Source: a virus (Duplodnaviria > Caudoviricetes). From it: 51,297 bases of DNA. This document shows, one piece after another, positions 1 to 51,297 of this stretch; position 1 is the first letter of the stretch; each line of letters opens with the position of its first letter. The position numbers and the translations under genes are program-made. The stretch spans positions 1 to 51,297 of IMG/VR virus record IMGVR_UViG_3300013111_000216; one strand, 5' to 3'. The notes under the pieces are model-generated. The model saw only the letters and a list, made by a program, of their open reading frames with translations. It was not told where the DNA came from and did no database searches.

Positions 1-119
1 TCATACCCGTCAATTAGTTTCTCTTGTAGCACAATTCCTTTTATAAAATCAACAAGATCCTCGTTCACAGAGGTCATCTTCCCGTCTTCGCCTAATTCGT
101 GATTGAATAAAACACTATA
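1..119. repeat. Direct terminal overlap, identical to 51179-51297 (circular assembly)
   Basis: Exact 119-bp match between the two ends; the giant ORF reads in frame through the join. Confidence 0.95.
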
Positions 120-3100
120 TTGACTACTTGACATACTTATTGTAATAGGATCAACATGCTTATTAGGTAATGGATGAATCAACAACTCTTCTTTTTCTGG
201 ATAATAAAAAGTATTCATTAAAGCACTTTTTCTAGTAGAAGATTCGTTTGGATCAGCTGTCTCGGCATATATGGCTTCAAACGTAAGCATAAGATTTACA
301 TAGTCATCACGCTTTCTATAAATATCCATACTCACCGATTCAGACTTACGAAAAGGAAGCGCCACTTCATAAGGACCAAGCGTAACAGAATCCAAGAAAT
401 TAACTTTCCTAATCATCTCCCGCAATGAAAAGTGTTCTGGAAAATATGCTCTTAAAACTTCCGCTAGGAGATGTTTCTTCGGAAGGGCTAGATGCATATG
501 ATCACCTTCCTCTACAAAATCCTTTACATAGTCAGCAGGTCTTTGATTAAACTTCAACGGTGTTACGTCATAAAGCTCTTGCAACTTAACACTATTTGAA
601 ATATTCACCGGGATAACTTGATCGTATTCCGAACCTCTTTTATCATATATATGAACCTGAGCTAAACCACTTACCATCATTCTATCTTTTGCATAAGATT
701 CTTGATACTTTAAATCTTTTTTCTCAACAGAGATATGACCAATTACAACTGGTTCGTTGCTATTAGAATTAATAGCTACCACGTCTCCTTCAAAGGTATT
801 GTATCCAGTACTACTTACTTCTTCTATGTCCATTCTAGTTGTCCCATAACGAGACAAATTAATTCCATCTGTTTCAACCAAAAGCAAATCACCCGGCATG
901 TCGTCGAAGTCAGGCCCGAGAATCATATCTGGATATTCTTCAGCTATAGAATACAACCCTGCTGAGTGAATAGTTCCACGATCAATCCCGTATATCTCCA
1001 ACGCCTTAATATAATCCTTGATGGGCATTCTGTCTTTCTTGCGGAACACTTTGATAGGAGACTTAGGATTCCCCAGAGATGCCATTGCTTTGGCTGCTTT
1101 TGTTTTGTAGAAAAACTCAGCTACAGTCTTATTAAGTTCGCTATGATGCGGTGCTTGGAAGAGAGCAAATCCTTTACCCTTTCGCTCTTCGGCTAGCAAC
1201 CGAGCGTTGGAGCGTTCCACGTATTCTTTATTAAGATCGAATCCAACAAAGTGACGACCATTCTCAGCAGAGATTTTACCAACTGTGCCAGAGCCAGAGA
1301 ACGGATCAACAACCACGTCGCCGGGATCTGTAGCTTCATCGATGAATAGTTGAGCAAGACTACGAGGCATTGGCGCAGGGTGCCATGGGATATTAGCTGG
1401 TGCTCCTTCTACCACATCCCCACGTACGTAGGGCTCACCTTCTTTTCCCTGTATCTTCTTGGTGTGATACTTTGGCTTCTTACTTTTCGATAAGACAAAG
1501 ATATCCTCAGTCAACTGTGTAGGTGCGCCTTCCCTTTTACGCCGAGTATTCGTCTTCCGCCAGCGGGTCTTGGAAAACACATGGAGACCGACGTCTTGAG
1601 CCAACACAGCAAGTTTCTCAGGAGTGAGGAAGAATTCACCTTGGCGGGTGTCACTAATATTGATCACCATTACGCCGTCTTCTTTCAACACACGCTGAGA
1701 GCGGATAAGAACATGCTTCATGTATTCTAGATATTGTTCCTCAGTGTCAACACGACCAAGATCACCCTCACCAATATCATAGTCAATATGCTTCTTTCCA
1801 AAGTACGGAGGGGATGTTATAATCGCCTGGACGGTTCCTTCTTCTATCTGAGCCAACCCGTGAACTGCGTCAAACTGATAGTGACGATCTACGTCGAGGT
1901 TTCCTATGATTGGTGTACTATCAGCTTCTTCATCTGCCTTCTCTATCAACCAGAAGATATACTCAGGTAGAGTGTCGTAAACTAAATCGATCTCCTCCTT
2001 GTTAAGTAACTGAAGTTCTTGCAAACGGTAGTATTCAAACAGCTCTGAGAATTTAGTAAAGTCAGCCTGAACCTCTCCGCCATTCAAATCTTGAAGAAGT
2101 ATCTCCTCACTCCGTCCTGCCTCTTTCGAGAGAATGAAGTCGGTCATTTTACCTTCAACGACAAACGCTTGGAGGTGATCCTCTATGTATTCATCAATGG
2201 ATTTGTCTTCAGAAACTGCCATTGCTCGTAAGAGGTACTCCGCAATGTCTGCTTGGAGCTTAGCTTGTTTCCTCGTAGCAGGCTTCCGGCGGGTGGCACC
2301 GCGAGCTTCTGGGTCTTCGATAGATACAGTCTTACCAGACTCTGGGTCAGTTACTTTTCCTTCATAATAAGGATTTGTCTGCGCATGACGGATGATCATA
2401 TCTCGGATATTACGCAGAGTTGGTACGGCTGTTCCCTCGTATAAGCGCACGTCTGAGCGGTCGAAGTGGATTAGATCACCATCTTTATCCCCCTTCACCC
2501 TGCCTTGATACACGTTGTCGTCAAGTTGTCTAACAACCTCAATGAGTGACGACCCATCCCTCAGCTCGACAACTTCCCCAACGTTATAGTATGCCGGCAC
2601 CATATCTGCACGCCGGACACGTTCCATCAGACGCTTAGCGATTATGTTAGATGCTTTCCTATCAGGGTCTTTCTCCTCATACTTCTGACCAAATTGACGT
2701 TGGAGGGGAGTAGCTGCCCCGCCACCAATAGCCCCTGCCACCGCACCTGTTGTACCCGCATAGAGAGCCCCTTCAACTGGGTCAGGTAAGTCACCCTCTT
2801 CCAGTTCAAGACCAAGCTCTTTTTCGAGATACCTCTTCATTATCGCCTGCTGGCCGAGAAAAGCTATGACTTCCTCTGCTCCTTCAATCGGCGCAGCCTT
2901 GGTAGCATTCTCGATACCTTGTGCCCAGGCGTTCATCAACCCCTTAGCATACGGCTTGTCCAAGAACCCAAGAGCCCGAACAAAGAACAGATCGCCCGCA
3001 GCCTCAGAACCAAGCTCTACTGCACCAGCCATGTTGCCATATTCCATCAGCTTTTCACGGCCCTCGAGAATCTTCTGATCTATCTGTTCTTCAGACAAAC

Positions 3101-3869
3101 CCTCTCGAGCATAGATGTGCCTAGCTGTACGTTCGGTACTGTCAATAAGATCCTTCTTTGCGGAATAGAAGAACATTCCGTAACGACCTAAGTTGGCCGC
3201 AAACTGGCCAACTCGTGCTGCCGCTGGCATGTTCCTGGTAGTCGCTGCAGTGGATAGAAACGCTCCTACACCCAACGGCCAAGTCGGGGCACTAGACCCT
3301 ACGGAAGTTATATTAGTTCTCAATCCGTTGAAAATATGATCTTCAACTGAATCATACTCGAAATAAGATCTACTCTCCTCCGACATCTGAGAGCCAAACT
3401 TCTGGAACTCTTCTACGTTTATTTCCGTCTCTTCGCCTTCAAACATCTGAGGCGGCATATAGCCTTTTTCTCTCACGTCAGCATTTACAACGTGTTGGAA
3501 AATTGCTTTGGCATTATCATCGAATTCAAACCAAGCACCATAACCTTCTATCACTTCACCCATCGCAGCTTCAGGAATCTTAGCAAACTCCTGCATCATA
3601 GGCATTGGTTTTCTATAGTAATTAATAAAGTGATTCCACTCTTCCCAAGATAGATCCTCTTTATAAATATTATAAGCATCTTGACGCATTTCGGGGTTGA
3701 CTGAAAGAATATCCATCCACTCCTGGGGTTCTTTCGTCTGTCGACCCTCCGCAGCACCGATGTCGAGGTACTTTTGATAAGCTGCGTCGAAGTCAATCTT
3801 AGGCTTTTCTGCTCGCCGTCCTACTTCCTTCGCGACGAATCGAAGCATAGGATTTATGTATTCAGGCAT
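1..3869 (-). CDS. N-terminal part of a giant (~2,712 aa) polyvalent virion/ejection protein with an embedded beta-class N4-C/N6-A DNA methyltransferase domain; continues at 51178
   Basis: ATG at 3869 overlaps the upstream TAA (TAATG). Absent from the ORF track, consistent with no stop before the edge. Same frame as 46909..51255 (51255 maps to position 77). IITSPPYF at ~1803-1814; HPAPMP and VVDPFSGSGT at ~1287-1307. Confidence 0.85.
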   Translation of the reverse strand, partial: MPEYINPMLRFVAKEVGRRAEKPKIDFDAAYQKYLDIGAAEGRQTKEPQEWMDILSVNPEMRQDAYNIYKEDLSWEEWNHFINYYRKPMPMMQEFAKIPEAAMGEVIEGYGAWFEFDDNAKAIFQHVVNADVREKGYMPPQMFEGEETEINVEEFQKFGSQMSEESRSYFEYDSVEDHIFNGLRTNITSVGSSAPTWPLGVGAFLSTAATTRNMPAAARVGQFAANLGRYGMFFYSAKKDLIDSTERTARHIYAREGLSEEQIDQKILEGREKLMEYGNMAGAVELGSEAAGDLFFVRALGFLDKPYAKGLMNAWAQGIENATKAAPIEGAEEVIAFLGQQAIMKRYLEKELGLELEEGDLPDPVEGALYAGTTGAVAGAIGGGAATPLQRQFGQKYEEKDPDRKASNIIAKRLMERVRRADMVPAYYNVGEVVELRDGSSLIEVVRQLDDNVYQGRVKGDKDGDLIHFDRSDVRLYEGTAVPTLRNIRDMIIRHAQTNPYYEGKVTDPESGKTVSIEDPEARGATRRKPATRKQAKLQADIAEYLLRAMAVSEDKSIDEYIEDHLQAFVVEGKMTDFILSKEAGRSEEILLQDLNGGEVQADFTKFSELFEYYRLQELQLLNKEEIDLVYDTLPEYIFWLIEKADEEADSTPIIGNLDVDRHYQFDAVHGLAQIEEGTVQAIITSPPYFGKKHIDYDIGEGDLGRVDTEEQYLEYMKHVLIRSQRVLKEDGVMVINISDTRQGEFFLTPEKLAVLAQDVGLHVFSKTRWRKTNTRRKREGAPTQLTEDIFVLSKSKKPKYHTKKIQGKEGEPYVRGDVVEGAPANIPWHPAPMPRSLAQLFIDEATDPGDVVVDPFSGSGTVGKISAENGRHFVGFDLNKEYVERSNARLLAEERKGKGFALFQAPHHSELNKTVAEFFYKTKAAKAMASLGNPKSPIKVFRKKDRMPIKDYIKALEIYGIDRGTIHSAGLYSIAEEYPDMILGPDFDDMPGDLLLVETDGINLSRYGTTRMDIEEVSSTGYNTFEGDVVAINSNSNEPVVIGHISVEKKDLKYQESYAKDRMMVSGLAQVHIYDKRGSEYDQVIPVNISNSVKLQELYDVTPLKFNQRPADYVKDFVEEGDHMHLALPKKHLLAEVLRAYFPEHFSLREMIRKVNFLDSVTLGPYEVALPFRKSESVSMDIYRKRDDYVNLMLTFEAIYAETADPNESSTRKSALMNTFYYPEKEELLIHPLPNKHVDPITISMSSSQYSVLFNHELGEDGKMTSVNEDLVDFIKGIVLQEKLIDGY

Positions 3870-4807
3870 TATTCAGTCCCAGTCTCTGCACCTAAGTACG
3901 GGAAATCAAAACTATCCAAAATCTGTCTGGCCCTGACTTGCTCTTCTTCTGAAGGGGTGAAGGGTTTAACTGTCCCATCAGCCTCCATCCGGCGAACCAT
4001 CCTGCCATTGGCAATATCGTTGAGTTGCTTGAAGTACGTTGCCCATCCCTTACTGTACATACCCTGAGCGCGGCTGATATCCGGGAGTAATCCGGAAGAG
4101 CTAGCTACCGTAACTGCGCCCATCATTCTGTCGTTGGTAGAACGAGGGGCTCGTGTACCCCCGGCGTTTTCGAGAGATAGTGCTTTGAAGAATACGTCTT
4201 CGTTTATATCATATACAACTTTGCCTGTTTCTGGATCTGTGCGCGACATAACTCCGGGGACCTGAGTTTGATCGAATTCTTGTATAGCCGCACCTATTGC
4301 TTCGGTTTCCTTCTTTGTCTTACTAGTCTCAGCCTCTATATTCTCTATCTTAATCTCTTCCATACGATCTTCGATATCTGCCAACTGCTGGTCAATATCA
4401 ACCTTGGCTTGTTCCATTAGAGCTTGGTGAGCAAACATGGTTTCTTGGAACTCGAATTGATTCCGTTGGATCATTGCGTCTTGAACCTGCTTCTGCTGAG
4501 TTGGATCAAGGATCTCGAGATCATCAGGGTTTGGTTGGTATCCTTGGTTAACCTCATCAATGGCTTTTGCCAAGACCTCCTGCCCAGCACTCTGCAGAGC
4601 ATAGTCAGCGATTGTCTGGACGGCTTTGTTCTCTGGGGCGAAAGCCTTGCCGAGAGTAGCCAGTCCCATTGCGCGCTTAGCGGGCATGGTTGCGGATTTT
4701 CCTATATCCTCTGGCATCACACCCATAGGGGCTTTTTCCATAGGATTAAATGTTGTAGTCAGTGGTGGGTTCACAGGTTTCTTAAATCTAATCGTTCTTT
4801 CTTCCAT
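3869..4807 (-). CDS. Putative internal virion/ejection protein (helical, Q/E-rich)
   Basis: Lies between tail-tube genes and the giant protein; coiled-coil-like middle; GGAGG RBS before ATG 4807. Confidence 0.5.
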   Translation of the reverse strand: MEERTIRFKKPVNPPLTTTFNPMEKAPMGVMPEDIGKSATMPAKRAMGLATLGKAFAPENKAVQTIADYALQSAGQEVLAKAIDEVNQGYQPNPDDLEILDPTQQKQVQDAMIQRNQFEFQETMFAHQALMEQAKVDIDQQLADIEDRMEEIKIENIEAETSKTKKETEAIGAAIQEFDQTQVPGVMSRTDPETGKVVYDINEDVFFKALSLENAGGTRAPRSTNDRMMGAVTVASSSGLLPDISRAQGMYSKGWATYFKQLNDIANGRMVRRMEADGTVKPFTPSEEEQVRARQILDSFDFPYLGAETGTE

Positions 4808-4827
4808 CTCTCTATCCTCCAAGCGGT

Positions 4828-4842
4828 GTTACATTTTGTAAC
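4828..4842. promoter_or_regulatory. parS-like palindrome copy 1 (GTTACA-TTT-TGTAAC)
   Basis: Inverted repeat, intergenic; one of 10 copies. Confidence 0.7.
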
Positions 4843-4849
4843 ACTTCTT

Positions 4850-6535
4850 TTATCCGTTTAAGAATCCTGCCAATATACCGGCGGTTATTGCAACTGGAGC
4901 ACCGCCGGGTATCGCCGCCATTGCTGCTTCTGGCAACGCAGCTGCGGCCAAACCACCTCCGATACCACCACCGATCGTCTCAGCCATAGTTGGTTTCGTA
5001 CCCCCGACCGAAGATGTAGCACCCGCCATACCAGCCACGATGTTAGAATACTCCTGCCACATATCCATAGGATAACCCATAAAGTTATTTTCCCAAGCGG
5101 CTTTTTCTTTATACCACTTTATTATATCATCGTGATTAGACTTATCTCTCAGATATTGGTTATGAGTATATGTTTGATAAAGACCGGCCCACTGCGCTTT
5201 ATTCGACGCATAAGCCAAGCCGGTAGTCTTGACAAAGTCAGTTCCTGTCGTTCTACTATTAGCTTTATCCGCTACGAAACTCCTCAACGAGGTATCGAGA
5301 ATTCCTTTGAAAGCATTCAACCAATTTGAAACACCCTCGTCCCCCGACTTAACAAGATTATTAAACCCTGACGACTCATGCTGTGCGAGTGTCCCCAGTG
5401 CATTAGCATAGATCTGAGGGAACGTCAAGTATGCTTGCAACCAAGTTTTAAGGGCAGTATCTTTGAGTGCCGCAAAAGTTGAGAGATACTGCTGGAGATA
5501 ACTGAAGTAGTTCGAGATATACACTTGTAGTGCAGTAGTAAAAGTTGAGATAAACTGGTCGTGGGTTTTATAGAATATCTCTTTCTCTAACTCTGCCCGA
5601 AACTGGGTGATTTGCTTAGAATGATCACTCTCGATCGTAGCCATACCCACCCAGAAAGCCAGTCCGTTAGATGCATTCGCTTCAACAGCTGAACTAGCGA
5701 ATCTGTTCTTAGAACGATAAAACTCGTTTTCGAGGTTACTTTCAAAAGCATCAACGATGGAGTCAATCACAGTGTCATCAATAGCCGCCTGAGCAACTGT
5801 GAGAGCTTGGGTAAATGCCAGTTGGATATAGTTATCTGTGTCGTTCAAGAGTAGGTTAATTGCCTTAGTAACCCCCGAGTCCAACATAGTATCTGCGCGA
5901 CCGTCTGCTTCGTTGGTTGTAGTAAACAACTCTAGCCGTGAAGCATTCCCCGCCGCCAGACTAGCAGATATTATATCCGTATCTGCCTGAGTATTCGCAT
6001 CATCGAACACCGACTTAACCAACGGGTCATCATCTACCACGCCAAGAACACTACGCGCAGACGAGAGAAAACTCGTCATGAGTCCTCTGGAAGATGAACC
6101 GAAACCCGCTGATTGTGTTGCTTGAGCAAGACCAAAAATGAAGGCCGTTGCATCTATCTGTTCCATCCACTCTTCTGTATTATCAACCCAGGTTCCTACC
6201 TCGCCAGTATCAAAAGAGTCGATAAAATGTTGCTCGAGATAATCTCTCCAGTAAGCAAAAGCATAGCTTATGGAATTCACGACGTTGTTTAGATTATCTG
6301 AATTGAATCTAGATTGTGTACTAGACTCTTGTGGGCCTGCTCTACCCTCAATATCTGTGGTAGTAACATCTGTAGTAAACCCAGTTGTATCCCAAGGGTT
6401 GAAGGTATCACCTATTCTGTCGTAGACAAAATCATCCATCCAGTTCATACGAGTCAACAAGGTAGTCCGCAACGGATCACCCGCCGATCCCCACAACCAC
6501 GAGGAGACACCGCCTCCACTGCTTCCACCAGACAT
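4850..6535 (-). CDS. Putative DNA ejection/pilot protein
   Basis: Gly/Ser-rich N-terminus, helical body, Gly/Ala-rich hydrophobic C-terminus typical of podophage ejection proteins; gene position. Confidence 0.5.
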   Translation of the reverse strand: MSGGSSGGGVSSWLWGSAGDPLRTTLLTRMNWMDDFVYDRIGDTFNPWDTTGFTTDVTTTDIEGRAGPQESSTQSRFNSDNLNNVVNSISYAFAYWRDYLEQHFIDSFDTGEVGTWVDNTEEWMEQIDATAFIFGLAQATQSAGFGSSSRGLMTSFLSSARSVLGVVDDDPLVKSVFDDANTQADTDIISASLAAGNASRLELFTTTNEADGRADTMLDSGVTKAINLLLNDTDNYIQLAFTQALTVAQAAIDDTVIDSIVDAFESNLENEFYRSKNRFASSAVEANASNGLAFWVGMATIESDHSKQITQFRAELEKEIFYKTHDQFISTFTTALQVYISNYFSYLQQYLSTFAALKDTALKTWLQAYLTFPQIYANALGTLAQHESSGFNNLVKSGDEGVSNWLNAFKGILDTSLRSFVADKANSRTTGTDFVKTTGLAYASNKAQWAGLYQTYTHNQYLRDKSNHDDIIKWYKEKAAWENNFMGYPMDMWQEYSNIVAGMAGATSSVGGTKPTMAETIGGGIGGGLAAAALPEAAMAAIPGGAPVAITAGILAGFLNG

Positions 6536-6536
6536 T

Positions 6537-6953
6537 TTATATCTCCTTGTAACAGTACCGCTGCTCCACAGCACCGAATCTTTGTAAGAACTTAGACCAT
6601 GCTTCGGTAGTATACGTTGCTATCCCGGAGCACCCAGCCTCTTTTGCATATTCAATTAGTTCGAGAAAGCCCTCTTTTAGGACTTCCTTCTCCAACCTAT
6701 CATCGGCTGGTATGATCATATAGATTAACATAGTCTTCTTTGATAGAATCTCATCCTGGGTGTAGTTTACTAACACACTCCCATAGATCTTCTGCTTCTC
6801 TTCATTAACAAGAACAAAAGCTTCTAAGTGTGAGGTAATCAAAGCGACGCGGATTCTCTCAGCATTCTCTCCTGCGCCTACTAATTCTTTTACCACATGA
6901 CCGTTGGTTTCCCAAAACAGATCAACGTTCGTCGGCAGCACTCGTACTAGCAC
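6537..6953 (-). CDS. Small GNAT-like virion assembly protein
   Basis: 138 aa; pattern LIEYAKEAGCSGIATYT..FLQRFG resembles a GNAT C-terminus; follows the tail-tube gene as in P22/T7-type layouts. Confidence 0.4.
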   Translation of the reverse strand: MLVRVLPTNVDLFWETNGHVVKELVGAGENAERIRVALITSHLEAFVLVNEEKQKIYGSVLVNYTQDEILSKKTMLIYMIIPADDRLEKEVLKEGFLELIEYAKEAGCSGIATYTTEAWSKFLQRFGAVEQRYCYKEI

Positions 6954-8517
6954 GGATACCTCGATAGTAGGTTTTGTCTTCTGGTTGGACGCGTACTTCG
7001 ATTTTGTGAATCTCGACGTCGTTCGAAGGGTCTAACCCCTCCACCTGGATCTTAAACTCTTTACCAGACAAACCGACGAAGACAGCCCCTTCCTTGTTCA
7101 CATCCTTAACCCGGCTGGTATAGATCTCCCCATCTTGCTCATACCGCGTACCTACGGTAACTTGAATATGATCCAAATCCTTGCCGCGGAACAAGATCCA
7201 TGTTATCTTCTTGTTCCCACTATAACCGAAGTCCATCCACTCAGTGGTTGCCTCAACCGTTAAGGAGAAAGTCCTTCGGCCATATAACAGACTCTCGCCG
7301 CTAGGCTTAGAAGTCACACCTGTTATCCGATAAGGGATGTTGAACAACTTACTACTTTCCTTCAGTACAAACTGCTCTTCGCCGTTTCCGATATAGAAAT
7401 AGCCCGAATCGTTGTCATACGACATCGCCACAAGGCTAAGATCTGTCCAAGCATCAAAGAATTCTCTATAACCTAGATTGGTCATCTCTAAATCCCGCCC
7501 AATGTGGATTAGGTAACCCTCGTTTGAGATATAAATAGTTTCATTCAACCCTCTGCACCAAGCACTCCTGGAGATACAACCTGGGAACCTTTGCTCTACA
7601 AAACCATAACCGAAAGTCTGCACAGGACGAACCGCCCGTGTGATTTCTGTCCCTAGTATAAGCAAATATGGATCCATGTCCGACAAACCTACTACCGAAC
7701 CCGCCTCAGGAACCGGCATCCATCCGAGATCCGCCTGTTTCACCTGCTCGTGGAACCAACGCCTCTGCCCCGTTGCACTCGAATAACCGTAGTCATTCTC
7801 TCCAGTTATACCTCTAGTTGCATAATCTGTCTCCCATAGCCACATCAAGTTGCCGCCAACACTACTCCATAGGATCATATGTTCGTCTGGCAACCAGTGT
7901 TGATTCTCCATCCTGAATATACCATCCAAGACAACGTCATAACCGCCTGTTACCCATGACCTCAGCATTTCAAAGAAGCCCTGATTCATCCCTGCGCCTT
8001 GATCAAAGCCGCCAACCACAGTCCTGCCACGATGCGCAGTTATCGTATTCACAATAGGACGGGAGGTGCCGACTATAATCTCGTCCACGCCGTCTCTAAA
8101 AGGACCAAACCAAGGACTAAAGTACAAAATACAACTGCCATTACAGAAGGTACCCGCCTGACCATGATCAGCAAAGTGCCAAGAACCACCTCCTGTTACA
8201 GTAAAAGTAGACGCAGTATTAGAAAATTTCTTAATATCGTCAAATTCTTGAAACTGATTCTGCCCATAAAGATACTGATACACCGCAGTTTTGGTCAAAA
8301 CCCACGTGCGATCAATCCCTCTGAATACCTGCGGGAAAGGCCAGTTGAAATAATCTTCGATTTCAAAATAGTCAGGCCCTGAGAACCTGCGGACGCCATT
8401 CTCGAACGGCTCCAGATTGTTAAGCGAAGTCATACCGGGCACGTTAGTCCGGGCGTCCTCAGCCGTCCGCAGGCCAGCGGTAAAGAAATCAGTTATATCG
8501 TTGCCGTATTCTCTCAT
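6922..8517 (-). CDS. Tail tubular protein B / nozzle (P22 gp10-like)
   Basis: 531 aa, beta-rich, propeller-like; downstream of adaptor and capsid genes. Confidence 0.55.
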   Translation of the reverse strand: MREYGNDITDFFTAGLRTAEDARTNVPGMTSLNNLEPFENGVRRFSGPDYFEIEDYFNWPFPQVFRGIDRTWVLTKTAVYQYLYGQNQFQEFDDIKKFSNTASTFTVTGGGSWHFADHGQAGTFCNGSCILYFSPWFGPFRDGVDEIIVGTSRPIVNTITAHRGRTVVGGFDQGAGMNQGFFEMLRSWVTGGYDVVLDGIFRMENQHWLPDEHMILWSSVGGNLMWLWETDYATRGITGENDYGYSSATGQRRWFHEQVKQADLGWMPVPEAGSVVGLSDMDPYLLILGTEITRAVRPVQTFGYGFVEQRFPGCISRSAWCRGLNETIYISNEGYLIHIGRDLEMTNLGYREFFDAWTDLSLVAMSYDNDSGYFYIGNGEEQFVLKESSKLFNIPYRITGVTSKPSGESLLYGRRTFSLTVEATTEWMDFGYSGNKKITWILFRGKDLDHIQVTVGTRYEQDGEIYTSRVKDVNKEGAVFVGLSGKEFKIQVEGLDPSNDVEIHKIEVRVQPEDKTYYRGIRASTSAADER

Positions 8518-9299
8518 GAGTCAAACCCAGACCATGAATCACCCATCTGAAGTGCCCCAATAGCGGCCATTTCATGCTGGATGGCGTCAAATTCTATGCC
8601 TCGAATGAACGGTTGGAGAGCATTCAGATAGTCGTTATACCCACTGGTATTGCGATTATCAATGGCTTCCAACGCAGCGAGGCTAGCCAAAAGAATCATC
8701 TGAGGATGTCTTGTGATCCAAAACGTCGTTGCTGTATCACTAGTGAGCCAGTCGTCGTAGAAGGTTCCAAGAATCCTTAAAGAAAGATCAGCCTGACAAG
8801 CAGGTGAGACAAGAACTCCGTCGTAACCGAAGTAGTTTCCAAACGACATGTAGCCGGTATCAGGTACATCGGTATAATCTCCGGATACCTTCGCCCGGTA
8901 TTCATTTGAAAGACCAATCGGAATGTAGCTCCAATAGGTAGGGATTCCGTAATCAGCAGAATCCGTCCCATAGGAACACTCCGCTAACATCCAAGTGGTC
9001 TCTTTCGGCTCGACAAAGAAACGACCCTGCTCAGAACTTGAAGCAGTATCGTCGACAACCCACACCTGATCCGCAGATCGCAGGTTTTGGAGATTGAAGA
9101 TATACTCGCCACCAGTGGTTACAGCATCTGAGACATACCACTGTTGCTCTGCTGGTCGCTCAACTAACGAGTCGAGCAGCCGGTGGCCCGCATTGACGTA
9201 TAGGTTACCGATGTATGCTTCATCGTAGCCTAAGTCATTGAGATCCAACCGACCACTCTTGTCGATTAGGAGCTCTCTTATGGTCTTAAGATTGCTCAT
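8514..9299 (-). CDS. Head-tail adaptor / tail tubular protein A
   Basis: Directly after the major capsid gene; HPQMILLASLA-type C-terminal helix typical of adaptors. Confidence 0.55.
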   Translation of the reverse strand: MSNLKTIRELLIDKSGRLDLNDLGYDEAYIGNLYVNAGHRLLDSLVERPAEQQWYVSDAVTTGGEYIFNLQNLRSADQVWVVDDTASSSEQGRFFVEPKETTWMLAECSYGTDSADYGIPTYWSYIPIGLSNEYRAKVSGDYTDVPDTGYMSFGNYFGYDGVLVSPACQADLSLRILGTFYDDWLTSDTATTFWITRHPQMILLASLAALEAIDNRNTSGYNDYLNALQPFIRGIEFDAIQHEMAAIGALQMGDSWSGFDS

Positions 9300-9307
9300 G
9301 TATCACC

Positions 9308-10663
9308 TTACACAACGTTTGCCAGACCAACACCTTCGATCCAGCCCATACGTTCGATGTTGTGGAACTCCCACCCACCTTCGGTGATGTACTGTTCCTT
9401 GACCCCATCCTTACCGGTGGTAGTCACATCCTTCAGCTTGGTGTCACGGTTTTCGCCGTTACCAACCAGCGGACGGAAGTGGATATCTTCCGGCTTGAGG
9501 AACAACATCGTGTTACGCAACGACGCGTGACGGCTCATCAGCGGGGAGATATGAGTGTAGCAAGTACCGAAGTCATTCACCCAACGATTCAGCTGGAAGC
9601 CGTAGTCGATTGTCTGACCTTCGAAGTCGTTCGAGATACGATTCGCACGAGCTAGCTGAGTCAGACCCTTTTGCGCACCGGAACCCAAGAGGACGAAGTA
9701 ATCCGTACCTTTGTTCCAGCGATACAACGATTCCATGGCATCCAGGAGGGCATCGTCACCGTAGTTGAGCCATGCCTGGCTGGAGTAACTGGAGTCGCGG
9801 TGCAGGAGGAAACGGTTGCTGGAAGCGTAATTGCGGAGCATCCAGTCGAAGCCGCCTGTGAGACGCTTTTCTTTGTTGGTCTTGGAATCGGTCATGGTCT
9901 TACGGATACCGTACAGACCAGCCCACTCGATATCCATACCGTGATCGAGAAGCTTCTCACGCTCTTCCTGGTTGAGTGGATCACCGGTTTCGATCTTTGT
10001 CGCCAAAGCGGTACCAGTGAGTTCCAGAGTATTCTGGAAGATTTGCGTGTAGTTGAAAATCTTGGTCGGGATTCGATTGGTAGCTTCGATCGGGTCAGAA
10101 CCTTCACCCGAGGCAGTACCAGTCACCCAGACTTCGTTGCAGTCAGAGAGGTCGAACGAGCAATTTGCATCGTTTTCGCCACGGTCGTCTTCGAGAAGCT
10201 TCACCTTGATGTAGGAGCTAGCTCCGTTAGCCACCGGGTCGTCGACAACTTCAGCCACTGTATCAGCACGTGAGTCACCACCTGCTGCGTTGTAATAGCG
10301 GAAGGTAACAATCTGACCTTCGAGGAACTCGTAGATATCCGCAGAGCCCTCAGTAACAGTTGCGCCCATCTTGCAGTAGAGAATATCATTCTCAGAACCG
10401 CCAGAGGTGTAGGCGCTGGAAAGCGCGACATCAGTGTACAATTCGGTGAATGTACCACCGTGTCCAGCAAGGCGCTGTGTCAGCCAACTGTATTCGGGCG
10501 TCGGAGTTGGAACCACTTCCGAGACCGACTTAATCGCAGTTAGAGGAGCATCGCCATTTGGGTACATCATCATGATCATAGCGCGAAGGTTCTTCACGAG
10601 CTGATCTTCAGCCCACTCCTCAGACGAACGCATCCCGAAGAAGTTCGAGGATACATAGTCCAT
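9308..10663 (-). CDS. Major capsid protein (DUF5309/SU10-like)
   Basis: Motifs NYTQIFQNTLELTGTA, DIEWAGLYG, RLTGG, EQYITEGG; follows the scaffold gene. Confidence 0.8.
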   Translation of the reverse strand: MDYVSSNFFGMRSSEEWAEDQLVKNLRAMIMMMYPNGDAPLTAIKSVSEVVPTPTPEYSWLTQRLAGHGGTFTELYTDVALSSAYTSGGSENDILYCKMGATVTEGSADIYEFLEGQIVTFRYYNAAGGDSRADTVAEVVDDPVANGASSYIKVKLLEDDRGENDANCSFDLSDCNEVWVTGTASGEGSDPIEATNRIPTKIFNYTQIFQNTLELTGTALATKIETGDPLNQEEREKLLDHGMDIEWAGLYGIRKTMTDSKTNKEKRLTGGFDWMLRNYASSNRFLLHRDSSYSSQAWLNYGDDALLDAMESLYRWNKGTDYFVLLGSGAQKGLTQLARANRISNDFEGQTIDYGFQLNRWVNDFGTCYTHISPLMSRHASLRNTMLFLKPEDIHFRPLVGNGENRDTKLKDVTTTGKDGVKEQYITEGGWEFHNIERMGWIEGVGLANVV

Positions 10664-10666
10664 GAT

Positions 10667-11503
10667 TTATCCTTTTCGTTTATGTCCTTGTGCAAGTACC
10701 GACTTAGCCAAACGACTAGCCGGTGTCTTTGGCAGATCCTTGTCCTTCCTCTTGGTTGCCCTTGAGCCATCAGGCTTCGGGTCCTTTGGATCTTTGCCGT
10801 CTTGGTTGTCAGCTTTGCGTGTCAGCCCTCGCGCGGCCCTAACACGGGTTTCAGCTTCTTCCAAGATTTTAGTCAATGTCCACTTTGGATTTTCTGCCCT
10901 GACCTTATTGGCCATCCACTCGACAAACTCCGCGTCGGGTTTGAGATCATCATTGCGGCTCCAGAAGTTATTATACTCATTCTGGACCGCAAACTGACCG
11001 GAGATAATCTTCGGTGTGACATCTTTGATGAAATCGACGACGTGTTCTCGAACGTTGTCGGCGATTGTTGGAAGGGCTCCTTCGAGATCCTTCCGAATGT
11101 AGGGGTCGACATCATCACTGAGTTCAACACCCTTCATTAGATCAATGGAAATGCCTTTCTTCTTATCCTGATCATCGTCCCCTTTTGAGGCTGACGATTT
11201 GTCGTCAGAACGAAGCTGAGCCAATTCCTCTTGCATCGCAGTCATGTCTTTCGACATTTCGTTGATTATACTCCAAGGGTCATCGCCCTTATCTTCTTTC
11301 TTCTTATCTTCGTTATTATCGTCTCCCGTTCCATTTTGTAACGCTGCTTTTTTGCTTTCATCGTCATTGTTGTTCTCGCCTTTGGCTTTATCAAAAGCCT
11401 TCGCGGCGTCTTCGTCTGACAAGTTTTTTGACACACCCTTGTCATCATCACCAGATTCATTATCTGGCTTATCATACATCTTCTGAAAGTTCAGTCTCAT
11501 CAC
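10667..11503 (-). CDS. Capsid scaffolding protein
   Basis: D/K-rich low-complexity helical protein immediately upstream of the capsid gene. Confidence 0.65.
   Translation of the reverse strand: MMRLNFQKMYDKPDNESGDDDKGVSKNLSDEDAAKAFDKAKGENNNDDESKKAALQNGTGDDNNEDKKKEDKGDDPWSIINEMSKDMTAMQEELAQLRSDDKSSASKGDDDQDKKKGISIDLMKGVELSDDVDPYIRKDLEGALPTIADNVREHVVDFIKDVTPKIISGQFAVQNEYNNFWSRNDDLKPDAEFVEWMANKVRAENPKWTLTKILEEAETRVRAARGLTRKADNQDGKDPKDPKPDGSRATKRKDKDLPKTPASRLAKSVLAQGHKRKG
11328..11342. promoter_or_regulatory. parS-like palindrome copy 2 (GTTCCA-TTT-TGTAAC), inside the scaffold CDS
   Basis: Matches consensus; encodes ALQNGT on the minus strand. Confidence 0.6.
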
Positions 11504-11831
11504 TTACCTCACTCTTCGCCTGTTCAATCTCTTGTTTAAGTTCTTGTCGCAAACTCACAGGGTATTCTATCATCTTGTTCAACCCTAACAACATACCCCG
11601 GAAGACTAGTGTTTCGTCGTGACTATCGGAGTTGATCGCCGCATCCTCAAGCAGATTTAGCCTGGTGATGTGGTAGTCATGTTCTTTAAAGAACTTCCAA
11701 ACAGCACTGTTTATGAACGAATCTATGTCACTACTGGACAGGTGATCCGCTATTCTGACTGCCCTGTTTGGCTCCTTGTAGTTCAAGTTGTCCATCAAGA
11801 TCCTTTCGCCGTGACTGCTCAACTTCTTCAT
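11472..11831 (-). CDS. Hypothetical protein between portal and scaffold
   Basis: ORF in the typical position; true start may be further downstream (MDNLNY). Confidence 0.55.
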   Translation of the reverse strand: MKKLSSHGERILMDNLNYKEPNRAVRIADHLSSSDIDSFINSAVWKFFKEHDYHITRLNLLEDAAINSDSHDETLVFRGMLLGLNKMIEYPVSLRQELKQEIEQAKSEVSDETELSEDV

Positions 11832-13704
11832 CTGTCTTCATGTAAGAAAAGACGTCTTTCATACCAGAAGACCTCAACACGTTTGCGACAATGTTCTGAA
11901 CATGGAACTGCCTGTATAGTTCAGGCTGAGTGGACAGAACTTGTAACAGCCTCATTCCAAGTTCACCCTGATCAGGTGAGGGTGAAGTAAGGTCGAGTGG
12001 AACAACATCGTAGATAGAATCTAACATCAGCGGATCAACTCGAACGGAATCTGTGTCTTGCGGAACGTTCCAGATTTTTCGAATATCGTGCTCGTGTCGT
12101 CCGCTGATTTTAATGTACTGTTCGCGAGACATATGGTATTGGGTATTAGCTCCGAACATAAATCCTAAATCTGTCAGAGTCATTAGTGCCGCCACTTTGA
12201 TAAACCTATCGATGCGGGCCGCCGACCCAGCGAACGTTCCTCTCATCTCCGTGGCTGAGACACGTTCACCTCGTTTTATCGGCATGCCCTGCATCGCTTC
12301 CGTTGCACCTGTGCCACGATACATCAGTTCGATGAGCGCATTTGCGTCCGGTACGTTGTTCCTCGTAATGTCGTTGATCTGCAGTTGGAAAATAGATTTT
12401 CGGATGTCAGATCCCCATGCATTACGACGCGTACGCACGACTTTGGCAGGGCCGGGAGCCAACAAATCAGCGAGGTTAATCCTCGACTGGTCAACCACGA
12501 TCGAGTCATCAACGGCTCTCCGGACGTTGGCGATATGGCTACTATGGTAGAAATCAACGGCCTTTTGGAGACCGAAGTTAACTTCCAAGCGGCTTATGGG
12601 AGAAGTATCGAAACCGCTGTAATCAGGTGCACAGTTCAAAACTGGGAATGTATTGTAAGGGTGTTTCACTCGCCTGGCTGAGATAATCAGTTCGTTCCCA
12701 GCCACTGCGAAGTACCAGCGTTCGGGTTTCGTCCCGTCTCCTAAGTTACGGGATTCGGGTATTACACGGACATATAAGTGCGCAACATCTACCGGGTTTG
12801 ACGCCTTCTGATAACCCGTAATAGATTGGGTGGAACCTGGGATGTGGTCGACGTCCACTTGACCCGCCACTGAATACTTTTCATGATCAGCATAGTAATC
12901 TGGCGAGCGCGCACCTGCCTCTGAGATATACTCGACATTGAAAATACCACTGTCTTCGCTGTCTTCCTTTTCTAACAACTCGTATCGGTTTGTCCTACTC
13001 ATCCACCCAACGTACTCTCCCTCATTCACTCGTTGGACAGGCACGTTAGGATCTGGTATGTAGTTGTATGGGTCTATATTGTATAACTTATTACCCTCAT
13101 AGATCATATCTTCAACAAGAGTTTTCTTATATCCAGTTGCGTTAAATTGTCCTTGCTGGTTAAATTCTCCATTTACTGTAATCTCAGGCCTGAGTCCAAA
13201 GTCTTTCTCCCATATACCCATAACTGGGGAGACGCCGTATAACAGAGCGTTTCGGAACATAACGTATACTGATAACAGATGCTTGTTTCTAATAGTTTGA
13301 TGTTTAACAATCTCTTCTAATAGAAGGGCTCCGGGTACATCCTCTGGCCCAACACCTTCATAACGATAAAGCGGAACGTCAAGAACAGACATTGAAATAT
13401 GACTGAGCAAAGTATCAAGAATCGAATAAATAACAGGAACAATGATCTCTCGCCGTGTCGGTTCATTTCGCTTCTTCCCAGTGGATACCTGCTTGGCTTC
13501 TTGGACCACAAAGTCCGTGATTGTTCTATCTATCTCTTCCCAGTCAGAATATCTCGGACGCATCGCGGACTTACCGGCTTTGATCAATCCGTTAAGCCAG
13601 TTAAGTAGTTCGCCATGTAGTGGTTGACCCGGTCTCAAATCCAAATCATGTGGATATGTATATCCGAGATCATCGCCTGTGTTTTGTAAACTCATCTTGA
13701 CCAC
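11731..13704 (-). CDS. Portal protein
   Basis: 657 aa directly after TerL; ALLYGVSPV, IDPYNYIPDP and SATEMRG features typical of podophage portals. Confidence 0.8.
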   Translation of the reverse strand: MVKMSLQNTGDDLGYTYPHDLDLRPGQPLHGELLNWLNGLIKAGKSAMRPRYSDWEEIDRTITDFVVQEAKQVSTGKKRNEPTRREIIVPVIYSILDTLLSHISMSVLDVPLYRYEGVGPEDVPGALLLEEIVKHQTIRNKHLLSVYVMFRNALLYGVSPVMGIWEKDFGLRPEITVNGEFNQQGQFNATGYKKTLVEDMIYEGNKLYNIDPYNYIPDPNVPVQRVNEGEYVGWMSRTNRYELLEKEDSEDSGIFNVEYISEAGARSPDYYADHEKYSVAGQVDVDHIPGSTQSITGYQKASNPVDVAHLYVRVIPESRNLGDGTKPERWYFAVAGNELIISARRVKHPYNTFPVLNCAPDYSGFDTSPISRLEVNFGLQKAVDFYHSSHIANVRRAVDDSIVVDQSRINLADLLAPGPAKVVRTRRNAWGSDIRKSIFQLQINDITRNNVPDANALIELMYRGTGATEAMQGMPIKRGERVSATEMRGTFAGSAARIDRFIKVAALMTLTDLGFMFGANTQYHMSREQYIKISGRHEHDIRKIWNVPQDTDSVRVDPLMLDSIYDVVPLDLTSPSPDQGELGMRLLQVLSTQPELYRQFHVQNIVANVLRSSGMKDVFSYMKTDEEVEQSRRKDLDGQLELQGAKQGSQNSGSPVQ

Positions 13705-15362
13705 CAGTTATCTGGGAGTACGCTATTGTAGTCCATCAAACTATCAAGTTCGTCTAAAGGTGAATCGTCATCTTCAAACGTTGGGAGAGGATCTTCTTCG
13801 ATCATGTCGTAGATTCGGTTAATATCTACACCAGCTTGTTCGAAGTACATATCCCCTTCGTCAAGAACCTTTATGATATTTGCCAGAGCGTCAGCAATAT
13901 CCTTCTTTTGCCGGGCGTTAGAGAACGTGATCAATTGGAGTTCAAGTTCTTCTGTAACTGCTCTGTTGTGTTTAATCTGACCTCTACGGTAGAAGTCAAC
14001 CATCTGACCCACGCGCTCAGGCTTCCCGCGTGTCGCGTGAATTGGCATAAACGGTAGATCAACCCCACTCATATTTATAGCATTCTTGAATGGGTATGAG
14101 ATGAACTCCTCCAACCCCGAGACTTCACAGGCGATTATATGGCAGTTGTTAACCCTCGCCATTCTTATCGCATTGTCGTAGAGTTCGTCTGGATGCCAGA
14201 ATCCATGATTTACGTCCACGACGTGGATCTCAGGCACGGTGATATCCAGCTTTACCGCCACACAAGCAGATTCCGCCGTGTGGAATTTCACATTCTCCCG
14301 GCCTGTCTTAGCCGGGTCAACCAACACTGCACCGAGCCACTTCTTGGAGCGTTGATGGTCTTTTTTATCCATCGTCTTGAAATACTCCGGCTTGAACATA
14401 GCGTCTTCAGTAGACATAGGCTTGTTCAAATACTCACGGTAGAACTCGTCTAGATGGTTTGGCGCAAACTCCTCTTCTTTCATCTTGCGTATATCTTCTG
14501 TGGACATATAATCTGGCCACATAGATTCCATCTTGTCGTTAGCCAGCGGGAAGTCCACCACCTTGACGAACGGTTTCTCCATTAGTTCCGAGAGAAGTGT
14601 GTTCTGGCCCAGCATGGTACCAACGCCAAATATTTTCCAGTCTTTAATCTCACCAGGAGCATATTTCTTAGATCCCCTATCCACCAAGTTTTTAACAGAG
14701 GACATAAATCTCGACTTGACACGTTCCGTACGAGTCGGAGATTCAGCTTGGAGGTCTTTTTCGAGGTCGTCGAAGAAAATGATGTCCGGTCTGATGGCGA
14801 TGTCTCCGTCGACAATGTTCAGTCCTCGTATAGATTGCTCAGCGCCTTTAGGCACTACGTAGGTTGAATGGTTGGCGTTCGGTACTTTGACACGCCAGAA
14901 GTGTTTGGTATCTCGGGTTGATTTATCTTCTGGTTTTAGTGAATCGAAAAAGTGTTTTATAAATGGGCTGTCTAGTAACATAGATTTTAGGTTAGTAGAC
15001 TGTTGGATTGCCTGTTCTTCGTTAGCACCCAGCATTACGACAAACCTAGTGTCGCCAAATAGTATCTGTTTCACCAACCAGCCACGGAATAGTGATGTCT
15101 TCCCACTACCACGAAATGCAACTGTTAGACCAAACTTAGTCCATCCGTTGTCCAACATATCGAAGATCTCATAGTGTTTTTCACAGAACGGTCGGAAGAA
15201 CATATCTGGAAAAGCACACTTGAGAAACAACGCAGTGTTACGATAGCACTTCAACCAAAAGTCGTCGAAGTCGCCAAAGTTAATCAAATCCTGCGCTTCT
15301 TGTTCTAGTTTAAGATCGTGTTCCATAGAGTATTGATCCTTGGAAGCCATAGTTCTTAGCAT
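13692..15362 (-). CDS. terL: Terminase large subunit
   Basis: Walker A AFRGSGKTS, Walker B IIFFDDLE, nuclease motifs VLVDPA and DIADALA. Confidence 0.9.
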   Translation of the reverse strand: MLRTMASKDQYSMEHDLKLEQEAQDLINFGDFDDFWLKCYRNTALFLKCAFPDMFFRPFCEKHYEIFDMLDNGWTKFGLTVAFRGSGKTSLFRGWLVKQILFGDTRFVVMLGANEEQAIQQSTNLKSMLLDSPFIKHFFDSLKPEDKSTRDTKHFWRVKVPNANHSTYVVPKGAEQSIRGLNIVDGDIAIRPDIIFFDDLEKDLQAESPTRTERVKSRFMSSVKNLVDRGSKKYAPGEIKDWKIFGVGTMLGQNTLLSELMEKPFVKVVDFPLANDKMESMWPDYMSTEDIRKMKEEEFAPNHLDEFYREYLNKPMSTEDAMFKPEYFKTMDKKDHQRSKKWLGAVLVDPAKTGRENVKFHTAESACVAVKLDITVPEIHVVDVNHGFWHPDELYDNAIRMARVNNCHIIACEVSGLEEFISYPFKNAINMSGVDLPFMPIHATRGKPERVGQMVDFYRRGQIKHNRAVTEELELQLITFSNARQKKDIADALANIIKVLDEGDMYFEQAGVDINRIYDMIEEDPLPTFEDDDSPLDELDSLMDYNSVLPDNWWSR

Positions 15363-17085
15363 TAGTCCCGTCGACGCCTAATCTCACTCGGTATATCGTT
15401 CCAGCAGTTAGACCAGATACTGTGACCGCGGCACTATAGAAACCAACACCTCCATCGAGGGCCGTAGTATCACTTAGTTCTTTTACTAAATCCGACTTGC
15501 CCCAAACCTCAAGGTAGAGCTCACCCAACGCGTCGCCAAGAGTAGCGGCGTAGGTGTCCAGAGTTAGTGTCGCAAACTTTCCATCATGGACATAGGTGAA
15601 CCAATACCAGTATATTAGAGCACCTGTGTTAGCAACAGTTCGTAGTGTGCCAGTACCAGCGGCACCAGTTACGTCCATATCCTCGTCGGTCCAAACCATC
15701 TCGTATTGCGGAGTACGGTTGATTACAGTTGCAGGGGTTATTGTATTGACTGTATCGGACAGAGTCGCGAGACACTCCCCTGTCGCCGCAAATCCTGACC
15801 CCGCCGCAATGTTGGTTAGCTGAGTATTCTTAGCTGTTGTTAAGTGTTTATAGTCCGCTCCATCTGCGCAGACAGCTTGGAAATCGTTTAAGTCTCCTGT
15901 AACTGAAATCCCTGCGTCAGTTAGGTCGATACTAATACAATCTCCACCAGAGTTGATCGCGTTGGAGACGTCCGCAGCGGTTGTAGAAGACCCTGTACCG
16001 ATCACCGAAGCGTCGAGAAGTTCCCCTGAGGCGTTAAACAAAGCAGTACCGCCAGAGTCTTCAACAGTCTCAGCAGCGACACTGTCGATAGTTCCTTTTA
16101 TAATCTTAGTAGCCTCCGCCGAGGCGTTTGCCTTTGCTAAGATATTGGTGTAGGTAACTAACTCCTTACTGATTATCTTAGCCGCAGATAGGCCATTTTC
16201 AACTTGGTTCAACGCACTGTAGTTTTCCACGTTACCGAGGTCGAGGTAGCCTTTAACAGTAGCTTTTTCTCCTGACACTGTTTCGTGTGTACCAGATATC
16301 AAAATCGTATCAGTGCCGTCGAGAGTACTAACTGCTCCACCAACTGAGGCGTCCAGCTTAGATTTCTCACTTGAAGATAAGCGAGCGTCTACTTTGGCTT
16401 GTGACCCAGTTACGTCCTCAATAGTATCCGCACCAACGTCGTTGGTTATCTTCGTGTTGGCAGTATCCCCGTTGGTGGCATATGTCTCGATTGTCGCAAT
16501 CGTAGTAGCACCGTCTACCTGTGCAGTGCTTTGGATTCCAGTAGCTTCGAGATGCGACGTAGCGTAGCCAACAGAAGTCCGTTCCGCCGCAGTCATGATT
16601 TTAGCATCAGCGGCTTCTGCGCACTCACTAAGATACATGTTGGTGTCGTCGAAGATACGACCTTCAAAGTCTGCGTCGATGCAACATGTTGCAATTGTAT
16701 CGTCAGGGATATCAGTAGCTTGGATCTTCAGTATATCTGCGGCAACATTATCGGACACCGTGTTAGATGTCCCCGAAGCGTTTTCAGCGTACACCTCGAT
16801 CTGAATAGTCGGTGTCGCACCTTGGGCATCGGTCTCAGTATCGGTCATAATAACCCGGGCTTGAGACAAGTCGGTACGTACCCAACTAGACCAAGACTCA
16901 GATCCCACCTTCGTCCGGTATTTGTACCACTGCGGGCGATCTACAGTGACGTTATCCCACCTGAATAACGCACCACGCACAGTCCCCACGGAGGTGGCCA
17001 AAACAGGATCGCTTGGAGCTCCTGATGTACCAGACCACACAGCGTCGTGGATCTCGACAAAATAAGCATCGTTCATCTCAGACAT
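15310..17085 (-). CDS. Putative tail fibre/virion protein with an FN3-like N-terminus
   Basis: Ala/Thr/Asp/Gly-rich; N-terminal W..V...YKYR..W..W..IEVYAEN Ig/FN3-like pattern. Confidence 0.5.
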   Translation of the reverse strand: MSEMNDAYFVEIHDAVWSGTSGAPSDPVLATSVGTVRGALFRWDNVTVDRPQWYKYRTKVGSESWSSWVRTDLSQARVIMTDTETDAQGATPTIQIEVYAENASGTSNTVSDNVAADILKIQATDIPDDTIATCCIDADFEGRIFDDTNMYLSECAEAADAKIMTAAERTSVGYATSHLEATGIQSTAQVDGATTIATIETYATNGDTANTKITNDVGADTIEDVTGSQAKVDARLSSSEKSKLDASVGGAVSTLDGTDTILISGTHETVSGEKATVKGYLDLGNVENYSALNQVENGLSAAKIISKELVTYTNILAKANASAEATKIIKGTIDSVAAETVEDSGGTALFNASGELLDASVIGTGSSTTAADVSNAINSGGDCISIDLTDAGISVTGDLNDFQAVCADGADYKHLTTAKNTQLTNIAAGSGFAATGECLATLSDTVNTITPATVINRTPQYEMVWTDEDMDVTGAAGTGTLRTVANTGALIYWYWFTYVHDGKFATLTLDTYAATLGDALGELYLEVWGKSDLVKELSDTTALDGGVGFYSAAVTVSGLTAGTIYRVRLGVDGTNAKNYGFQGSILYGTRS

Positions 17086-17455
17086 CGGTTACCTCTTTAT
17101 CAAGCGTAATGATCCCGCGTAGTATCCTGTAGATGTTATCACTAGAGTCATAAACCTCTAGATTGTAATAAGCTTTGTTGAAATCATAAGCTGCGGTCAC
17201 AGTCCCGTCGAGAGTGATATAGATGTCACCATTGGTCTTCGGGGCTGGAATAGAGATTAGCGTCGCATCGTCAACGGTGTTAAACTCGATCTGCGCCGTA
17301 GTGGAGTCCTTCCTCACTCGGGCAACCAAACGCGCGTTGTAATCTGTCAGGTCGATACTGGAACGTGCTCGATCGCGAATCTTAATGATCTTGTTCCAGG
17401 AAGCCCCCTGAGTGATTACTAAATTAGTCCTCGTTCCCCTCATCTTCCGTTCCAT
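17078..17455 (-). CDS. Small beta-sandwich virion protein
   Basis: QGASW..IDLTDY..YYNLEV..RILRG pattern common in phage Ig-like structural proteins. Confidence 0.5.
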   Translation of the reverse strand: MERKMRGTRTNLVITQGASWNKIIKIRDRARSSIDLTDYNARLVARVRKDSTTAQIEFNTVDDATLISIPAPKTNGDIYITLDGTVTAAYDFNKAYYNLEVYDSSDNIYRILRGIITLDKEVTDV

Positions 17456-18065
17456 TCTGTAACGCTAGTTGTTGTGCTCGTTCTTCGTCGTATCTCCTGG
17501 CGCGATCTTTGATCACGTCCATGTAATCTGCGTCGATTTTATTCGTGTTGTCGTTAATGTTGATGTTTTTATCAACTGTATGTCCACTTCTGTCCAGTAT
17601 CTTATCAGCGATAGAGGATCTCAGGCGAGGTTCTGTACTCTCATCACGCATTAAAGTCTCAAGAACCTCTAACGCTTCCGGAGTAAGTTGCCGAATACGC
17701 TCCCTGACGTCTGCAACGTCGGCGTCTGCGGCCCCGTTGAGCCACCTAACCTCCTCTTTCACCATCGGGAGACCTAAAATCCTGGAGACTGTTCCCTCGT
17801 GGAGGTTCATAATAGCGGCGATATCACGATTTTTTACCCCAAGAACATGATAACGTGCTATTTCCCGATGACGTGAATGTAGACGACTAATAGCATAGCT
17901 ATCAGGGGAGTCATTCATCGGGAGGGTCTCTTCCCGCTGATTGTGAAACTCCGGTTCTGGCCGAGATTGACCATTCCCAAAGTGATCTTCTAGAAAATTA
18001 CCGTTGTCGTTCATGAAGTTCTTCCTGCTAGACTCCTGATATAGTCCATTTCTAGATTTGGACAA
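17424..18065 (-). CDS. HTH protein, candidate terminase small subunit
   Basis: HTH KNRDIAAIMNLHEGTVSRIL plus ALEVLETLM..RSSIADKILDRSG, a TerS-like pattern; start probably 18014. Confidence 0.55.
   Translation of the reverse strand: MSKSRNGLYQESSRKNFMNDNGNFLEDHFGNGQSRPEPEFHNQREETLPMNDSPDSYAISRLHSRHREIARYHVLGVKNRDIAAIMNLHEGTVSRILGLPMVKEEVRWLNGAADADVADVRERIRQLTPEALEVLETLMRDESTEPRLRSSIADKILDRSGHTVDKNININDNTNKIDADYMDVIKDRARRYDEERAQQLALQNGTEDEGNED
17449..17463. promoter_or_regulatory. parS-like palindrome copy 3 (GTTCCA-TTC-TGTAAC), inside CDS
   Basis: Matches consensus; encodes ALQNGT on the minus strand. Confidence 0.6.
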
Positions 18066-18478
18066 GTTTTCTTCTTGTCAAGCTCATAATGTCCGTGAAT
18101 TGCAACCGCTTTGTGAAGATGATTGTGTTCTAGCTCCCAGATTAGGCGCAAAAGAGCATCGATTTGCTTCCCTGTGAAGTTTTTCTTGCCAATCAAGCAG
18201 ATTCCGATAGATTTCCCGTTGAATCCGGCCACATGTGCGCCTACTTCTAGTAATTCCCGCGAGCCAGAGCTAACATTCCCGTCGTTTTCCACCCTAGGTT
18301 GGCGATCTGCATAGGAATTCTGCGTTGGGTAGCAGTTTTCAATCACGTAGTGATACCCAATCTCGCTCCAACCCTTCTCACGATGCCAATCGTCGATAAT
18401 CTCTGCGTTTCCCCACTCAGAATCTGAGCAATGAACAACGATTGAGTCTATCTCTGCTAGCATTCTTATCTTAGCCAT
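18011..18478 (-). CDS. N-acetylmuramoyl-L-alanine amidase endolysin (Amidase_2, T7 lysozyme-like)
   Basis: IVVHCS, IGYHYVI, GAHVAGFN, SIGICLIG, HGHYE, KTCP motifs. Confidence 0.9.
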   Translation of the reverse strand: MAKIRMLAEIDSIVVHCSDSEWGNAEIIDDWHREKGWSEIGYHYVIENCYPTQNSYADRQPRVENDGNVSSGSRELLEVGAHVAGFNGKSIGICLIGKKNFTGKQIDALLRLIWELEHNHLHKAVAIHGHYELDKKKTCPNLEMDYIRSLAGRTS

Positions 18479-18479
18479 G

Positions 18480-18992
18480 TCAACCTCCGAAGATTCCAGC
18501 AGGCTTCTGGAGGATATCAGTGATTTTATTCGGCCCTTTGACCTTCTCAACTGATCTTCCTATCGCCCAGGAGCCAGTTATGCCTCCCCATGCGGTATAG
18601 AAGAATCCCGACAGTGCTGGTGGGTCCTTCATCATAGTTAAGATTTCGTCGGGAATGCTTTCCCCGCTAAGGAGTAGGAATTGAAGAACCCATGGCAGCA
18701 CTATCTCGTTCAATATCATCATACCGAGACCTACATAGACCACAGTTGGCCTAGCACGCTTGGTATAGAGATCACCTTGGTTCAACTCTGCTACGAGTAC
18801 ATCCTTCTTGGCATTCATTTCAGTTTCGAGAGCATTCAAGTTTGCCATACGATCTGCTTGGAGAACCTTCTCCAATTCTAACTTCGCGGCAGATTTCTCC
18901 TCATCGGAAGTATGCAGATTGTCAATGACGTTGCTGACAGTGCTAACCAGCGGTTGCAAACTTCCCGAAAATATGTCACTTATAAAAGACAT
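18480..18992 (-). CDS. Holin (3TM/GTA-holin-like)
   Basis: TSDEEK coiled coil, RARP followed by transmembrane segments, GRSVEK ending; adjacent to the endolysin. Confidence 0.7.
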   Translation of the reverse strand: MSFISDIFSGSLQPLVSTVSNVIDNLHTSDEEKSAAKLELEKVLQADRMANLNALETEMNAKKDVLVAELNQGDLYTKRARPTVVYVGLGMMILNEIVLPWVLQFLLLSGESIPDEILTMMKDPPALSGFFYTAWGGITGSWAIGRSVEKVKGPNKITDILQKPAGIFGG

Positions 18993-19007
18993 AGATGACT
19001 CCTAACA

Positions 19008-19277
19008 TCATGGGAGGATACTGGAGATTTTTTGAAAAAAGTCCCAAAGGTCTAAGTCTGGGAACATCGCGTGGATGATTATGAGTGCGAAGGCAATCCA
19101 GGCGATTTTTTCTATCCTCGATACTCTCTTGTTGTTTTTGTCAATCTCTTCACCGTGTGCATCTTCCATTCGCTCGGTAGCGTCTGTTAGTTTACCGAGG
19201 ACGTAGTATACGTTTGTTATCTCAGTGTCAGAGAGCCTACGATCTCTTGGTACTCTATCCCGATTCACGAGGTTCAC
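19008..19277 (-). CDS. Small membrane protein (lysis accessory)
   Basis: Coiled coil followed by a single transmembrane segment. Confidence 0.5.
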   Translation of the reverse strand: MNLVNRDRVPRDRRLSDTEITNVYYVLGKLTDATERMEDAHGEEIDKNNKRVSRIEKIAWIAFALIIIHAMFPDLDLWDFFQKISSILP

Positions 19278-19692
19278 CCATGAGCGACTCTGCGGGGATC
19301 AAGACTGCAATTGTCCGACATGGGTGGCTAAGAGCTGTGCCCTTATGAACATGCTTGGCATTTACTGTGTAGGAATCCCCGGGGCCGAGAACTACTTTTT
19401 CTTCATTCAGCATTTCTATTTGCAGTCTGCCTTCAACCTGGATGAATATTTCCATTGAAGTATGCCCGTGCATAGGAGTTTCAGTTCCAATCGCATCCCA
19501 CGTGCTTAGTAAGATATCACAGTTCCACCCCGGTGGACGTACCTGTTGTATCGCAACATCTTCATATGGTGAAGACCTTTTCAACTGACGGAAGTATGGG
19601 GTCGAGTTTGTTACTCGCCTCTCCGCGATGTTCTTGATTTCTTTGAAGTCTTTTCGAAACTGCTTTACTTCTGGACGCTCACGAAAAGTCAT
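19255..19692 (-). CDS. Cupin-domain protein
   Basis: PMHGH..EIFIQVEG and LGPGDSYTV.AKHVH cupin motifs. Confidence 0.8.
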   Translation of the reverse strand: MTFRERPEVKQFRKDFKEIKNIAERRVTNSTPYFRQLKRSSPYEDVAIQQVRPPGWNCDILLSTWDAIGTETPMHGHTSMEIFIQVEGRLQIEMLNEEKVVLGPGDSYTVNAKHVHKGTALSHPCRTIAVLIPAESLMGEPRESG

Positions 19693-19701
19693 ACCGTCCC
19701 C

Positions 19702-19995
19702 CTATTCTTCTTCCAGCGGCACAGGATCATCGGGGTCTTTATCGGTTGTATTAGTGTATCCCATTGCCTGATTCTTGGTCAGATTAGTCCCATACTTTTT
19801 GGTTCCACTGAGGTTCATCAAAGCGGTTTCGACACCGAAAGATAGTTGGCCCGGATGGAAACAGGCGATGTAGTAGGTGATCTGACCTGTATCTTTGTCA
19901 AAGAGCGGAGTAGTTAGATCAAACCCTGTCGCAGCTCGGGCAGGTGTTATCTTGTTTTCAGGAACAAGTATGTTGATTCTATCTAGAGCACTCAT
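19702..19995 (-). CDS. Hypothetical protein
   Basis: ORF translationally coupled to the upstream gene. Confidence 0.5.
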   Translation of the reverse strand: MSALDRINILVPENKITPARAATGFDLTTPLFDKDTGQITYYIACFHPGQLSFGVETALMNLSGTKKYGTNLTKNQAMGYTNTTDKDPDDPVPLEEE

Positions 19996-20750
19996 GATCT
20001 GTTCTCCGCCATCCAAGTTGCGACCGAAGACATTTGTGGTGCAGAGTGCATTATGTTGTCGTAGACGAGAAATAAAGCTACTTTGTATCCAACGTATGTA
20101 CCCGGTACCCCTGCGTAGTCACCCAGGCGATTGAAAGAGAATGTGTTATTAGCTGGGACGACTAAATCTATACAAGTTACCGTCCCGTCCTCAGCACCGT
20201 ACATTCTACCAACTGATTCATCATACCCTATAGTTTGGACGTGCCAAGCGTTCTCTGTCCATGGTACAGCCCCGTAGGGTGCGTCGACGAGCATGGAGTT
20301 GACCCCGCCTGCCCTGTTGCGAACTTCCCCGCCGACGTTTGAAGTGTCATAATCATTGTTGGCTAGGGTAGAAGCGAACATACCGCCCTTGCCGGTGTTA
20401 ATAGACAGGAGGCGATACAAGGTGTAATTGTCCCCAGATGTCGCTACAGTACCGCTTCCGGTTAGATAGTCGTCGGCTTCATCAAAGACAGCGAGATTGG
20501 AAACGTCCCACGTTGGAGTGGTTGGATCACCCGCCCCTTGTGATGTCCAAGAGACTGAACCAACCCTCGGCTGGACAGACAAGATCTCGTTACCCGCCGC
20601 CCCACCAAGTGTGAGAAACTGCTTGGAACGGAAATCTAGCGCGTAGACAAGATTGTCCTGTATCGGCGGGGGCCACGCAGGAGCACCGCGTCCACGCTCT
20701 CCCCACATAGAGTGCCGGCGTCTTCGTGCGATTACGTCTAACATGCTCAT
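19992..20750 (-). CDS. Putative LamG/ConA-like virion protein
   Basis: FDEADDYL, WHVQT and VALFLVYD pattern of LamG-like phage proteins. Confidence 0.45.
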   Translation of the reverse strand: MSMLDVIARRRRHSMWGERGRGAPAWPPPIQDNLVYALDFRSKQFLTLGGAAGNEILSVQPRVGSVSWTSQGAGDPTTPTWDVSNLAVFDEADDYLTGSGTVATSGDNYTLYRLLSINTGKGGMFASTLANNDYDTSNVGGEVRNRAGGVNSMLVDAPYGAVPWTENAWHVQTIGYDESVGRMYGAEDGTVTCIDLVVPANNTFSFNRLGDYAGVPGTYVGYKVALFLVYDNIMHSAPQMSSVATWMAENRS

Positions 20751-21220
20751 GTCGAGATAAAGCGGAAAGTGTAAACGCCAGTGATGTTGTCACCATCGTT
20801 GTCGTCGAAGTCTATACTGAACCCCGGCCAACCTACGTGGTATTCTGGATCAGCTAACGCGATGACTGCCTCAGAGATCGAGATTCTATACCGTGAAGCC
20901 TCCGCACTGAGATCCGCTTGAGTTCCTCCAGCCACTAAGTCGATTGCTGATCCTACTTGTAAAAGTGAACCAGGTTCTCCACCGCACATCGTGATGAAAA
21001 AGTCAAGTTTGTCACTATTAGTCCTTGTTCCACCACTCTGGATTACTTCCATTACAATATTGCCGAAGCCGTGAACGACTGGGCAGAAGATTTGTGGGTC
21101 GATATCGCTCGCGGTAAGAGTCTGAGCCGCTGCTTGGTAGACAAGTGGAGCCCCTACACCGTCAGTATGCTTGACGGTGGATAAGGGTAGAGCTTTTACT
21201 ATGTTAGTATAATCAGCCAT
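20747..21220 (-). CDS. Hypothetical virion-associated protein
   Basis: ORF with GAGG RBS in the late arm. Confidence 0.5.
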   Translation of the reverse strand: MADYTNIVKALPLSTVKHTDGVGAPLVYQAAAQTLTASDIDPQIFCPVVHGFGNIVMEVIQSGGTRTNSDKLDFFITMCGGEPGSLLQVGSAIDLVAGGTQADLSAEASRYRISISEAVIALADPEYHVGWPGFSIDFDDNDGDNITGVYTFRFIST

Positions 21221-21231
21221 CTTTCACCTCT

Positions 21232-21273
21232 AAAAGGAAACAGCAGCGGGGCCGGGAATAAGACCCCGCGCTG
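21232..21273 (-). terminator. Putative intrinsic terminator
   Basis: GC stem GCGGGGTC/GGCCCCGC followed by TTTCCTTTT on the minus strand. Confidence 0.45.
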
Positions 21274-21281
21274 TAACTGAT

Positions 21282-21296
21282 GTTACAAAATGTAAC
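21282..21296. promoter_or_regulatory. parS-like palindrome copy 4 (GTTACA-AAA-TGTAAC)
   Basis: Inverted repeat, intergenic. Confidence 0.7.
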
Positions 21297-21300
21297 GATA

Positions 21301-22011
21301 CTATGACTGAACGGTGTTGACCGTAACCCAGTGGGTTCCGTCCGCCATGAGAGTTAGCGTGTCGAATGCTGCATCCAGTGCAACAGTCTCAGCACCACTA
21401 ATCGTCGGTGTACCGGGATCAACGGTGACTGTGTTATCATCACCATGTTCAGCAACAATGGTCAAGATGCGACCAGTATCTGTTGCATCCGTCGGAGCGA
21501 TTGTGATTGCCCCTGCAGACGAATCCGTTAGGATTATGTTATCTGAATCAAGAACAGTATAAGGAGAATCAGTGTTGTCGATAGCAGTAGTACCGCGTTG
21601 GAACCCTGCACCGATTTTTACTAAATCATCCCCAGCATCAACCTTGAAAGCGTCTGCAATATCTCCAGATTCGATAGTAAAATCAATCCCTGCAGCACCG
21701 GTTTCGTTGAAAATCACACCACCTGTTGTTACCCTCATATAGGCTTTACTAACACCCATCCACAGCTCGTCAGCATCACCGTCGATATAAAGCATCTGGG
21801 CAACGCCGGCCGTTTGGGCAACAAAGTCGATCGTCCCAGCACCTCCCGGATCGATCCTGAACAGATAGTCTGTCGAGTCGTACCCGAAGTCAAAGACCTC
21901 AGTAGAACCATGATAGAAGTTAATATACGTCTGCCCCGTCATGGTCTTGATGTCTTTATGGTACGCGATTGTGTAGTAGAGGTTTGACCCTCTGATGTCA
22001 CTCAAGTACAT
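21301..22011 (-). CDS. Putative fibre/decoration virion protein
   Basis: C-terminal YTVLDSDNIILTDSSAGAITI...TLMADGTHW domain common in phage fibre proteins. Confidence 0.55.
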   Translation of the reverse strand: MYLSDIRGSNLYYTIAYHKDIKTMTGQTYINFYHGSTEVFDFGYDSTDYLFRIDPGGAGTIDFVAQTAGVAQMLYIDGDADELWMGVSKAYMRVTTGGVIFNETGAAGIDFTIESGDIADAFKVDAGDDLVKIGAGFQRGTTAIDNTDSPYTVLDSDNIILTDSSAGAITIAPTDATDTGRILTIVAEHGDDNTVTVDPGTPTISGAETVALDAAFDTLTLMADGTHWVTVNTVQS

Positions 22012-22055
22012 GTGGTATCTCCTTATGTTTGGAGCATCTCAATGGAGATACCAGA

Positions 22056-22586
22056 TTAGGCCAAATACGCCGATGGACCAACAGGAGCGAGAAACCATAC
22101 CATGACACGACCAGATACATAGATCGTATCGTCGTCCCCGGCATCTGGAGCGGCATTCGCGGTTACGACAATAGTAATTGCCGCCGCCGCAGGGACACCA
22201 ATCTCCGAGAACCCATTACCATCTGCATGGGTCCAAGAAGTGTCCTCCGCAATCAGCACACCGTCTGCATAGTCATCCGTATCCACACCTGTCGAACCAA
22301 CGTCATAGTTCGCAGTCGTTGGGACACCTCCAACCGGCCCAGCTACCCCAGCAACAGCAAGGATAATTGCACCCTTTGGAATAGTCTCCGTTAGAGACGC
22401 GGTCGTGGCATTGCCCGTAATTGTCCACGTCTCGTTAATTATATGAACTCTGAGATAACCACCACCGTTGGTAGTCGCCTCAGGTCCACCAACCGCCAGA
22501 TTAAAATCATTCACGGCATAAATGGTGTCCAACACCAGTGCCGGATGATTCTCATACTGACGACTGCCTACCGTCCCTTGGCTCAT
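22056..22586 (-). CDS. Putative capsid decoration protein
   Basis: AGGAGG RBS before ATG 22586; IPKGAII and DVG...D.DDY beta-sandwich pattern. Confidence 0.45.
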   Translation of the reverse strand: MSQGTVGSRQYENHPALVLDTIYAVNDFNLAVGGPEATTNGGGYLRVHIINETWTITGNATTASLTETIPKGAIILAVAGVAGPVGGVPTTANYDVGSTGVDTDDYADGVLIAEDTSWTHADGNGFSEIGVPAAAAITIVVTANAAPDAGDDDTIYVSGRVMVWFLAPVGPSAYLA

Positions 22587-22774
22587 GACAAAACCTCCTA
22601 AAAAGGAAACAGAAAAGAAACAATACACCTCTACCCCCGTAATATACGTAACAAAGGACGCCAAATCCACCCTCTAACCCCCCATTACTCCCCACTGAAC
22701 AAATGTTTATTCACTTTTTTCATTCCTACGTTGGTGTGAGGTTTTCGCGTGCGTACGTAGCGCGTAGCCCCCGA

Positions 22775-22975
22775 GTTACCCCTCCCTAACTTTGGAAGGT
22801 AAAACTATCAATGTTAGCCTGTCCAAACACGCCAGTATGTTAGGCTCTACTAACAAGCAAAGAGTTAGGCTTTCCTAACTGTTCAGCTAAGTTAGGAGAG
22901 ACTAACACACTGCCAGCGAGAGTTAGGAAAAACTAACTGGCATGGTAATTGCGACAGCTGTTAGGCTATACTAAT
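22775..22975. repeat. Array of GTTAG-N6-CTAAC palindromes
   Basis: Perfect copies at 22839, 22864, 22891, 22922; one-mismatch copies at 22775, 22813, 22960. Confidence 0.85.
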
Positions 22976-23043
22976 TGGCACAGAGTTTGCACTAAAAAAC
23001 TGGCACAATAGTTGCAACGTTGTTAATTGGCACGATTTTTGCA
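22938..23043 (+). promoter_or_regulatory. Four tandem sigma54 (-24/-12) motifs
   Basis: TGGCAT-N5-TTGCG at 22938; TGGCAC-N5-TTGCA at 22976, 23001, 23028. Confidence 0.75.
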
Positions 23044-23329
23044 ACGAAACGTGTTGAAAAATGTTACCTAATCTAAGTTGTGTATAACCAACGAGTTAGA
23101 AAAAAAGTGGCGAGTTAGGGGCGCCAAACTGGCTCCTTTTGTTTATTTGGCTTTTTTATTCCGTAAGATGTCTATCGAGCGCTGGGCACGCAACCGGCGC
23201 GAGTGCAGTCCGCGCGAACGTGGCGACTAGTAGTGCGGTGGATCTATGACAAGCTACGGTTTACGGTGTCGTGTGGGTGGGTGGCTCGCTAACCGAATTA
23301 CCACCTACGGGTGAGAAAGTGAGTTACTC

Positions 23330-23794
23330 ATGGCAGAAGACAAAACAACCAAGTGCGAACAGCTCAAGAAGAACGAGGACGGTAGTATTGTGCTCGACTT
23401 GGGTTATCGCAAGACTGGTATGGACGGACCGAATGTTGATCCTAAGACTGGTAAGAAGGAGCGTTTGCCAGTGTGGGATGGACAGCTGACTCTGGTCGTG
23501 CCGAAGGATTTAGTCGCTACGATGCTTGAAAAGGCAGCGGGTGGCTGGCTGATTACGGCACAAGGTCAGATGCGCAAGCATCCGGAACAAGTCAAGGCAG
23601 TGAAGGATCGCGTTACTTGGACGATGGCTGACCATATGGGCAGCGGAACTCGCGAGAGCGATGCGATCAAGAACTTGCGTGCAAAGATTGAGGGCACGCG
23701 AGAGATGCTGGCTGACAAGGATATTACGGAAGAGAAAGCTAAGATCCGGATTAAGGGTCTTACTAACGAGCTGAAGAAGTTGCTGAAGAGCTAA
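23330..23794 (+). CDS. Hypothetical basic protein, first gene of the plus arm
   Basis: 154-aa ORF enclosed by a long-range inverted repeat. Confidence 0.7.
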   Translation: MAEDKTTKCEQLKKNEDGSIVLDLGYRKTGMDGPNVDPKTGKKERLPVWDGQLTLVVPKDLVATMLEKAAGGWLITAQGQMRKHPEQVKAVKDRVTWTMADHMGSGTRESDAIKNLRAKIEGTREMLADKDITEEKAKIRIKGLTNELKKLLKS

Positions 23795-23828
23795 ACTAAC
23801 CACCCACCTACGCGAACAGACAAGGTGC

Positions 23829-23843
23829 GTTACATTTTGGAAC
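23829..23843. promoter_or_regulatory. parS-like palindrome copy 5 (GTTACA-TTT-TGGAAC)
   Basis: Matches consensus. Confidence 0.65.
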
Positions 23844-23863
23844 GGTTCTTAGCGGAGGTAGCT

Positions 23864-24073
23864 ATGAGTGCTATCAAGGTTGAGGGTTGTGACCTGTGTG
23901 GACGCAAAGCTGAGAGCATGACAGTGGTTTATGACTCACCTCGGCGAGTTGGTGGCTGGGCGTATATGTGTCATGAATGCTGGCGAGTTCACAGCGATGC
24001 TAAGCCGGGTAAAGGTCTTTGTACGAAGTGGCGTAAGCACAAGGACGGTTGGTTCTACAAAGATCACAAGTGA
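23864..24073 (+). CDS. Small Zn-finger protein
   Basis: CDLC...MCHEC; GGAGG RBS. Confidence 0.6.
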   Translation: MSAIKVEGCDLCGRKAESMTVVYDSPRRVGGWAYMCHECWRVHSDAKPGKGLCTKWRKHKDGWFYKDHK

Positions 24074-24121
24074 TAACCTGAGGCAGGTGGGTTGCGGCTC
24101 ACCTGCCAGATAGGACGAACG

Positions 24122-24385
24122 ATGCACAAAGAAGGACGCATGACCAAGAGCCGATACATCATAGCAGCAATGCGTGAGGTCGGCGGTTCAACCCTTTTGT
24201 TCGGTGCTGCAAAGGATCTCGAGAATGCTAGACGATCTACCATTGAGGGACTCGAGAAGCTGAATCAGTATAAAGGACAAACGGAGTTCGACCAATGGCA
24301 GTTCGAGTGGAAACACTTGGTTGGCGATCTCAAAGTGATTGCGAGTGCGCAGAATGAACTGCTGCACATGGCAAGCGCAGGTTGA
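24122..24385 (+). CDS. Hypothetical protein
   Basis: ORF in the early arm. Confidence 0.5.
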   Translation: MHKEGRMTKSRYIIAAMREVGGSTLLFGAAKDLENARRSTIEGLEKLNQYKGQTEFDQWQFEWKHLVGDLKVIASAQNELLHMASAG

Positions 24386-24412
24386 TCAGTTAATGGGGTG
24401 TGACTGGTGTTT

Positions 24413-24680
24413 CGTAACATTGTAACATTTGTAGCACCCCATATTCCCATTGGACAACATTCGGAAGTGGATAGAACTTTAGCTATTTGTAGTGATACTT
24501 GACATTGGATATTTTATGTGAAAAAAATAACTAAAGAATATAATAACATCTACTTCCCTAAATTCTCTTGTTTGGTTCAAAGTGTGGTTTTGATGCCCAA
24601 GGGGAACAGGAGCGGTTACGTTTGTTACAAATGTTACGTTTTGATAGTTGGTGTTGTTCACTACCGTTCCAAATTGTAAC
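24413..24680. other. Candidate replication origin: AT-rich core flanked by oppositely oriented GTAAC/GTTAC repeats, plus palindrome copy 6 (24666-24680)
   Basis: CGTAACATTGTAACATTTGTAGC on the left and GGTTACGTTTGTTACAAATGTTACG on the right of an AT-rich, apparently non-coding stretch. Confidence 0.4.
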
Positions 24681-24754
24681 ACCAGTTGCGGTCTCCCTCT
24701 CTTTCATACCGTGCGCTTTATTGTTGTATATTATGGTTGGACGATGTTTAACTG

Positions 24755-24985
24755 ATGGAGGTTCTAGTGAGTTACGAGATCAAGTATGATCGCGACAACC
24801 CTGCCGATTGGCGCAAGGCGTGTTGTGATCTCCTGCAGTGGTGGGGCAGAGATTTCTACAAGGTAGTAGCGAAACAAGCTCTGCCGAACGCCAGAGACTT
24901 CGACAACTTCAGATCGGCAGTTGCTCTACTTGCTGGTGTCGAGGGATTTCCAGTTGAGGCATTTTGGGAAAGGTACAAGAGATGA
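24755..24985 (+). CDS. Hypothetical protein
   Basis: ORF coupled to the next gene (ATGA overlap). Confidence 0.5.
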   Translation: MEVLVSYEIKYDRDNPADWRKACCDLLQWWGRDFYKVVAKQALPNARDFDNFRSAVALLAGVEGFPVEAFWERYKR

Positions 24986-25191
24986 AACTATTCGTAGCCC
25001 GCTGTGTGGACTGTGATAGTAAAACCATCCCTGACTACATGGCGGCATTTTTCTCCCTTGCGAGTGCACGAGCTTATGTTGCCTCGCTAGTGGGACAGGA
25101 CAAGAGAATTGACGGATGTATCGTTGAGGAGTACTGGGTGGAGGTTGGAGATTGTGTCAAGAAACACTCGATGAAAGCCCGTAGGAAATAG
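24982..25191 (+). CDS. Hypothetical protein
   Basis: ORF with ATGA coupling. Confidence 0.5.
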   Translation: MKLFVARCVDCDSKTIPDYMAAFFSLASARAYVASLVGQDKRIDGCIVEEYWVEVGDCVKKHSMKARRK

Positions 25192-25225
25192 TACTCCACT
25201 ACAGCGGCTCGGGTACTATCATATG

Positions 25226-25258
25226 TATTACATTTATTACGTATATTACAATTATTAC
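25226..25258. repeat. TATTAC x4 with 9-bp period
   Basis: Copies at 25226, 25235, 25244, 25253; sister array at 34458-34481. Confidence 0.75.
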
Positions 25259-25312
25259 AGCGCACACCTGTGCGTCACGTTCTTTCACAATCGAACTACG
25301 GAGGATCGCAGA

Positions 25313-25702
25313 ATGGGTGAAAACCTAAAAATCACCACAGCGGTTAGGCGTAACTTCGCACAACTGTCTGAGGTGGAACAACTCAGGGCTATCATAGCAC
25401 TTGTACCTGTTGCTTATGGTGTGGGCAAGATGGAGCCGATCAAAGAGGTTACTCAAAGAGTCGCGGACGAGATTAAGAAGAATGCCGCTTTACCTAAGTT
25501 AATTCGCGGAGTTGCGGAACCTCTCATCAACACCGACCTTTTGGACGAGATCCCTCAGCAAGCTGAAGTGTGGGATGAACTAGACAAAGGCGGCGACCGT
25601 TTTAGGAAGGACGTCTTACGTGTCATTGCTAAGATAGAGCCTGTCGTCGGGATGGTGAGGATGATGGAAAGGAAGACGAAAAATGATCAAGAAGGTTCCT
25701 AA
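25313..25702 (+). CDS. Hypothetical protein
   Basis: GGAGG RBS before ATG 25313. Confidence 0.6.
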   Translation: MGENLKITTAVRRNFAQLSEVEQLRAIIALVPVAYGVGKMEPIKEVTQRVADEIKKNAALPKLIRGVAEPLINTDLLDEIPQQAEVWDELDKGGDRFRKDVLRVIAKIEPVVGMVRMMERKTKNDQEGS

Positions 25703-26036
25703 AGCCGATGCCGAAGAGTTGTTCAGTGCAGTCTTGACGATGGTAGGTGAGGGTGAGCAAGATCATGTGATTATCGACCACTTAGAAACTTCTATTAACG
25801 AACTGGTAGAGTATAAAATAAACGAGTATCGTCTTGCTCTTTCCACCATACTCTCCGAACGCGCAGATATGATCAAACGTCCTGTTAAGGACTGGAAGAT
25901 GCCTATCTTCGCTAAGGAACGCATCAAAGAGGCTGCTTCGTTTTACTCCGGGCTCTCAATGTATATTGCGGAGGTCACTGATGACTCTGTAGAATCAGCG
26001 AGAGAACGTCTATTAGACGTAGAGGGTCTGGAGTAA
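25683..26036 (+). CDS. Hypothetical protein
   Basis: ORF overlapping the previous gene. Confidence 0.55.
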   Translation: MIKKVPKADAEELFSAVLTMVGEGEQDHVIIDHLETSINELVEYKINEYRLALSTILSERADMIKRPVKDWKMPIFAKERIKEAASFYSGLSMYIAEVTDDSVESARERLLDVEGLE

Positions 26037-26082
26037 CTATGGTCGCGATCTCGAGGTTCTTGAGACCTTGAGGTCCGGCACA

Positions 26083-26122
26083 GGTCGGGTGGGATACCAC
26101 ACATATCTCACCTGACCGTTTT
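26083..26122 (+). terminator. Intrinsic terminator
   Basis: GGTCGGGTGGGATA/TATCTCACCTGACC stem followed by GTTTTT. Confidence 0.6.
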
Positions 26123-26140
26123 TCTAACGAGGTACCAACC

Positions 26141-26362
26141 ATGCCTAGAAGAGTAAAGTGGATCTCTCCAACTGAGTTCGCCCGACAAGATCATAGTACT
26201 GATCTAGAGATGTCGATGATCAAGGGCGCGTGGACTATTCGTATATCGTTCACTAACCACAACGACCAGATGTGTACCTACGCAGACTCTGGCACATCCC
26301 CTTTGTTGCTACTTGAAGATGTTGGCTACGTCCTCGCTCGGGAGGTCAGGTGGTATGAGTGA
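26141..26362 (+). CDS. Hypothetical protein
   Basis: GAGG RBS. Confidence 0.55.
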   Translation: MPRRVKWISPTEFARQDHSTDLEMSMIKGAWTIRISFTNHNDQMCTYADSGTSPLLLLEDVGYVLAREVRWYE

Positions 26363-26678
26363 CGACCCGATTACATTATCTCGCGAAGAGATGATGAGGC
26401 GGTTGACGCCACTCGGTATTGATGAGGAGAGGATCAAAGGATTCTGTAACAAACTTGATCAGCTCCAATGCTTGTACGAAACTGGACGCCAGATGCTGAG
26501 AGAGCGCATCCCACCTAAAGCGGCTCAGAAGATGTTGGACTCTATTCACAGGATTGATAGTAACCCGGCTCTCTACGGAGATCCTTTCCTTCGTGACTTA
26601 TTCCCTGAGCTGTTTTTCAACCATGATTTAACAAGAGAGCAGTTTGAAACATATTTGGCAAATAGGGAGGAGTCATGA
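26355..26678 (+). CDS. Hypothetical protein
   Basis: Coupled ORF. Confidence 0.55.
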   Translation: MSDDPITLSREEMMRRLTPLGIDEERIKGFCNKLDQLQCLYETGRQMLRERIPPKAAQKMLDSIHRIDSNPALYGDPFLRDLFPELFFNHDLTREQFETYLANREES

Positions 26679-26944
26679 AGTGGGTAGAGGTAACACGTTG
26701 GTCGCATTCAGATAGCAAGATACTCGTCAATTCTATAATCAACATTGACGGTATGCAGGGGATGCATATCACAGTTAAAGGAGCGAGAGACTTAGGACAA
26801 GTTGTAGAAGCACTCGAAGAACATGATGCAGACTCTTGCATTGTGCTCGAAGCTGCTGACGGCTTGTTCCTCTTGCCAAACACCAACGAAAACCGAAAGG
26901 CGTTAGAGAACGCCACTGCAGTACCCATTCCGATTAACCGCTGA
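26675..26944 (+). CDS. Hypothetical protein
   Basis: GGAGG RBS, ATGA coupling. Confidence 0.55.
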   Translation: MKWVEVTRWSHSDSKILVNSIINIDGMQGMHITVKGARDLGQVVEALEEHDADSCIVLEAADGLFLLPNTNENRKALENATAVPIPINR

Positions 26945-26955
26945 AAGGAGCGTGT

Positions 26956-27303
26956 ATGGCGAAGTACAAGCTCGCAGAACTTCTGTTGCGCCGCAAGGAG
27001 CTTTCAGAACGCCTGCCTCGGATCGCACACGTGAAGGACAAAGACGTGTATGAGCCGAAGATTGCTCGGCGTGGAGTAACCGAGGGTGTCGATGACATTC
27101 TCGCATCTGTGCCAAAACTCAGCCTCGCTGAAGTCATGGCTGAGTATAACCAGACTGCCTCGCAGTTGAGGCGTGTCGATGCCGCTATCCAGCAAGCGAA
27201 CTGGACAGTGGATGTAGAATGTGATGTCTCCGTGTTCGATGACTTCAAGCTTCCTGAGAGGGATGATTCCGAAAGGGATATGACCTCAAAGAAGAAGAAG
27301 TAA
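26956..27303 (+). CDS. DIP1984-family-like coiled-coil protein
   Basis: KLAELLLRRKEL N-terminus and IQQANWTV C-terminus, recalled as characteristic of this family. Confidence 0.6.
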   Translation: MAKYKLAELLLRRKELSERLPRIAHVKDKDVYEPKIARRGVTEGVDDILASVPKLSLAEVMAEYNQTASQLRRVDAAIQQANWTVDVECDVSVFDDFKLPERDDSERDMTSKKKK

Positions 27304-27313
27304 GAACGCTGGT

Positions 27314-27376
27314 CTCTCATGTAAATTTGGGACTTCCCATAGGAACAGTCGCGGGTTCAACTCCCGCCGTGAGAGC
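27314..27376 (+). ncRNA. tRNA-like RNA with acceptor and T arms but a reduced D/anticodon region
   Basis: CTCTCATG/CGTGAGAG acceptor stem; GCGGG-TTCAACT-CCCGC T arm. Confidence 0.6.
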
Positions 27377-27409
27377 AAACCCCGTAGGGTTAACAAACAG
27401 GAGGACATC

Positions 27410-27595
27410 ATGGAGAATGTCTACATCAAGCGGGAAGGTACGAAACTGATTATTCAGGTCGACCTTGAGCGAACTATCGGACCGAGCAAGTCCGGTAAGA
27501 CAACAGTGGTAGCAACCACTAAGGGCAATCAGCCTATTGCTGGTCTCAACGATGAGACAATTTATCTTGGTCTTAACCTCTATAAGAAGCGTTAA
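27410..27595 (+). CDS. Small basic hypothetical protein (61 aa)
   Basis: GGAGG RBS; VDL...GPSKSGKT.VVATT.GN...LGLNLY pattern recalled from a widespread small-protein family. Confidence 0.7.
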   Translation: MENVYIKREGTKLIIQVDLERTIGPSKSGKTTVVATTKGNQPIAGLNDETIYLGLNLYKKR

Positions 27596-27604
27596 TAGTT
27601 GATG

Positions 27605-27670
27605 GTTCCCGCGTGGCGAGAGGCACACGCTGAAGTCATTGTCGCAGGTTCGAGTCCTGCCGTGGGAACA
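27605..27670 (+). ncRNA. tRNA-like RNA lacking a normal anticodon arm
   Basis: GTTCCCGCG/CGTGGGAAC acceptor, GCG..CGC D arm, GCAGG-TTCGAGT-CCTGC T arm; only 13 nt between D and T arms. Confidence 0.65.
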
Positions 27671-27840
27671 AGATAGAGCAGTTCCTGTTGTGTGTCAAGG
27701 TTTCACACAATAGTCATCAGTACTGCTCTTTGACAAACAGGCAAGGGCGTTCGTGGAGGGGCTTCCCATGTGTCCCCTAAACACATAAGGTGAACCGGAT
27801 CATCTGTTGGGCATTGAGGAGAGAGACCTCATACTTTTAC

Positions 27841-27930
27841 GGCGGTTCGAATCCGTCCCCCGCCCCTTTTAGCACCATCAAGTATGGGCGGGGTAGCCAA
27901 GTGGACAAAGGCACTAGCATCTGGAGCTAG
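27841..27930 (+). ncRNA. Circularly permuted tRNA-like gene (anticodon CTG, Gln)
   Basis: T arm plus 3' acceptor CCCCGCCC (27841-27865) precedes 5' acceptor GGGCGGGG, D arm and CTAGC-ATCTGGA-GCTAG anticodon arm (27886-27930). Confidence 0.65.
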
Positions 27931-28012
27931 CATAACCGACGCTATAGGTCACTGGTTCGATTCCAGTATCGCTAAGGCGATTAGCTCAGTCTGGTTAGAG
28001 CAATAGCTATGC
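27930..28012 (+). ncRNA. YrlA-like permuted tRNA mimic with a loop-closed acceptor stem
   Basis: Order: stem, AGGTC, T arm, ATCGC-TAAG-GCGAT hairpin, TAGCTCAGTCTGGTTAGAGCA D arm, closing stem. Confidence 0.7.
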
Positions 28013-28159
28013 AAACATCTCGTACTCCGAATACCCTAACTCCAAACCTAGAATATCCGACTGACCCGAAACATGGGCCTGAGAACCGAAAGGGGAGGCT
28101 TACCCACATCCGACTAGATAACAACTCAGATCCGAACTCAGACTAACCAACCACGAGAC

Positions 28160-28489
28160 TTGCCTGTTCCTTTTAACTACCACAGTGAGCATAAATTGGA
28201 CTACACACAACATTTCGATGAAAGATTCCAGAAACATCTAGGATCGTCACCAACGCGATCCTTTGTACGGCGAGCTCTTTTCATCGGCAAATCGTTGGCT
28301 AAACAGATCCCTTATAGAGATCAGGAGAAGTTCTCCTGTACTATTCAATATGAGGGATCTTTTTATCAGTTTGTCTATTCACCTGATACTAAGAAGCTGA
28401 TCACGATGTGGCCGATGCAGGAACAAACCAACGAGGACACGGAGGATGTTCAGGAAGATTCGGAAGTTACTAGACCACCGTCAGTGTAG
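28160..28489 (+). CDS. Hypothetical protein, possible RelE/DUF4258-like RNase fold
   Basis: YTQHFDERF at the N-terminus and FVYS...KLITMW at the C-terminus. Confidence 0.4.
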   Translation: MPVPFNYHSEHKLDYTQHFDERFQKHLGSSPTRSFVRRALFIGKSLAKQIPYRDQEKFSCTIQYEGSFYQFVYSPDTKKLITMWPMQEQTNEDTEDVQEDSEVTRPPSV

Positions 28490-28649
28490 AAAGTGTGGGA
28501 AGTGGTCAGGGACTGTGATTCACACGGTACCCGGCGAACACGTAGGAGACAAACCGATCAATGTTTGCTGGACTTGTTTAGAAGCCCACTTCGGCTTCGG
28601 CAAGTTCAATACCTACGTCAAAGATAGGAAAAAGTGGTGGAAATTGTAA
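28446..28649 (+). CDS. Small Zn-ribbon protein
   Basis: CRKC...CWTC; GGAGG RBS. Confidence 0.55.
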   Translation: MFRKIRKLLDHRQCRKCGKWSGTVIHTVPGEHVGDKPINVCWTCLEAHFGFGKFNTYVKDRKKWWKL

Positions 28650-28655
28650 ACTATC

Positions 28656-28670
28656 GTTCCATATTGTAAC
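28656..28670. promoter_or_regulatory. parS-like palindrome copy 7 (GTTCCA-TAT-TGTAAC)
   Basis: Matches consensus, intergenic. Confidence 0.65.
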
Positions 28671-28741
28671 ACATCTATGGCAGTTTCAGGCGTTAGCCTG
28701 TTTCCTATGGTTCCTGCCTCAACCGAACACGGAGGCAGAAG

Positions 28742-30283
28742 ATGTCTACTTTTAATTACTACGTAGATTGGGAGGCCGCACCTGGCGGCGACGGTTCTAT
28801 CGGCACACCGTTCCAGACAATCGACGAGGCGCGTGCCGAAACAGGAGCAAAGATACTTGACACGACAATCGGTGCGGGTGATCTTGTATACTGGCAGATC
28901 GCCCCTGGAACATATCGTGAGGAAGTTTCAACATCTAATTACAAAGTTGCAGATGTTGATCTTACTATACGAAGCACGGGCTCTGCTCCGGTCATTGTCA
29001 AAGCCTCTGAAGTTGAGAGCTCTTGGACCGCCGATACAGGGTCGATATACTATTGTACGTGGACCAACGATTGGTGGGTTTCCCTCGACGATGAAGGACT
29101 AATCTACGGCGGTGTCCAGTATGACGCCGGATGGGATGCTTGGTGGTCTTCCGTTGACGGCCCTTGGTATTATATGCTAGAGGCTGCTTACGACACTACG
29201 GTTGGAGACGCAAGGGCGCAGATGTTATCTCGAAGAGAAGGAGTATTTGTCAATGAGACTACCCCGCTCCTTCAGGTTCTTTCAAAAGACGATATGGTGG
29301 CCGGGACTTTCTTTGTAGACCAGACGGCGGACCGCATCTATGTTTGGCTCGCAGACTCGTCCGACCCAGCTAATCACACAATGGAACTGACGTCTCGCGA
29401 CAGATGTTTTGACTTCGACAACATGGCAGACATAAGGTTCGAGCGAATCAACACGCTCCACTCTGGTCTCCGTGGCTTCGACGTTATTACATCGACTAAC
29501 GTGAGATTCACACGGTGCCGTGCTGAGTGGAACGTAAACATGGGTGTGCAGACAAACAACTGTAGCTCCATCCAGCAGATTAGGTCTCACTTTGATAACA
29601 ACGGAGATCTTGGTTGGTCCTGTGCATTTTGTGGAGAAGGAGGAACCCTGACGTGCGATTGTCTCAGTGCTAACTACAACAACTGGCATGGCGCGAACGC
29701 AGATGCAGGCAACTGGAGAGTAGCAGGCATTAAGTTCTACGCTGTTGCTCATGTGACTATTAATAATTTGACTGCGATTGGCAACTACACCTATGGCCTA
29801 TGGTTCGACCGTTGGTGTTGTGACATCGAGATTAACCACCCGTACCTTGTTAACAACTACGGGCCGGGATTGTTCTGGGAGATTTCACCAGGACCGTGCG
29901 TGATCAACTACCCGACTATCACCGGGAACGGTCTGCACGATGCGATACAACCAGCTCTAACCACACACGACTGCGGAGTGCTAATCAACTCTGCGTCGAA
30001 CATAACTATGAACTACCCCAAGATATGGGGCAATCACGGGAAACAGTGGTACATAGAAAACAGCGGTAGACAGGCACGCCTCTGGGGTGAATACGGGGAG
30101 CTGGACGAATACTCGGCCGCTATCAACGTAACCGATCACGTTATCAGGCGCAAACTTGACGACGGCGAACAATTCATAGAAACATACGGTTCCAACTCAG
30201 TCTTATCAGCCTATTGGAACCTCTTAACGGTCACCCCGTCTCGGGCAGAAACAGAACTGGAACCCGAACTTGACCAAGGATAA
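28742..30283 (+). CDS. Right-handed parallel beta-helix protein (pectin lyase-like, DUF1565-type N-terminus)
   Basis: YYVD...GDGS...PFQTI..A and IAPGTYRE, then Asn-ladder repeats (N...G...) with GIKF and GLWFD. Confidence 0.8.
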   Translation: MSTFNYYVDWEAAPGGDGSIGTPFQTIDEARAETGAKILDTTIGAGDLVYWQIAPGTYREEVSTSNYKVADVDLTIRSTGSAPVIVKASEVESSWTADTGSIYYCTWTNDWWVSLDDEGLIYGGVQYDAGWDAWWSSVDGPWYYMLEAAYDTTVGDARAQMLSRREGVFVNETTPLLQVLSKDDMVAGTFFVDQTADRIYVWLADSSDPANHTMELTSRDRCFDFDNMADIRFERINTLHSGLRGFDVITSTNVRFTRCRAEWNVNMGVQTNNCSSIQQIRSHFDNNGDLGWSCAFCGEGGTLTCDCLSANYNNWHGANADAGNWRVAGIKFYAVAHVTINNLTAIGNYTYGLWFDRWCCDIEINHPYLVNNYGPGLFWEISPGPCVINYPTITGNGLHDAIQPALTTHDCGVLINSASNITMNYPKIWGNHGKQWYIENSGRQARLWGEYGELDEYSAAINVTDHVIRRKLDDGEQFIETYGSNSVLSAYWNLLTVTPSRAETELEPELDQG

Positions 30284-31037
30284 ACTGAAAAAGGAGGACA
30301 ACGATGTGTTAGTTCAACAGTATAGAGTTAACAGAACAGATGATGCAGCGGCCCGGCCACGTAGGTGGAACGCAATCCTAATGTGTCTCTACGACTACGA
30401 ACCTATCCACGATAGGATAAAGGAGAGAGAAGCCGGACACGATGCGGTTTTCTTCTTCATTCCCGTAGAAAGGCCGCGTACATTCATCAAGAAAATCGTG
30501 GACATGTATCACCCACACGTGGTAGACAAACTCCTTTGGAGTGACATCAATCATGCTTTCACGTGGCTACAAAACACCTGTGAGTGTGGTGACCGACGTA
30601 AAGCAAAGGGTTGGGAGGCAAGGGTAATGGGTGACCTTCCTCCACTGGCTAAAAACAGACTAGAACGGGAAGAAGTAGCTTGGGAAGAAGAAACTCCATC
30701 CAACCTCAGTAAACAAATCAACGATTTTCTCAAGCAAACAAGAAAAAAGAAAGGCACCAAGATGACTTCAAAAGATCGTCTCGATAGGTGGTGGAGAGAC
30801 GTAAACGCCGCCATGCATCTTATCAACGTCAAGCCAACAAAGGAGGAGGGTAGCACCTCTCTCGAAATCAACGTCGCTTGGCCTCTCAGCATCGCACCAA
30901 CGAAAAGCGAAATCGCTCGTATGACAACCATGTGGGAGGATAACTCTCCTCCTAATTTTGAAATCGACGACGTTTCGTTCGATGGAGAAGATAGTGAAGT
31001 AATCTTCAACGTTACCGTCACAGCACCAGAAGACTAG
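30270..31037 (+). CDS. Hypothetical protein
   Basis: 255-aa ORF; start may be GTG at ~30306 after AGGAGG. Confidence 0.6.
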   Translation: MTKDKLKKEDNDVLVQQYRVNRTDDAAARPRRWNAILMCLYDYEPIHDRIKEREAGHDAVFFFIPVERPRTFIKKIVDMYHPHVVDKLLWSDINHAFTWLQNTCECGDRRKAKGWEARVMGDLPPLAKNRLEREEVAWEEETPSNLSKQINDFLKQTRKKKGTKMTSKDRLDRWWRDVNAAMHLINVKPTKEEGSTSLEINVAWPLSIAPTKSEIARMTTMWEDNSPPNFEIDDVSFDGEDSEVIFNVTVTAPED

Positions 31038-31044
31038 TCACATT

Positions 31045-31067
31045 AGCAGGCCTTCGGGTCTGCTTTT
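31045..31067 (+). terminator. Intrinsic terminator (cUUCGg tetraloop)
   Basis: AGCAGGCC-TTCG-GGTCTGCT followed by TTT. Confidence 0.65.
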
Positions 31068-31069
31068 CT

Positions 31070-31142
31070 GGATCACAAGCTCAGTAGGAAGAGCAAGGGC
31101 CTTTTAAGCCCGAGGTTCTGGGTTCGATCCCCAGGTGATCCA
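31070..31142 (+). tRNA. tRNA-Lys(TTT)
   Basis: Full cloverleaf: GGATCAC/GTGATCC, GCTC/GAGC, GGGC-CTTTTAA-GCCC, CTGGG-TTCGATC-CCCAG; A at position 8, no encoded CCA. Confidence 0.85.
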
Positions 31143-31157
31143 CAAAGGAGGTTGATT

Positions 31158-31391
31158 ATGAACTTATACACAGTAATACCTGTAAGCGATCAAGGTATTC
31201 TTGATTACTTGGAAACTGAATTCTTTAATAAAAAGAACGCTAAGAAAGCCGCTCTTAACTACATAGGTGCAGGATACACCGATGCTCTTATCAAAGAGTG
31301 GACAGTTGTTGCTACTGGTAAAACCGTAGCCACAACAGGCATGGGAAACTATAGTACTAGAATTTATACGAGAGAGGGATTGGATGGATAA
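31158..31391 (+). CDS. Hypothetical protein
   Basis: AGGAGG RBS. Confidence 0.6.
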   Translation: MNLYTVIPVSDQGILDYLETEFFNKKNAKKAALNYIGAGYTDALIKEWTVVATGKTVATTGMGNYSTRIYTREGLDG

Positions 31392-31812
31392 AATCAAAGA
31401 GTGGGAGTACCACTACGTTTATATCGGACAAACTCGGATAGAAAACATCCGGCAGTATAAAGATAGTGTAAACATGGTAGTCTTATTCAAGCTCGAGATA
31501 TCATACCTCCGAACTTGGCAAAACACAGGTGTACTTGAAGAGGTATGGGAACGGGCTATTCGAACACTACCTAACTTTAGGTTCTTAGGATGGGACAGAA
31601 AGACTTATCGCACGCACGTGGGCTTCGCCGTAGAGATCCCAATGCGCATCGTTGGCGACCGGACAACCGACTTAAAGGACTTATTACTACGCAAGTTAAG
31701 GTTAGACGTCTTACATCGCATGACGAATACCAAGCCTATCGAGAGCTCGCACCTACTAGAGCCACCACCAACGAGAAAAGAAAATACTGGAATTCTGTCT
31801 ACGAGGAGGTAA
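31384..31812 (+). CDS. Hypothetical protein
   Basis: Coupled ORF. Confidence 0.5.
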   Translation: MDKIKEWEYHYVYIGQTRIENIRQYKDSVNMVVLFKLEISYLRTWQNTGVLEEVWERAIRTLPNFRFLGWDRKTYRTHVGFAVEIPMRIVGDRTTDLKDLLLRKLRLDVLHRMTNTKPIESSHLLEPPPTRKENTGILSTRR

Positions 31813-31818
31813 AACCCC

Positions 31819-32178
31819 GTGAATCACCGAGAGATCGCCATGCGAGTTTTAATGCACACCTACGACGGATTATCTCCGAGGGACTTCGACCCGGACAATC
31901 CTATCTCAGTGCTCAAAGCTCAGATAATCCGCAGTCAGAACGGTAAAGACTGTGCGACACTAACTATCCCCATCAACCTTGCATTCCGGAGATGGTTTCC
32001 CGAAGAGTATCAGAACATAACTAAATCCGAAACACGTGGTTGTCAGTGTCCTCACTGTGGCGAGTCTACAAGCGTCACGCTTGTGGAAAACCAGTGGATT
32101 ATCAATAGACATATGTCCTCTCTAGGAGGCTTCTGTGCAGGTGAAGGTATGGCCGCCTCTCTGGGGGATCTATTCTAA
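31819..32178 (+). CDS. Hypothetical protein with a C-terminal Zn ribbon
   Basis: CPHCG...H...C; GGAGG RBS. Confidence 0.55.
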   Translation: MNHREIAMRVLMHTYDGLSPRDFDPDNPISVLKAQIIRSQNGKDCATLTIPINLAFRRWFPEEYQNITKSETRGCQCPHCGESTSVTLVENQWIINRHMSSLGGFCAGEGMAASLGDLF

Positions 32179-32247
32179 TGATCGAGAAACTCTTCATTCT
32201 TTTTTTTGTCATTTGTGTTTTGATTTCCATCTTTGGAGGACGACGAG

Positions 32248-32754
32248 ATGAGTGACCAACAACTCCCCGAGGTTATCCAGTTGCCGCAAGTCGGAGGGAT
32301 TAACCGCTTTGTCTATGAAGAACTATTACGTTATCGAAGAAAGATGGAGAATATCATCAATTGCTCAGACTTCCTTAACGACACTTGTACTATTTTTAAT
32401 AGCGACTGGGAGAATCTTAGACATAACAATATGGATGTTTTATACACATTCAGTGGTTCCGCAAAGGAACTTAACGAAATGGCGGGGAAACTAACCTCTT
32501 TATTTGCCAACAACCCTGCACCGTATCTATTCTCACAACACTCAATCAAATGGTCTACGTGGCGATTTGGCATCTGTGTACGCGCCATCATTACTCCCGC
32601 AGAGGAACACAAAGAACGTCTCATAGAGGCAATAGGGGATTTAGTAGACTGGACCGATAATTGTTTTACTATGCACGTAGGAACACCTAAGACAGTGACG
32701 CTCTGTAGCGAGGAGGCTCGCGCAGCTTTTGAAGACGGTAGTGGTTTGTATTAA
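32248..32754 (+). CDS. Hypothetical protein
   Basis: GGAGG RBS before ATG 32248. Confidence 0.55.
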   Translation: MSDQQLPEVIQLPQVGGINRFVYEELLRYRRKMENIINCSDFLNDTCTIFNSDWENLRHNNMDVLYTFSGSAKELNEMAGKLTSLFANNPAPYLFSQHSIKWSTWRFGICVRAIITPAEEHKERLIEAIGDLVDWTDNCFTMHVGTPKTVTLCSEEARAAFEDGSGLY

Positions 32755-32763
32755 GGAGGAGAA

Positions 32764-33303
32764 ATGAGTGTGAAACGGTACGGGTCACCTCGGTCACAAT
32801 TACCCGAGCGACCTTACGGACATTTTGTAGAGTATGAAGACTACGACTCCCTCCGCGCCAGTTATAAAGAAGACGCCAAGCATCTTGAGGAGGTGTGTGA
32901 GAGCGCTAAGAAAGAAATAGACAGGCTCCGCGCCGATTATAAGGCCGCAGTATCCCTATTAGATAGTTTTGCTGAGTATATGGGCTACAAAGATGGGCAG
33001 TGGGCGGACGCTCATGGGGTACTTGAAGATATTGATGAATTAGATGATGCTTCGCTCCCCAAGTATCTTGAAAACCTCCGCGCCGAGCTGAAGGGTGAGG
33101 CCGCGCTGCGTGAGTTTGAGGAAAACAAGGTTGAACAATTGGAGAGACAACTAGCAGAAGCCCGCGCCAACGAGCGTGAACGATGTGCGAAGGTGTGTGA
33201 CACAATGGTACAGGAACACCACAAGCCTAATGAACGCATAACGCTTGAGGCTATAGCAGCCCATGAGTGCGCTCGGCGCATCCGACAACTGGAGGACGAG
33301 TGA
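32764..33303 (+). CDS. Coiled-coil hypothetical protein
   Basis: G.FV.YEDY N-terminus and ERERCAKVCD motif common in phage early proteins. Confidence 0.65.
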   Translation: MSVKRYGSPRSQLPERPYGHFVEYEDYDSLRASYKEDAKHLEEVCESAKKEIDRLRADYKAAVSLLDSFAEYMGYKDGQWADAHGVLEDIDELDDASLPKYLENLRAELKGEAALREFEENKVEQLERQLAEARANERERCAKVCDTMVQEHHKPNERITLEAIAAHECARRIRQLEDE

Positions 33304-33476
33304 TGTCTGACAAACTAACCGACCTCAAGCCGTGTCCGTTTTGTGGGAGTAAAGCAGAGCTTTTGAACATGGGAGAGGATTTCCCACACATCGTTGTTTG
33401 CACAAACTGCGGTTCGGCAGGAGCTACATATGAAACCGAACAGGAGGCCATCGAAGCATGGAACAAGAGAAGCTGA
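33303..33476 (+). CDS. Lar-family (restriction alleviation) Zn-finger protein
   Basis: LKPCPFCG...VVCTNCG...EAIEAWNKR. Confidence 0.75.
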   Translation: MSDKLTDLKPCPFCGSKAELLNMGEDFPHIVVCTNCGSAGATYETEQEAIEAWNKRS

Positions 33477-33729
33477 CCGACCAAGACTTGAAGCGGCTGG
33501 CGAGGGCGATTGGAGGTGAGTGATGGAGTGGTTACCGTTTGTATCTCTTGGACTGTTAGCTATAGGCTCGTTTGCTCTTTTAGCTATCCTTTTGACAGCT
33601 CTTGCGAGAGAACTCTTTAAGAAGGAGCCCACCGATGACACCGACTGAGGGAATGAATATGGACTGTGAGCGAAGCGAACAGATAATCCGCGCCGCCCTC
33701 ATTCTCGCGGCGAACAAGAAAGGTGAAAG

Positions 33730-33975
33730 ATGACTGACAAAGACATGCTCGACATCGGCTTCGAGCGATTCAACTTCCACGGCAACCCAGTCTGGACGGA
33801 GAAACGTCTCAAAGGACGCCACGCTGATTTTTCTCTCTGTTATAAGTGTGCCAAGTTGCGCACCTATGATAGGGAGCAAAACTGCGATATGGCTAACACA
33901 CTGTACGATTTCGTTCGTAAGAACGGCGGAGTGGCAGTCCGTATGTACTGCCCTGACTTCATCATGAGAGATTAA
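33730..33975 (+). CDS. Small Cys-containing hypothetical protein
   Basis: CYKC...C...CPDF. Confidence 0.55.
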   Translation: MTDKDMLDIGFERFNFHGNPVWTEKRLKGRHADFSLCYKCAKLRTYDREQNCDMANTLYDFVRKNGGVAVRMYCPDFIMRD

Positions 33976-33976
33976 G

Positions 33977-34252
33977 ATGACTATTGACATCATGGACAGT
34001 TTTGTCCGTAGCAGAGTAGCACCTGCTATTCAGAAGTTAAGCACCGTAGACGCTTTGTTTTACTTCCAGTTCTGCGTCAAAATAACTCATAGCTCCGTTA
34101 ATGACTACGACGATAAGAAAGACAAGTCTATTCTGTTGAGGTTACTCAAAGAAGAATACGACTACACCTATACCTTTGACACTTTCTATGACCGCATGAA
34201 AGGGTGGACACTCAGTTGTTCGTGGGGCAAAGTTGAGGAACAGAAACAGTGA
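33977..34252 (+). CDS. Hypothetical protein
   Basis: ORF in operon. Confidence 0.5.
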   Translation: MTIDIMDSFVRSRVAPAIQKLSTVDALFYFQFCVKITHSSVNDYDDKKDKSILLRLLKEEYDYTYTFDTFYDRMKGWTLSCSWGKVEEQKQ

Positions 34253-34452
34253 ACGAAGATATAACTGAATACGAATTCCTACCCCCGGAGTACGTCTTGA
34301 TCAAACGCAAGCATAAGGACGACACTAAGCTTGGTGGATCTTTGGTGCCATGCAAGATCATAGGATTCGAAGCGGAGGGTACAATCCTAACGATTGATGT
34401 GGACCTAACGAGAGTGCTCCAGATGGGGGGCTCCCATTCTAGCACACCGTAA
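34249..34452 (+). CDS. Hypothetical protein
   Basis: GTGA coupling. Confidence 0.45.
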   Translation: MNEDITEYEFLPPEYVLIKRKHKDDTKLGGSLVPCKIIGFEAEGTILTIDVDLTRVLQMGGSHSSTP

Positions 34453-34457
34453 CAATT

Positions 34458-34481
34458 TATTACGTATATTACACATATTAC
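34458..34481. repeat. TATTAC x3 with 9-bp period
   Basis: Shares TTTATTACGTATATTACA with the 25226 array; intergenic. Confidence 0.7.
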
Positions 34482-34505
34482 GGCAACAGTTCGGAGTTCT
34501 TTACC

Positions 34506-34829
34506 ATGCCAAGAGACCTTGTTCTAAACGCAAGAGTCGATACAACCTCTGTCGCGTCCATTGCGCATTTTATGCAAAACATTCGACAGCACCCCTCCAA
34601 GTCGTCCCTCATTGGCGACTCCATCGACGTACTCGCATCTATTCTTATCAAGCAGGGCAAAGCAAAAGTGTTCACTCAGGAGGAAGCCTATGGCTACCTA
34701 AACGAAATCGGTCTCGGTAATCTCAAGACCAAGTTGGAGGACTTGGCAGAAGATATCGCGACTGGTCCTGAAGTTACGCCAGACCTCCAGCGGATAATGG
34801 AGGAGTACAACAAAACCGATGAGGAGTAA
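34506..34829 (+). CDS. Hypothetical protein, possibly DNA-binding
   Basis: ORF with GGAG RBS. Confidence 0.55.
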   Translation: MPRDLVLNARVDTTSVASIAHFMQNIRQHPSKSSLIGDSIDVLASILIKQGKAKVFTQEEAYGYLNEIGLGNLKTKLEDLAEDIATGPEVTPDLQRIMEEYNKTDEE

Positions 34830-34833
34830 TTCT

Positions 34834-35310
34834 ATGGGTAAAACTAACGCCCAAGAACTGTTCGACAAGATCCAGGACGGGGACGTCGAAGGCGTGAAAG
34901 ACGCCAAGATGGAAGGTGACGAAGTTGTCATCGAGCCCGAAGATGGTTACATCGTGATCTCTGTCGCACACCCGAAGTCCGGCAACGAGTGCAAGTTCCT
35001 CCACCACATCGGTGGGTCGCTTGCAGAAGCCCAGGACATCTACACCGACGAGTTGATCTTCGACGGGTTCCGTCGCCAACTCGTTATCGCCGCGCAGGGA
35101 GTAGGCCGCGCTCTTCTCGATCAAGGCTATGAACCGGCGAAGGTCGAGGAAGAGATGGCAGAGTGGACCTATGGCACCAAGCGCAAGGGTACCCGCAAAG
35201 ACAGCCAGAAGGCTCTCTTGGGTCAACTCGAAGGCGATTCGGTGGACGAAGTTATCGAGTCCCTCAACAAGGCTCGCGAAGAGATGGGCCTGCCGCCACT
35301 CGAACTCTAA
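34834..35310 (+). CDS. Hypothetical acidic protein
   Basis: GAGGAG RBS; strongly C-ending codon usage suggests high expression. Confidence 0.7.
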   Translation: MGKTNAQELFDKIQDGDVEGVKDAKMEGDEVVIEPEDGYIVISVAHPKSGNECKFLHHIGGSLAEAQDIYTDELIFDGFRRQLVIAAQGVGRALLDQGYEPAKVEEEMAEWTYGTKRKGTRKDSQKALLGQLEGDSVDEVIESLNKAREEMGLPPLEL

Positions 35311-35321
35311 CCCGGAGACAT

Positions 35322-35394
35322 CTGGTCGTGGTGTAATGTCAACACGCCTGCAATTCCCCCGCAGGTACTGCCGGTTAAAGTCCGGTCGGCCAGA
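35322..35394 (+). tRNA. Degenerate tRNA-Gly(TCC)-like gene
   Basis: CTGGTCG/CGGCCAG acceptor, GTGT/ACAC D stem, CCTGC/GCAGG with 9-nt loop AATTCCCCC, T loop TTAAAGT. Confidence 0.55.
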
Positions 35395-35816
35395 TGTTTA
35401 TTGTTATGTCTATTTACGACGACATTCTGAAAAATCTACAAGATCGTATGCAAGAGAATATGCGTGAAGAGTTCTCTTTCCACCGAGCATTTGATCAAAA
35501 CGTGAAATATCACAAAGGGTTTGTTCTAATCAAAGATATTAATGGACGACTGAGAGCATTCACAGTTAAAAACAAACCACTATGCCCGTGGGTCTTTCGA
35601 AATTTAGAACAAGCAAAGAAGTTTGCTGACTATGTAGACAAAAAGGCAAAACCTCACATGAGACACTCTTATGATCCAAGATGGAAGTCTGAAGCAAGAG
35701 AATACGTCATAACAGTTTGTGACGCTTGGATAGAGTCAGGTGGGGGTTATCCCGAAGCTATTAGATTGATGAATAAATTAGACACTGCTATGAGTCAGCA
35801 AGATTTTGGTTTATAG
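35394..35816 (+). CDS. Hypothetical protein
   Basis: ORF; start probably 35406. Confidence 0.55.
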   Translation: MFIVMSIYDDILKNLQDRMQENMREEFSFHRAFDQNVKYHKGFVLIKDINGRLRAFTVKNKPLCPWVFRNLEQAKKFADYVDKKAKPHMRHSYDPRWKSEAREYVITVCDAWIESGGGYPEAIRLMNKLDTAMSQQDFGL

Positions 35817-35820
35817 AAGC

Positions 35821-35835
35821 GTTACATTTTGTAAC
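35821..35835. promoter_or_regulatory. parS-like palindrome copy 8 (GTTACA-TTT-TGTAAC)
   Basis: Inverted repeat, intergenic. Confidence 0.7.
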
Positions 35836-35845
35836 AGGTCTTACC

Positions 35846-37018
35846 ATGAAAAAAGCAGATTGGTTACTAACTGCACAAGAATACGGGGCGGATGAAGCAG
35901 AGATAGAAACCCTATCTAAGCTAACCATCCCGAAGATTCGCCAGTCTATCGCCATGCACCTACTTGGCCCCGAGGCAGACTGGCGGGAGAGACATCGCAT
36001 CCTCATGGACTCTCCTATGCTTTGTTCCCAATCTAAACACATGACCAAGAGTGTAATCAACGAACTGTTCGTCTCCAAGGATTGGGCGTTCGAGAAGAAG
36101 ATCGACGGCGTTCGAGCTCTTGCTTATTACGATCAAGAATCACACACCAAGTGGAAAATATTCGGCAGGAATTATACTGTGTCTCATACCCCGGCCGACT
36201 TTACCTACCACGTAGGTATTGCTCCCACCGAGATTCCTTACAAACAACTGATTCTCGACTGTGAGATAACCATCCCAGAGGATTACGTCGATCTGTTTAA
36301 CGCCCGTACTGTTCAAGACGCTACCTCTGGCCTACTCACTATGACAGAAGAACACGCCATGGACGTACAAGTGGCGAACGGCTTCAGACTTACTATCAAC
36401 CCGTTCGACGTCCTTAGAATTGACTCCACAAGAATTGGCGGGTTGTCCTATGTTAACCGCGCCAAGTTCTTACGCAACCTAACTCTCCCCGACTCTTTTG
36501 AATGCGTCCCCCAGACATGGGATAAGAAGACAAAGTTCCTAAATCAAATCTGGATGGAAGGCGGCGAAGGGGTGGTTGTCAAGTATGCCCATGGCTTCTA
36601 CCATCCGAACGAACGACGCGGACACAAAGAGTGGATCAAGATAAAGCGTGATATGGAGAGTGAGCTTATGACCGACATTGACGCTTTCATCGGAGGTTTT
36701 GAAGATGCACGAGAGGGAAGTAGATTCCGCGATCGAGGATGGATCGGTGCTGTTAAATTCTACGTTCATATCTCAGACGAGAATGATAGAATTCACCACA
36801 TTGCTACCGTCTCAGGTATGCCGGATAGTCTTCGAGAGGCCATGTCAAAGCAACCCGAACTCTACCTCGACCGAGTCTACCCCATCAACGGAATGGACGT
36901 GTCTAGTCGAAACTACAGACTCAGCCACGCAACATGTGACTGGAACAGATACAAATTCGATAAACTAGAATACTCATGCAGGATTGCATGGAAAACCCTG
37001 GAGGACAACATTAGATGA
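35846..37018 (+). CDS. lig: ATP-dependent DNA ligase
   Basis: Motif I EKKIDGVR, III ILDCEI, IIIa PFDVL, IV EGVVVK, V WIKIK. Confidence 0.85.
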   Translation: MKKADWLLTAQEYGADEAEIETLSKLTIPKIRQSIAMHLLGPEADWRERHRILMDSPMLCSQSKHMTKSVINELFVSKDWAFEKKIDGVRALAYYDQESHTKWKIFGRNYTVSHTPADFTYHVGIAPTEIPYKQLILDCEITIPEDYVDLFNARTVQDATSGLLTMTEEHAMDVQVANGFRLTINPFDVLRIDSTRIGGLSYVNRAKFLRNLTLPDSFECVPQTWDKKTKFLNQIWMEGGEGVVVKYAHGFYHPNERRGHKEWIKIKRDMESELMTDIDAFIGGFEDAREGSRFRDRGWIGAVKFYVHISDENDRIHHIATVSGMPDSLREAMSKQPELYLDRVYPINGMDVSSRNYRLSHATCDWNRYKFDKLEYSCRIAWKTLEDNIR

Positions 37019-37389
37019 ACGAAGGAAAAGACATACCAGAATCTGTGTCCGTCATAGATTTTGCCGGACAAAGCTATGCTGTCCCAACTAGTATAGCCGC
37101 CGCTTTTCTCCAAACCTGCCAAGCTGTTGCCCCTGCGAGAGCTGGTGTGCAGGTTGTCTACTACACCACAGAATTCGACTACAACCGATTCTCTATTCGT
37201 CCGTGCTTAGTCGTCGACGAAAAAGATGATCACATAAAAAGGTTCCACGGCAACCCGTTAGGTATCCCACCCGTACCGGAACCGAAGCAAACTGAACTAG
37301 ACTTGGAGGACAAACCCGATGATCAAATTCACGACGCCAGTGAACCACGTGGTCCAGCCACATCGGACGTGGGAGATACTGGACAGTAG
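37015..37389 (+). CDS. Hypothetical protein
   Basis: ATGA coupling. Confidence 0.5.
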   Translation: MNEGKDIPESVSVIDFAGQSYAVPTSIAAAFLQTCQAVAPARAGVQVVYYTTEFDYNRFSIRPCLVVDEKDDHIKRFHGNPLGIPPVPEPKQTELDLEDKPDDQIHDASEPRGPATSDVGDTGQ

Positions 37390-38347
37390 CAAGATCAAAC
37401 AACTAATGACTTGTGAAAGGTGGTACTTTTTCGAATATGTCTTGGGATGGAGACCAGTACGAACCTCGAACGACCTATTACATGGGTCTGCATGGCACGA
37501 GGCAATGGCCATTATGTTGGAGTCGAGAGTCGATCCACCCGGGCCGGGATACGATACTGACCTCATCCCCCGGGCTTTGGCTGCTTACTCGGCTGTCTAC
37601 GAAGAACAATTCCCTCCGGGTACGGATGAGTATGAAGCTAATTATCCTAAGAATACGAAGGGCACTATTGAAGCCCTTCAGCGTTACGTAAAGGAATATG
37701 CCGCTGATGACTTTAAAGTCATGGTCTTGGATGGACAGCCTGCTATTGAGATTGCGGGCATGGCGTTACTCGATTTCGAGTCCGACCTCAAAATCGTTTT
37801 TCGATTGGACACCCTCGTGGAGGACGCCGCCGGGGACGGATGGATCCTCGAACGTAAAACCGCTAAAGCCTTCCCACGTCAGTGGATACAGCAGTGGGAG
37901 AATTCTATGCAAGCGTCGACATACATCCACGCAGCGTGGGCGTATCTCGGACGTGACCGGGTAGCTGGCCTAATTGCTGACGGTGTTGGTTTTCAGAAGA
38001 CCGCCACCAAATTCCTACGTCAGTATGTGCGCCGCTCTGTACCCCAGATGCAGTTGTGGCTAGATAACACGCGCAGGTGGGTAGGACGCCTTCAGCAGGA
38101 GCACGATAGATTGGCTGACACCTCCCCTTCTGACCAAGTGATGGAGGCGTTTCCCTGCAATTTTGAAGCCTGCACGAAATTCTACGGCTGCCCGTATATT
38201 TCTTTCTGTACTGGAGGAGCGAATATACTCCGTCTTGTTCACAACCTCAAAGAGCGTGGGCAGGAAGCCCCGCCGACATACACTGTCGAGCGTTGGGATC
38301 CAACGGAGCATTACGTTGAACCAGCCAAGATCAAGGTGGAAGTCTAA
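37319..38347 (+). CDS. PD-(D/E)XK nuclease (RecB/Cas4-like exonuclease)
   Basis: SSKIK...CER, HGSAWHE, RLDTL, ILERKT, Q...Y, C-terminal C..C.Y...C. Confidence 0.85.
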   Translation: MIKFTTPVNHVVQPHRTWEILDSSKIKQLMTCERWYFFEYVLGWRPVRTSNDLLHGSAWHEAMAIMLESRVDPPGPGYDTDLIPRALAAYSAVYEEQFPPGTDEYEANYPKNTKGTIEALQRYVKEYAADDFKVMVLDGQPAIEIAGMALLDFESDLKIVFRLDTLVEDAAGDGWILERKTAKAFPRQWIQQWENSMQASTYIHAAWAYLGRDRVAGLIADGVGFQKTATKFLRQYVRRSVPQMQLWLDNTRRWVGRLQQEHDRLADTSPSDQVMEAFPCNFEACTKFYGCPYISFCTGGANILRLVHNLKERGQEAPPTYTVERWDPTEHYVEPAKIKVEV

Positions 38348-38439
38348 CCCCGATACCGGGGGCGGCTTTCAATAGAATACGGGGTCTATTGAGAGAGGCT
38401 AGTTGTCCTCCGGCCAGCTCCCGGTCATAAGGAGAACCC

Positions 38440-38793
38440 GTGAACCAAAAGAAATTCGACATTAAGGATAGCAAAGGAAACCCTGTCGGAGTCGGATACA
38501 TCCCTGTGTTCCCGATGATGATGTTCATGGTCTGTAAGTGCGGCGGAGAGTTTCGACCAAGCCAACTACAGCCATTTGAAGGCAAAATCCAACAGGGGCT
38601 TCCCGCTCCTATCAACTACTTGTGTAACAAGTGTCAAGTGTCCTGTCTCACAGAAGAGATTATGCCCAGGTTGACACATGTTAACTCAGAACAACTAGAG
38701 GCTATGCGTGAACAACACAACAAACCCACCCCAGACGGTACAGAGCCAGGTGCAAGCTTCGACGGATTCGGAACAGAACCGGAAGAAGTATGA
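38440..38793 (+). CDS. Zn-ribbon hypothetical protein
   Basis: CKCGG...CNKC; AGGAG RBS. Confidence 0.55.
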   Translation: MNQKKFDIKDSKGNPVGVGYIPVFPMMMFMVCKCGGEFRPSQLQPFEGKIQQGLPAPINYLCNKCQVSCLTEEIMPRLTHVNSEQLEAMREQHNKPTPDGTEPGASFDGFGTEPEEV

Positions 38794-39577
38794 AGAACAG
38801 CGAGAGCGCCTTAAAGCCGCTTACACTGAAACCGCTCAAAACGATCGGTGCGCGTTCATCTTGTACGGCCCTAAAGGTTCCGGAAAAACTCGTACAGCAG
38901 CTACTGCACCGGGCCCAATCTGGTTTCACTCGTTCGATCCTCAGGGTACTGCTACCCTCCGTAAAGTCTATGCCGACGATATCGCCAGCGGCAGGATCGT
39001 CATTGATAATTCGTTTGAGAAAGAAATCGTCACTCGTGGCATCCAGCTTACTGGTGCTCAACAATGGGACAGATGGTTACAAACTGTCAACCAAATGTAC
39101 AGGGACGGTGTTTTCAACTGCATACGAACATACGTGTTGGACTCCCTATCGTTTGTGGCCGAGGCGTTGATGAACAAGGAGATCCAACGGAAGAAACGTA
39201 AAGACGGACACCCGGCGATCCAAGACTGGCTTATGTGCCAGAACATCCTCAAAGAACAACTCGTCCGCCTAGTCAACCTCCCCTGCTATGTTATCGTAAC
39301 AGGACACGGCGAGATCGAGAAGGACGAAAAAGAAGGAGGACTTGTCGGCTCTCTATACACAGTCGGCAAACGATCAAAAGTAACTATCCCCCCGGTCTTC
39401 TCGGAGATGTACTATGTTGAACGTACCACATCCGGAGCAAGGATTCATACTCGCCCGTACAAAGCGTTTGAAGCGGGAACAAGAATCGGGGCAGACACTT
39501 TCGCGGCTACAGAAGAAGCAGATATTACGAAACTACTCGAAAAGGCAGGATACGAGTGGCAAGACAAGGAGTTCTAA
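38708..39577 (+). CDS. AAA_24/Sak4-like P-loop ATPase (recombination)
   Basis: Walker A YGPKGSGKT, Walker B YVLDSLS, VIVTGH; sits between exonuclease and SSB-like gene. Confidence 0.8.
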   Translation: MNNTTNPPQTVQSQVQASTDSEQNRKKYEEQRERLKAAYTETAQNDRCAFILYGPKGSGKTRTAATAPGPIWFHSFDPQGTATLRKVYADDIASGRIVIDNSFEKEIVTRGIQLTGAQQWDRWLQTVNQMYRDGVFNCIRTYVLDSLSFVAEALMNKEIQRKKRKDGHPAIQDWLMCQNILKEQLVRLVNLPCYVIVTGHGEIEKDEKEGGLVGSLYTVGKRSKVTIPPVFSEMYYVERTTSGARIHTRPYKAFEAGTRIGADTFAATEEADITKLLEKAGYEWQDKEF

Positions 39578-39578
39578 C

Positions 39579-39815
39579 ATGGCTGTAGACAACTGGGCAC
39601 ACCGGAGCACTACAATGAGGTGTCAGACTTGTATGTGGTGGGTAGAAAAAACGCCAAGAGGATCTGATTACAGACCTATCGGGCGTTGCCGTCACAGATC
39701 CCCAACCGTCAAAGGGTGGCCAGCAGTATTCCCTGACGACTGGTGTGGTGATCACAAGATTGACGAAACCAAACTACCCGGACGCCCTGCCATTCCATCA
39801 AAGGAGAAAATCTAA
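39579..39815 (+). CDS. Small Cys-rich protein
   Basis: CQTC...GRCR...WP.V...DWCGDH. Confidence 0.6.
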   Translation: MAVDNWAHRSTTMRCQTCMWWVEKTPRGSDYRPIGRCRHRSPTVKGWPAVFPDDWCGDHKIDETKLPGRPAIPSKEKI

Positions 39816-39816
39816 C

Positions 39817-40041
39817 ATGGCACTTGGCGTAGTTGACATACTCAACGTGATCAAACACACGAAGAAACCAAAACGAGTAACCGCCGCCCCCTGGGAGCAC
39901 TCCCGTCGGGCGATACTCAAATCCTTTGTCGAATTACTCGAAGAAAAACGAGTAACCATCCCGGCTGACGCCCTCTCGTTGCCCGAGGATGAAGAAACAG
40001 AAGAGGGAGAAGAAAAGAAGGAGGACGAATCCAATGGATAA
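39817..40041 (+). CDS. Hypothetical protein
   Basis: AGGAG RBS. Confidence 0.5.
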   Translation: MALGVVDILNVIKHTKKPKRVTAAPWEHSRRAILKSFVELLEEKRVTIPADALSLPEDEETEEGEEKKEDESNG

Positions 40042-40534
40042 TGACTTTGGATTCCTCGATGATCGAATGGATGACGTTCCGGAGCCAACCCTGCTCCCGG
40101 TCGGTACTGAGTGCAAGATCAAGATTGCCGCTATGTACGTTGGCCGGGGCAGGAACTCTGGAAAGCCCTACGTTCGTGCTTCCTTCGTCGTCACCGACGG
40201 CGATCTGAAAAACGAAGAGGGTGAAGCAATCCTCCCTGTGGCTATTCCGATGATGTCTAGCTTCATCAGTCAGCCTGCAGATGAGGATGATGAAAACACC
40301 GCGATGAACAAGAAGATGCGGTGGAAGGGTTTCCTCAGTACCTTTGGCCTGTTGGAAGATTTCGGCAATCGTGGGTTCACTACAGTGACCGACGAAAACG
40401 AGACAGTATTTCTCTGTTGGGCCGATACTGCCGAGAAGGTCGAGGGTTACGAAGCCTGGGCGACGGTGGATCAAGAGGTTGGCGAAGACGGTGTTACTCG
40501 TAACACTATCAAAGCTTACACCTCAAAAGCCTGA
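40034..40534 (+). CDS. Single-stranded DNA-binding protein (DUF669-like)
   Basis: LLPVG..KIKI, SGKPYVR and RNTIK..Y pattern; follows the Sak4-like ATPase. Confidence 0.6.
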   Translation: MDNDFGFLDDRMDDVPEPTLLPVGTECKIKIAAMYVGRGRNSGKPYVRASFVVTDGDLKNEEGEAILPVAIPMMSSFISQPADEDDENTAMNKKMRWKGFLSTFGLLEDFGNRGFTTVTDENETVFLCWADTAEKVEGYEAWATVDQEVGEDGVTRNTIKAYTSKA

Positions 40535-40582
40535 TCTGCCTCAGGGGAAGCTGAGTCCACACACTTGGCTTCCCCAACTTCT

Positions 40583-40597
40583 GTTCCATTTTGTAAC
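40583..40597. promoter_or_regulatory. parS-like palindrome copy 9 (GTTCCA-TTT-TGTAAC)
   Basis: Intergenic, just after a GGGGAAGC/GCTTCCCC hairpin, upstream of the ParB-MTase operon. Confidence 0.65.
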
Positions 40598-40612
40598 ACT
40601 AGTGGATAATAA

Positions 40613-40972
40613 ATGAACAAGAATCCCCGCCACAGGGCATCTACACCAGCCGTCAGGTTGGCCTTCGATCTCTCCGAAGAGATGTATAACGACCTCAGAG
40701 ACCACGTACCGAAAGGTTTCACACGTAAGATATTCCTTCATGTGATTGATAAAGTAATCTTGACAATCAAGAACGAAGGCGATGTAGGGTTAACCACCCT
40801 CTACAACGGCCACTTCGATATTAACACCACTAAATGTTATGTCGAAGAGCGAACCAAGCTCGTCGGGTTGATGCAAAAGGTAGCGGAAGAAATACCTGAC
40901 GGCAAAGCCAAGGACGATCTTCATTCGCTGTTCGGGATACTGTTAAAAATGGAGGGCGTTGATGAAGCTTGA
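40613..40972 (+). CDS. Hypothetical protein, possible ribbon-helix-helix
   Basis: RLAFDLSEEMYNDL beta-alpha start. Confidence 0.5.
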   Translation: MNKNPRHRASTPAVRLAFDLSEEMYNDLRDHVPKGFTRKIFLHVIDKVILTIKNEGDVGLTTLYNGHFDINTTKCYVEERTKLVGLMQKVAEEIPDGKAKDDLHSLFGILLKMEGVDEA

Positions 40973-41234
40973 GGGAATGAGAAACTCTATTTGTGATCTA
41001 ACCCCTGCGACCGCAATCGCCATTATTCTCGAACAAAGACGCGAGCGCATGGAGTTTACAATAGCCACATCAAAACGCAACTACACCAAAGCGCAGAAGA
41101 CGCGCATCAACAAGTCTGTCAAGAAAAAGGAAGCCTTCCGGGATCTAGCTGCTTCCCTTGATGAAGATAAACTACGTGAACTGTTAAAGAAAAGATTCGG
41201 AGACGACAGTGTTCCAGAAGCCAACGCGGACTGA
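40959..41234 (+). CDS. Hypothetical basic protein
   Basis: ORF in operon. Confidence 0.55.
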   Translation: MMKLEGMRNSICDLTPATAIAIILEQRRERMEFTIATSKRNYTKAQKTRINKSVKKKEAFRDLAASLDEDKLRELLKKRFGDDSVPEANAD

Positions 41235-42564
41235 TACGATTGAAAGAAAAACAATCTTTGTGGGGGAACGTGCTAGACAGGATATCGAAGATAAGGAATT
41301 ACAAAACTTGGTTAAGTCCATCAGATCGGTCGGATTGATCGAGCCGTTGGCTGTAGTGGAAGGAGGCCCAGATGGCCACAAATATACCCTTCTGGCTGGA
41401 GGCAGGAGGATCATCGCTTGCGACAAACTCGACTACGACGAGATACCAGTTAACATATACCCGAAAGATATCGACGAAGAACAGCGACAAACCATCGAGC
41501 TCCACGAAAACCTGCACCGCGTTGACCTATCGTGGGCCGAAGAAAAACTTATCAAAGCCAAGATCCACGAGCTACAGCTCAAGGTCAAGGGGAAAAAATC
41601 TGCCACCAATCCCGAGGGTGCGTCAATGGCAGAGACGGCGAAGGAGCTGAAGACCTCCAAAGCCGACGTCTCCCGTGCCGTGCAAATGGCCGAGGCGTTG
41701 AAGGCCCACCCTGAGTTGGCCAAAGCTAAGACCGAGAAGCAGGCTCGGCAGATGTTGGATCGTATGGAACGTGAGGTTCGTGCCAAGAAGATTGCACAGG
41801 AGGTTAAGGAAGAATCCTCTGCGGGCGGCAAGTTCAAGAAGATGGTTATCTCGTCCTACGTCACCGGGAACGCCCTCGAAGGGTTATCCCACGTCGCAGA
41901 GAACACTGCTGACTTGATGCTTATTGACCCTCCGTATGTGATCGACTTTGCCAAACGCCGCGACGAGACCCGCAACCATGATATTGACTACACTGAGTGG
42001 GCTCACGACGATATGCTACAGAATATACCCGCCGTCCTTGCGTATGCCAGCAAGATACTCAAGCCGGAGGGTTGGCTAATACTATGGTTCGCCACAACTT
42101 ATCAACAATTCCTATACGATATGCTCGGTAAGTTCAAATTCGCTGCGAATACAATGCCGGCGATCTGGTACAAAGGAGGTCAAGGTGAAACTATGCGCCC
42201 TGACATGGCCCTCGCACCAACCTACGAGCCTTTCATCTATGCGCGCCACGCTGGTGCGAAGGCAAAGTTGGTTAAGAAGGGCCGCTCGTGTGTCTTCCAC
42301 TTCAAACCTGTTCCACCAGCGAAGAAGATCCACGAGACCGAGAAGCCTATCGAACTCATGGAGGAAATCATCGCGACTTTCTCCGGAGTTCACGACCGCA
42401 AAACTATCGTTTCTCCTTTTCTTGGCTCTGGGAACGATATTCTGGCTGGAGTTAATCACGGACACCGTGTTATCGGTTGGGACCTCAGCGAGAAACAGTC
42501 TGAACTCTTCGCGGATCGCGTGATGTCCTCGATTCACCCGTTTAGGAGTTATGATGAAGGTTGA
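41209..42564 (+). CDS. ParB-like CTPase/HTH domain fused to a beta-class DNA methyltransferase
   Basis: GLIEPL, AGGRRIIA and ENLHRVDL (ParB); HTH SMAETAKELKTSKADVSRAV; DPPY, HETEKP and SPFLGSG (MTase). Confidence 0.9.
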   Translation: MFQKPTRTDTIERKTIFVGERARQDIEDKELQNLVKSIRSVGLIEPLAVVEGGPDGHKYTLLAGGRRIIACDKLDYDEIPVNIYPKDIDEEQRQTIELHENLHRVDLSWAEEKLIKAKIHELQLKVKGKKSATNPEGASMAETAKELKTSKADVSRAVQMAEALKAHPELAKAKTEKQARQMLDRMEREVRAKKIAQEVKEESSAGGKFKKMVISSYVTGNALEGLSHVAENTADLMLIDPPYVIDFAKRRDETRNHDIDYTEWAHDDMLQNIPAVLAYASKILKPEGWLILWFATTYQQFLYDMLGKFKFAANTMPAIWYKGGQGETMRPDMALAPTYEPFIYARHAGAKAKLVKKGRSCVFHFKPVPPAKKIHETEKPIELMEEIIATFSGVHDRKTIVSPFLGSGNDILAGVNHGHRVIGWDLSEKQSELFADRVMSSIHPFRSYDEG

Positions 42565-42922
42565 GTATTGGGGCTGGATACGCCGGGACGATCTCAAACA
42601 CAATAGAGACAAACTGTTCCTGTTTGGCGACAACGTGGAACAAAAAGGTCTTGGTGGTCAGGCCAAAGAGATGCGCGGTGAACCTAATGCTATAGGGGTA
42701 CCTACGAAAAAATCTCCTCATATGAGAACAGAAGCGTTCTTTTGTGATAGTGAGTATGACGACAACATACGAGCTATTGACAAAGCGTTCGAAAAGATTC
42801 TTGAACATGATAGAACCATTGTTATCCCTACAATGGGCCTAGGTACAGGATACGCAAAGCTGAAACATATGGCGCCTCGTACTTGGGAATATCTTCAAAT
42901 GCGTCTGAATGAGTTACAATGA
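42551..42922 (+). CDS. Phage protein with an FLFGDN...GGQA motif (macro-like, A1S_2505-type)
   Basis: LFLFGDN, GGQAK, NAIGVPTK, GLGTG. Confidence 0.55.
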   Translation: MMKVEYWGWIRRDDLKHNRDKLFLFGDNVEQKGLGGQAKEMRGEPNAIGVPTKKSPHMRTEAFFCDSEYDDNIRAIDKAFEKILEHDRTIVIPTMGLGTGYAKLKHMAPRTWEYLQMRLNELQ

Positions 42923-43030
42923 CTGACGAAGAACGCATCGAGCTCCTTGAAAGAAAGGTAGCAAGACTAGAAGGATACATACGGGCACGCTTTTGGCGCT
43001 ACGGCCCACCACATCTCCCAAAGGTAGAAA

Positions 43031-43237
43031 ATGATAAAGCAAGACTACGATTCGTCGACTCAAGAGACTCTAGTGTTCGACGTCCACTGTGACCGTTGTA
43101 CTCACTCGAAGACATACCGAGTAGAGAGCTGGAACGTCTTAGTTGCTTTCATGGCACGGGACGACTGGTTGAACTACAAAGACGCTGACGAATGGAACCA
43201 TCACTGTTCGGAGTGTAAGAAAGAGACACTTTCATGA
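43031..43237 (+). CDS. Small Zn-finger protein
   Basis: CDRC...HHCSEC. Confidence 0.55.
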   Translation: MIKQDYDSSTQETLVFDVHCDRCTHSKTYRVESWNVLVAFMARDDWLNYKDADEWNHHCSECKKETLS

Positions 43238-45696
43238 ACCTAGTACCCGGTCAAGGCCCACTTGATGCACAGATCTGTTTCGTTGGTGAGGCACCCGGCC
43301 ACAAGGAAGCGGCGGTAGGTATACCATTTATCGGTCCCGCTGGTTCGCTTCTTTTCGACCAGCTAGCTCGTGCCGCCGGTATCGTGCGTAACCAGTGTTA
43401 TATCACCAACGTCGTAAAAACTCTACCCCATAAGAGCATAAGTAGCTTCGTCGATCTAAGCAAAAAGCAGGCGGTTGAATCCGACGCCTTTGTAGAATTC
43501 AAGAGTATTCTAAAAGAAGAGCTTGAACAGATACGACCAAACGTGGTTGTGGCTGTCGGTAATGTACCGCTATGGGCCTTGACAGGTTTGAAGGGGATAA
43601 CTAAGTGGCGGGGTTCTATATTGGAATCCACCCTGGTACCGGGTCTCAAGGTTATTCCAATCATCCACCCGGCGTCCGTCCTTCGGGGTATGTACAAGTG
43701 GCGCCACTACATACAACGTGATCTAGCGAGGGTCTTGTCGGAATCTGTCTCCCCTGACATCATATCTCCCAAACACGACTTGATCCTCGCTCCTGACTTC
43801 ACCACATCGATGGAGTTTCTCGAGGATTGCAAAAAGGCGAAGGAGGTGGGCTTTGATATTGAAGTCATGCACGATCACATATCCTGTTTCAGCTTCTCAA
43901 TCGACGAGCGAACAGCAATTTCTATACCTATCCAATGTAAAGCCGGGCACTACTTCGATCCTGACCAAGAGACAGCTATTATCACTACGATGGGAGATGT
44001 TCTTGAGAATCCGGACATCGAGAAGGTCATACAGAACGCAATCTTTGACTCAGGTTTTGTATACAATGATTATGGGATAGTAACCAATAATATGTTCTGT
44101 ACAATGGTGGCACATAAGATGCTCTACCCTGAGTTTGAAGCAGGGTTGGACTTCATGACCTCTGTCCTAACCGAGGTTCCATACTACAAGGACGAGGGTA
44201 AGATATGGGGTAAACTAGTATGGGAAGAACGGGACTTCTGGCGCTACTCTGCGTTGGACTCCGTAGTCCTTCTCCCCATCAAACACAAACTCGAAGCACA
44301 GTTGGACCGAGTGGGTATTCGAGATTCCTTCGATATCAGAATGGCGCAGTTGCACCCACTACACGCCATGACATTCTACGGAGTGAGGACAGATCACAAT
44401 GGGCTTCAAAACGAACGCGATAAGTTGGAGGGGCAAATCGCCCGGAACCAGCAGACCCTCGACGATCTTGTCGGACGACCTCTCAATCCAAATTCCACGA
44501 AACAGCTTCAAGACTACTTCTATAACGAACTTAATATCAAACCGTACATCAATCGAAAGACTAAGCGACCAACCACAGACGCTACGGCACTGGTGCGACT
44601 TAGCACAACTCATGGAAGAAAAGAAGCCTCAACCATCCTCGATATCCGACATGATAGAAAGTTACTGTCAACCTATTACGATGCAAAGTTAGACGACGAT
44701 GGACGTACGCGTGGTAACTACAACCCGGCCGGCACACGGTCCGGAAGGCTTTCATCATCTAAGACGATCTTTGGTACCGGTCTTAATATGCAGAATATCC
44801 CACCTGGGATGGACAGGTATCTCGTTGCAGATGATGGGTATGTTATTATCTCTATCGACCTCTCCCAAGCCGAAAACCGTGTGGTTGCATATATCGCGCC
44901 GGAGCAGAAAATGCAGGCCGCCTTTGAAAGAGGAGAGGATATTCACGCTCTCACTGCATCGGCCATTTTTAAGATACCTCCTGATCAGATAAGCGACGAA
45001 CCCGGATCTGCGCCGTTCGCTGGAGGGAAGTATTCACAAAGGTTCTGGGGAAAGAAGGGGAACCATGCGATCAACTACCACGAAGGGCACGTCACATTCG
45101 CGCTCCAGAATGAGATGCCTCAAAAAGAGGCGAAACTTATTCTTGACTCGATTCTCGCGATGTATCCGGGACTACCTAACTACTGGGCTTGGATTGAACG
45201 TGCTATCCGTTCAGACAGAACTCTTATCGACTGCTTCGACAAGAAGAGAATCTTCTGGGGAGATCCTCGCGATAACGATACGATGCGAGAGGCTTACTCA
45301 TTTATACCACAATCTACTGTGCGACAGATCATGGATAGATGGGGAATGCTCTATGTCTACAACGAGCCAGAGCTCAGCGAAGTCATCCAAATCCGCGACA
45401 AACACGACTCGATGGATCTCCTTTTCCCACTCAAGCATGGCTGGCGTTGGATCGCTGAGCGAGTATTTCTCATCACCCGTAACCTTGAGCAGCCCCTTTT
45501 CTATCGAGGAGCAGAATGGACAATACCTGCTGATGTCTCCATAGGTATGAACCTTGCCAAGAGGGATAAAGACAATCCTATGGGGCTCAAGGAGTGTACC
45601 AATTTCAAGTATGGCTCCGGTACTGGCCCTATGGCCGCTGCGTTAGAAAAAGATGCCACCGAACCACTAAAACTATTCGAAGATCTCTATGTTTGA
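43234..45696 (+). CDS. polA: Family A DNA polymerase with N-terminal family-4-like uracil-DNA glycosylase and 3'-5' exonuclease domains
   Basis: UDG motifs GEAPG, PFIGPAG, YITNVVK, IHPA; exonuclease FDIE, QNAIFD, YSALD; polymerase GRLSS, NMQN, DLSQAE, RxxxKxxNH, HDS. Confidence 0.9.
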   Translation: MNLVPGQGPLDAQICFVGEAPGHKEAAVGIPFIGPAGSLLFDQLARAAGIVRNQCYITNVVKTLPHKSISSFVDLSKKQAVESDAFVEFKSILKEELEQIRPNVVVAVGNVPLWALTGLKGITKWRGSILESTLVPGLKVIPIIHPASVLRGMYKWRHYIQRDLARVLSESVSPDIISPKHDLILAPDFTTSMEFLEDCKKAKEVGFDIEVMHDHISCFSFSIDERTAISIPIQCKAGHYFDPDQETAIITTMGDVLENPDIEKVIQNAIFDSGFVYNDYGIVTNNMFCTMVAHKMLYPEFEAGLDFMTSVLTEVPYYKDEGKIWGKLVWEERDFWRYSALDSVVLLPIKHKLEAQLDRVGIRDSFDIRMAQLHPLHAMTFYGVRTDHNGLQNERDKLEGQIARNQQTLDDLVGRPLNPNSTKQLQDYFYNELNIKPYINRKTKRPTTDATALVRLSTTHGRKEASTILDIRHDRKLLSTYYDAKLDDDGRTRGNYNPAGTRSGRLSSSKTIFGTGLNMQNIPPGMDRYLVADDGYVIISIDLSQAENRVVAYIAPEQKMQAAFERGEDIHALTASAIFKIPPDQISDEPGSAPFAGGKYSQRFWGKKGNHAINYHEGHVTFALQNEMPQKEAKLILDSILAMYPGLPNYWAWIERAIRSDRTLIDCFDKKRIFWGDPRDNDTMREAYSFIPQSTVRQIMDRWGMLYVYNEPELSEVIQIRDKHDSMDLLFPLKHGWRWIAERVFLITRNLEQPLFYRGAEWTIPADVSIGMNLAKRDKDNPMGLKECTNFKYGSGTGPMAAALEKDATEPLKLFEDLYV

Positions 45697-46891
45697 CACT
45701 CGGGTTTTACCTGATTGGATTGACAGTTATTTAGAATACGTAGAGAATACAGAACCACCTAAGCTTTTCAATAAGTGGGTAGCCATCTCTACAGTAGCCG
45801 CCGCGTTACAGCGTAAAGTATACGCTCGTTTTGGGACAGATTTGTATTTCTATCCTAATATGTATATCGTCTTAGTTGGCCCATCTGCCACGCAGAAATC
45901 AACTTCGATGAAACCAGCCCGGCGGCTACTTCAAGATATCGGCGTCCCGATAACAGCGGAGGTCATAACCCGTGAAGCCCTCATCCGAAGATTTGCTAAG
46001 ACTGAGTCTGCAGACATCAGCCCCGAATCTGTTGTCGTCATTAACCATAGTAGTCTCACCGTCCATTCCAGCGAACTCACTGTGTTTTTGGGATTCAACA
46101 ACCCTCAGTTCCTCCGGGATCTCTGTGACTTCTATGACTGTCCCAATCAGTGGCAATACGAGACTAAAACCCAAGGAGTTGACAAGCTCTCGAACATGTA
46201 CTTTAACCTTGTCGGAGCCTCTACCGCTGAATCACTTCAACAGGCTCTTTCAGCAGATGCTATCGGAGGTGGGCTTACTTCCAGAATGATCTTCATCTAC
46301 GCCGAACAGAAAGACAAAGTCGTCCCTTTCCACGAAATCACAGAAGAAGAAAAGGAGATGGAGAAAGCCCTACTAGGGGATCTCCGCTCTATCCACCGCA
46401 TGATGGGTGGTGTGCAGGTCAGTCCGGAGTTCAGAGAGTTATACACGGGCTGGAGTTTAGAAACTGAAGAAAACCCGCCGTTTCTAGATGAACGATTTCA
46501 CGGTTATAATGGCCGGCGAAGGAACCATCTGGTCAAACTCGCAGTGATATCGTCCGCCAGTCGCGGCGGGTCTCTTATCTTATCAGCAAAGGACTTCGAG
46601 CGTTCACTCAATTGGTTAGTGGATGCCGAGCGAGATATGCAACGCGCCCTTGCTGGAGTGGGACGATCTGAGCTTGCCTTCCTTATTGCTAAAGTCAGAA
46701 TGATTATCGAAAACTTCGACCGTAAAAACATCCCGCTGAAATTTACTGATATCCTTCGAAGATGTATGGATGATGCACCTGAGCCCGATCTCAGGAAGGT
46801 TGTCATAACCCTGGAACGCGTCGGGGAGATCAAAACCGAACGTATCAAAGGCTCCGCTGATTGGCGTATCGAGGTTGTTGTAAACGAGTGA
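45689..46891 (+). CDS. DUF3987/YfjI-type P-loop helicase
   Basis: YPNMYIVLVGPSATQKST, SEL, LCDFYD, GGGLTSRMIF. Confidence 0.75.
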   Translation: MFDTRVLPDWIDSYLEYVENTEPPKLFNKWVAISTVAAALQRKVYARFGTDLYFYPNMYIVLVGPSATQKSTSMKPARRLLQDIGVPITAEVITREALIRRFAKTESADISPESVVVINHSSLTVHSSELTVFLGFNNPQFLRDLCDFYDCPNQWQYETKTQGVDKLSNMYFNLVGASTAESLQQALSADAIGGGLTSRMIFIYAEQKDKVVPFHEITEEEKEMEKALLGDLRSIHRMMGGVQVSPEFRELYTGWSLETEENPPFLDERFHGYNGRRRNHLVKLAVISSASRGGSLILSAKDFERSLNWLVDAERDMQRALAGVGRSELAFLIAKVRMIIENFDRKNIPLKFTDILRRCMDDAPEPDLRKVVITLERVGEIKTERIKGSADWRIEVVVNE

Positions 46892-46892
46892 T

Positions 46893-46907
46893 GTTACAAT
46901 ATGGAAC
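46893..46907. promoter_or_regulatory. parS-like palindrome copy 10 (GTTACA-ATA-TGGAAC), between convergent stop codons
   Basis: Fills the 17-bp gap between 46891 and 46909. Confidence 0.7.
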
Positions 46908-46908
46908 G

Positions 46909-49900
46909 CTACTTGGGTTCTGGTAGCGCGACGACGTTTTCACTGGTTACACCTCGCCAGCCTTTGATCTTCCTATGTGTTTTGAAATAAGCTCTGTCCA
47001 TCTTCTGCTCAAGCTCAAGGAATCTCTTTTCAAACAAGTATTCCTTTTGCATAAGCTCGGTTTCACTAATGTCTTCGTTCATCGCCTGCTTATGCACCCA
47101 ACCAAATCCTCGCTTGAGTTCTTCCATATCCCTGCCGACCCTCAACCACTCTGGTTTCCTAACGTAGGAGAACGAGAACTGGTTCAAAAGGAACTGATGC
47201 CAATAAGCATGTTCTCGATAAAGGATTCTGTGAACCAACTCATCAGTATCATTCCAGAAAGAATCACCCATCGCCTCTGCAATGTCGTCACCGAACCCAG
47301 GGATTCCCCTAGTCAACTTAACCCACGGCAAAGCTTCGACATAGATATACTTCGCCATGTCTGCAAACTGGCCGTAGTTAACACCTAAGCCATTCGGCAG
47401 ATTTATTCGCCTCAGGTCGTATTCATCATAGATCGGACCGCCCGAGGGTTTTTGATTATTCAACAAAGCAATAATAATAGGGAACATTGGTGTCAACTGG
47501 TATTTCTCTGAAGCCAACGCATCCGCGATAGGTCTCTGCGACACCCCGGCAAACTCCCTAACCTGCCGATAAAGGTGGCGCAACACAAGGTTGAACGGGG
47601 TACTCACGGCCGTTACCAGTTCGAACTCAGCTCCTTCATCGTCGACCAACCTCTTAACATACCGCACTCCCCAATCATCATCTTCGTATCCCAACGAGTT
47701 CATGAGAAAGTCTACTGCGATATTCGAAGCGATCATGAGACCCAGTGCGCCTGTTGCCCCAGCGTGGTAGATATTCCTATCCTTCCAAGTCCTTGGTTTG
47801 TTCAGCGCAGGGGTCTGCCTCACAGTCTCCTTAATATTATCTAACACCAACTTAGACATTGCTATCTTAAACGTTGGTGTGTATAGCCACCACATACCCT
47901 TCGTTCTCAACTTAGGATGCACACTTGTATAGGCGCCGTGGAATCTATTCGCCGTCCACGCGGCTTCCTCAATAGTGAACCCTTTATCTACCAACATCAT
48001 AGCTGTTGCAACACGCTGGATTCTATCCATCTGCCAAGCCAACTTCCATGCGATCAACCTATAAAACGGCGAAGCAGTTGCCACCGTCTGAGCGGCTCTA
48101 CCAACGTTCTTCCCAAGATGCTTGGCGACAGAATCCCCTTCCTTCTTCTCATTCTCCCACATTGTGAGATCATAAATCATCCTGTTATACCAAGGACCTT
48201 TTTTCATTTTGTCTATTTCAAGATCCCTATATGGACTTGGATAAGGTTGTCCCGCTACACCGTTCCACAACACGGCCTGGGCGAACGTCGACATAACCAT
48301 ATGATCCTTCGCCGCCCGAGCCATATATTCCAGCATATTGAATGAATCTTCACCCAACCCATCTGCGCCGTACAAATGCTTAAATGCCTTACCTACGTAG
48401 TGTGGAAACAGGAGGGCACGAGACCTGGCCACTGCCGCGTGCTGGAACAAGTTGTAAGTAGCCAGCAACAACGGCTTTGTAAACGACCACAGTTTGATCT
48501 TAGTCACTAACCGCGCAAACGGATTATATTCCACGTGGAAGTTGTTCATAGATTGGATATAGTTCAAGAGAACCTTATCAACCTTATACCCCTCCAACAT
48601 CTTGAACCCGCGTGGCGGGTAAGACCAGAAGATCTGCCAACCCTTGTCTTCAATCGGCCCTGTTTGAGCCTGCAGCTTCTCATTCGGCGCTAGCTTCCGA
48701 ACAAGCCCGTCTTCAATACCTGCACGGATAACAGTGTTCCACGCGATATCGTTGGCGGCCATAAAGCCGTATTCCCAAACACTATCTATTATATCAACCT
48801 TCTCTGGATCAAACCCTCCGGGGTATTCCCCAGTTTCTTCATCCTTCTCCAGTAGATCACTTATGAAAAACGTACGACGCTTTTGTCGCATCTTGTAACT
48901 TAGCGACTGTAGGGTACTCAAAGTCCTCTTCGGGTTATGCTTTACATCGCTAGCAAACCAGCTCATCATTATGTGAACAAACCCTGCAGCTTCCTCATCT
49001 GGGGTTCTTTTCTTAGCAAGTTCCACAGTTCTAACAAACTCTTCGAGAGCAGCTTGGCTATCTGGCGAGGAATTCTGAGGACGCCCCAACTCTCTATTCG
49101 CCCAATTCAACATAGTGTCAAAGTGGTCATACTCGAGGATACCAGACGCCTTAGCTGCTTGTCTGACCTCTTGGAAGAACGCCCTGATTAGTTGCCTACC
49201 AGGTTCTATTTTATTCCTCATTGCCGCAGGGACTTCTGCTTCATACCTCGATTGTGGTAGATCTGAGTAGAGAGCGAGAGCCCGACGTTCCTCTCTCGTC
49301 AAACCCAACGCATCTATCCCACGCATAACCATCTTAATCTGTTGCAAAACAGCATCTTGGCGAGTGGCCCAAAGGGGGATTGCTCTTTCTAATCTACCCT
49401 TCCCGACACCTCTAAACAACGCGCCGTGTTCAAAGTAATTCTCAAGCCTCCGGATGCCTTCCTTGTTATTCAACAAAGAACCCAACGGAGCGTGATCGTC
49501 CATCGCCGCTCTGATATACTGCCCAGGTAGAGCATCATCCCCTGTGCCTTCCAGTGCACCTATGAATGCATTCTCGAAGAAGCTACTCGCCTCTGGTGAC
49601 AGCGGCTCTTTATGAAAACCAAAGTCTGATGTTCTATTATAGAGATTCAGCAAATGCTCACGGGCCATATTAAGAACCGCCAACCTCTCCTGGTTCATCT
49701 CTATCGCCTTATTGAACATAATGAAGTTTAGGAAATCGTTAGCGAATGCCTCTTGTCCTCCAACTTCACCATACTTATCCACATACTCAGTTTGGAAATA
49801 CCGACGTTGTTCACCAGTCATAGAGTGTACCCAAAGGTGGGCAAACTCATGAGCTATTGTTCCAAGATCTCCGGAGCGGAAAATAGATATAGCCGCCTGT

Positions 49901-51297
49901 GTCTGGTTTCTCAACCAAGTGGCACCCTTCACAACCTTCTTATCGTTCCCACGTTGGAAGACAGGATCTTGGGCCCAATCAACAAGATCGGGTGTTATCT
50001 GAAGATACAAATCATCAAAGAAGGTTTTACTACTATATCGTCCAGATTCTACTTTACCTGTTGTCAATTTGGATCGTGGACCGGACTCGTTACTATTCCT
50101 TCCTTTCGCAATCTTCTTGAGTTTACCAGGAAGGGACTCACCATAAAAGTTAAGAGTCCCCTTCCCTCCATTGCGAATGAACCTAGTCCGCATTGAGTTG
50201 AATTCCCCAAACCCAAAACTACCGGCTTGAATCATCAAAGCGTGTTCCTCACTCGGGAAAGCTATCTCAGTAAACCCACGCTTATGTGCTTCGATGACTA
50301 GATCTTTTAGAACATGATCCAACCACATGCCGTTCATTCCCGGGGATGGCGCATAGTCACCCTGCTTATAGTTATACGCATCCACCCAAATCGCTATAAG
50401 GTCTTCATTATCGCTTATAAAATCTATTAAGTCGTAATACCTACGCTTTGCCTCTTTTGCTGTTATATTCCCACTAACCAATTCTTCTTCTATCTCAGCC
50501 TTAAGGTCCTGCATCTTCTCGTCAAGCTTTTGCATATCTGTTATATTAAATCTCTCAATAAAACTCTCTAAAGTATGAACAACTGTAGAATGCTCTTCTC
50601 TATCTTTTACTGTCTCTTTTGCTATTGACTGTAATTGAAGACGAGCGTGATTATAATAAGTCTCCGTTATAGCACGTTGTAATGTATTAGGATTCAACTT
50701 CCTACCGTTCATTCCACCTTTCTTATATGCCTGTACTAAGTCATATCCATATCCATCTGTGTCTCCTATCCAAGTATAAAAATCACTCATTAACAAATCA
50801 GGGTCTCGCAATATACTAACATCCCCTAGGTATAAAACCTGTCCGACATAATCTCTTATCGCTGTATTTCCTACTAAAGATTTTGCAACTTTTTGATTTC
50901 GTTGACTTAAGAAATTATACCCGTACTTATTCCCTTTCTGATGATGATCGCTCTGTATTTCAATCACGAACATCACCTTCCCGTTTTCGCCCATTCTCAC
51001 ATCAAAACGGGCGTGGGCCATATTGACTCGACCGTAAGGAGTCTCTTTTCTATAGTGGGAACTTGACCTACCTGGTCCTGTAGAGGTAAAATACAACCTC
51101 TCAACATAATCCGTATTATCCATATCAGACGCACCAGAATGCTGCACATCCGTTTCGGTAGTCGTTAATGAGCTACCATCATACCCGTCAATTAGTTTCT
51201 CTTGTAGCACAATTCCTTTTATAAAATCAACAAGATCCTCGTTCACAGAGGTCATCTTCCCGTCTTCGCCTAATTCGTGATTGAATAAAACACTATA
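46909..51297 (-). CDS. C-terminal part of the giant polyvalent virion protein (HExxH metallopeptidase-like domain plus ejection-type C-terminus)
   Basis: 1448-aa track ORF is open upstream through the join; HEFAH at 49837-49851 followed by QEAFA; HARFD...EIQSD motif near 50950-51020. Confidence 0.85.
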   Translation of the reverse strand, partial: YSVLFNHELGEDGKMTSVNEDLVDFIKGIVLQEKLIDGYDGSSLTTTETDVQHSGASDMDNTDYVERLYFTSTGPGRSSSHYRKETPYGRVNMAHARFDVRMGENGKVMFVIEIQSDHHQKGNKYGYNFLSQRNQKVAKSLVGNTAIRDYVGQVLYLGDVSILRDPDLLMSDFYTWIGDTDGYGYDLVQAYKKGGMNGRKLNPNTLQRAITETYYNHARLQLQSIAKETVKDREEHSTVVHTLESFIERFNITDMQKLDEKMQDLKAEIEEELVSGNITAKEAKRRYYDLIDFISDNEDLIAIWVDAYNYKQGDYAPSPGMNGMWLDHVLKDLVIEAHKRGFTEIAFPSEEHALMIQAGSFGFGEFNSMRTRFIRNGGKGTLNFYGESLPGKLKKIAKGRNSNESGPRSKLTTGKVESGRYSSKTFFDDLYLQITPDLVDWAQDPVFQRGNDKKVVKGATWLRNQTQAAISIFRSGDLGTIAHEFAHLWVHSMTGEQRRYFQTEYVDKYGEVGGQEAFANDFLNFIMFNKAIEMNQERLAVLNMAREHLLNLYNRTSDFGFHKEPLSPEASSFFENAFIGALEGTGDDALPGQYIRAAMDDHAPLGSLLNNKEGIRRLENYFEHGALFRGVGKGRLERAIPLWATRQDAVLQQIKMVMRGIDALGLTREERRALALYSDLPQSRYEAEVPAAMRNKIEPGRQLIRAFFQEVRQAAKASGILEYDHFDTMLNWANRELGRPQNSSPDSQAALEEFVRTVELAKKRTPDEEAAGFVHIMMSWFASDVKHNPKRTLSTLQSLSYKMRQKRRTFFISDLLEKDEETGEYPGGFDPEKVDIIDSVWEYGFMAANDIAWNTVIRAGIEDGLVRKLAPNEKLQAQTGPIEDKGWQIFWSYPPRGFKMLEGYKVDKVLLNYIQSMNNFHVEYNPFARLVTKIKLWSFTKPLLLATYNLFQHAAVARSRALLFPHYVGKAFKHLYGADGLGEDSFNMLEYMARAAKDHMVMSTFAQAVLWNGVAGQPYPSPYRDLEIDKMKKGPWYNRMIYDLTMWENEKKEGDSVAKHLGKNVGRAAQTVATASPFYRLIAWKLAWQMDRIQRVATAMMLVDKGFTIEEAAWTANRFHGAYTSVHPKLRTKGMWWLYTPTFKIAMSKLVLDNIKETVRQTPALNKPRTWKDRNIYHAGATGALGLMIASNIAVDFLMNSLGYEDDDWGVRYVKRLVDDEGAEFELVTAVSTPFNLVLRHLYRQVREFAGVSQRPIADALASEKYQLTPMFPIIIALLNNQKPSGGPIYDEYDLRRINLPNGLGVNYGQFADMAKYIYVEALPWVKLTRGIPGFGDDIAEAMGDSFWNDTDELVHRILYREHAYWHQFLLNQFSFSYVRKPEWLRVGRDMEELKRGFGWVHKQAMNEDISETELMQKEYLFEKRFLELEQKMDRAYFKTHRKIKGWRGVTSENVVALPEPK

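Follow-up and report, generated by a model that had tools for sequence, protein, structure and literature searches.

Dispersed parS-like dyads as probable cognate sites of a ParB-DNA methyltransferase fusion protein in a marine phage

Dyad Sites in the Phage Genome

The window, which is the whole stretch of 51,297 nucleotides that was analyzed, holds the complete and circular genome of a marine phage, and as the virus record is complete with a 119-bp terminal overlap, the circle was taken to measure 51,178 bp. The phage encodes a holin, an amidase and a full structural module. No near-identical phage was found in a search of GenBank. Among public sequencing runs, four DNA runs belonging to one study contain the stretch, which may derive from them, and no RNA runs were listed.

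In a first-pass annotation of this DNA, ten copies of the palindrome GTTMCA-N3-TGKAAC had been reported. Exactly ten matches were recovered at the positions given below, where the chance expectation was 0.01 (mean of 100 dinucleotide shuffles, none of which reached ten), an excess that marks the sites as real and under selection. The site family is sharply bounded by mismatch count, with ten copies at no mismatch, none at one mismatch and 13 at two mismatches (6.0 expected). An AT-rich spacer had been claimed for all copies; nine of them have spacers composed of A/T only, and the copy at 17449 has TTC. The distances between sites, measured round the circle, are 6500, 6121, 3833, 2547, 837, 3990, 7165, 4762, 6310, and 9113 bp, so that the earlier description of a spacing of mostly 4–7 kb is roughly right.

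The dyads have no assigned strand. Site 1 (core 4828..4842, full dyad 4822–4848) occupies exactly the 27-bp interval that separates two leftward genes and is placed 6 nt before the start of gene 3869..4822. Sites 2 (11328..11342) and 3 (17449..17463) lie within coding sequence and both encode ALQNGT, as had been noted; the former occupies codons 54–59 of a scaffold-like gene (10667..11503), in an acidic low-complexity linker, and the latter lies near the 3′ end of the small-terminase gene, where it encodes part of the C-terminal tail of that protein and also spans the start codon (ATG, 17455) of the ORF that follows. Site 4 (21282..21296) is intergenic and adjoins a minus-strand hairpin resembling a terminator (21269–21246), site 5 (23829..23843) is intergenic and approximately 22 nt upstream of an ATG with GGAGG before it, site 6 (24666..24680) is found among the small ORFs of the early region, and site 7 (28656..28670) is intergenic between 28446..28649 and 28742..30283. 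Site 8 (35821..35835) is in a 29-bp gap that directly precedes the DNA ligase gene (ATG at 35846). Site 9 (40583..40597) is separated by 15 nt from the downstream start codon (ATG) of gp40613 (40613..40972, plus strand), a conserved small protein without a family that is a possible partner or second reader. Site 10 (46893..46907) lies between a DUF3987 primase/helicase-like gene and a giant gene, whose convergent stops at 46891 and 46909 leave a 17-bp gap that is filled by the site, in agreement with the earlier description. The proposed binder of these dyads is a ParB-methyltransferase fusion protein (ParB-MTase; 41209..42564, plus strand), having a ParB_N domain (residues 21–103), a putative helix-turn-helix (HTH; approximately 138–166) and a methyltransferase domain (235–433).

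Structure of the Dyad

The logo of the ten copies revealed that every core is the center of a 27-bp dyad, A-S-T-n-n-Y-GTTMCA-WWW-TGKAAC-R-n-n-n-S-T. In the 5′ flank the conservation is A 8/10, S 10/10, T 7/10, and Y 10/10, and in the mirror flank R, S, and T are each present in 10/10 copies. A strand-specific motif such as a nick or priming site was also considered and was rejected, the conserved 3′ flank being the mirror of the 5′ flank in the logo. The likeness to parS that had been proposed was borne out, with the half-site yGTTMCA aligning in register to TGTTTCA, the half-site of parS, and one additional central base pair. In seven of the ten sites GTTCCA is combined with TGTAAC, or GTTACA with TGGAAC, giving a mismatch when folded, and the complementary pairing GTTCCA..TGGAAC occurs at 0/10 sites. 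The bases separating the inner from the outer dyad element are likewise non-complementary.

The ParB-Methyltransferase Protein

The ParB and methyltransferase domains first assigned to 41209..42564 were upheld by profile searches, which detected ParB_N (PF02195) at 43.0 bits (cut-off 26.3) and N6_N4_Mtase (PF01555) at 45.4 bits (cut-off 26.7). The ParB nucleotide motifs, which we take to be box II (GxRR) and box III (ENLxR), are intact as had been stated, with G64, R67, E100, N101, and R104 invariant in 18 sequences including outgroups and R66 invariant within the clade (15 members). Using a clade profile, the N-terminal 120 residues were found to be homologous to Noc, Spo0J, and ParB (E 1.7e-20 to 1e-17), and the best PDB sequence matches of this part of the protein were to Noc (7nfu and 7ng0). 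The match to KorB was weak (E 3e-8) and confined to the N-domain. The methyltransferase is of the beta class of N6/N4 enzymes with motifs DPPY and FxGSG; its residues D240, P242, F404, G406, S407, and G408 are invariant, and its closest solved relatives are the DpnA-type adenine methyltransferases (5hek, E 1.3e-22) and CcrM. It stands in place of the canonical ParB C-terminal dimerization domain, which is absent, and no domain follows it.

The HTH gave no significant match in Pfam or the PDB, and its assignment is supported by the co-variation of residues 141, 150, and 151 with dyad bases. Profile alignment to Spo0J of T. thermophilus was collinear and non-significant (score −1.4) and aligned the residue-151 column with the R of GKARS, and in HMMER pairwise alignments to Noc and Myxococcus ParB the ParB HTH falls approximately 20 residues upstream of our assignment. 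With these HTH matches being non-significant and the HMMER register discordant, the equivalence of K151 to R173 of ParB rests on a pattern alignment, one non-significant profile match and the co-variation described below. The absence of ParA noted in the first-pass annotation was confirmed by six-frame searches of the whole genome with PF13614 and PF01656 (0 matches; controls positive in 14/14 genomes), and six-frame searches found no tyrosine integrase.

Dyads in Related Phages

For the wider family, IMG/VR yielded 232 portal-related loci. All 19 whole-genome relatives examined possess their own, different dyad in 6 to 22 copies. G000 and 18/19 of the whole relatives were above all six Markov nulls for dyads, and the 19th relative, a Desulfofustis phage, carries GTYCCAANTTGGRAC in eight exact copies (0 in 100 shuffles). 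The motif of the window itself has 0 exact copies in four relatives, where just chance matches with one mismatch were seen. In some relatives the entire 12–14-nt dyad arm is complementary.

The positions of the sites recur across relatives while the sequence of the sites changes. Of 245 family sites 150 are intergenic, though intergenic DNA makes up 6.5%, and the dyad center lies a median of 29 nt upstream of a start codon. For the capsid gene, 14/20 genomes have a site no more than 200 nt beyond its 3′ end, as do 8/18 for the DUF3987 gene and 7/20 for the ParB-MTase gene, with recurrent slots also present before PolA and TerS.

The ParB_N-HTH-N6/N4 methyltransferase is a core gene of this family. 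A test of whether the palindrome and this gene occur together had been proposed. Within the family the gene is present in 17/17 relatives searched, and outside of it 12 phages or loci keep ParB-MTase without long dyads. As the gene is present in all 17 of these relatives, a presence/absence test cannot discriminate within the family.

Co-variation of Protein and Dyad

To relate protein residues to dyad bases, a per-column MI scan of 342 ParB-MTase columns was conducted on 57 aligned relatives, in place of sliding-window partial-Mantel scans. In the latter the HTH did not stand out overall, its best window ranking 77/1268 and 33/2367 with the whole motif and 3/2367 with the inner half only. Their top windows were located in TerL, PolA, and the capsid protein, and these are read as noise from deep subclade structure, the scans not being decisive.

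In the MI scan, residue 151 (K151 here, the first residue of the recognition helix) ranked 1/342 for base −6 (z 11.8; next 9.3), first for base −4 and second for base −7, with HTH residues 141 and 150 first and third for base −7. A simple rule describes base −6, with His or Arg corresponding to G, Gln to A, and Lys or Pro to T. G at −6 was found with H in 9/9 and R in 5/5 cases (14/14 together), A with Gln at residue 151 in 5/7, and T with residues other than His, Arg, or Gln in 34/36, while GT was paired with K in 17/18 and P in 6/7 cases; these counts follow the removal of six loci beforehand by judgement, among them L243, in which H at 151 is accompanied by an AT-rich cluster that, if real, would break the code. 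In a phylogeny based solely on the methyltransferase domain, base −6 has undergone at least 15 changes among the 57 relatives, and the rule is obeyed in 12/13 phylogenetically independent pairs. A matching residue-base rule is reported for ParB R173 and Noc Q158 in excerpts of PMC7383237, according to which R173 is invariant among parS-specific ParB variants, half-site position 1 being G, and A is the base preferred there by Q173.

Proposed Role of the Dyads

Given the co-variation, the family-wide nature of the trait, the absence of ParA and integrase, and the rival HTH protein being a small terminase subunit, binding of the dyads by the ParB-methylase is well supported by co-evolution and is considered probable. 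The ten 27-bp dyads would be the cognate parS-like sites of a ParB-NTPase/HTH/DNA-methyltransferase fusion, which as a dimer would contact each inner half-site (yGTTMCAw) with one recognition helix. K151, as first residue of the helix, would read base −6/−7 from the specificity position occupied by R173 in ParB and Q158 in Noc.

Since the sites are at most 9.1 kb apart on the circle and neither ParA nor an integrase was found, the dyads would most likely be nucleation or loading sites which hold the fused methyltransferase on phage DNA, from where it may be released as an NTP-gated clamp. The phage genome would be methylated in cis, giving restriction protection or a self mark, and the enzyme would not be spent on host DNA. 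Such a system would be private to each phage lineage, as each relative has changed its site and helix residue together. We lean slightly toward this statement as a whole, namely that the dyads are cognate sites of ParB-MTase and load it for methylation in cis. The load-and-slide self-methylation put forward in the first-pass annotation is held tentatively, at somewhat less than even confidence, its main rival being KorB-like regulation. Against our explanation stand the twelve outgroup phages or loci which have ParB-MTase and lack long dyads, with gp40613 and gp34819 matching the presence of dyads better, as well as the replacement of the ParB C-terminal dimerization domain by the methyltransferase and the median position 29 nt upstream of start codons, which suits a regulator.

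A more speculative and rather doubtful extension is that of a private “zip-code” epigenetic system, in which the NTP-gated clamp, dimerized via its methylase, would spread from the dyads and mark only DNA bearing its own code, with gp40613 reading the outer element and gating or locking the clamp. Because helix residue and base have switched together repeatedly (15 or more changes across the 57 relatives), the code would diversify in the manner of immunity specificity. Neither co-infecting relatives nor the host chromosome would carry the mark, and both could be distinguished from self, for example by the PD-(D/E)XK nuclease of the phage.

Alternative Explanations

The alternative that survives best, though we consider it unlikely, is that ParB-MTase binds the dyads as a KorB-like global regulator with a mainly transcriptional role (roadblock, long-range silencing or activation), the methylase being secondary or acting at the site only. 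The outer dyad element, the strongly intergenic placement just ahead of start codons and the adjacent conserved small protein, none of which appears in the first-pass annotation, leave room for a regulatory reading. It is favored by the intergenic excess of the family sites and their distance to starts, by the recurrence of slots behind the capsid gene and in front of PolA and TerS, and by the terminator-like hairpin abutting one site, and the conserved small protein beside the gene could be a clamp-locking partner. For KorB itself there is precedent in OB sites and clamp-locking partners (excerpts of PMC11790492, PMC13584720, and PMC12409273). However, sigma-70-like promoters were not above chance between 20001 and 40000 (25 found, 21.5 expected), there is no room for a promoter where the dyad fills the gap, as at site 1, and sites also occur at a convergent junction and within coding sequence. 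In a compact genome, moreover, short gaps may be the sole place fitting a 27-bp dyad, and a regulatory role leaves the methylase fusion in all 57 aligned relatives unexplained. As candidates in their own right, sigma-70 promoters and intrinsic terminators were rejected for the dyads, just one terminator-like hairpin adjoining a dyad in 20001–40000. No repressor or regulator families were recognized by Pfam or PHROG in 30 small proteins of the early and middle regions.

It is a good deal less probable that another phage protein (gp40613, gp34819, or an unrecognized early protein) is the principal binder and ParB-MTase is unrelated to the dyads. The distribution of gp40613 speaks for this, the protein being present in 20/20 family genomes (19 by HMM, G012 by eye) and 9/9 clade loci and absent from 13/13 outgroups without long dyads, 12 of which keep ParB-MTase; nevertheless, this pattern amounts to one evolutionary event. 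That of gp34819 is similar, but it was not found in 3/9 clade loci. The outer dyad element also needs a reader, and the N-terminus of gp40613 looks like a ribbon-helix-helix strand by its sequence, with RHH_1 and MetJ clusters of the Atlas lying near it at 0.85 (a lead only). In relatives with coordinates compared, gp40613 is 0.2–1.7 kb upstream of ParB-MTase. Against its being the principal binder, gp40613 belongs to no Pfam, PHROG, or PDB-sequence family (none of its 572 homologs has a domain, and sequence searches of the PDB with gp40613 and gp34819 gave nothing meaningful), and its putative DNA-facing strand, KPRFSFE[IV]S, is near-identical across genomes with three different inner motifs. 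When gp40613 was put through the MI scan as a comparison, its best column for an inner base, a subclade marker, reached z 8.6, compared to 11.8 for residue 151 of ParB-MTase.

Dispersed centromere sites are found in the phage-plasmid N15. That the dyads are the partition centromeres of a phage-plasmid, serving segregation by dispersed parS sites, would accord with a ParB-type protein and parS-like half-sites, yet it is very improbable for a phage without ParA (PF13614, PF01656), a tyrosine integrase in six frames, the ParB C-terminal domain or any recognized repressor, and with a holin, amidase and full structural module. Equally improbable is a role at the RNA level, in which the dyads would be mRNA hairpins acting as terminators, processing sites or stabilizers. 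Palindromes between genes and after the capsid gene would suit such hairpins, as would the fully complementary arms of some relatives, but the arms are mismatched in 7/10 sites of the window (C:U or A:G in the stem, the compensating pair never being seen) and this reading is disfavored for that reason. In addition, the bases between inner and outer elements do not pair, a T-run pattern is absent, and it is sequence and not structure alone that is conserved within each genome.

Least credible of all is binding by the HTH protein at 17424..18065, which had been named as a possible binder at the outset: it does have an HTH (GerE, 22.5 bits, below cut-off) and is present in 17/20 family genomes, but it is a small terminase subunit by best match (phrog_2538, E 6e-8), as its ortholog in the Desulfofustis phage is annotated, G005 and G006 share the same recognition helix in this protein despite their differing dyads, and its HTH shows no co-variation, with partial correlations negative or null (best HTH rank 573/2367 windows).

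Relation to Known Systems

The fusion of a ParB-CTPase fold to an N6/N4 methyltransferase is among the commonest ParB fusions in phages. A 2025 survey (PMC12704722), in the sections available, describes the same PF02195 and PF01555 architecture as frequent in phages and prophages, and those sections give neither DNA sites nor function for such fusions, suggesting “perhaps anti-defense.” They also report that the ParB fold can bind ATP or GTP in place of CTP and that some ParB-methyltransferase fusions bind ATP and not CTP, with no result given for an N6/N4 fusion. To the content of these sections the present work adds candidate cognate dispersed dyads and a residue-base code. No paper tying ParB-N6/N4 methyltransferase fusions to dispersed sites was found in a literature search, and the dyads described here provide the first likely target sites for this common and unexplained phage protein. 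Should loading and methylation prove true, the virus would be aiming an epigenetic mark at its own DNA, and methylation would be a new payload of the ParB clamp beside partition (ParB), membrane tethering (Noc), and silencing (KorB).

The phage system resembles chromosomal ParB-parS in the N-terminal NTP-binding fold with GxRR and ENLxR, in an HTH (predicted here) placed on a palindrome with the GTTMCA half in register with the parS half, and in the Arg-to-G rule at the position equivalent to R173. It differs in the odd central base pair and outer element of its 27-bp dyad, in having ten sites that span the replicon whereas parS clusters near the origin, and in lacking ParA and bearing a DNA methyltransferase in place of the C-terminal dimerization domain. 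Noc and its NBS sites provide a further parallel, Noc being a ParB paralog with site-specific nucleation and a different payload (PMC7383237, PMC8429893, both in excerpt) and sharing the Gln-to-A rule at the corresponding helix position. The payload of Noc is however membrane binding, and it is a protein of the host chromosome, whereas here an enzyme domain and a phage genome are concerned. KorB of RK2 is also a ParB-family NTPase with many palindromic operators (OB) over a mobile element of ~50–60 kb, and a sliding clamp with small partner proteins would be a further feature in common (excerpts of PMC11790492). Unlike the phage protein, with its fused methylase and no ParA, KorB has a C-terminal dimerization domain, an IncC/ParA partner and a shown role as repressor.

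The stoperators of Cluster A mycobacteriophages are similar in being short dispersed sites (up to ~30), mostly in short intergenic gaps (PMC6550527, PMC9283540), with a motif that drifts with the binding protein between relatives. These are asymmetric 13-bp sites of temperate phages, oriented with transcription and bound by a monomeric immunity repressor, whereas the dyads of this phage are symmetric, no integrase or repressor was found and the candidate reader is a ParB-type HTH. The ParB-dependent thymine dioxygenases of phages likewise combine a ParB-like protein with a post-replicative DNA-modifying enzyme (excerpts of PMC13229309); in the present phage, by contrast, the ParB part carries a putative HTH, forms one fusion protein with the enzyme and is matched by candidate cognate sites.

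Genome organization

The window genome is that of a tailed phage, in which genes for the major head protein, portal, large terminase, holin and amidase were recognised, together with an ATP-dependent ligase, a PD-(D/E)XK nuclease, an AAA_24 ATPase, a DUF3987 protein and a family A DNA polymerase (43234-45696). In this polymerase, a UDG-like domain of the uracil-DNA-glycosylase superfamily (PF03167, E 8e-25) is fused at the N-terminus, before the 3'-5' exonuclease domain. The window is a complete virus record. As its two ends share the same 119 bases and a giant open reading frame spans the end junction, the genome is a circle of 51,178 bp. This frame (minus strand, 46909-51178 joined to 1-3869) encodes 2712 amino acids with a DNA methyltransferase domain in the C-terminal part (phrog_67, E 8.5e-46). 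The window thus encodes another protein with a methylase domain, a giant one, whose gene converges on the replication genes; relatives have it too (20 of 20 by HMM).

The gene of principal interest, that of the ParB-MTase (41209..42564), encodes a ParB_N domain (residues 21-103) and an N6_N4_Mtase domain (residues 235-433), both scoring above the curated cut-offs. The first-pass annotation had recognised no ParA, and indeed PF13614 and PF01656 were unmatched in every frame of the window genome, in which no tyrosine integrase was found in any frame either.

Five copies of the palindrome GTTAGG-N4-6-CTAAC (22839, 22864, 22891, 22922 and 22961) were also found between 22839 and 23043. Directly 3' of these, on the plus strand, lie tandem sigma-54-type -24/-12 elements (TGGCAC-N5-TTGCA), three exact (22976, 23001 and 23028) and one mismatched (22938), with no other exact match in the window. 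The arrangement looks like enhancer sites with RpoN promoters for the rightward early/replication genes.

The ten dyad sites of the window

The pattern GTTMCANNNTGKAAC was matched exactly ten times, at 4828, 11328, 17449, 21282, 23829, 24666, 28656, 35821, 40583 and 46893, as originally annotated. The chance expectation of about 0.01 was reproduced in 100 dinucleotide shuffles (mean 0.01, none reaching ten). Allowing up to two mismatches gave 23 matches: beyond the ten exact copies, no site differed at a single position and 13 differed at two (approximately 6 expected for two), so the site family is sharply bounded. The sites are separated by 837 to 9113 bp around the circle. Alignment of the flanks showed the 15-mer to lie at the centre of a longer dyad of 27 bp, A-S-T-n-n-Y-GTTMCA-WWW-TGKAAC-R-n-n-n-S-T. 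The observation of ten sites is confirmed in a stronger form than first stated.

At seven of the ten sites a GTTCCA arm is paired with TGTAAC, or GTTACA with TGGAAC, and the complementary pairing GTTCCA/TGGAAC occurs at none of the ten. The bases intervening between inner and outer blocks are likewise non-complementary. These mismatched arms and intervening bases disfavour a hairpin and argue for recognition of the dyad as duplex DNA, presumably by a dimeric protein.

A strong terminator-like hairpin of eight pairs, seven of them G-C, followed by a T-rich tail, is present on the minus strand at 21246-21269, 13 nt from the fourth site.

Dyads in related phages

A portal-protein profile search of IMG/VR identified 232 related loci, and whole relatives were fetched (17 large genomes, G001 and a Desulfofustis phage). 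The window motif was absent from the four relatives scanned for it, and each of the whole relatives has a motif of its own. Dyads found among the relatives were TTAAAT-N-ATTTAA in G001 (9-14 copies), CGTTTAAT-N-ATTAAACG in G013 (about 20), TGGTAAA-N3-TTTACCA in G006 (8-10), GTTTCGAT-N-ATCGAAAC in G018 (9-10) and GTYCCAA-N-TTGGRAC in the Desulfofustis phage. In a single pipeline, the window's own genome and all but one of the 19 whole relatives exceeded all six first-order Markov simulations; for the exception, the AT-rich Desulfofustis phage, the dyad was shown by a separate count (8 copies vs. 0 expected). Dyads are a trait of the family; in all of them the centre is odd and each half-site is bipartite, with an outer block at about -14 to -9 and an inner block at -8 to -1.

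Across 20 genomes, 150 of 245 clustered sites were intergenic, compared to 6.5% of the DNA; as clustering was permissive and the longest possible reading frames were used, the figure of 94 'in-gene' sites is probably too high. The median distance from the dyad centre to the start codon that follows it is 29 nt. The positions of the sites recur across genomes despite their differing sequences. Counting sites up to 200 nt outside a gene end, the 3' end of the capsid gene was occupied in 14/20 genomes, the 3' end of the ParB-MTase gene in 7/20, the 5' end of PolA in 8/18 and the 3' end of the DUF3987 gene in 8/18, the latter being the convergent junction that holds the tenth site of the window.

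TATATA-type repeats, each a single local run, were also noted in G018 (45259-45306), G020 (15174-15226), G002 (31303-31321) and the loci L198, L199, L203 and L204, and perhaps represent a replication origin.

Co-variation of the dyads with the ParB-MTase

The ParB-MTase gene belongs to the core set, as all 17 relatives searched have it. Presence or absence is therefore uninformative within the family, so co-variation was used instead. Two sliding-window partial-Mantel scans of core proteins against the whole motif placed the best ParB HTH window at 77 of 1268 and 33 of 2367, rising to 3 of 2367 when only the inner half-site was considered; the small-terminase HTH gave no signal, and these scans were not decisive.

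Mutual information with permutation z-scores was then calculated between every ParB-MTase column and every dyad position for 57 non-redundant relatives, of which 19 were whole genomes and 38 were loci carrying four or more sites. Six other loci were excluded by judgement; one of these, L243, would break the code described here should its AT-rich cluster prove genuine. The outer positions -11 and -12 correlate with columns everywhere because they divide the family into two deep subclades. The inner positions gave a specific result. For base -6, residue 151, at the start of the presumed recognition helix, ranked first of 342 columns (z 11.8; runner-up 9.3), and it again ranked first for base -4, while the top three columns for base -7 were residues 141, 151 and 150, all within the presumed helix-turn-helix. 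In the contingency table, G occupies -6 with His (9/9) or Arg (5/5) at residue 151, A occupies it with Gln (5/7), and G-T is found at -7/-6 with Lys (17/18) or Pro (6/7). G005 and G006, whose ParB-MTases share 81% identity, form a natural pair, having Pro with the dyad TGTAAAA and His with TGGTAAA, respectively. A tree based solely on the methylase domain requires a minimum of 15 changes at base -6, and 12 of 13 phylogenetically independent pairs differing at this base obey the rule. Judged from these sequence comparisons, the dyads are shown to be real and under selection, and to co-evolve with the putative recognition helix of the ParB-MTase, which probably binds them.

Two other binders were considered. 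The small protein gp40613 (40613..40972) is present in 20/20 family genomes and 9/9 clade loci and absent from 13/13 outgroups without long dyads, 12 of which keep a ParB-MTase. In the relatives for which coordinates were compared, its gene lies 0.2-1.7 kb upstream of that for the ParB-MTase. The N-terminus of gp40613, in most relatives PRFSFEISEEQ, resembles a ribbon-helix-helix strand, an assignment that no family search confirms. This protein could be the real dyad binder; against this, its strand is unchanged where the inner motif changes, and its best column against the inner bases, a marker of subclades, had a z of no more than 8.6. It could alternatively read the outer dyad element or lock a clamp formed by the ParB-MTase. 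The HTH protein at 17424..18065, previously suggested as a binder, is very unlikely to bind them, since its best match is a small terminase subunit (phrog_2538, E 6e-8), its ortholog in Desulfofustis phage LS06-2018-MD01, the closest relative with a name, is annotated as small terminase, and co-variation is absent.

Two further proteins without a known family are conserved, gp34819 (34819-35310) in 20/20 genomes, being absent from all 13 outgroups, and one at 21301-22011 in 16/20.

Comparison with ParB and Noc

The N-terminal 120 residues of the ParB-MTase are clearly ParB/Noc-like (E 1.7e-20 to 1e-17), and the nucleotide motifs are intact as annotated, with the arginines and the ENLxR block invariant. 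Within the ParB/Noc family, four residues set specificity. R173 of Caulobacter ParB is described as contacting parS, with Arg at 173 invariant among parS-specific variants and Gln173 variants preferring adenine at half-site position 1, one of the two positions (1 and 6) at which parS and the Noc site differ (PMC7383237). A pattern register sets G-K-S-R-S-x-V-A-N of ParB against K-T-S-K151-A-D-V-S-R of the ParB-MTase, and T. thermophilus Spo0J gave the same register by a collinear, non-significant profile match; HMMER pairwise alignments put the ParB HTH about 20 residues upstream of the assigned one. If the register holds, the code seen here (Arg/His with G, Gln with A) would be the known rule at the known position.

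Possible role of the sites

ParB-CTPase/N6N4-MTase fusions are described as frequent in phages and prophages and as having no known function, and the fold as able to bind CTP, ATP or GTP (PMC12704722). Related accounts describe a thymine dioxygenase activated by a phage ParB (PMC13229309), M.EcoGIX-type single-strand methylases of plasmid leading regions, with ParB mentioned as a neighbour only (PMC7736820), and stoperators (PMC6550527). ParB-MTase fusions linked to dispersed cognate sites were not found in the literature searched.

The first-pass annotation had proposed that the sites load the ParB-MTase, which then slides and methylates phage DNA. This is supported in part, with the binder of what is a ParB/parS kind of system well supported and the mechanism tentative. 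The enzyme would bind the dyads as a dimer, and the dyads would nucleate or load it onto phage DNA; loading is suggested by the conserved nucleotide-binding motifs, the intact methylase motifs (DPPY, FxGSG) and the spread of the sites, every base lying within about 4.6 kb of one. Loading is also favoured by the absence of a ParA or integrase that would point to partition, and by the position of some sites where a promoter is not needed. That methylation is targeted in cis by spreading from the dyads is a tentative proposal, somewhat short of an even chance. The main rival is a regulatory role resembling that of KorB, a CTP clamp with OB sites (PMC11790492). Such a role would fit the placement of sites shortly before start codons and behind the capsid gene, and we consider it rather unlikely, at about one chance in four.

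Outgroups

A sister clade centred on G002 (G002, L195, L197, L198, L200-L203 and L205) shares only the replication module with the window. It keeps the ParB-MTase with a conserved HTH and has no long dyads. All nine members are enriched in GCGCGC/CGCGCG hexamers, approximately 3- to 34-fold over the dinucleotide expectation (151 vs. 4.4 expected in G002), an excess found nowhere in the window's clade; these hexamers may represent the same principle with a short site.

In a distant relative, Vibrio phage vB_VspS_VS-ABTNL-3 (L176), whose ParB-MTase has 23% identity, paired GAATTATGTAATTG-like motifs 23-24 bp apart were observed in intergenic gaps (23198/23223, 32132/32156, 39921/39945 and 42179/42203), one of these gaps being the convergent junction that follows its giant gene.
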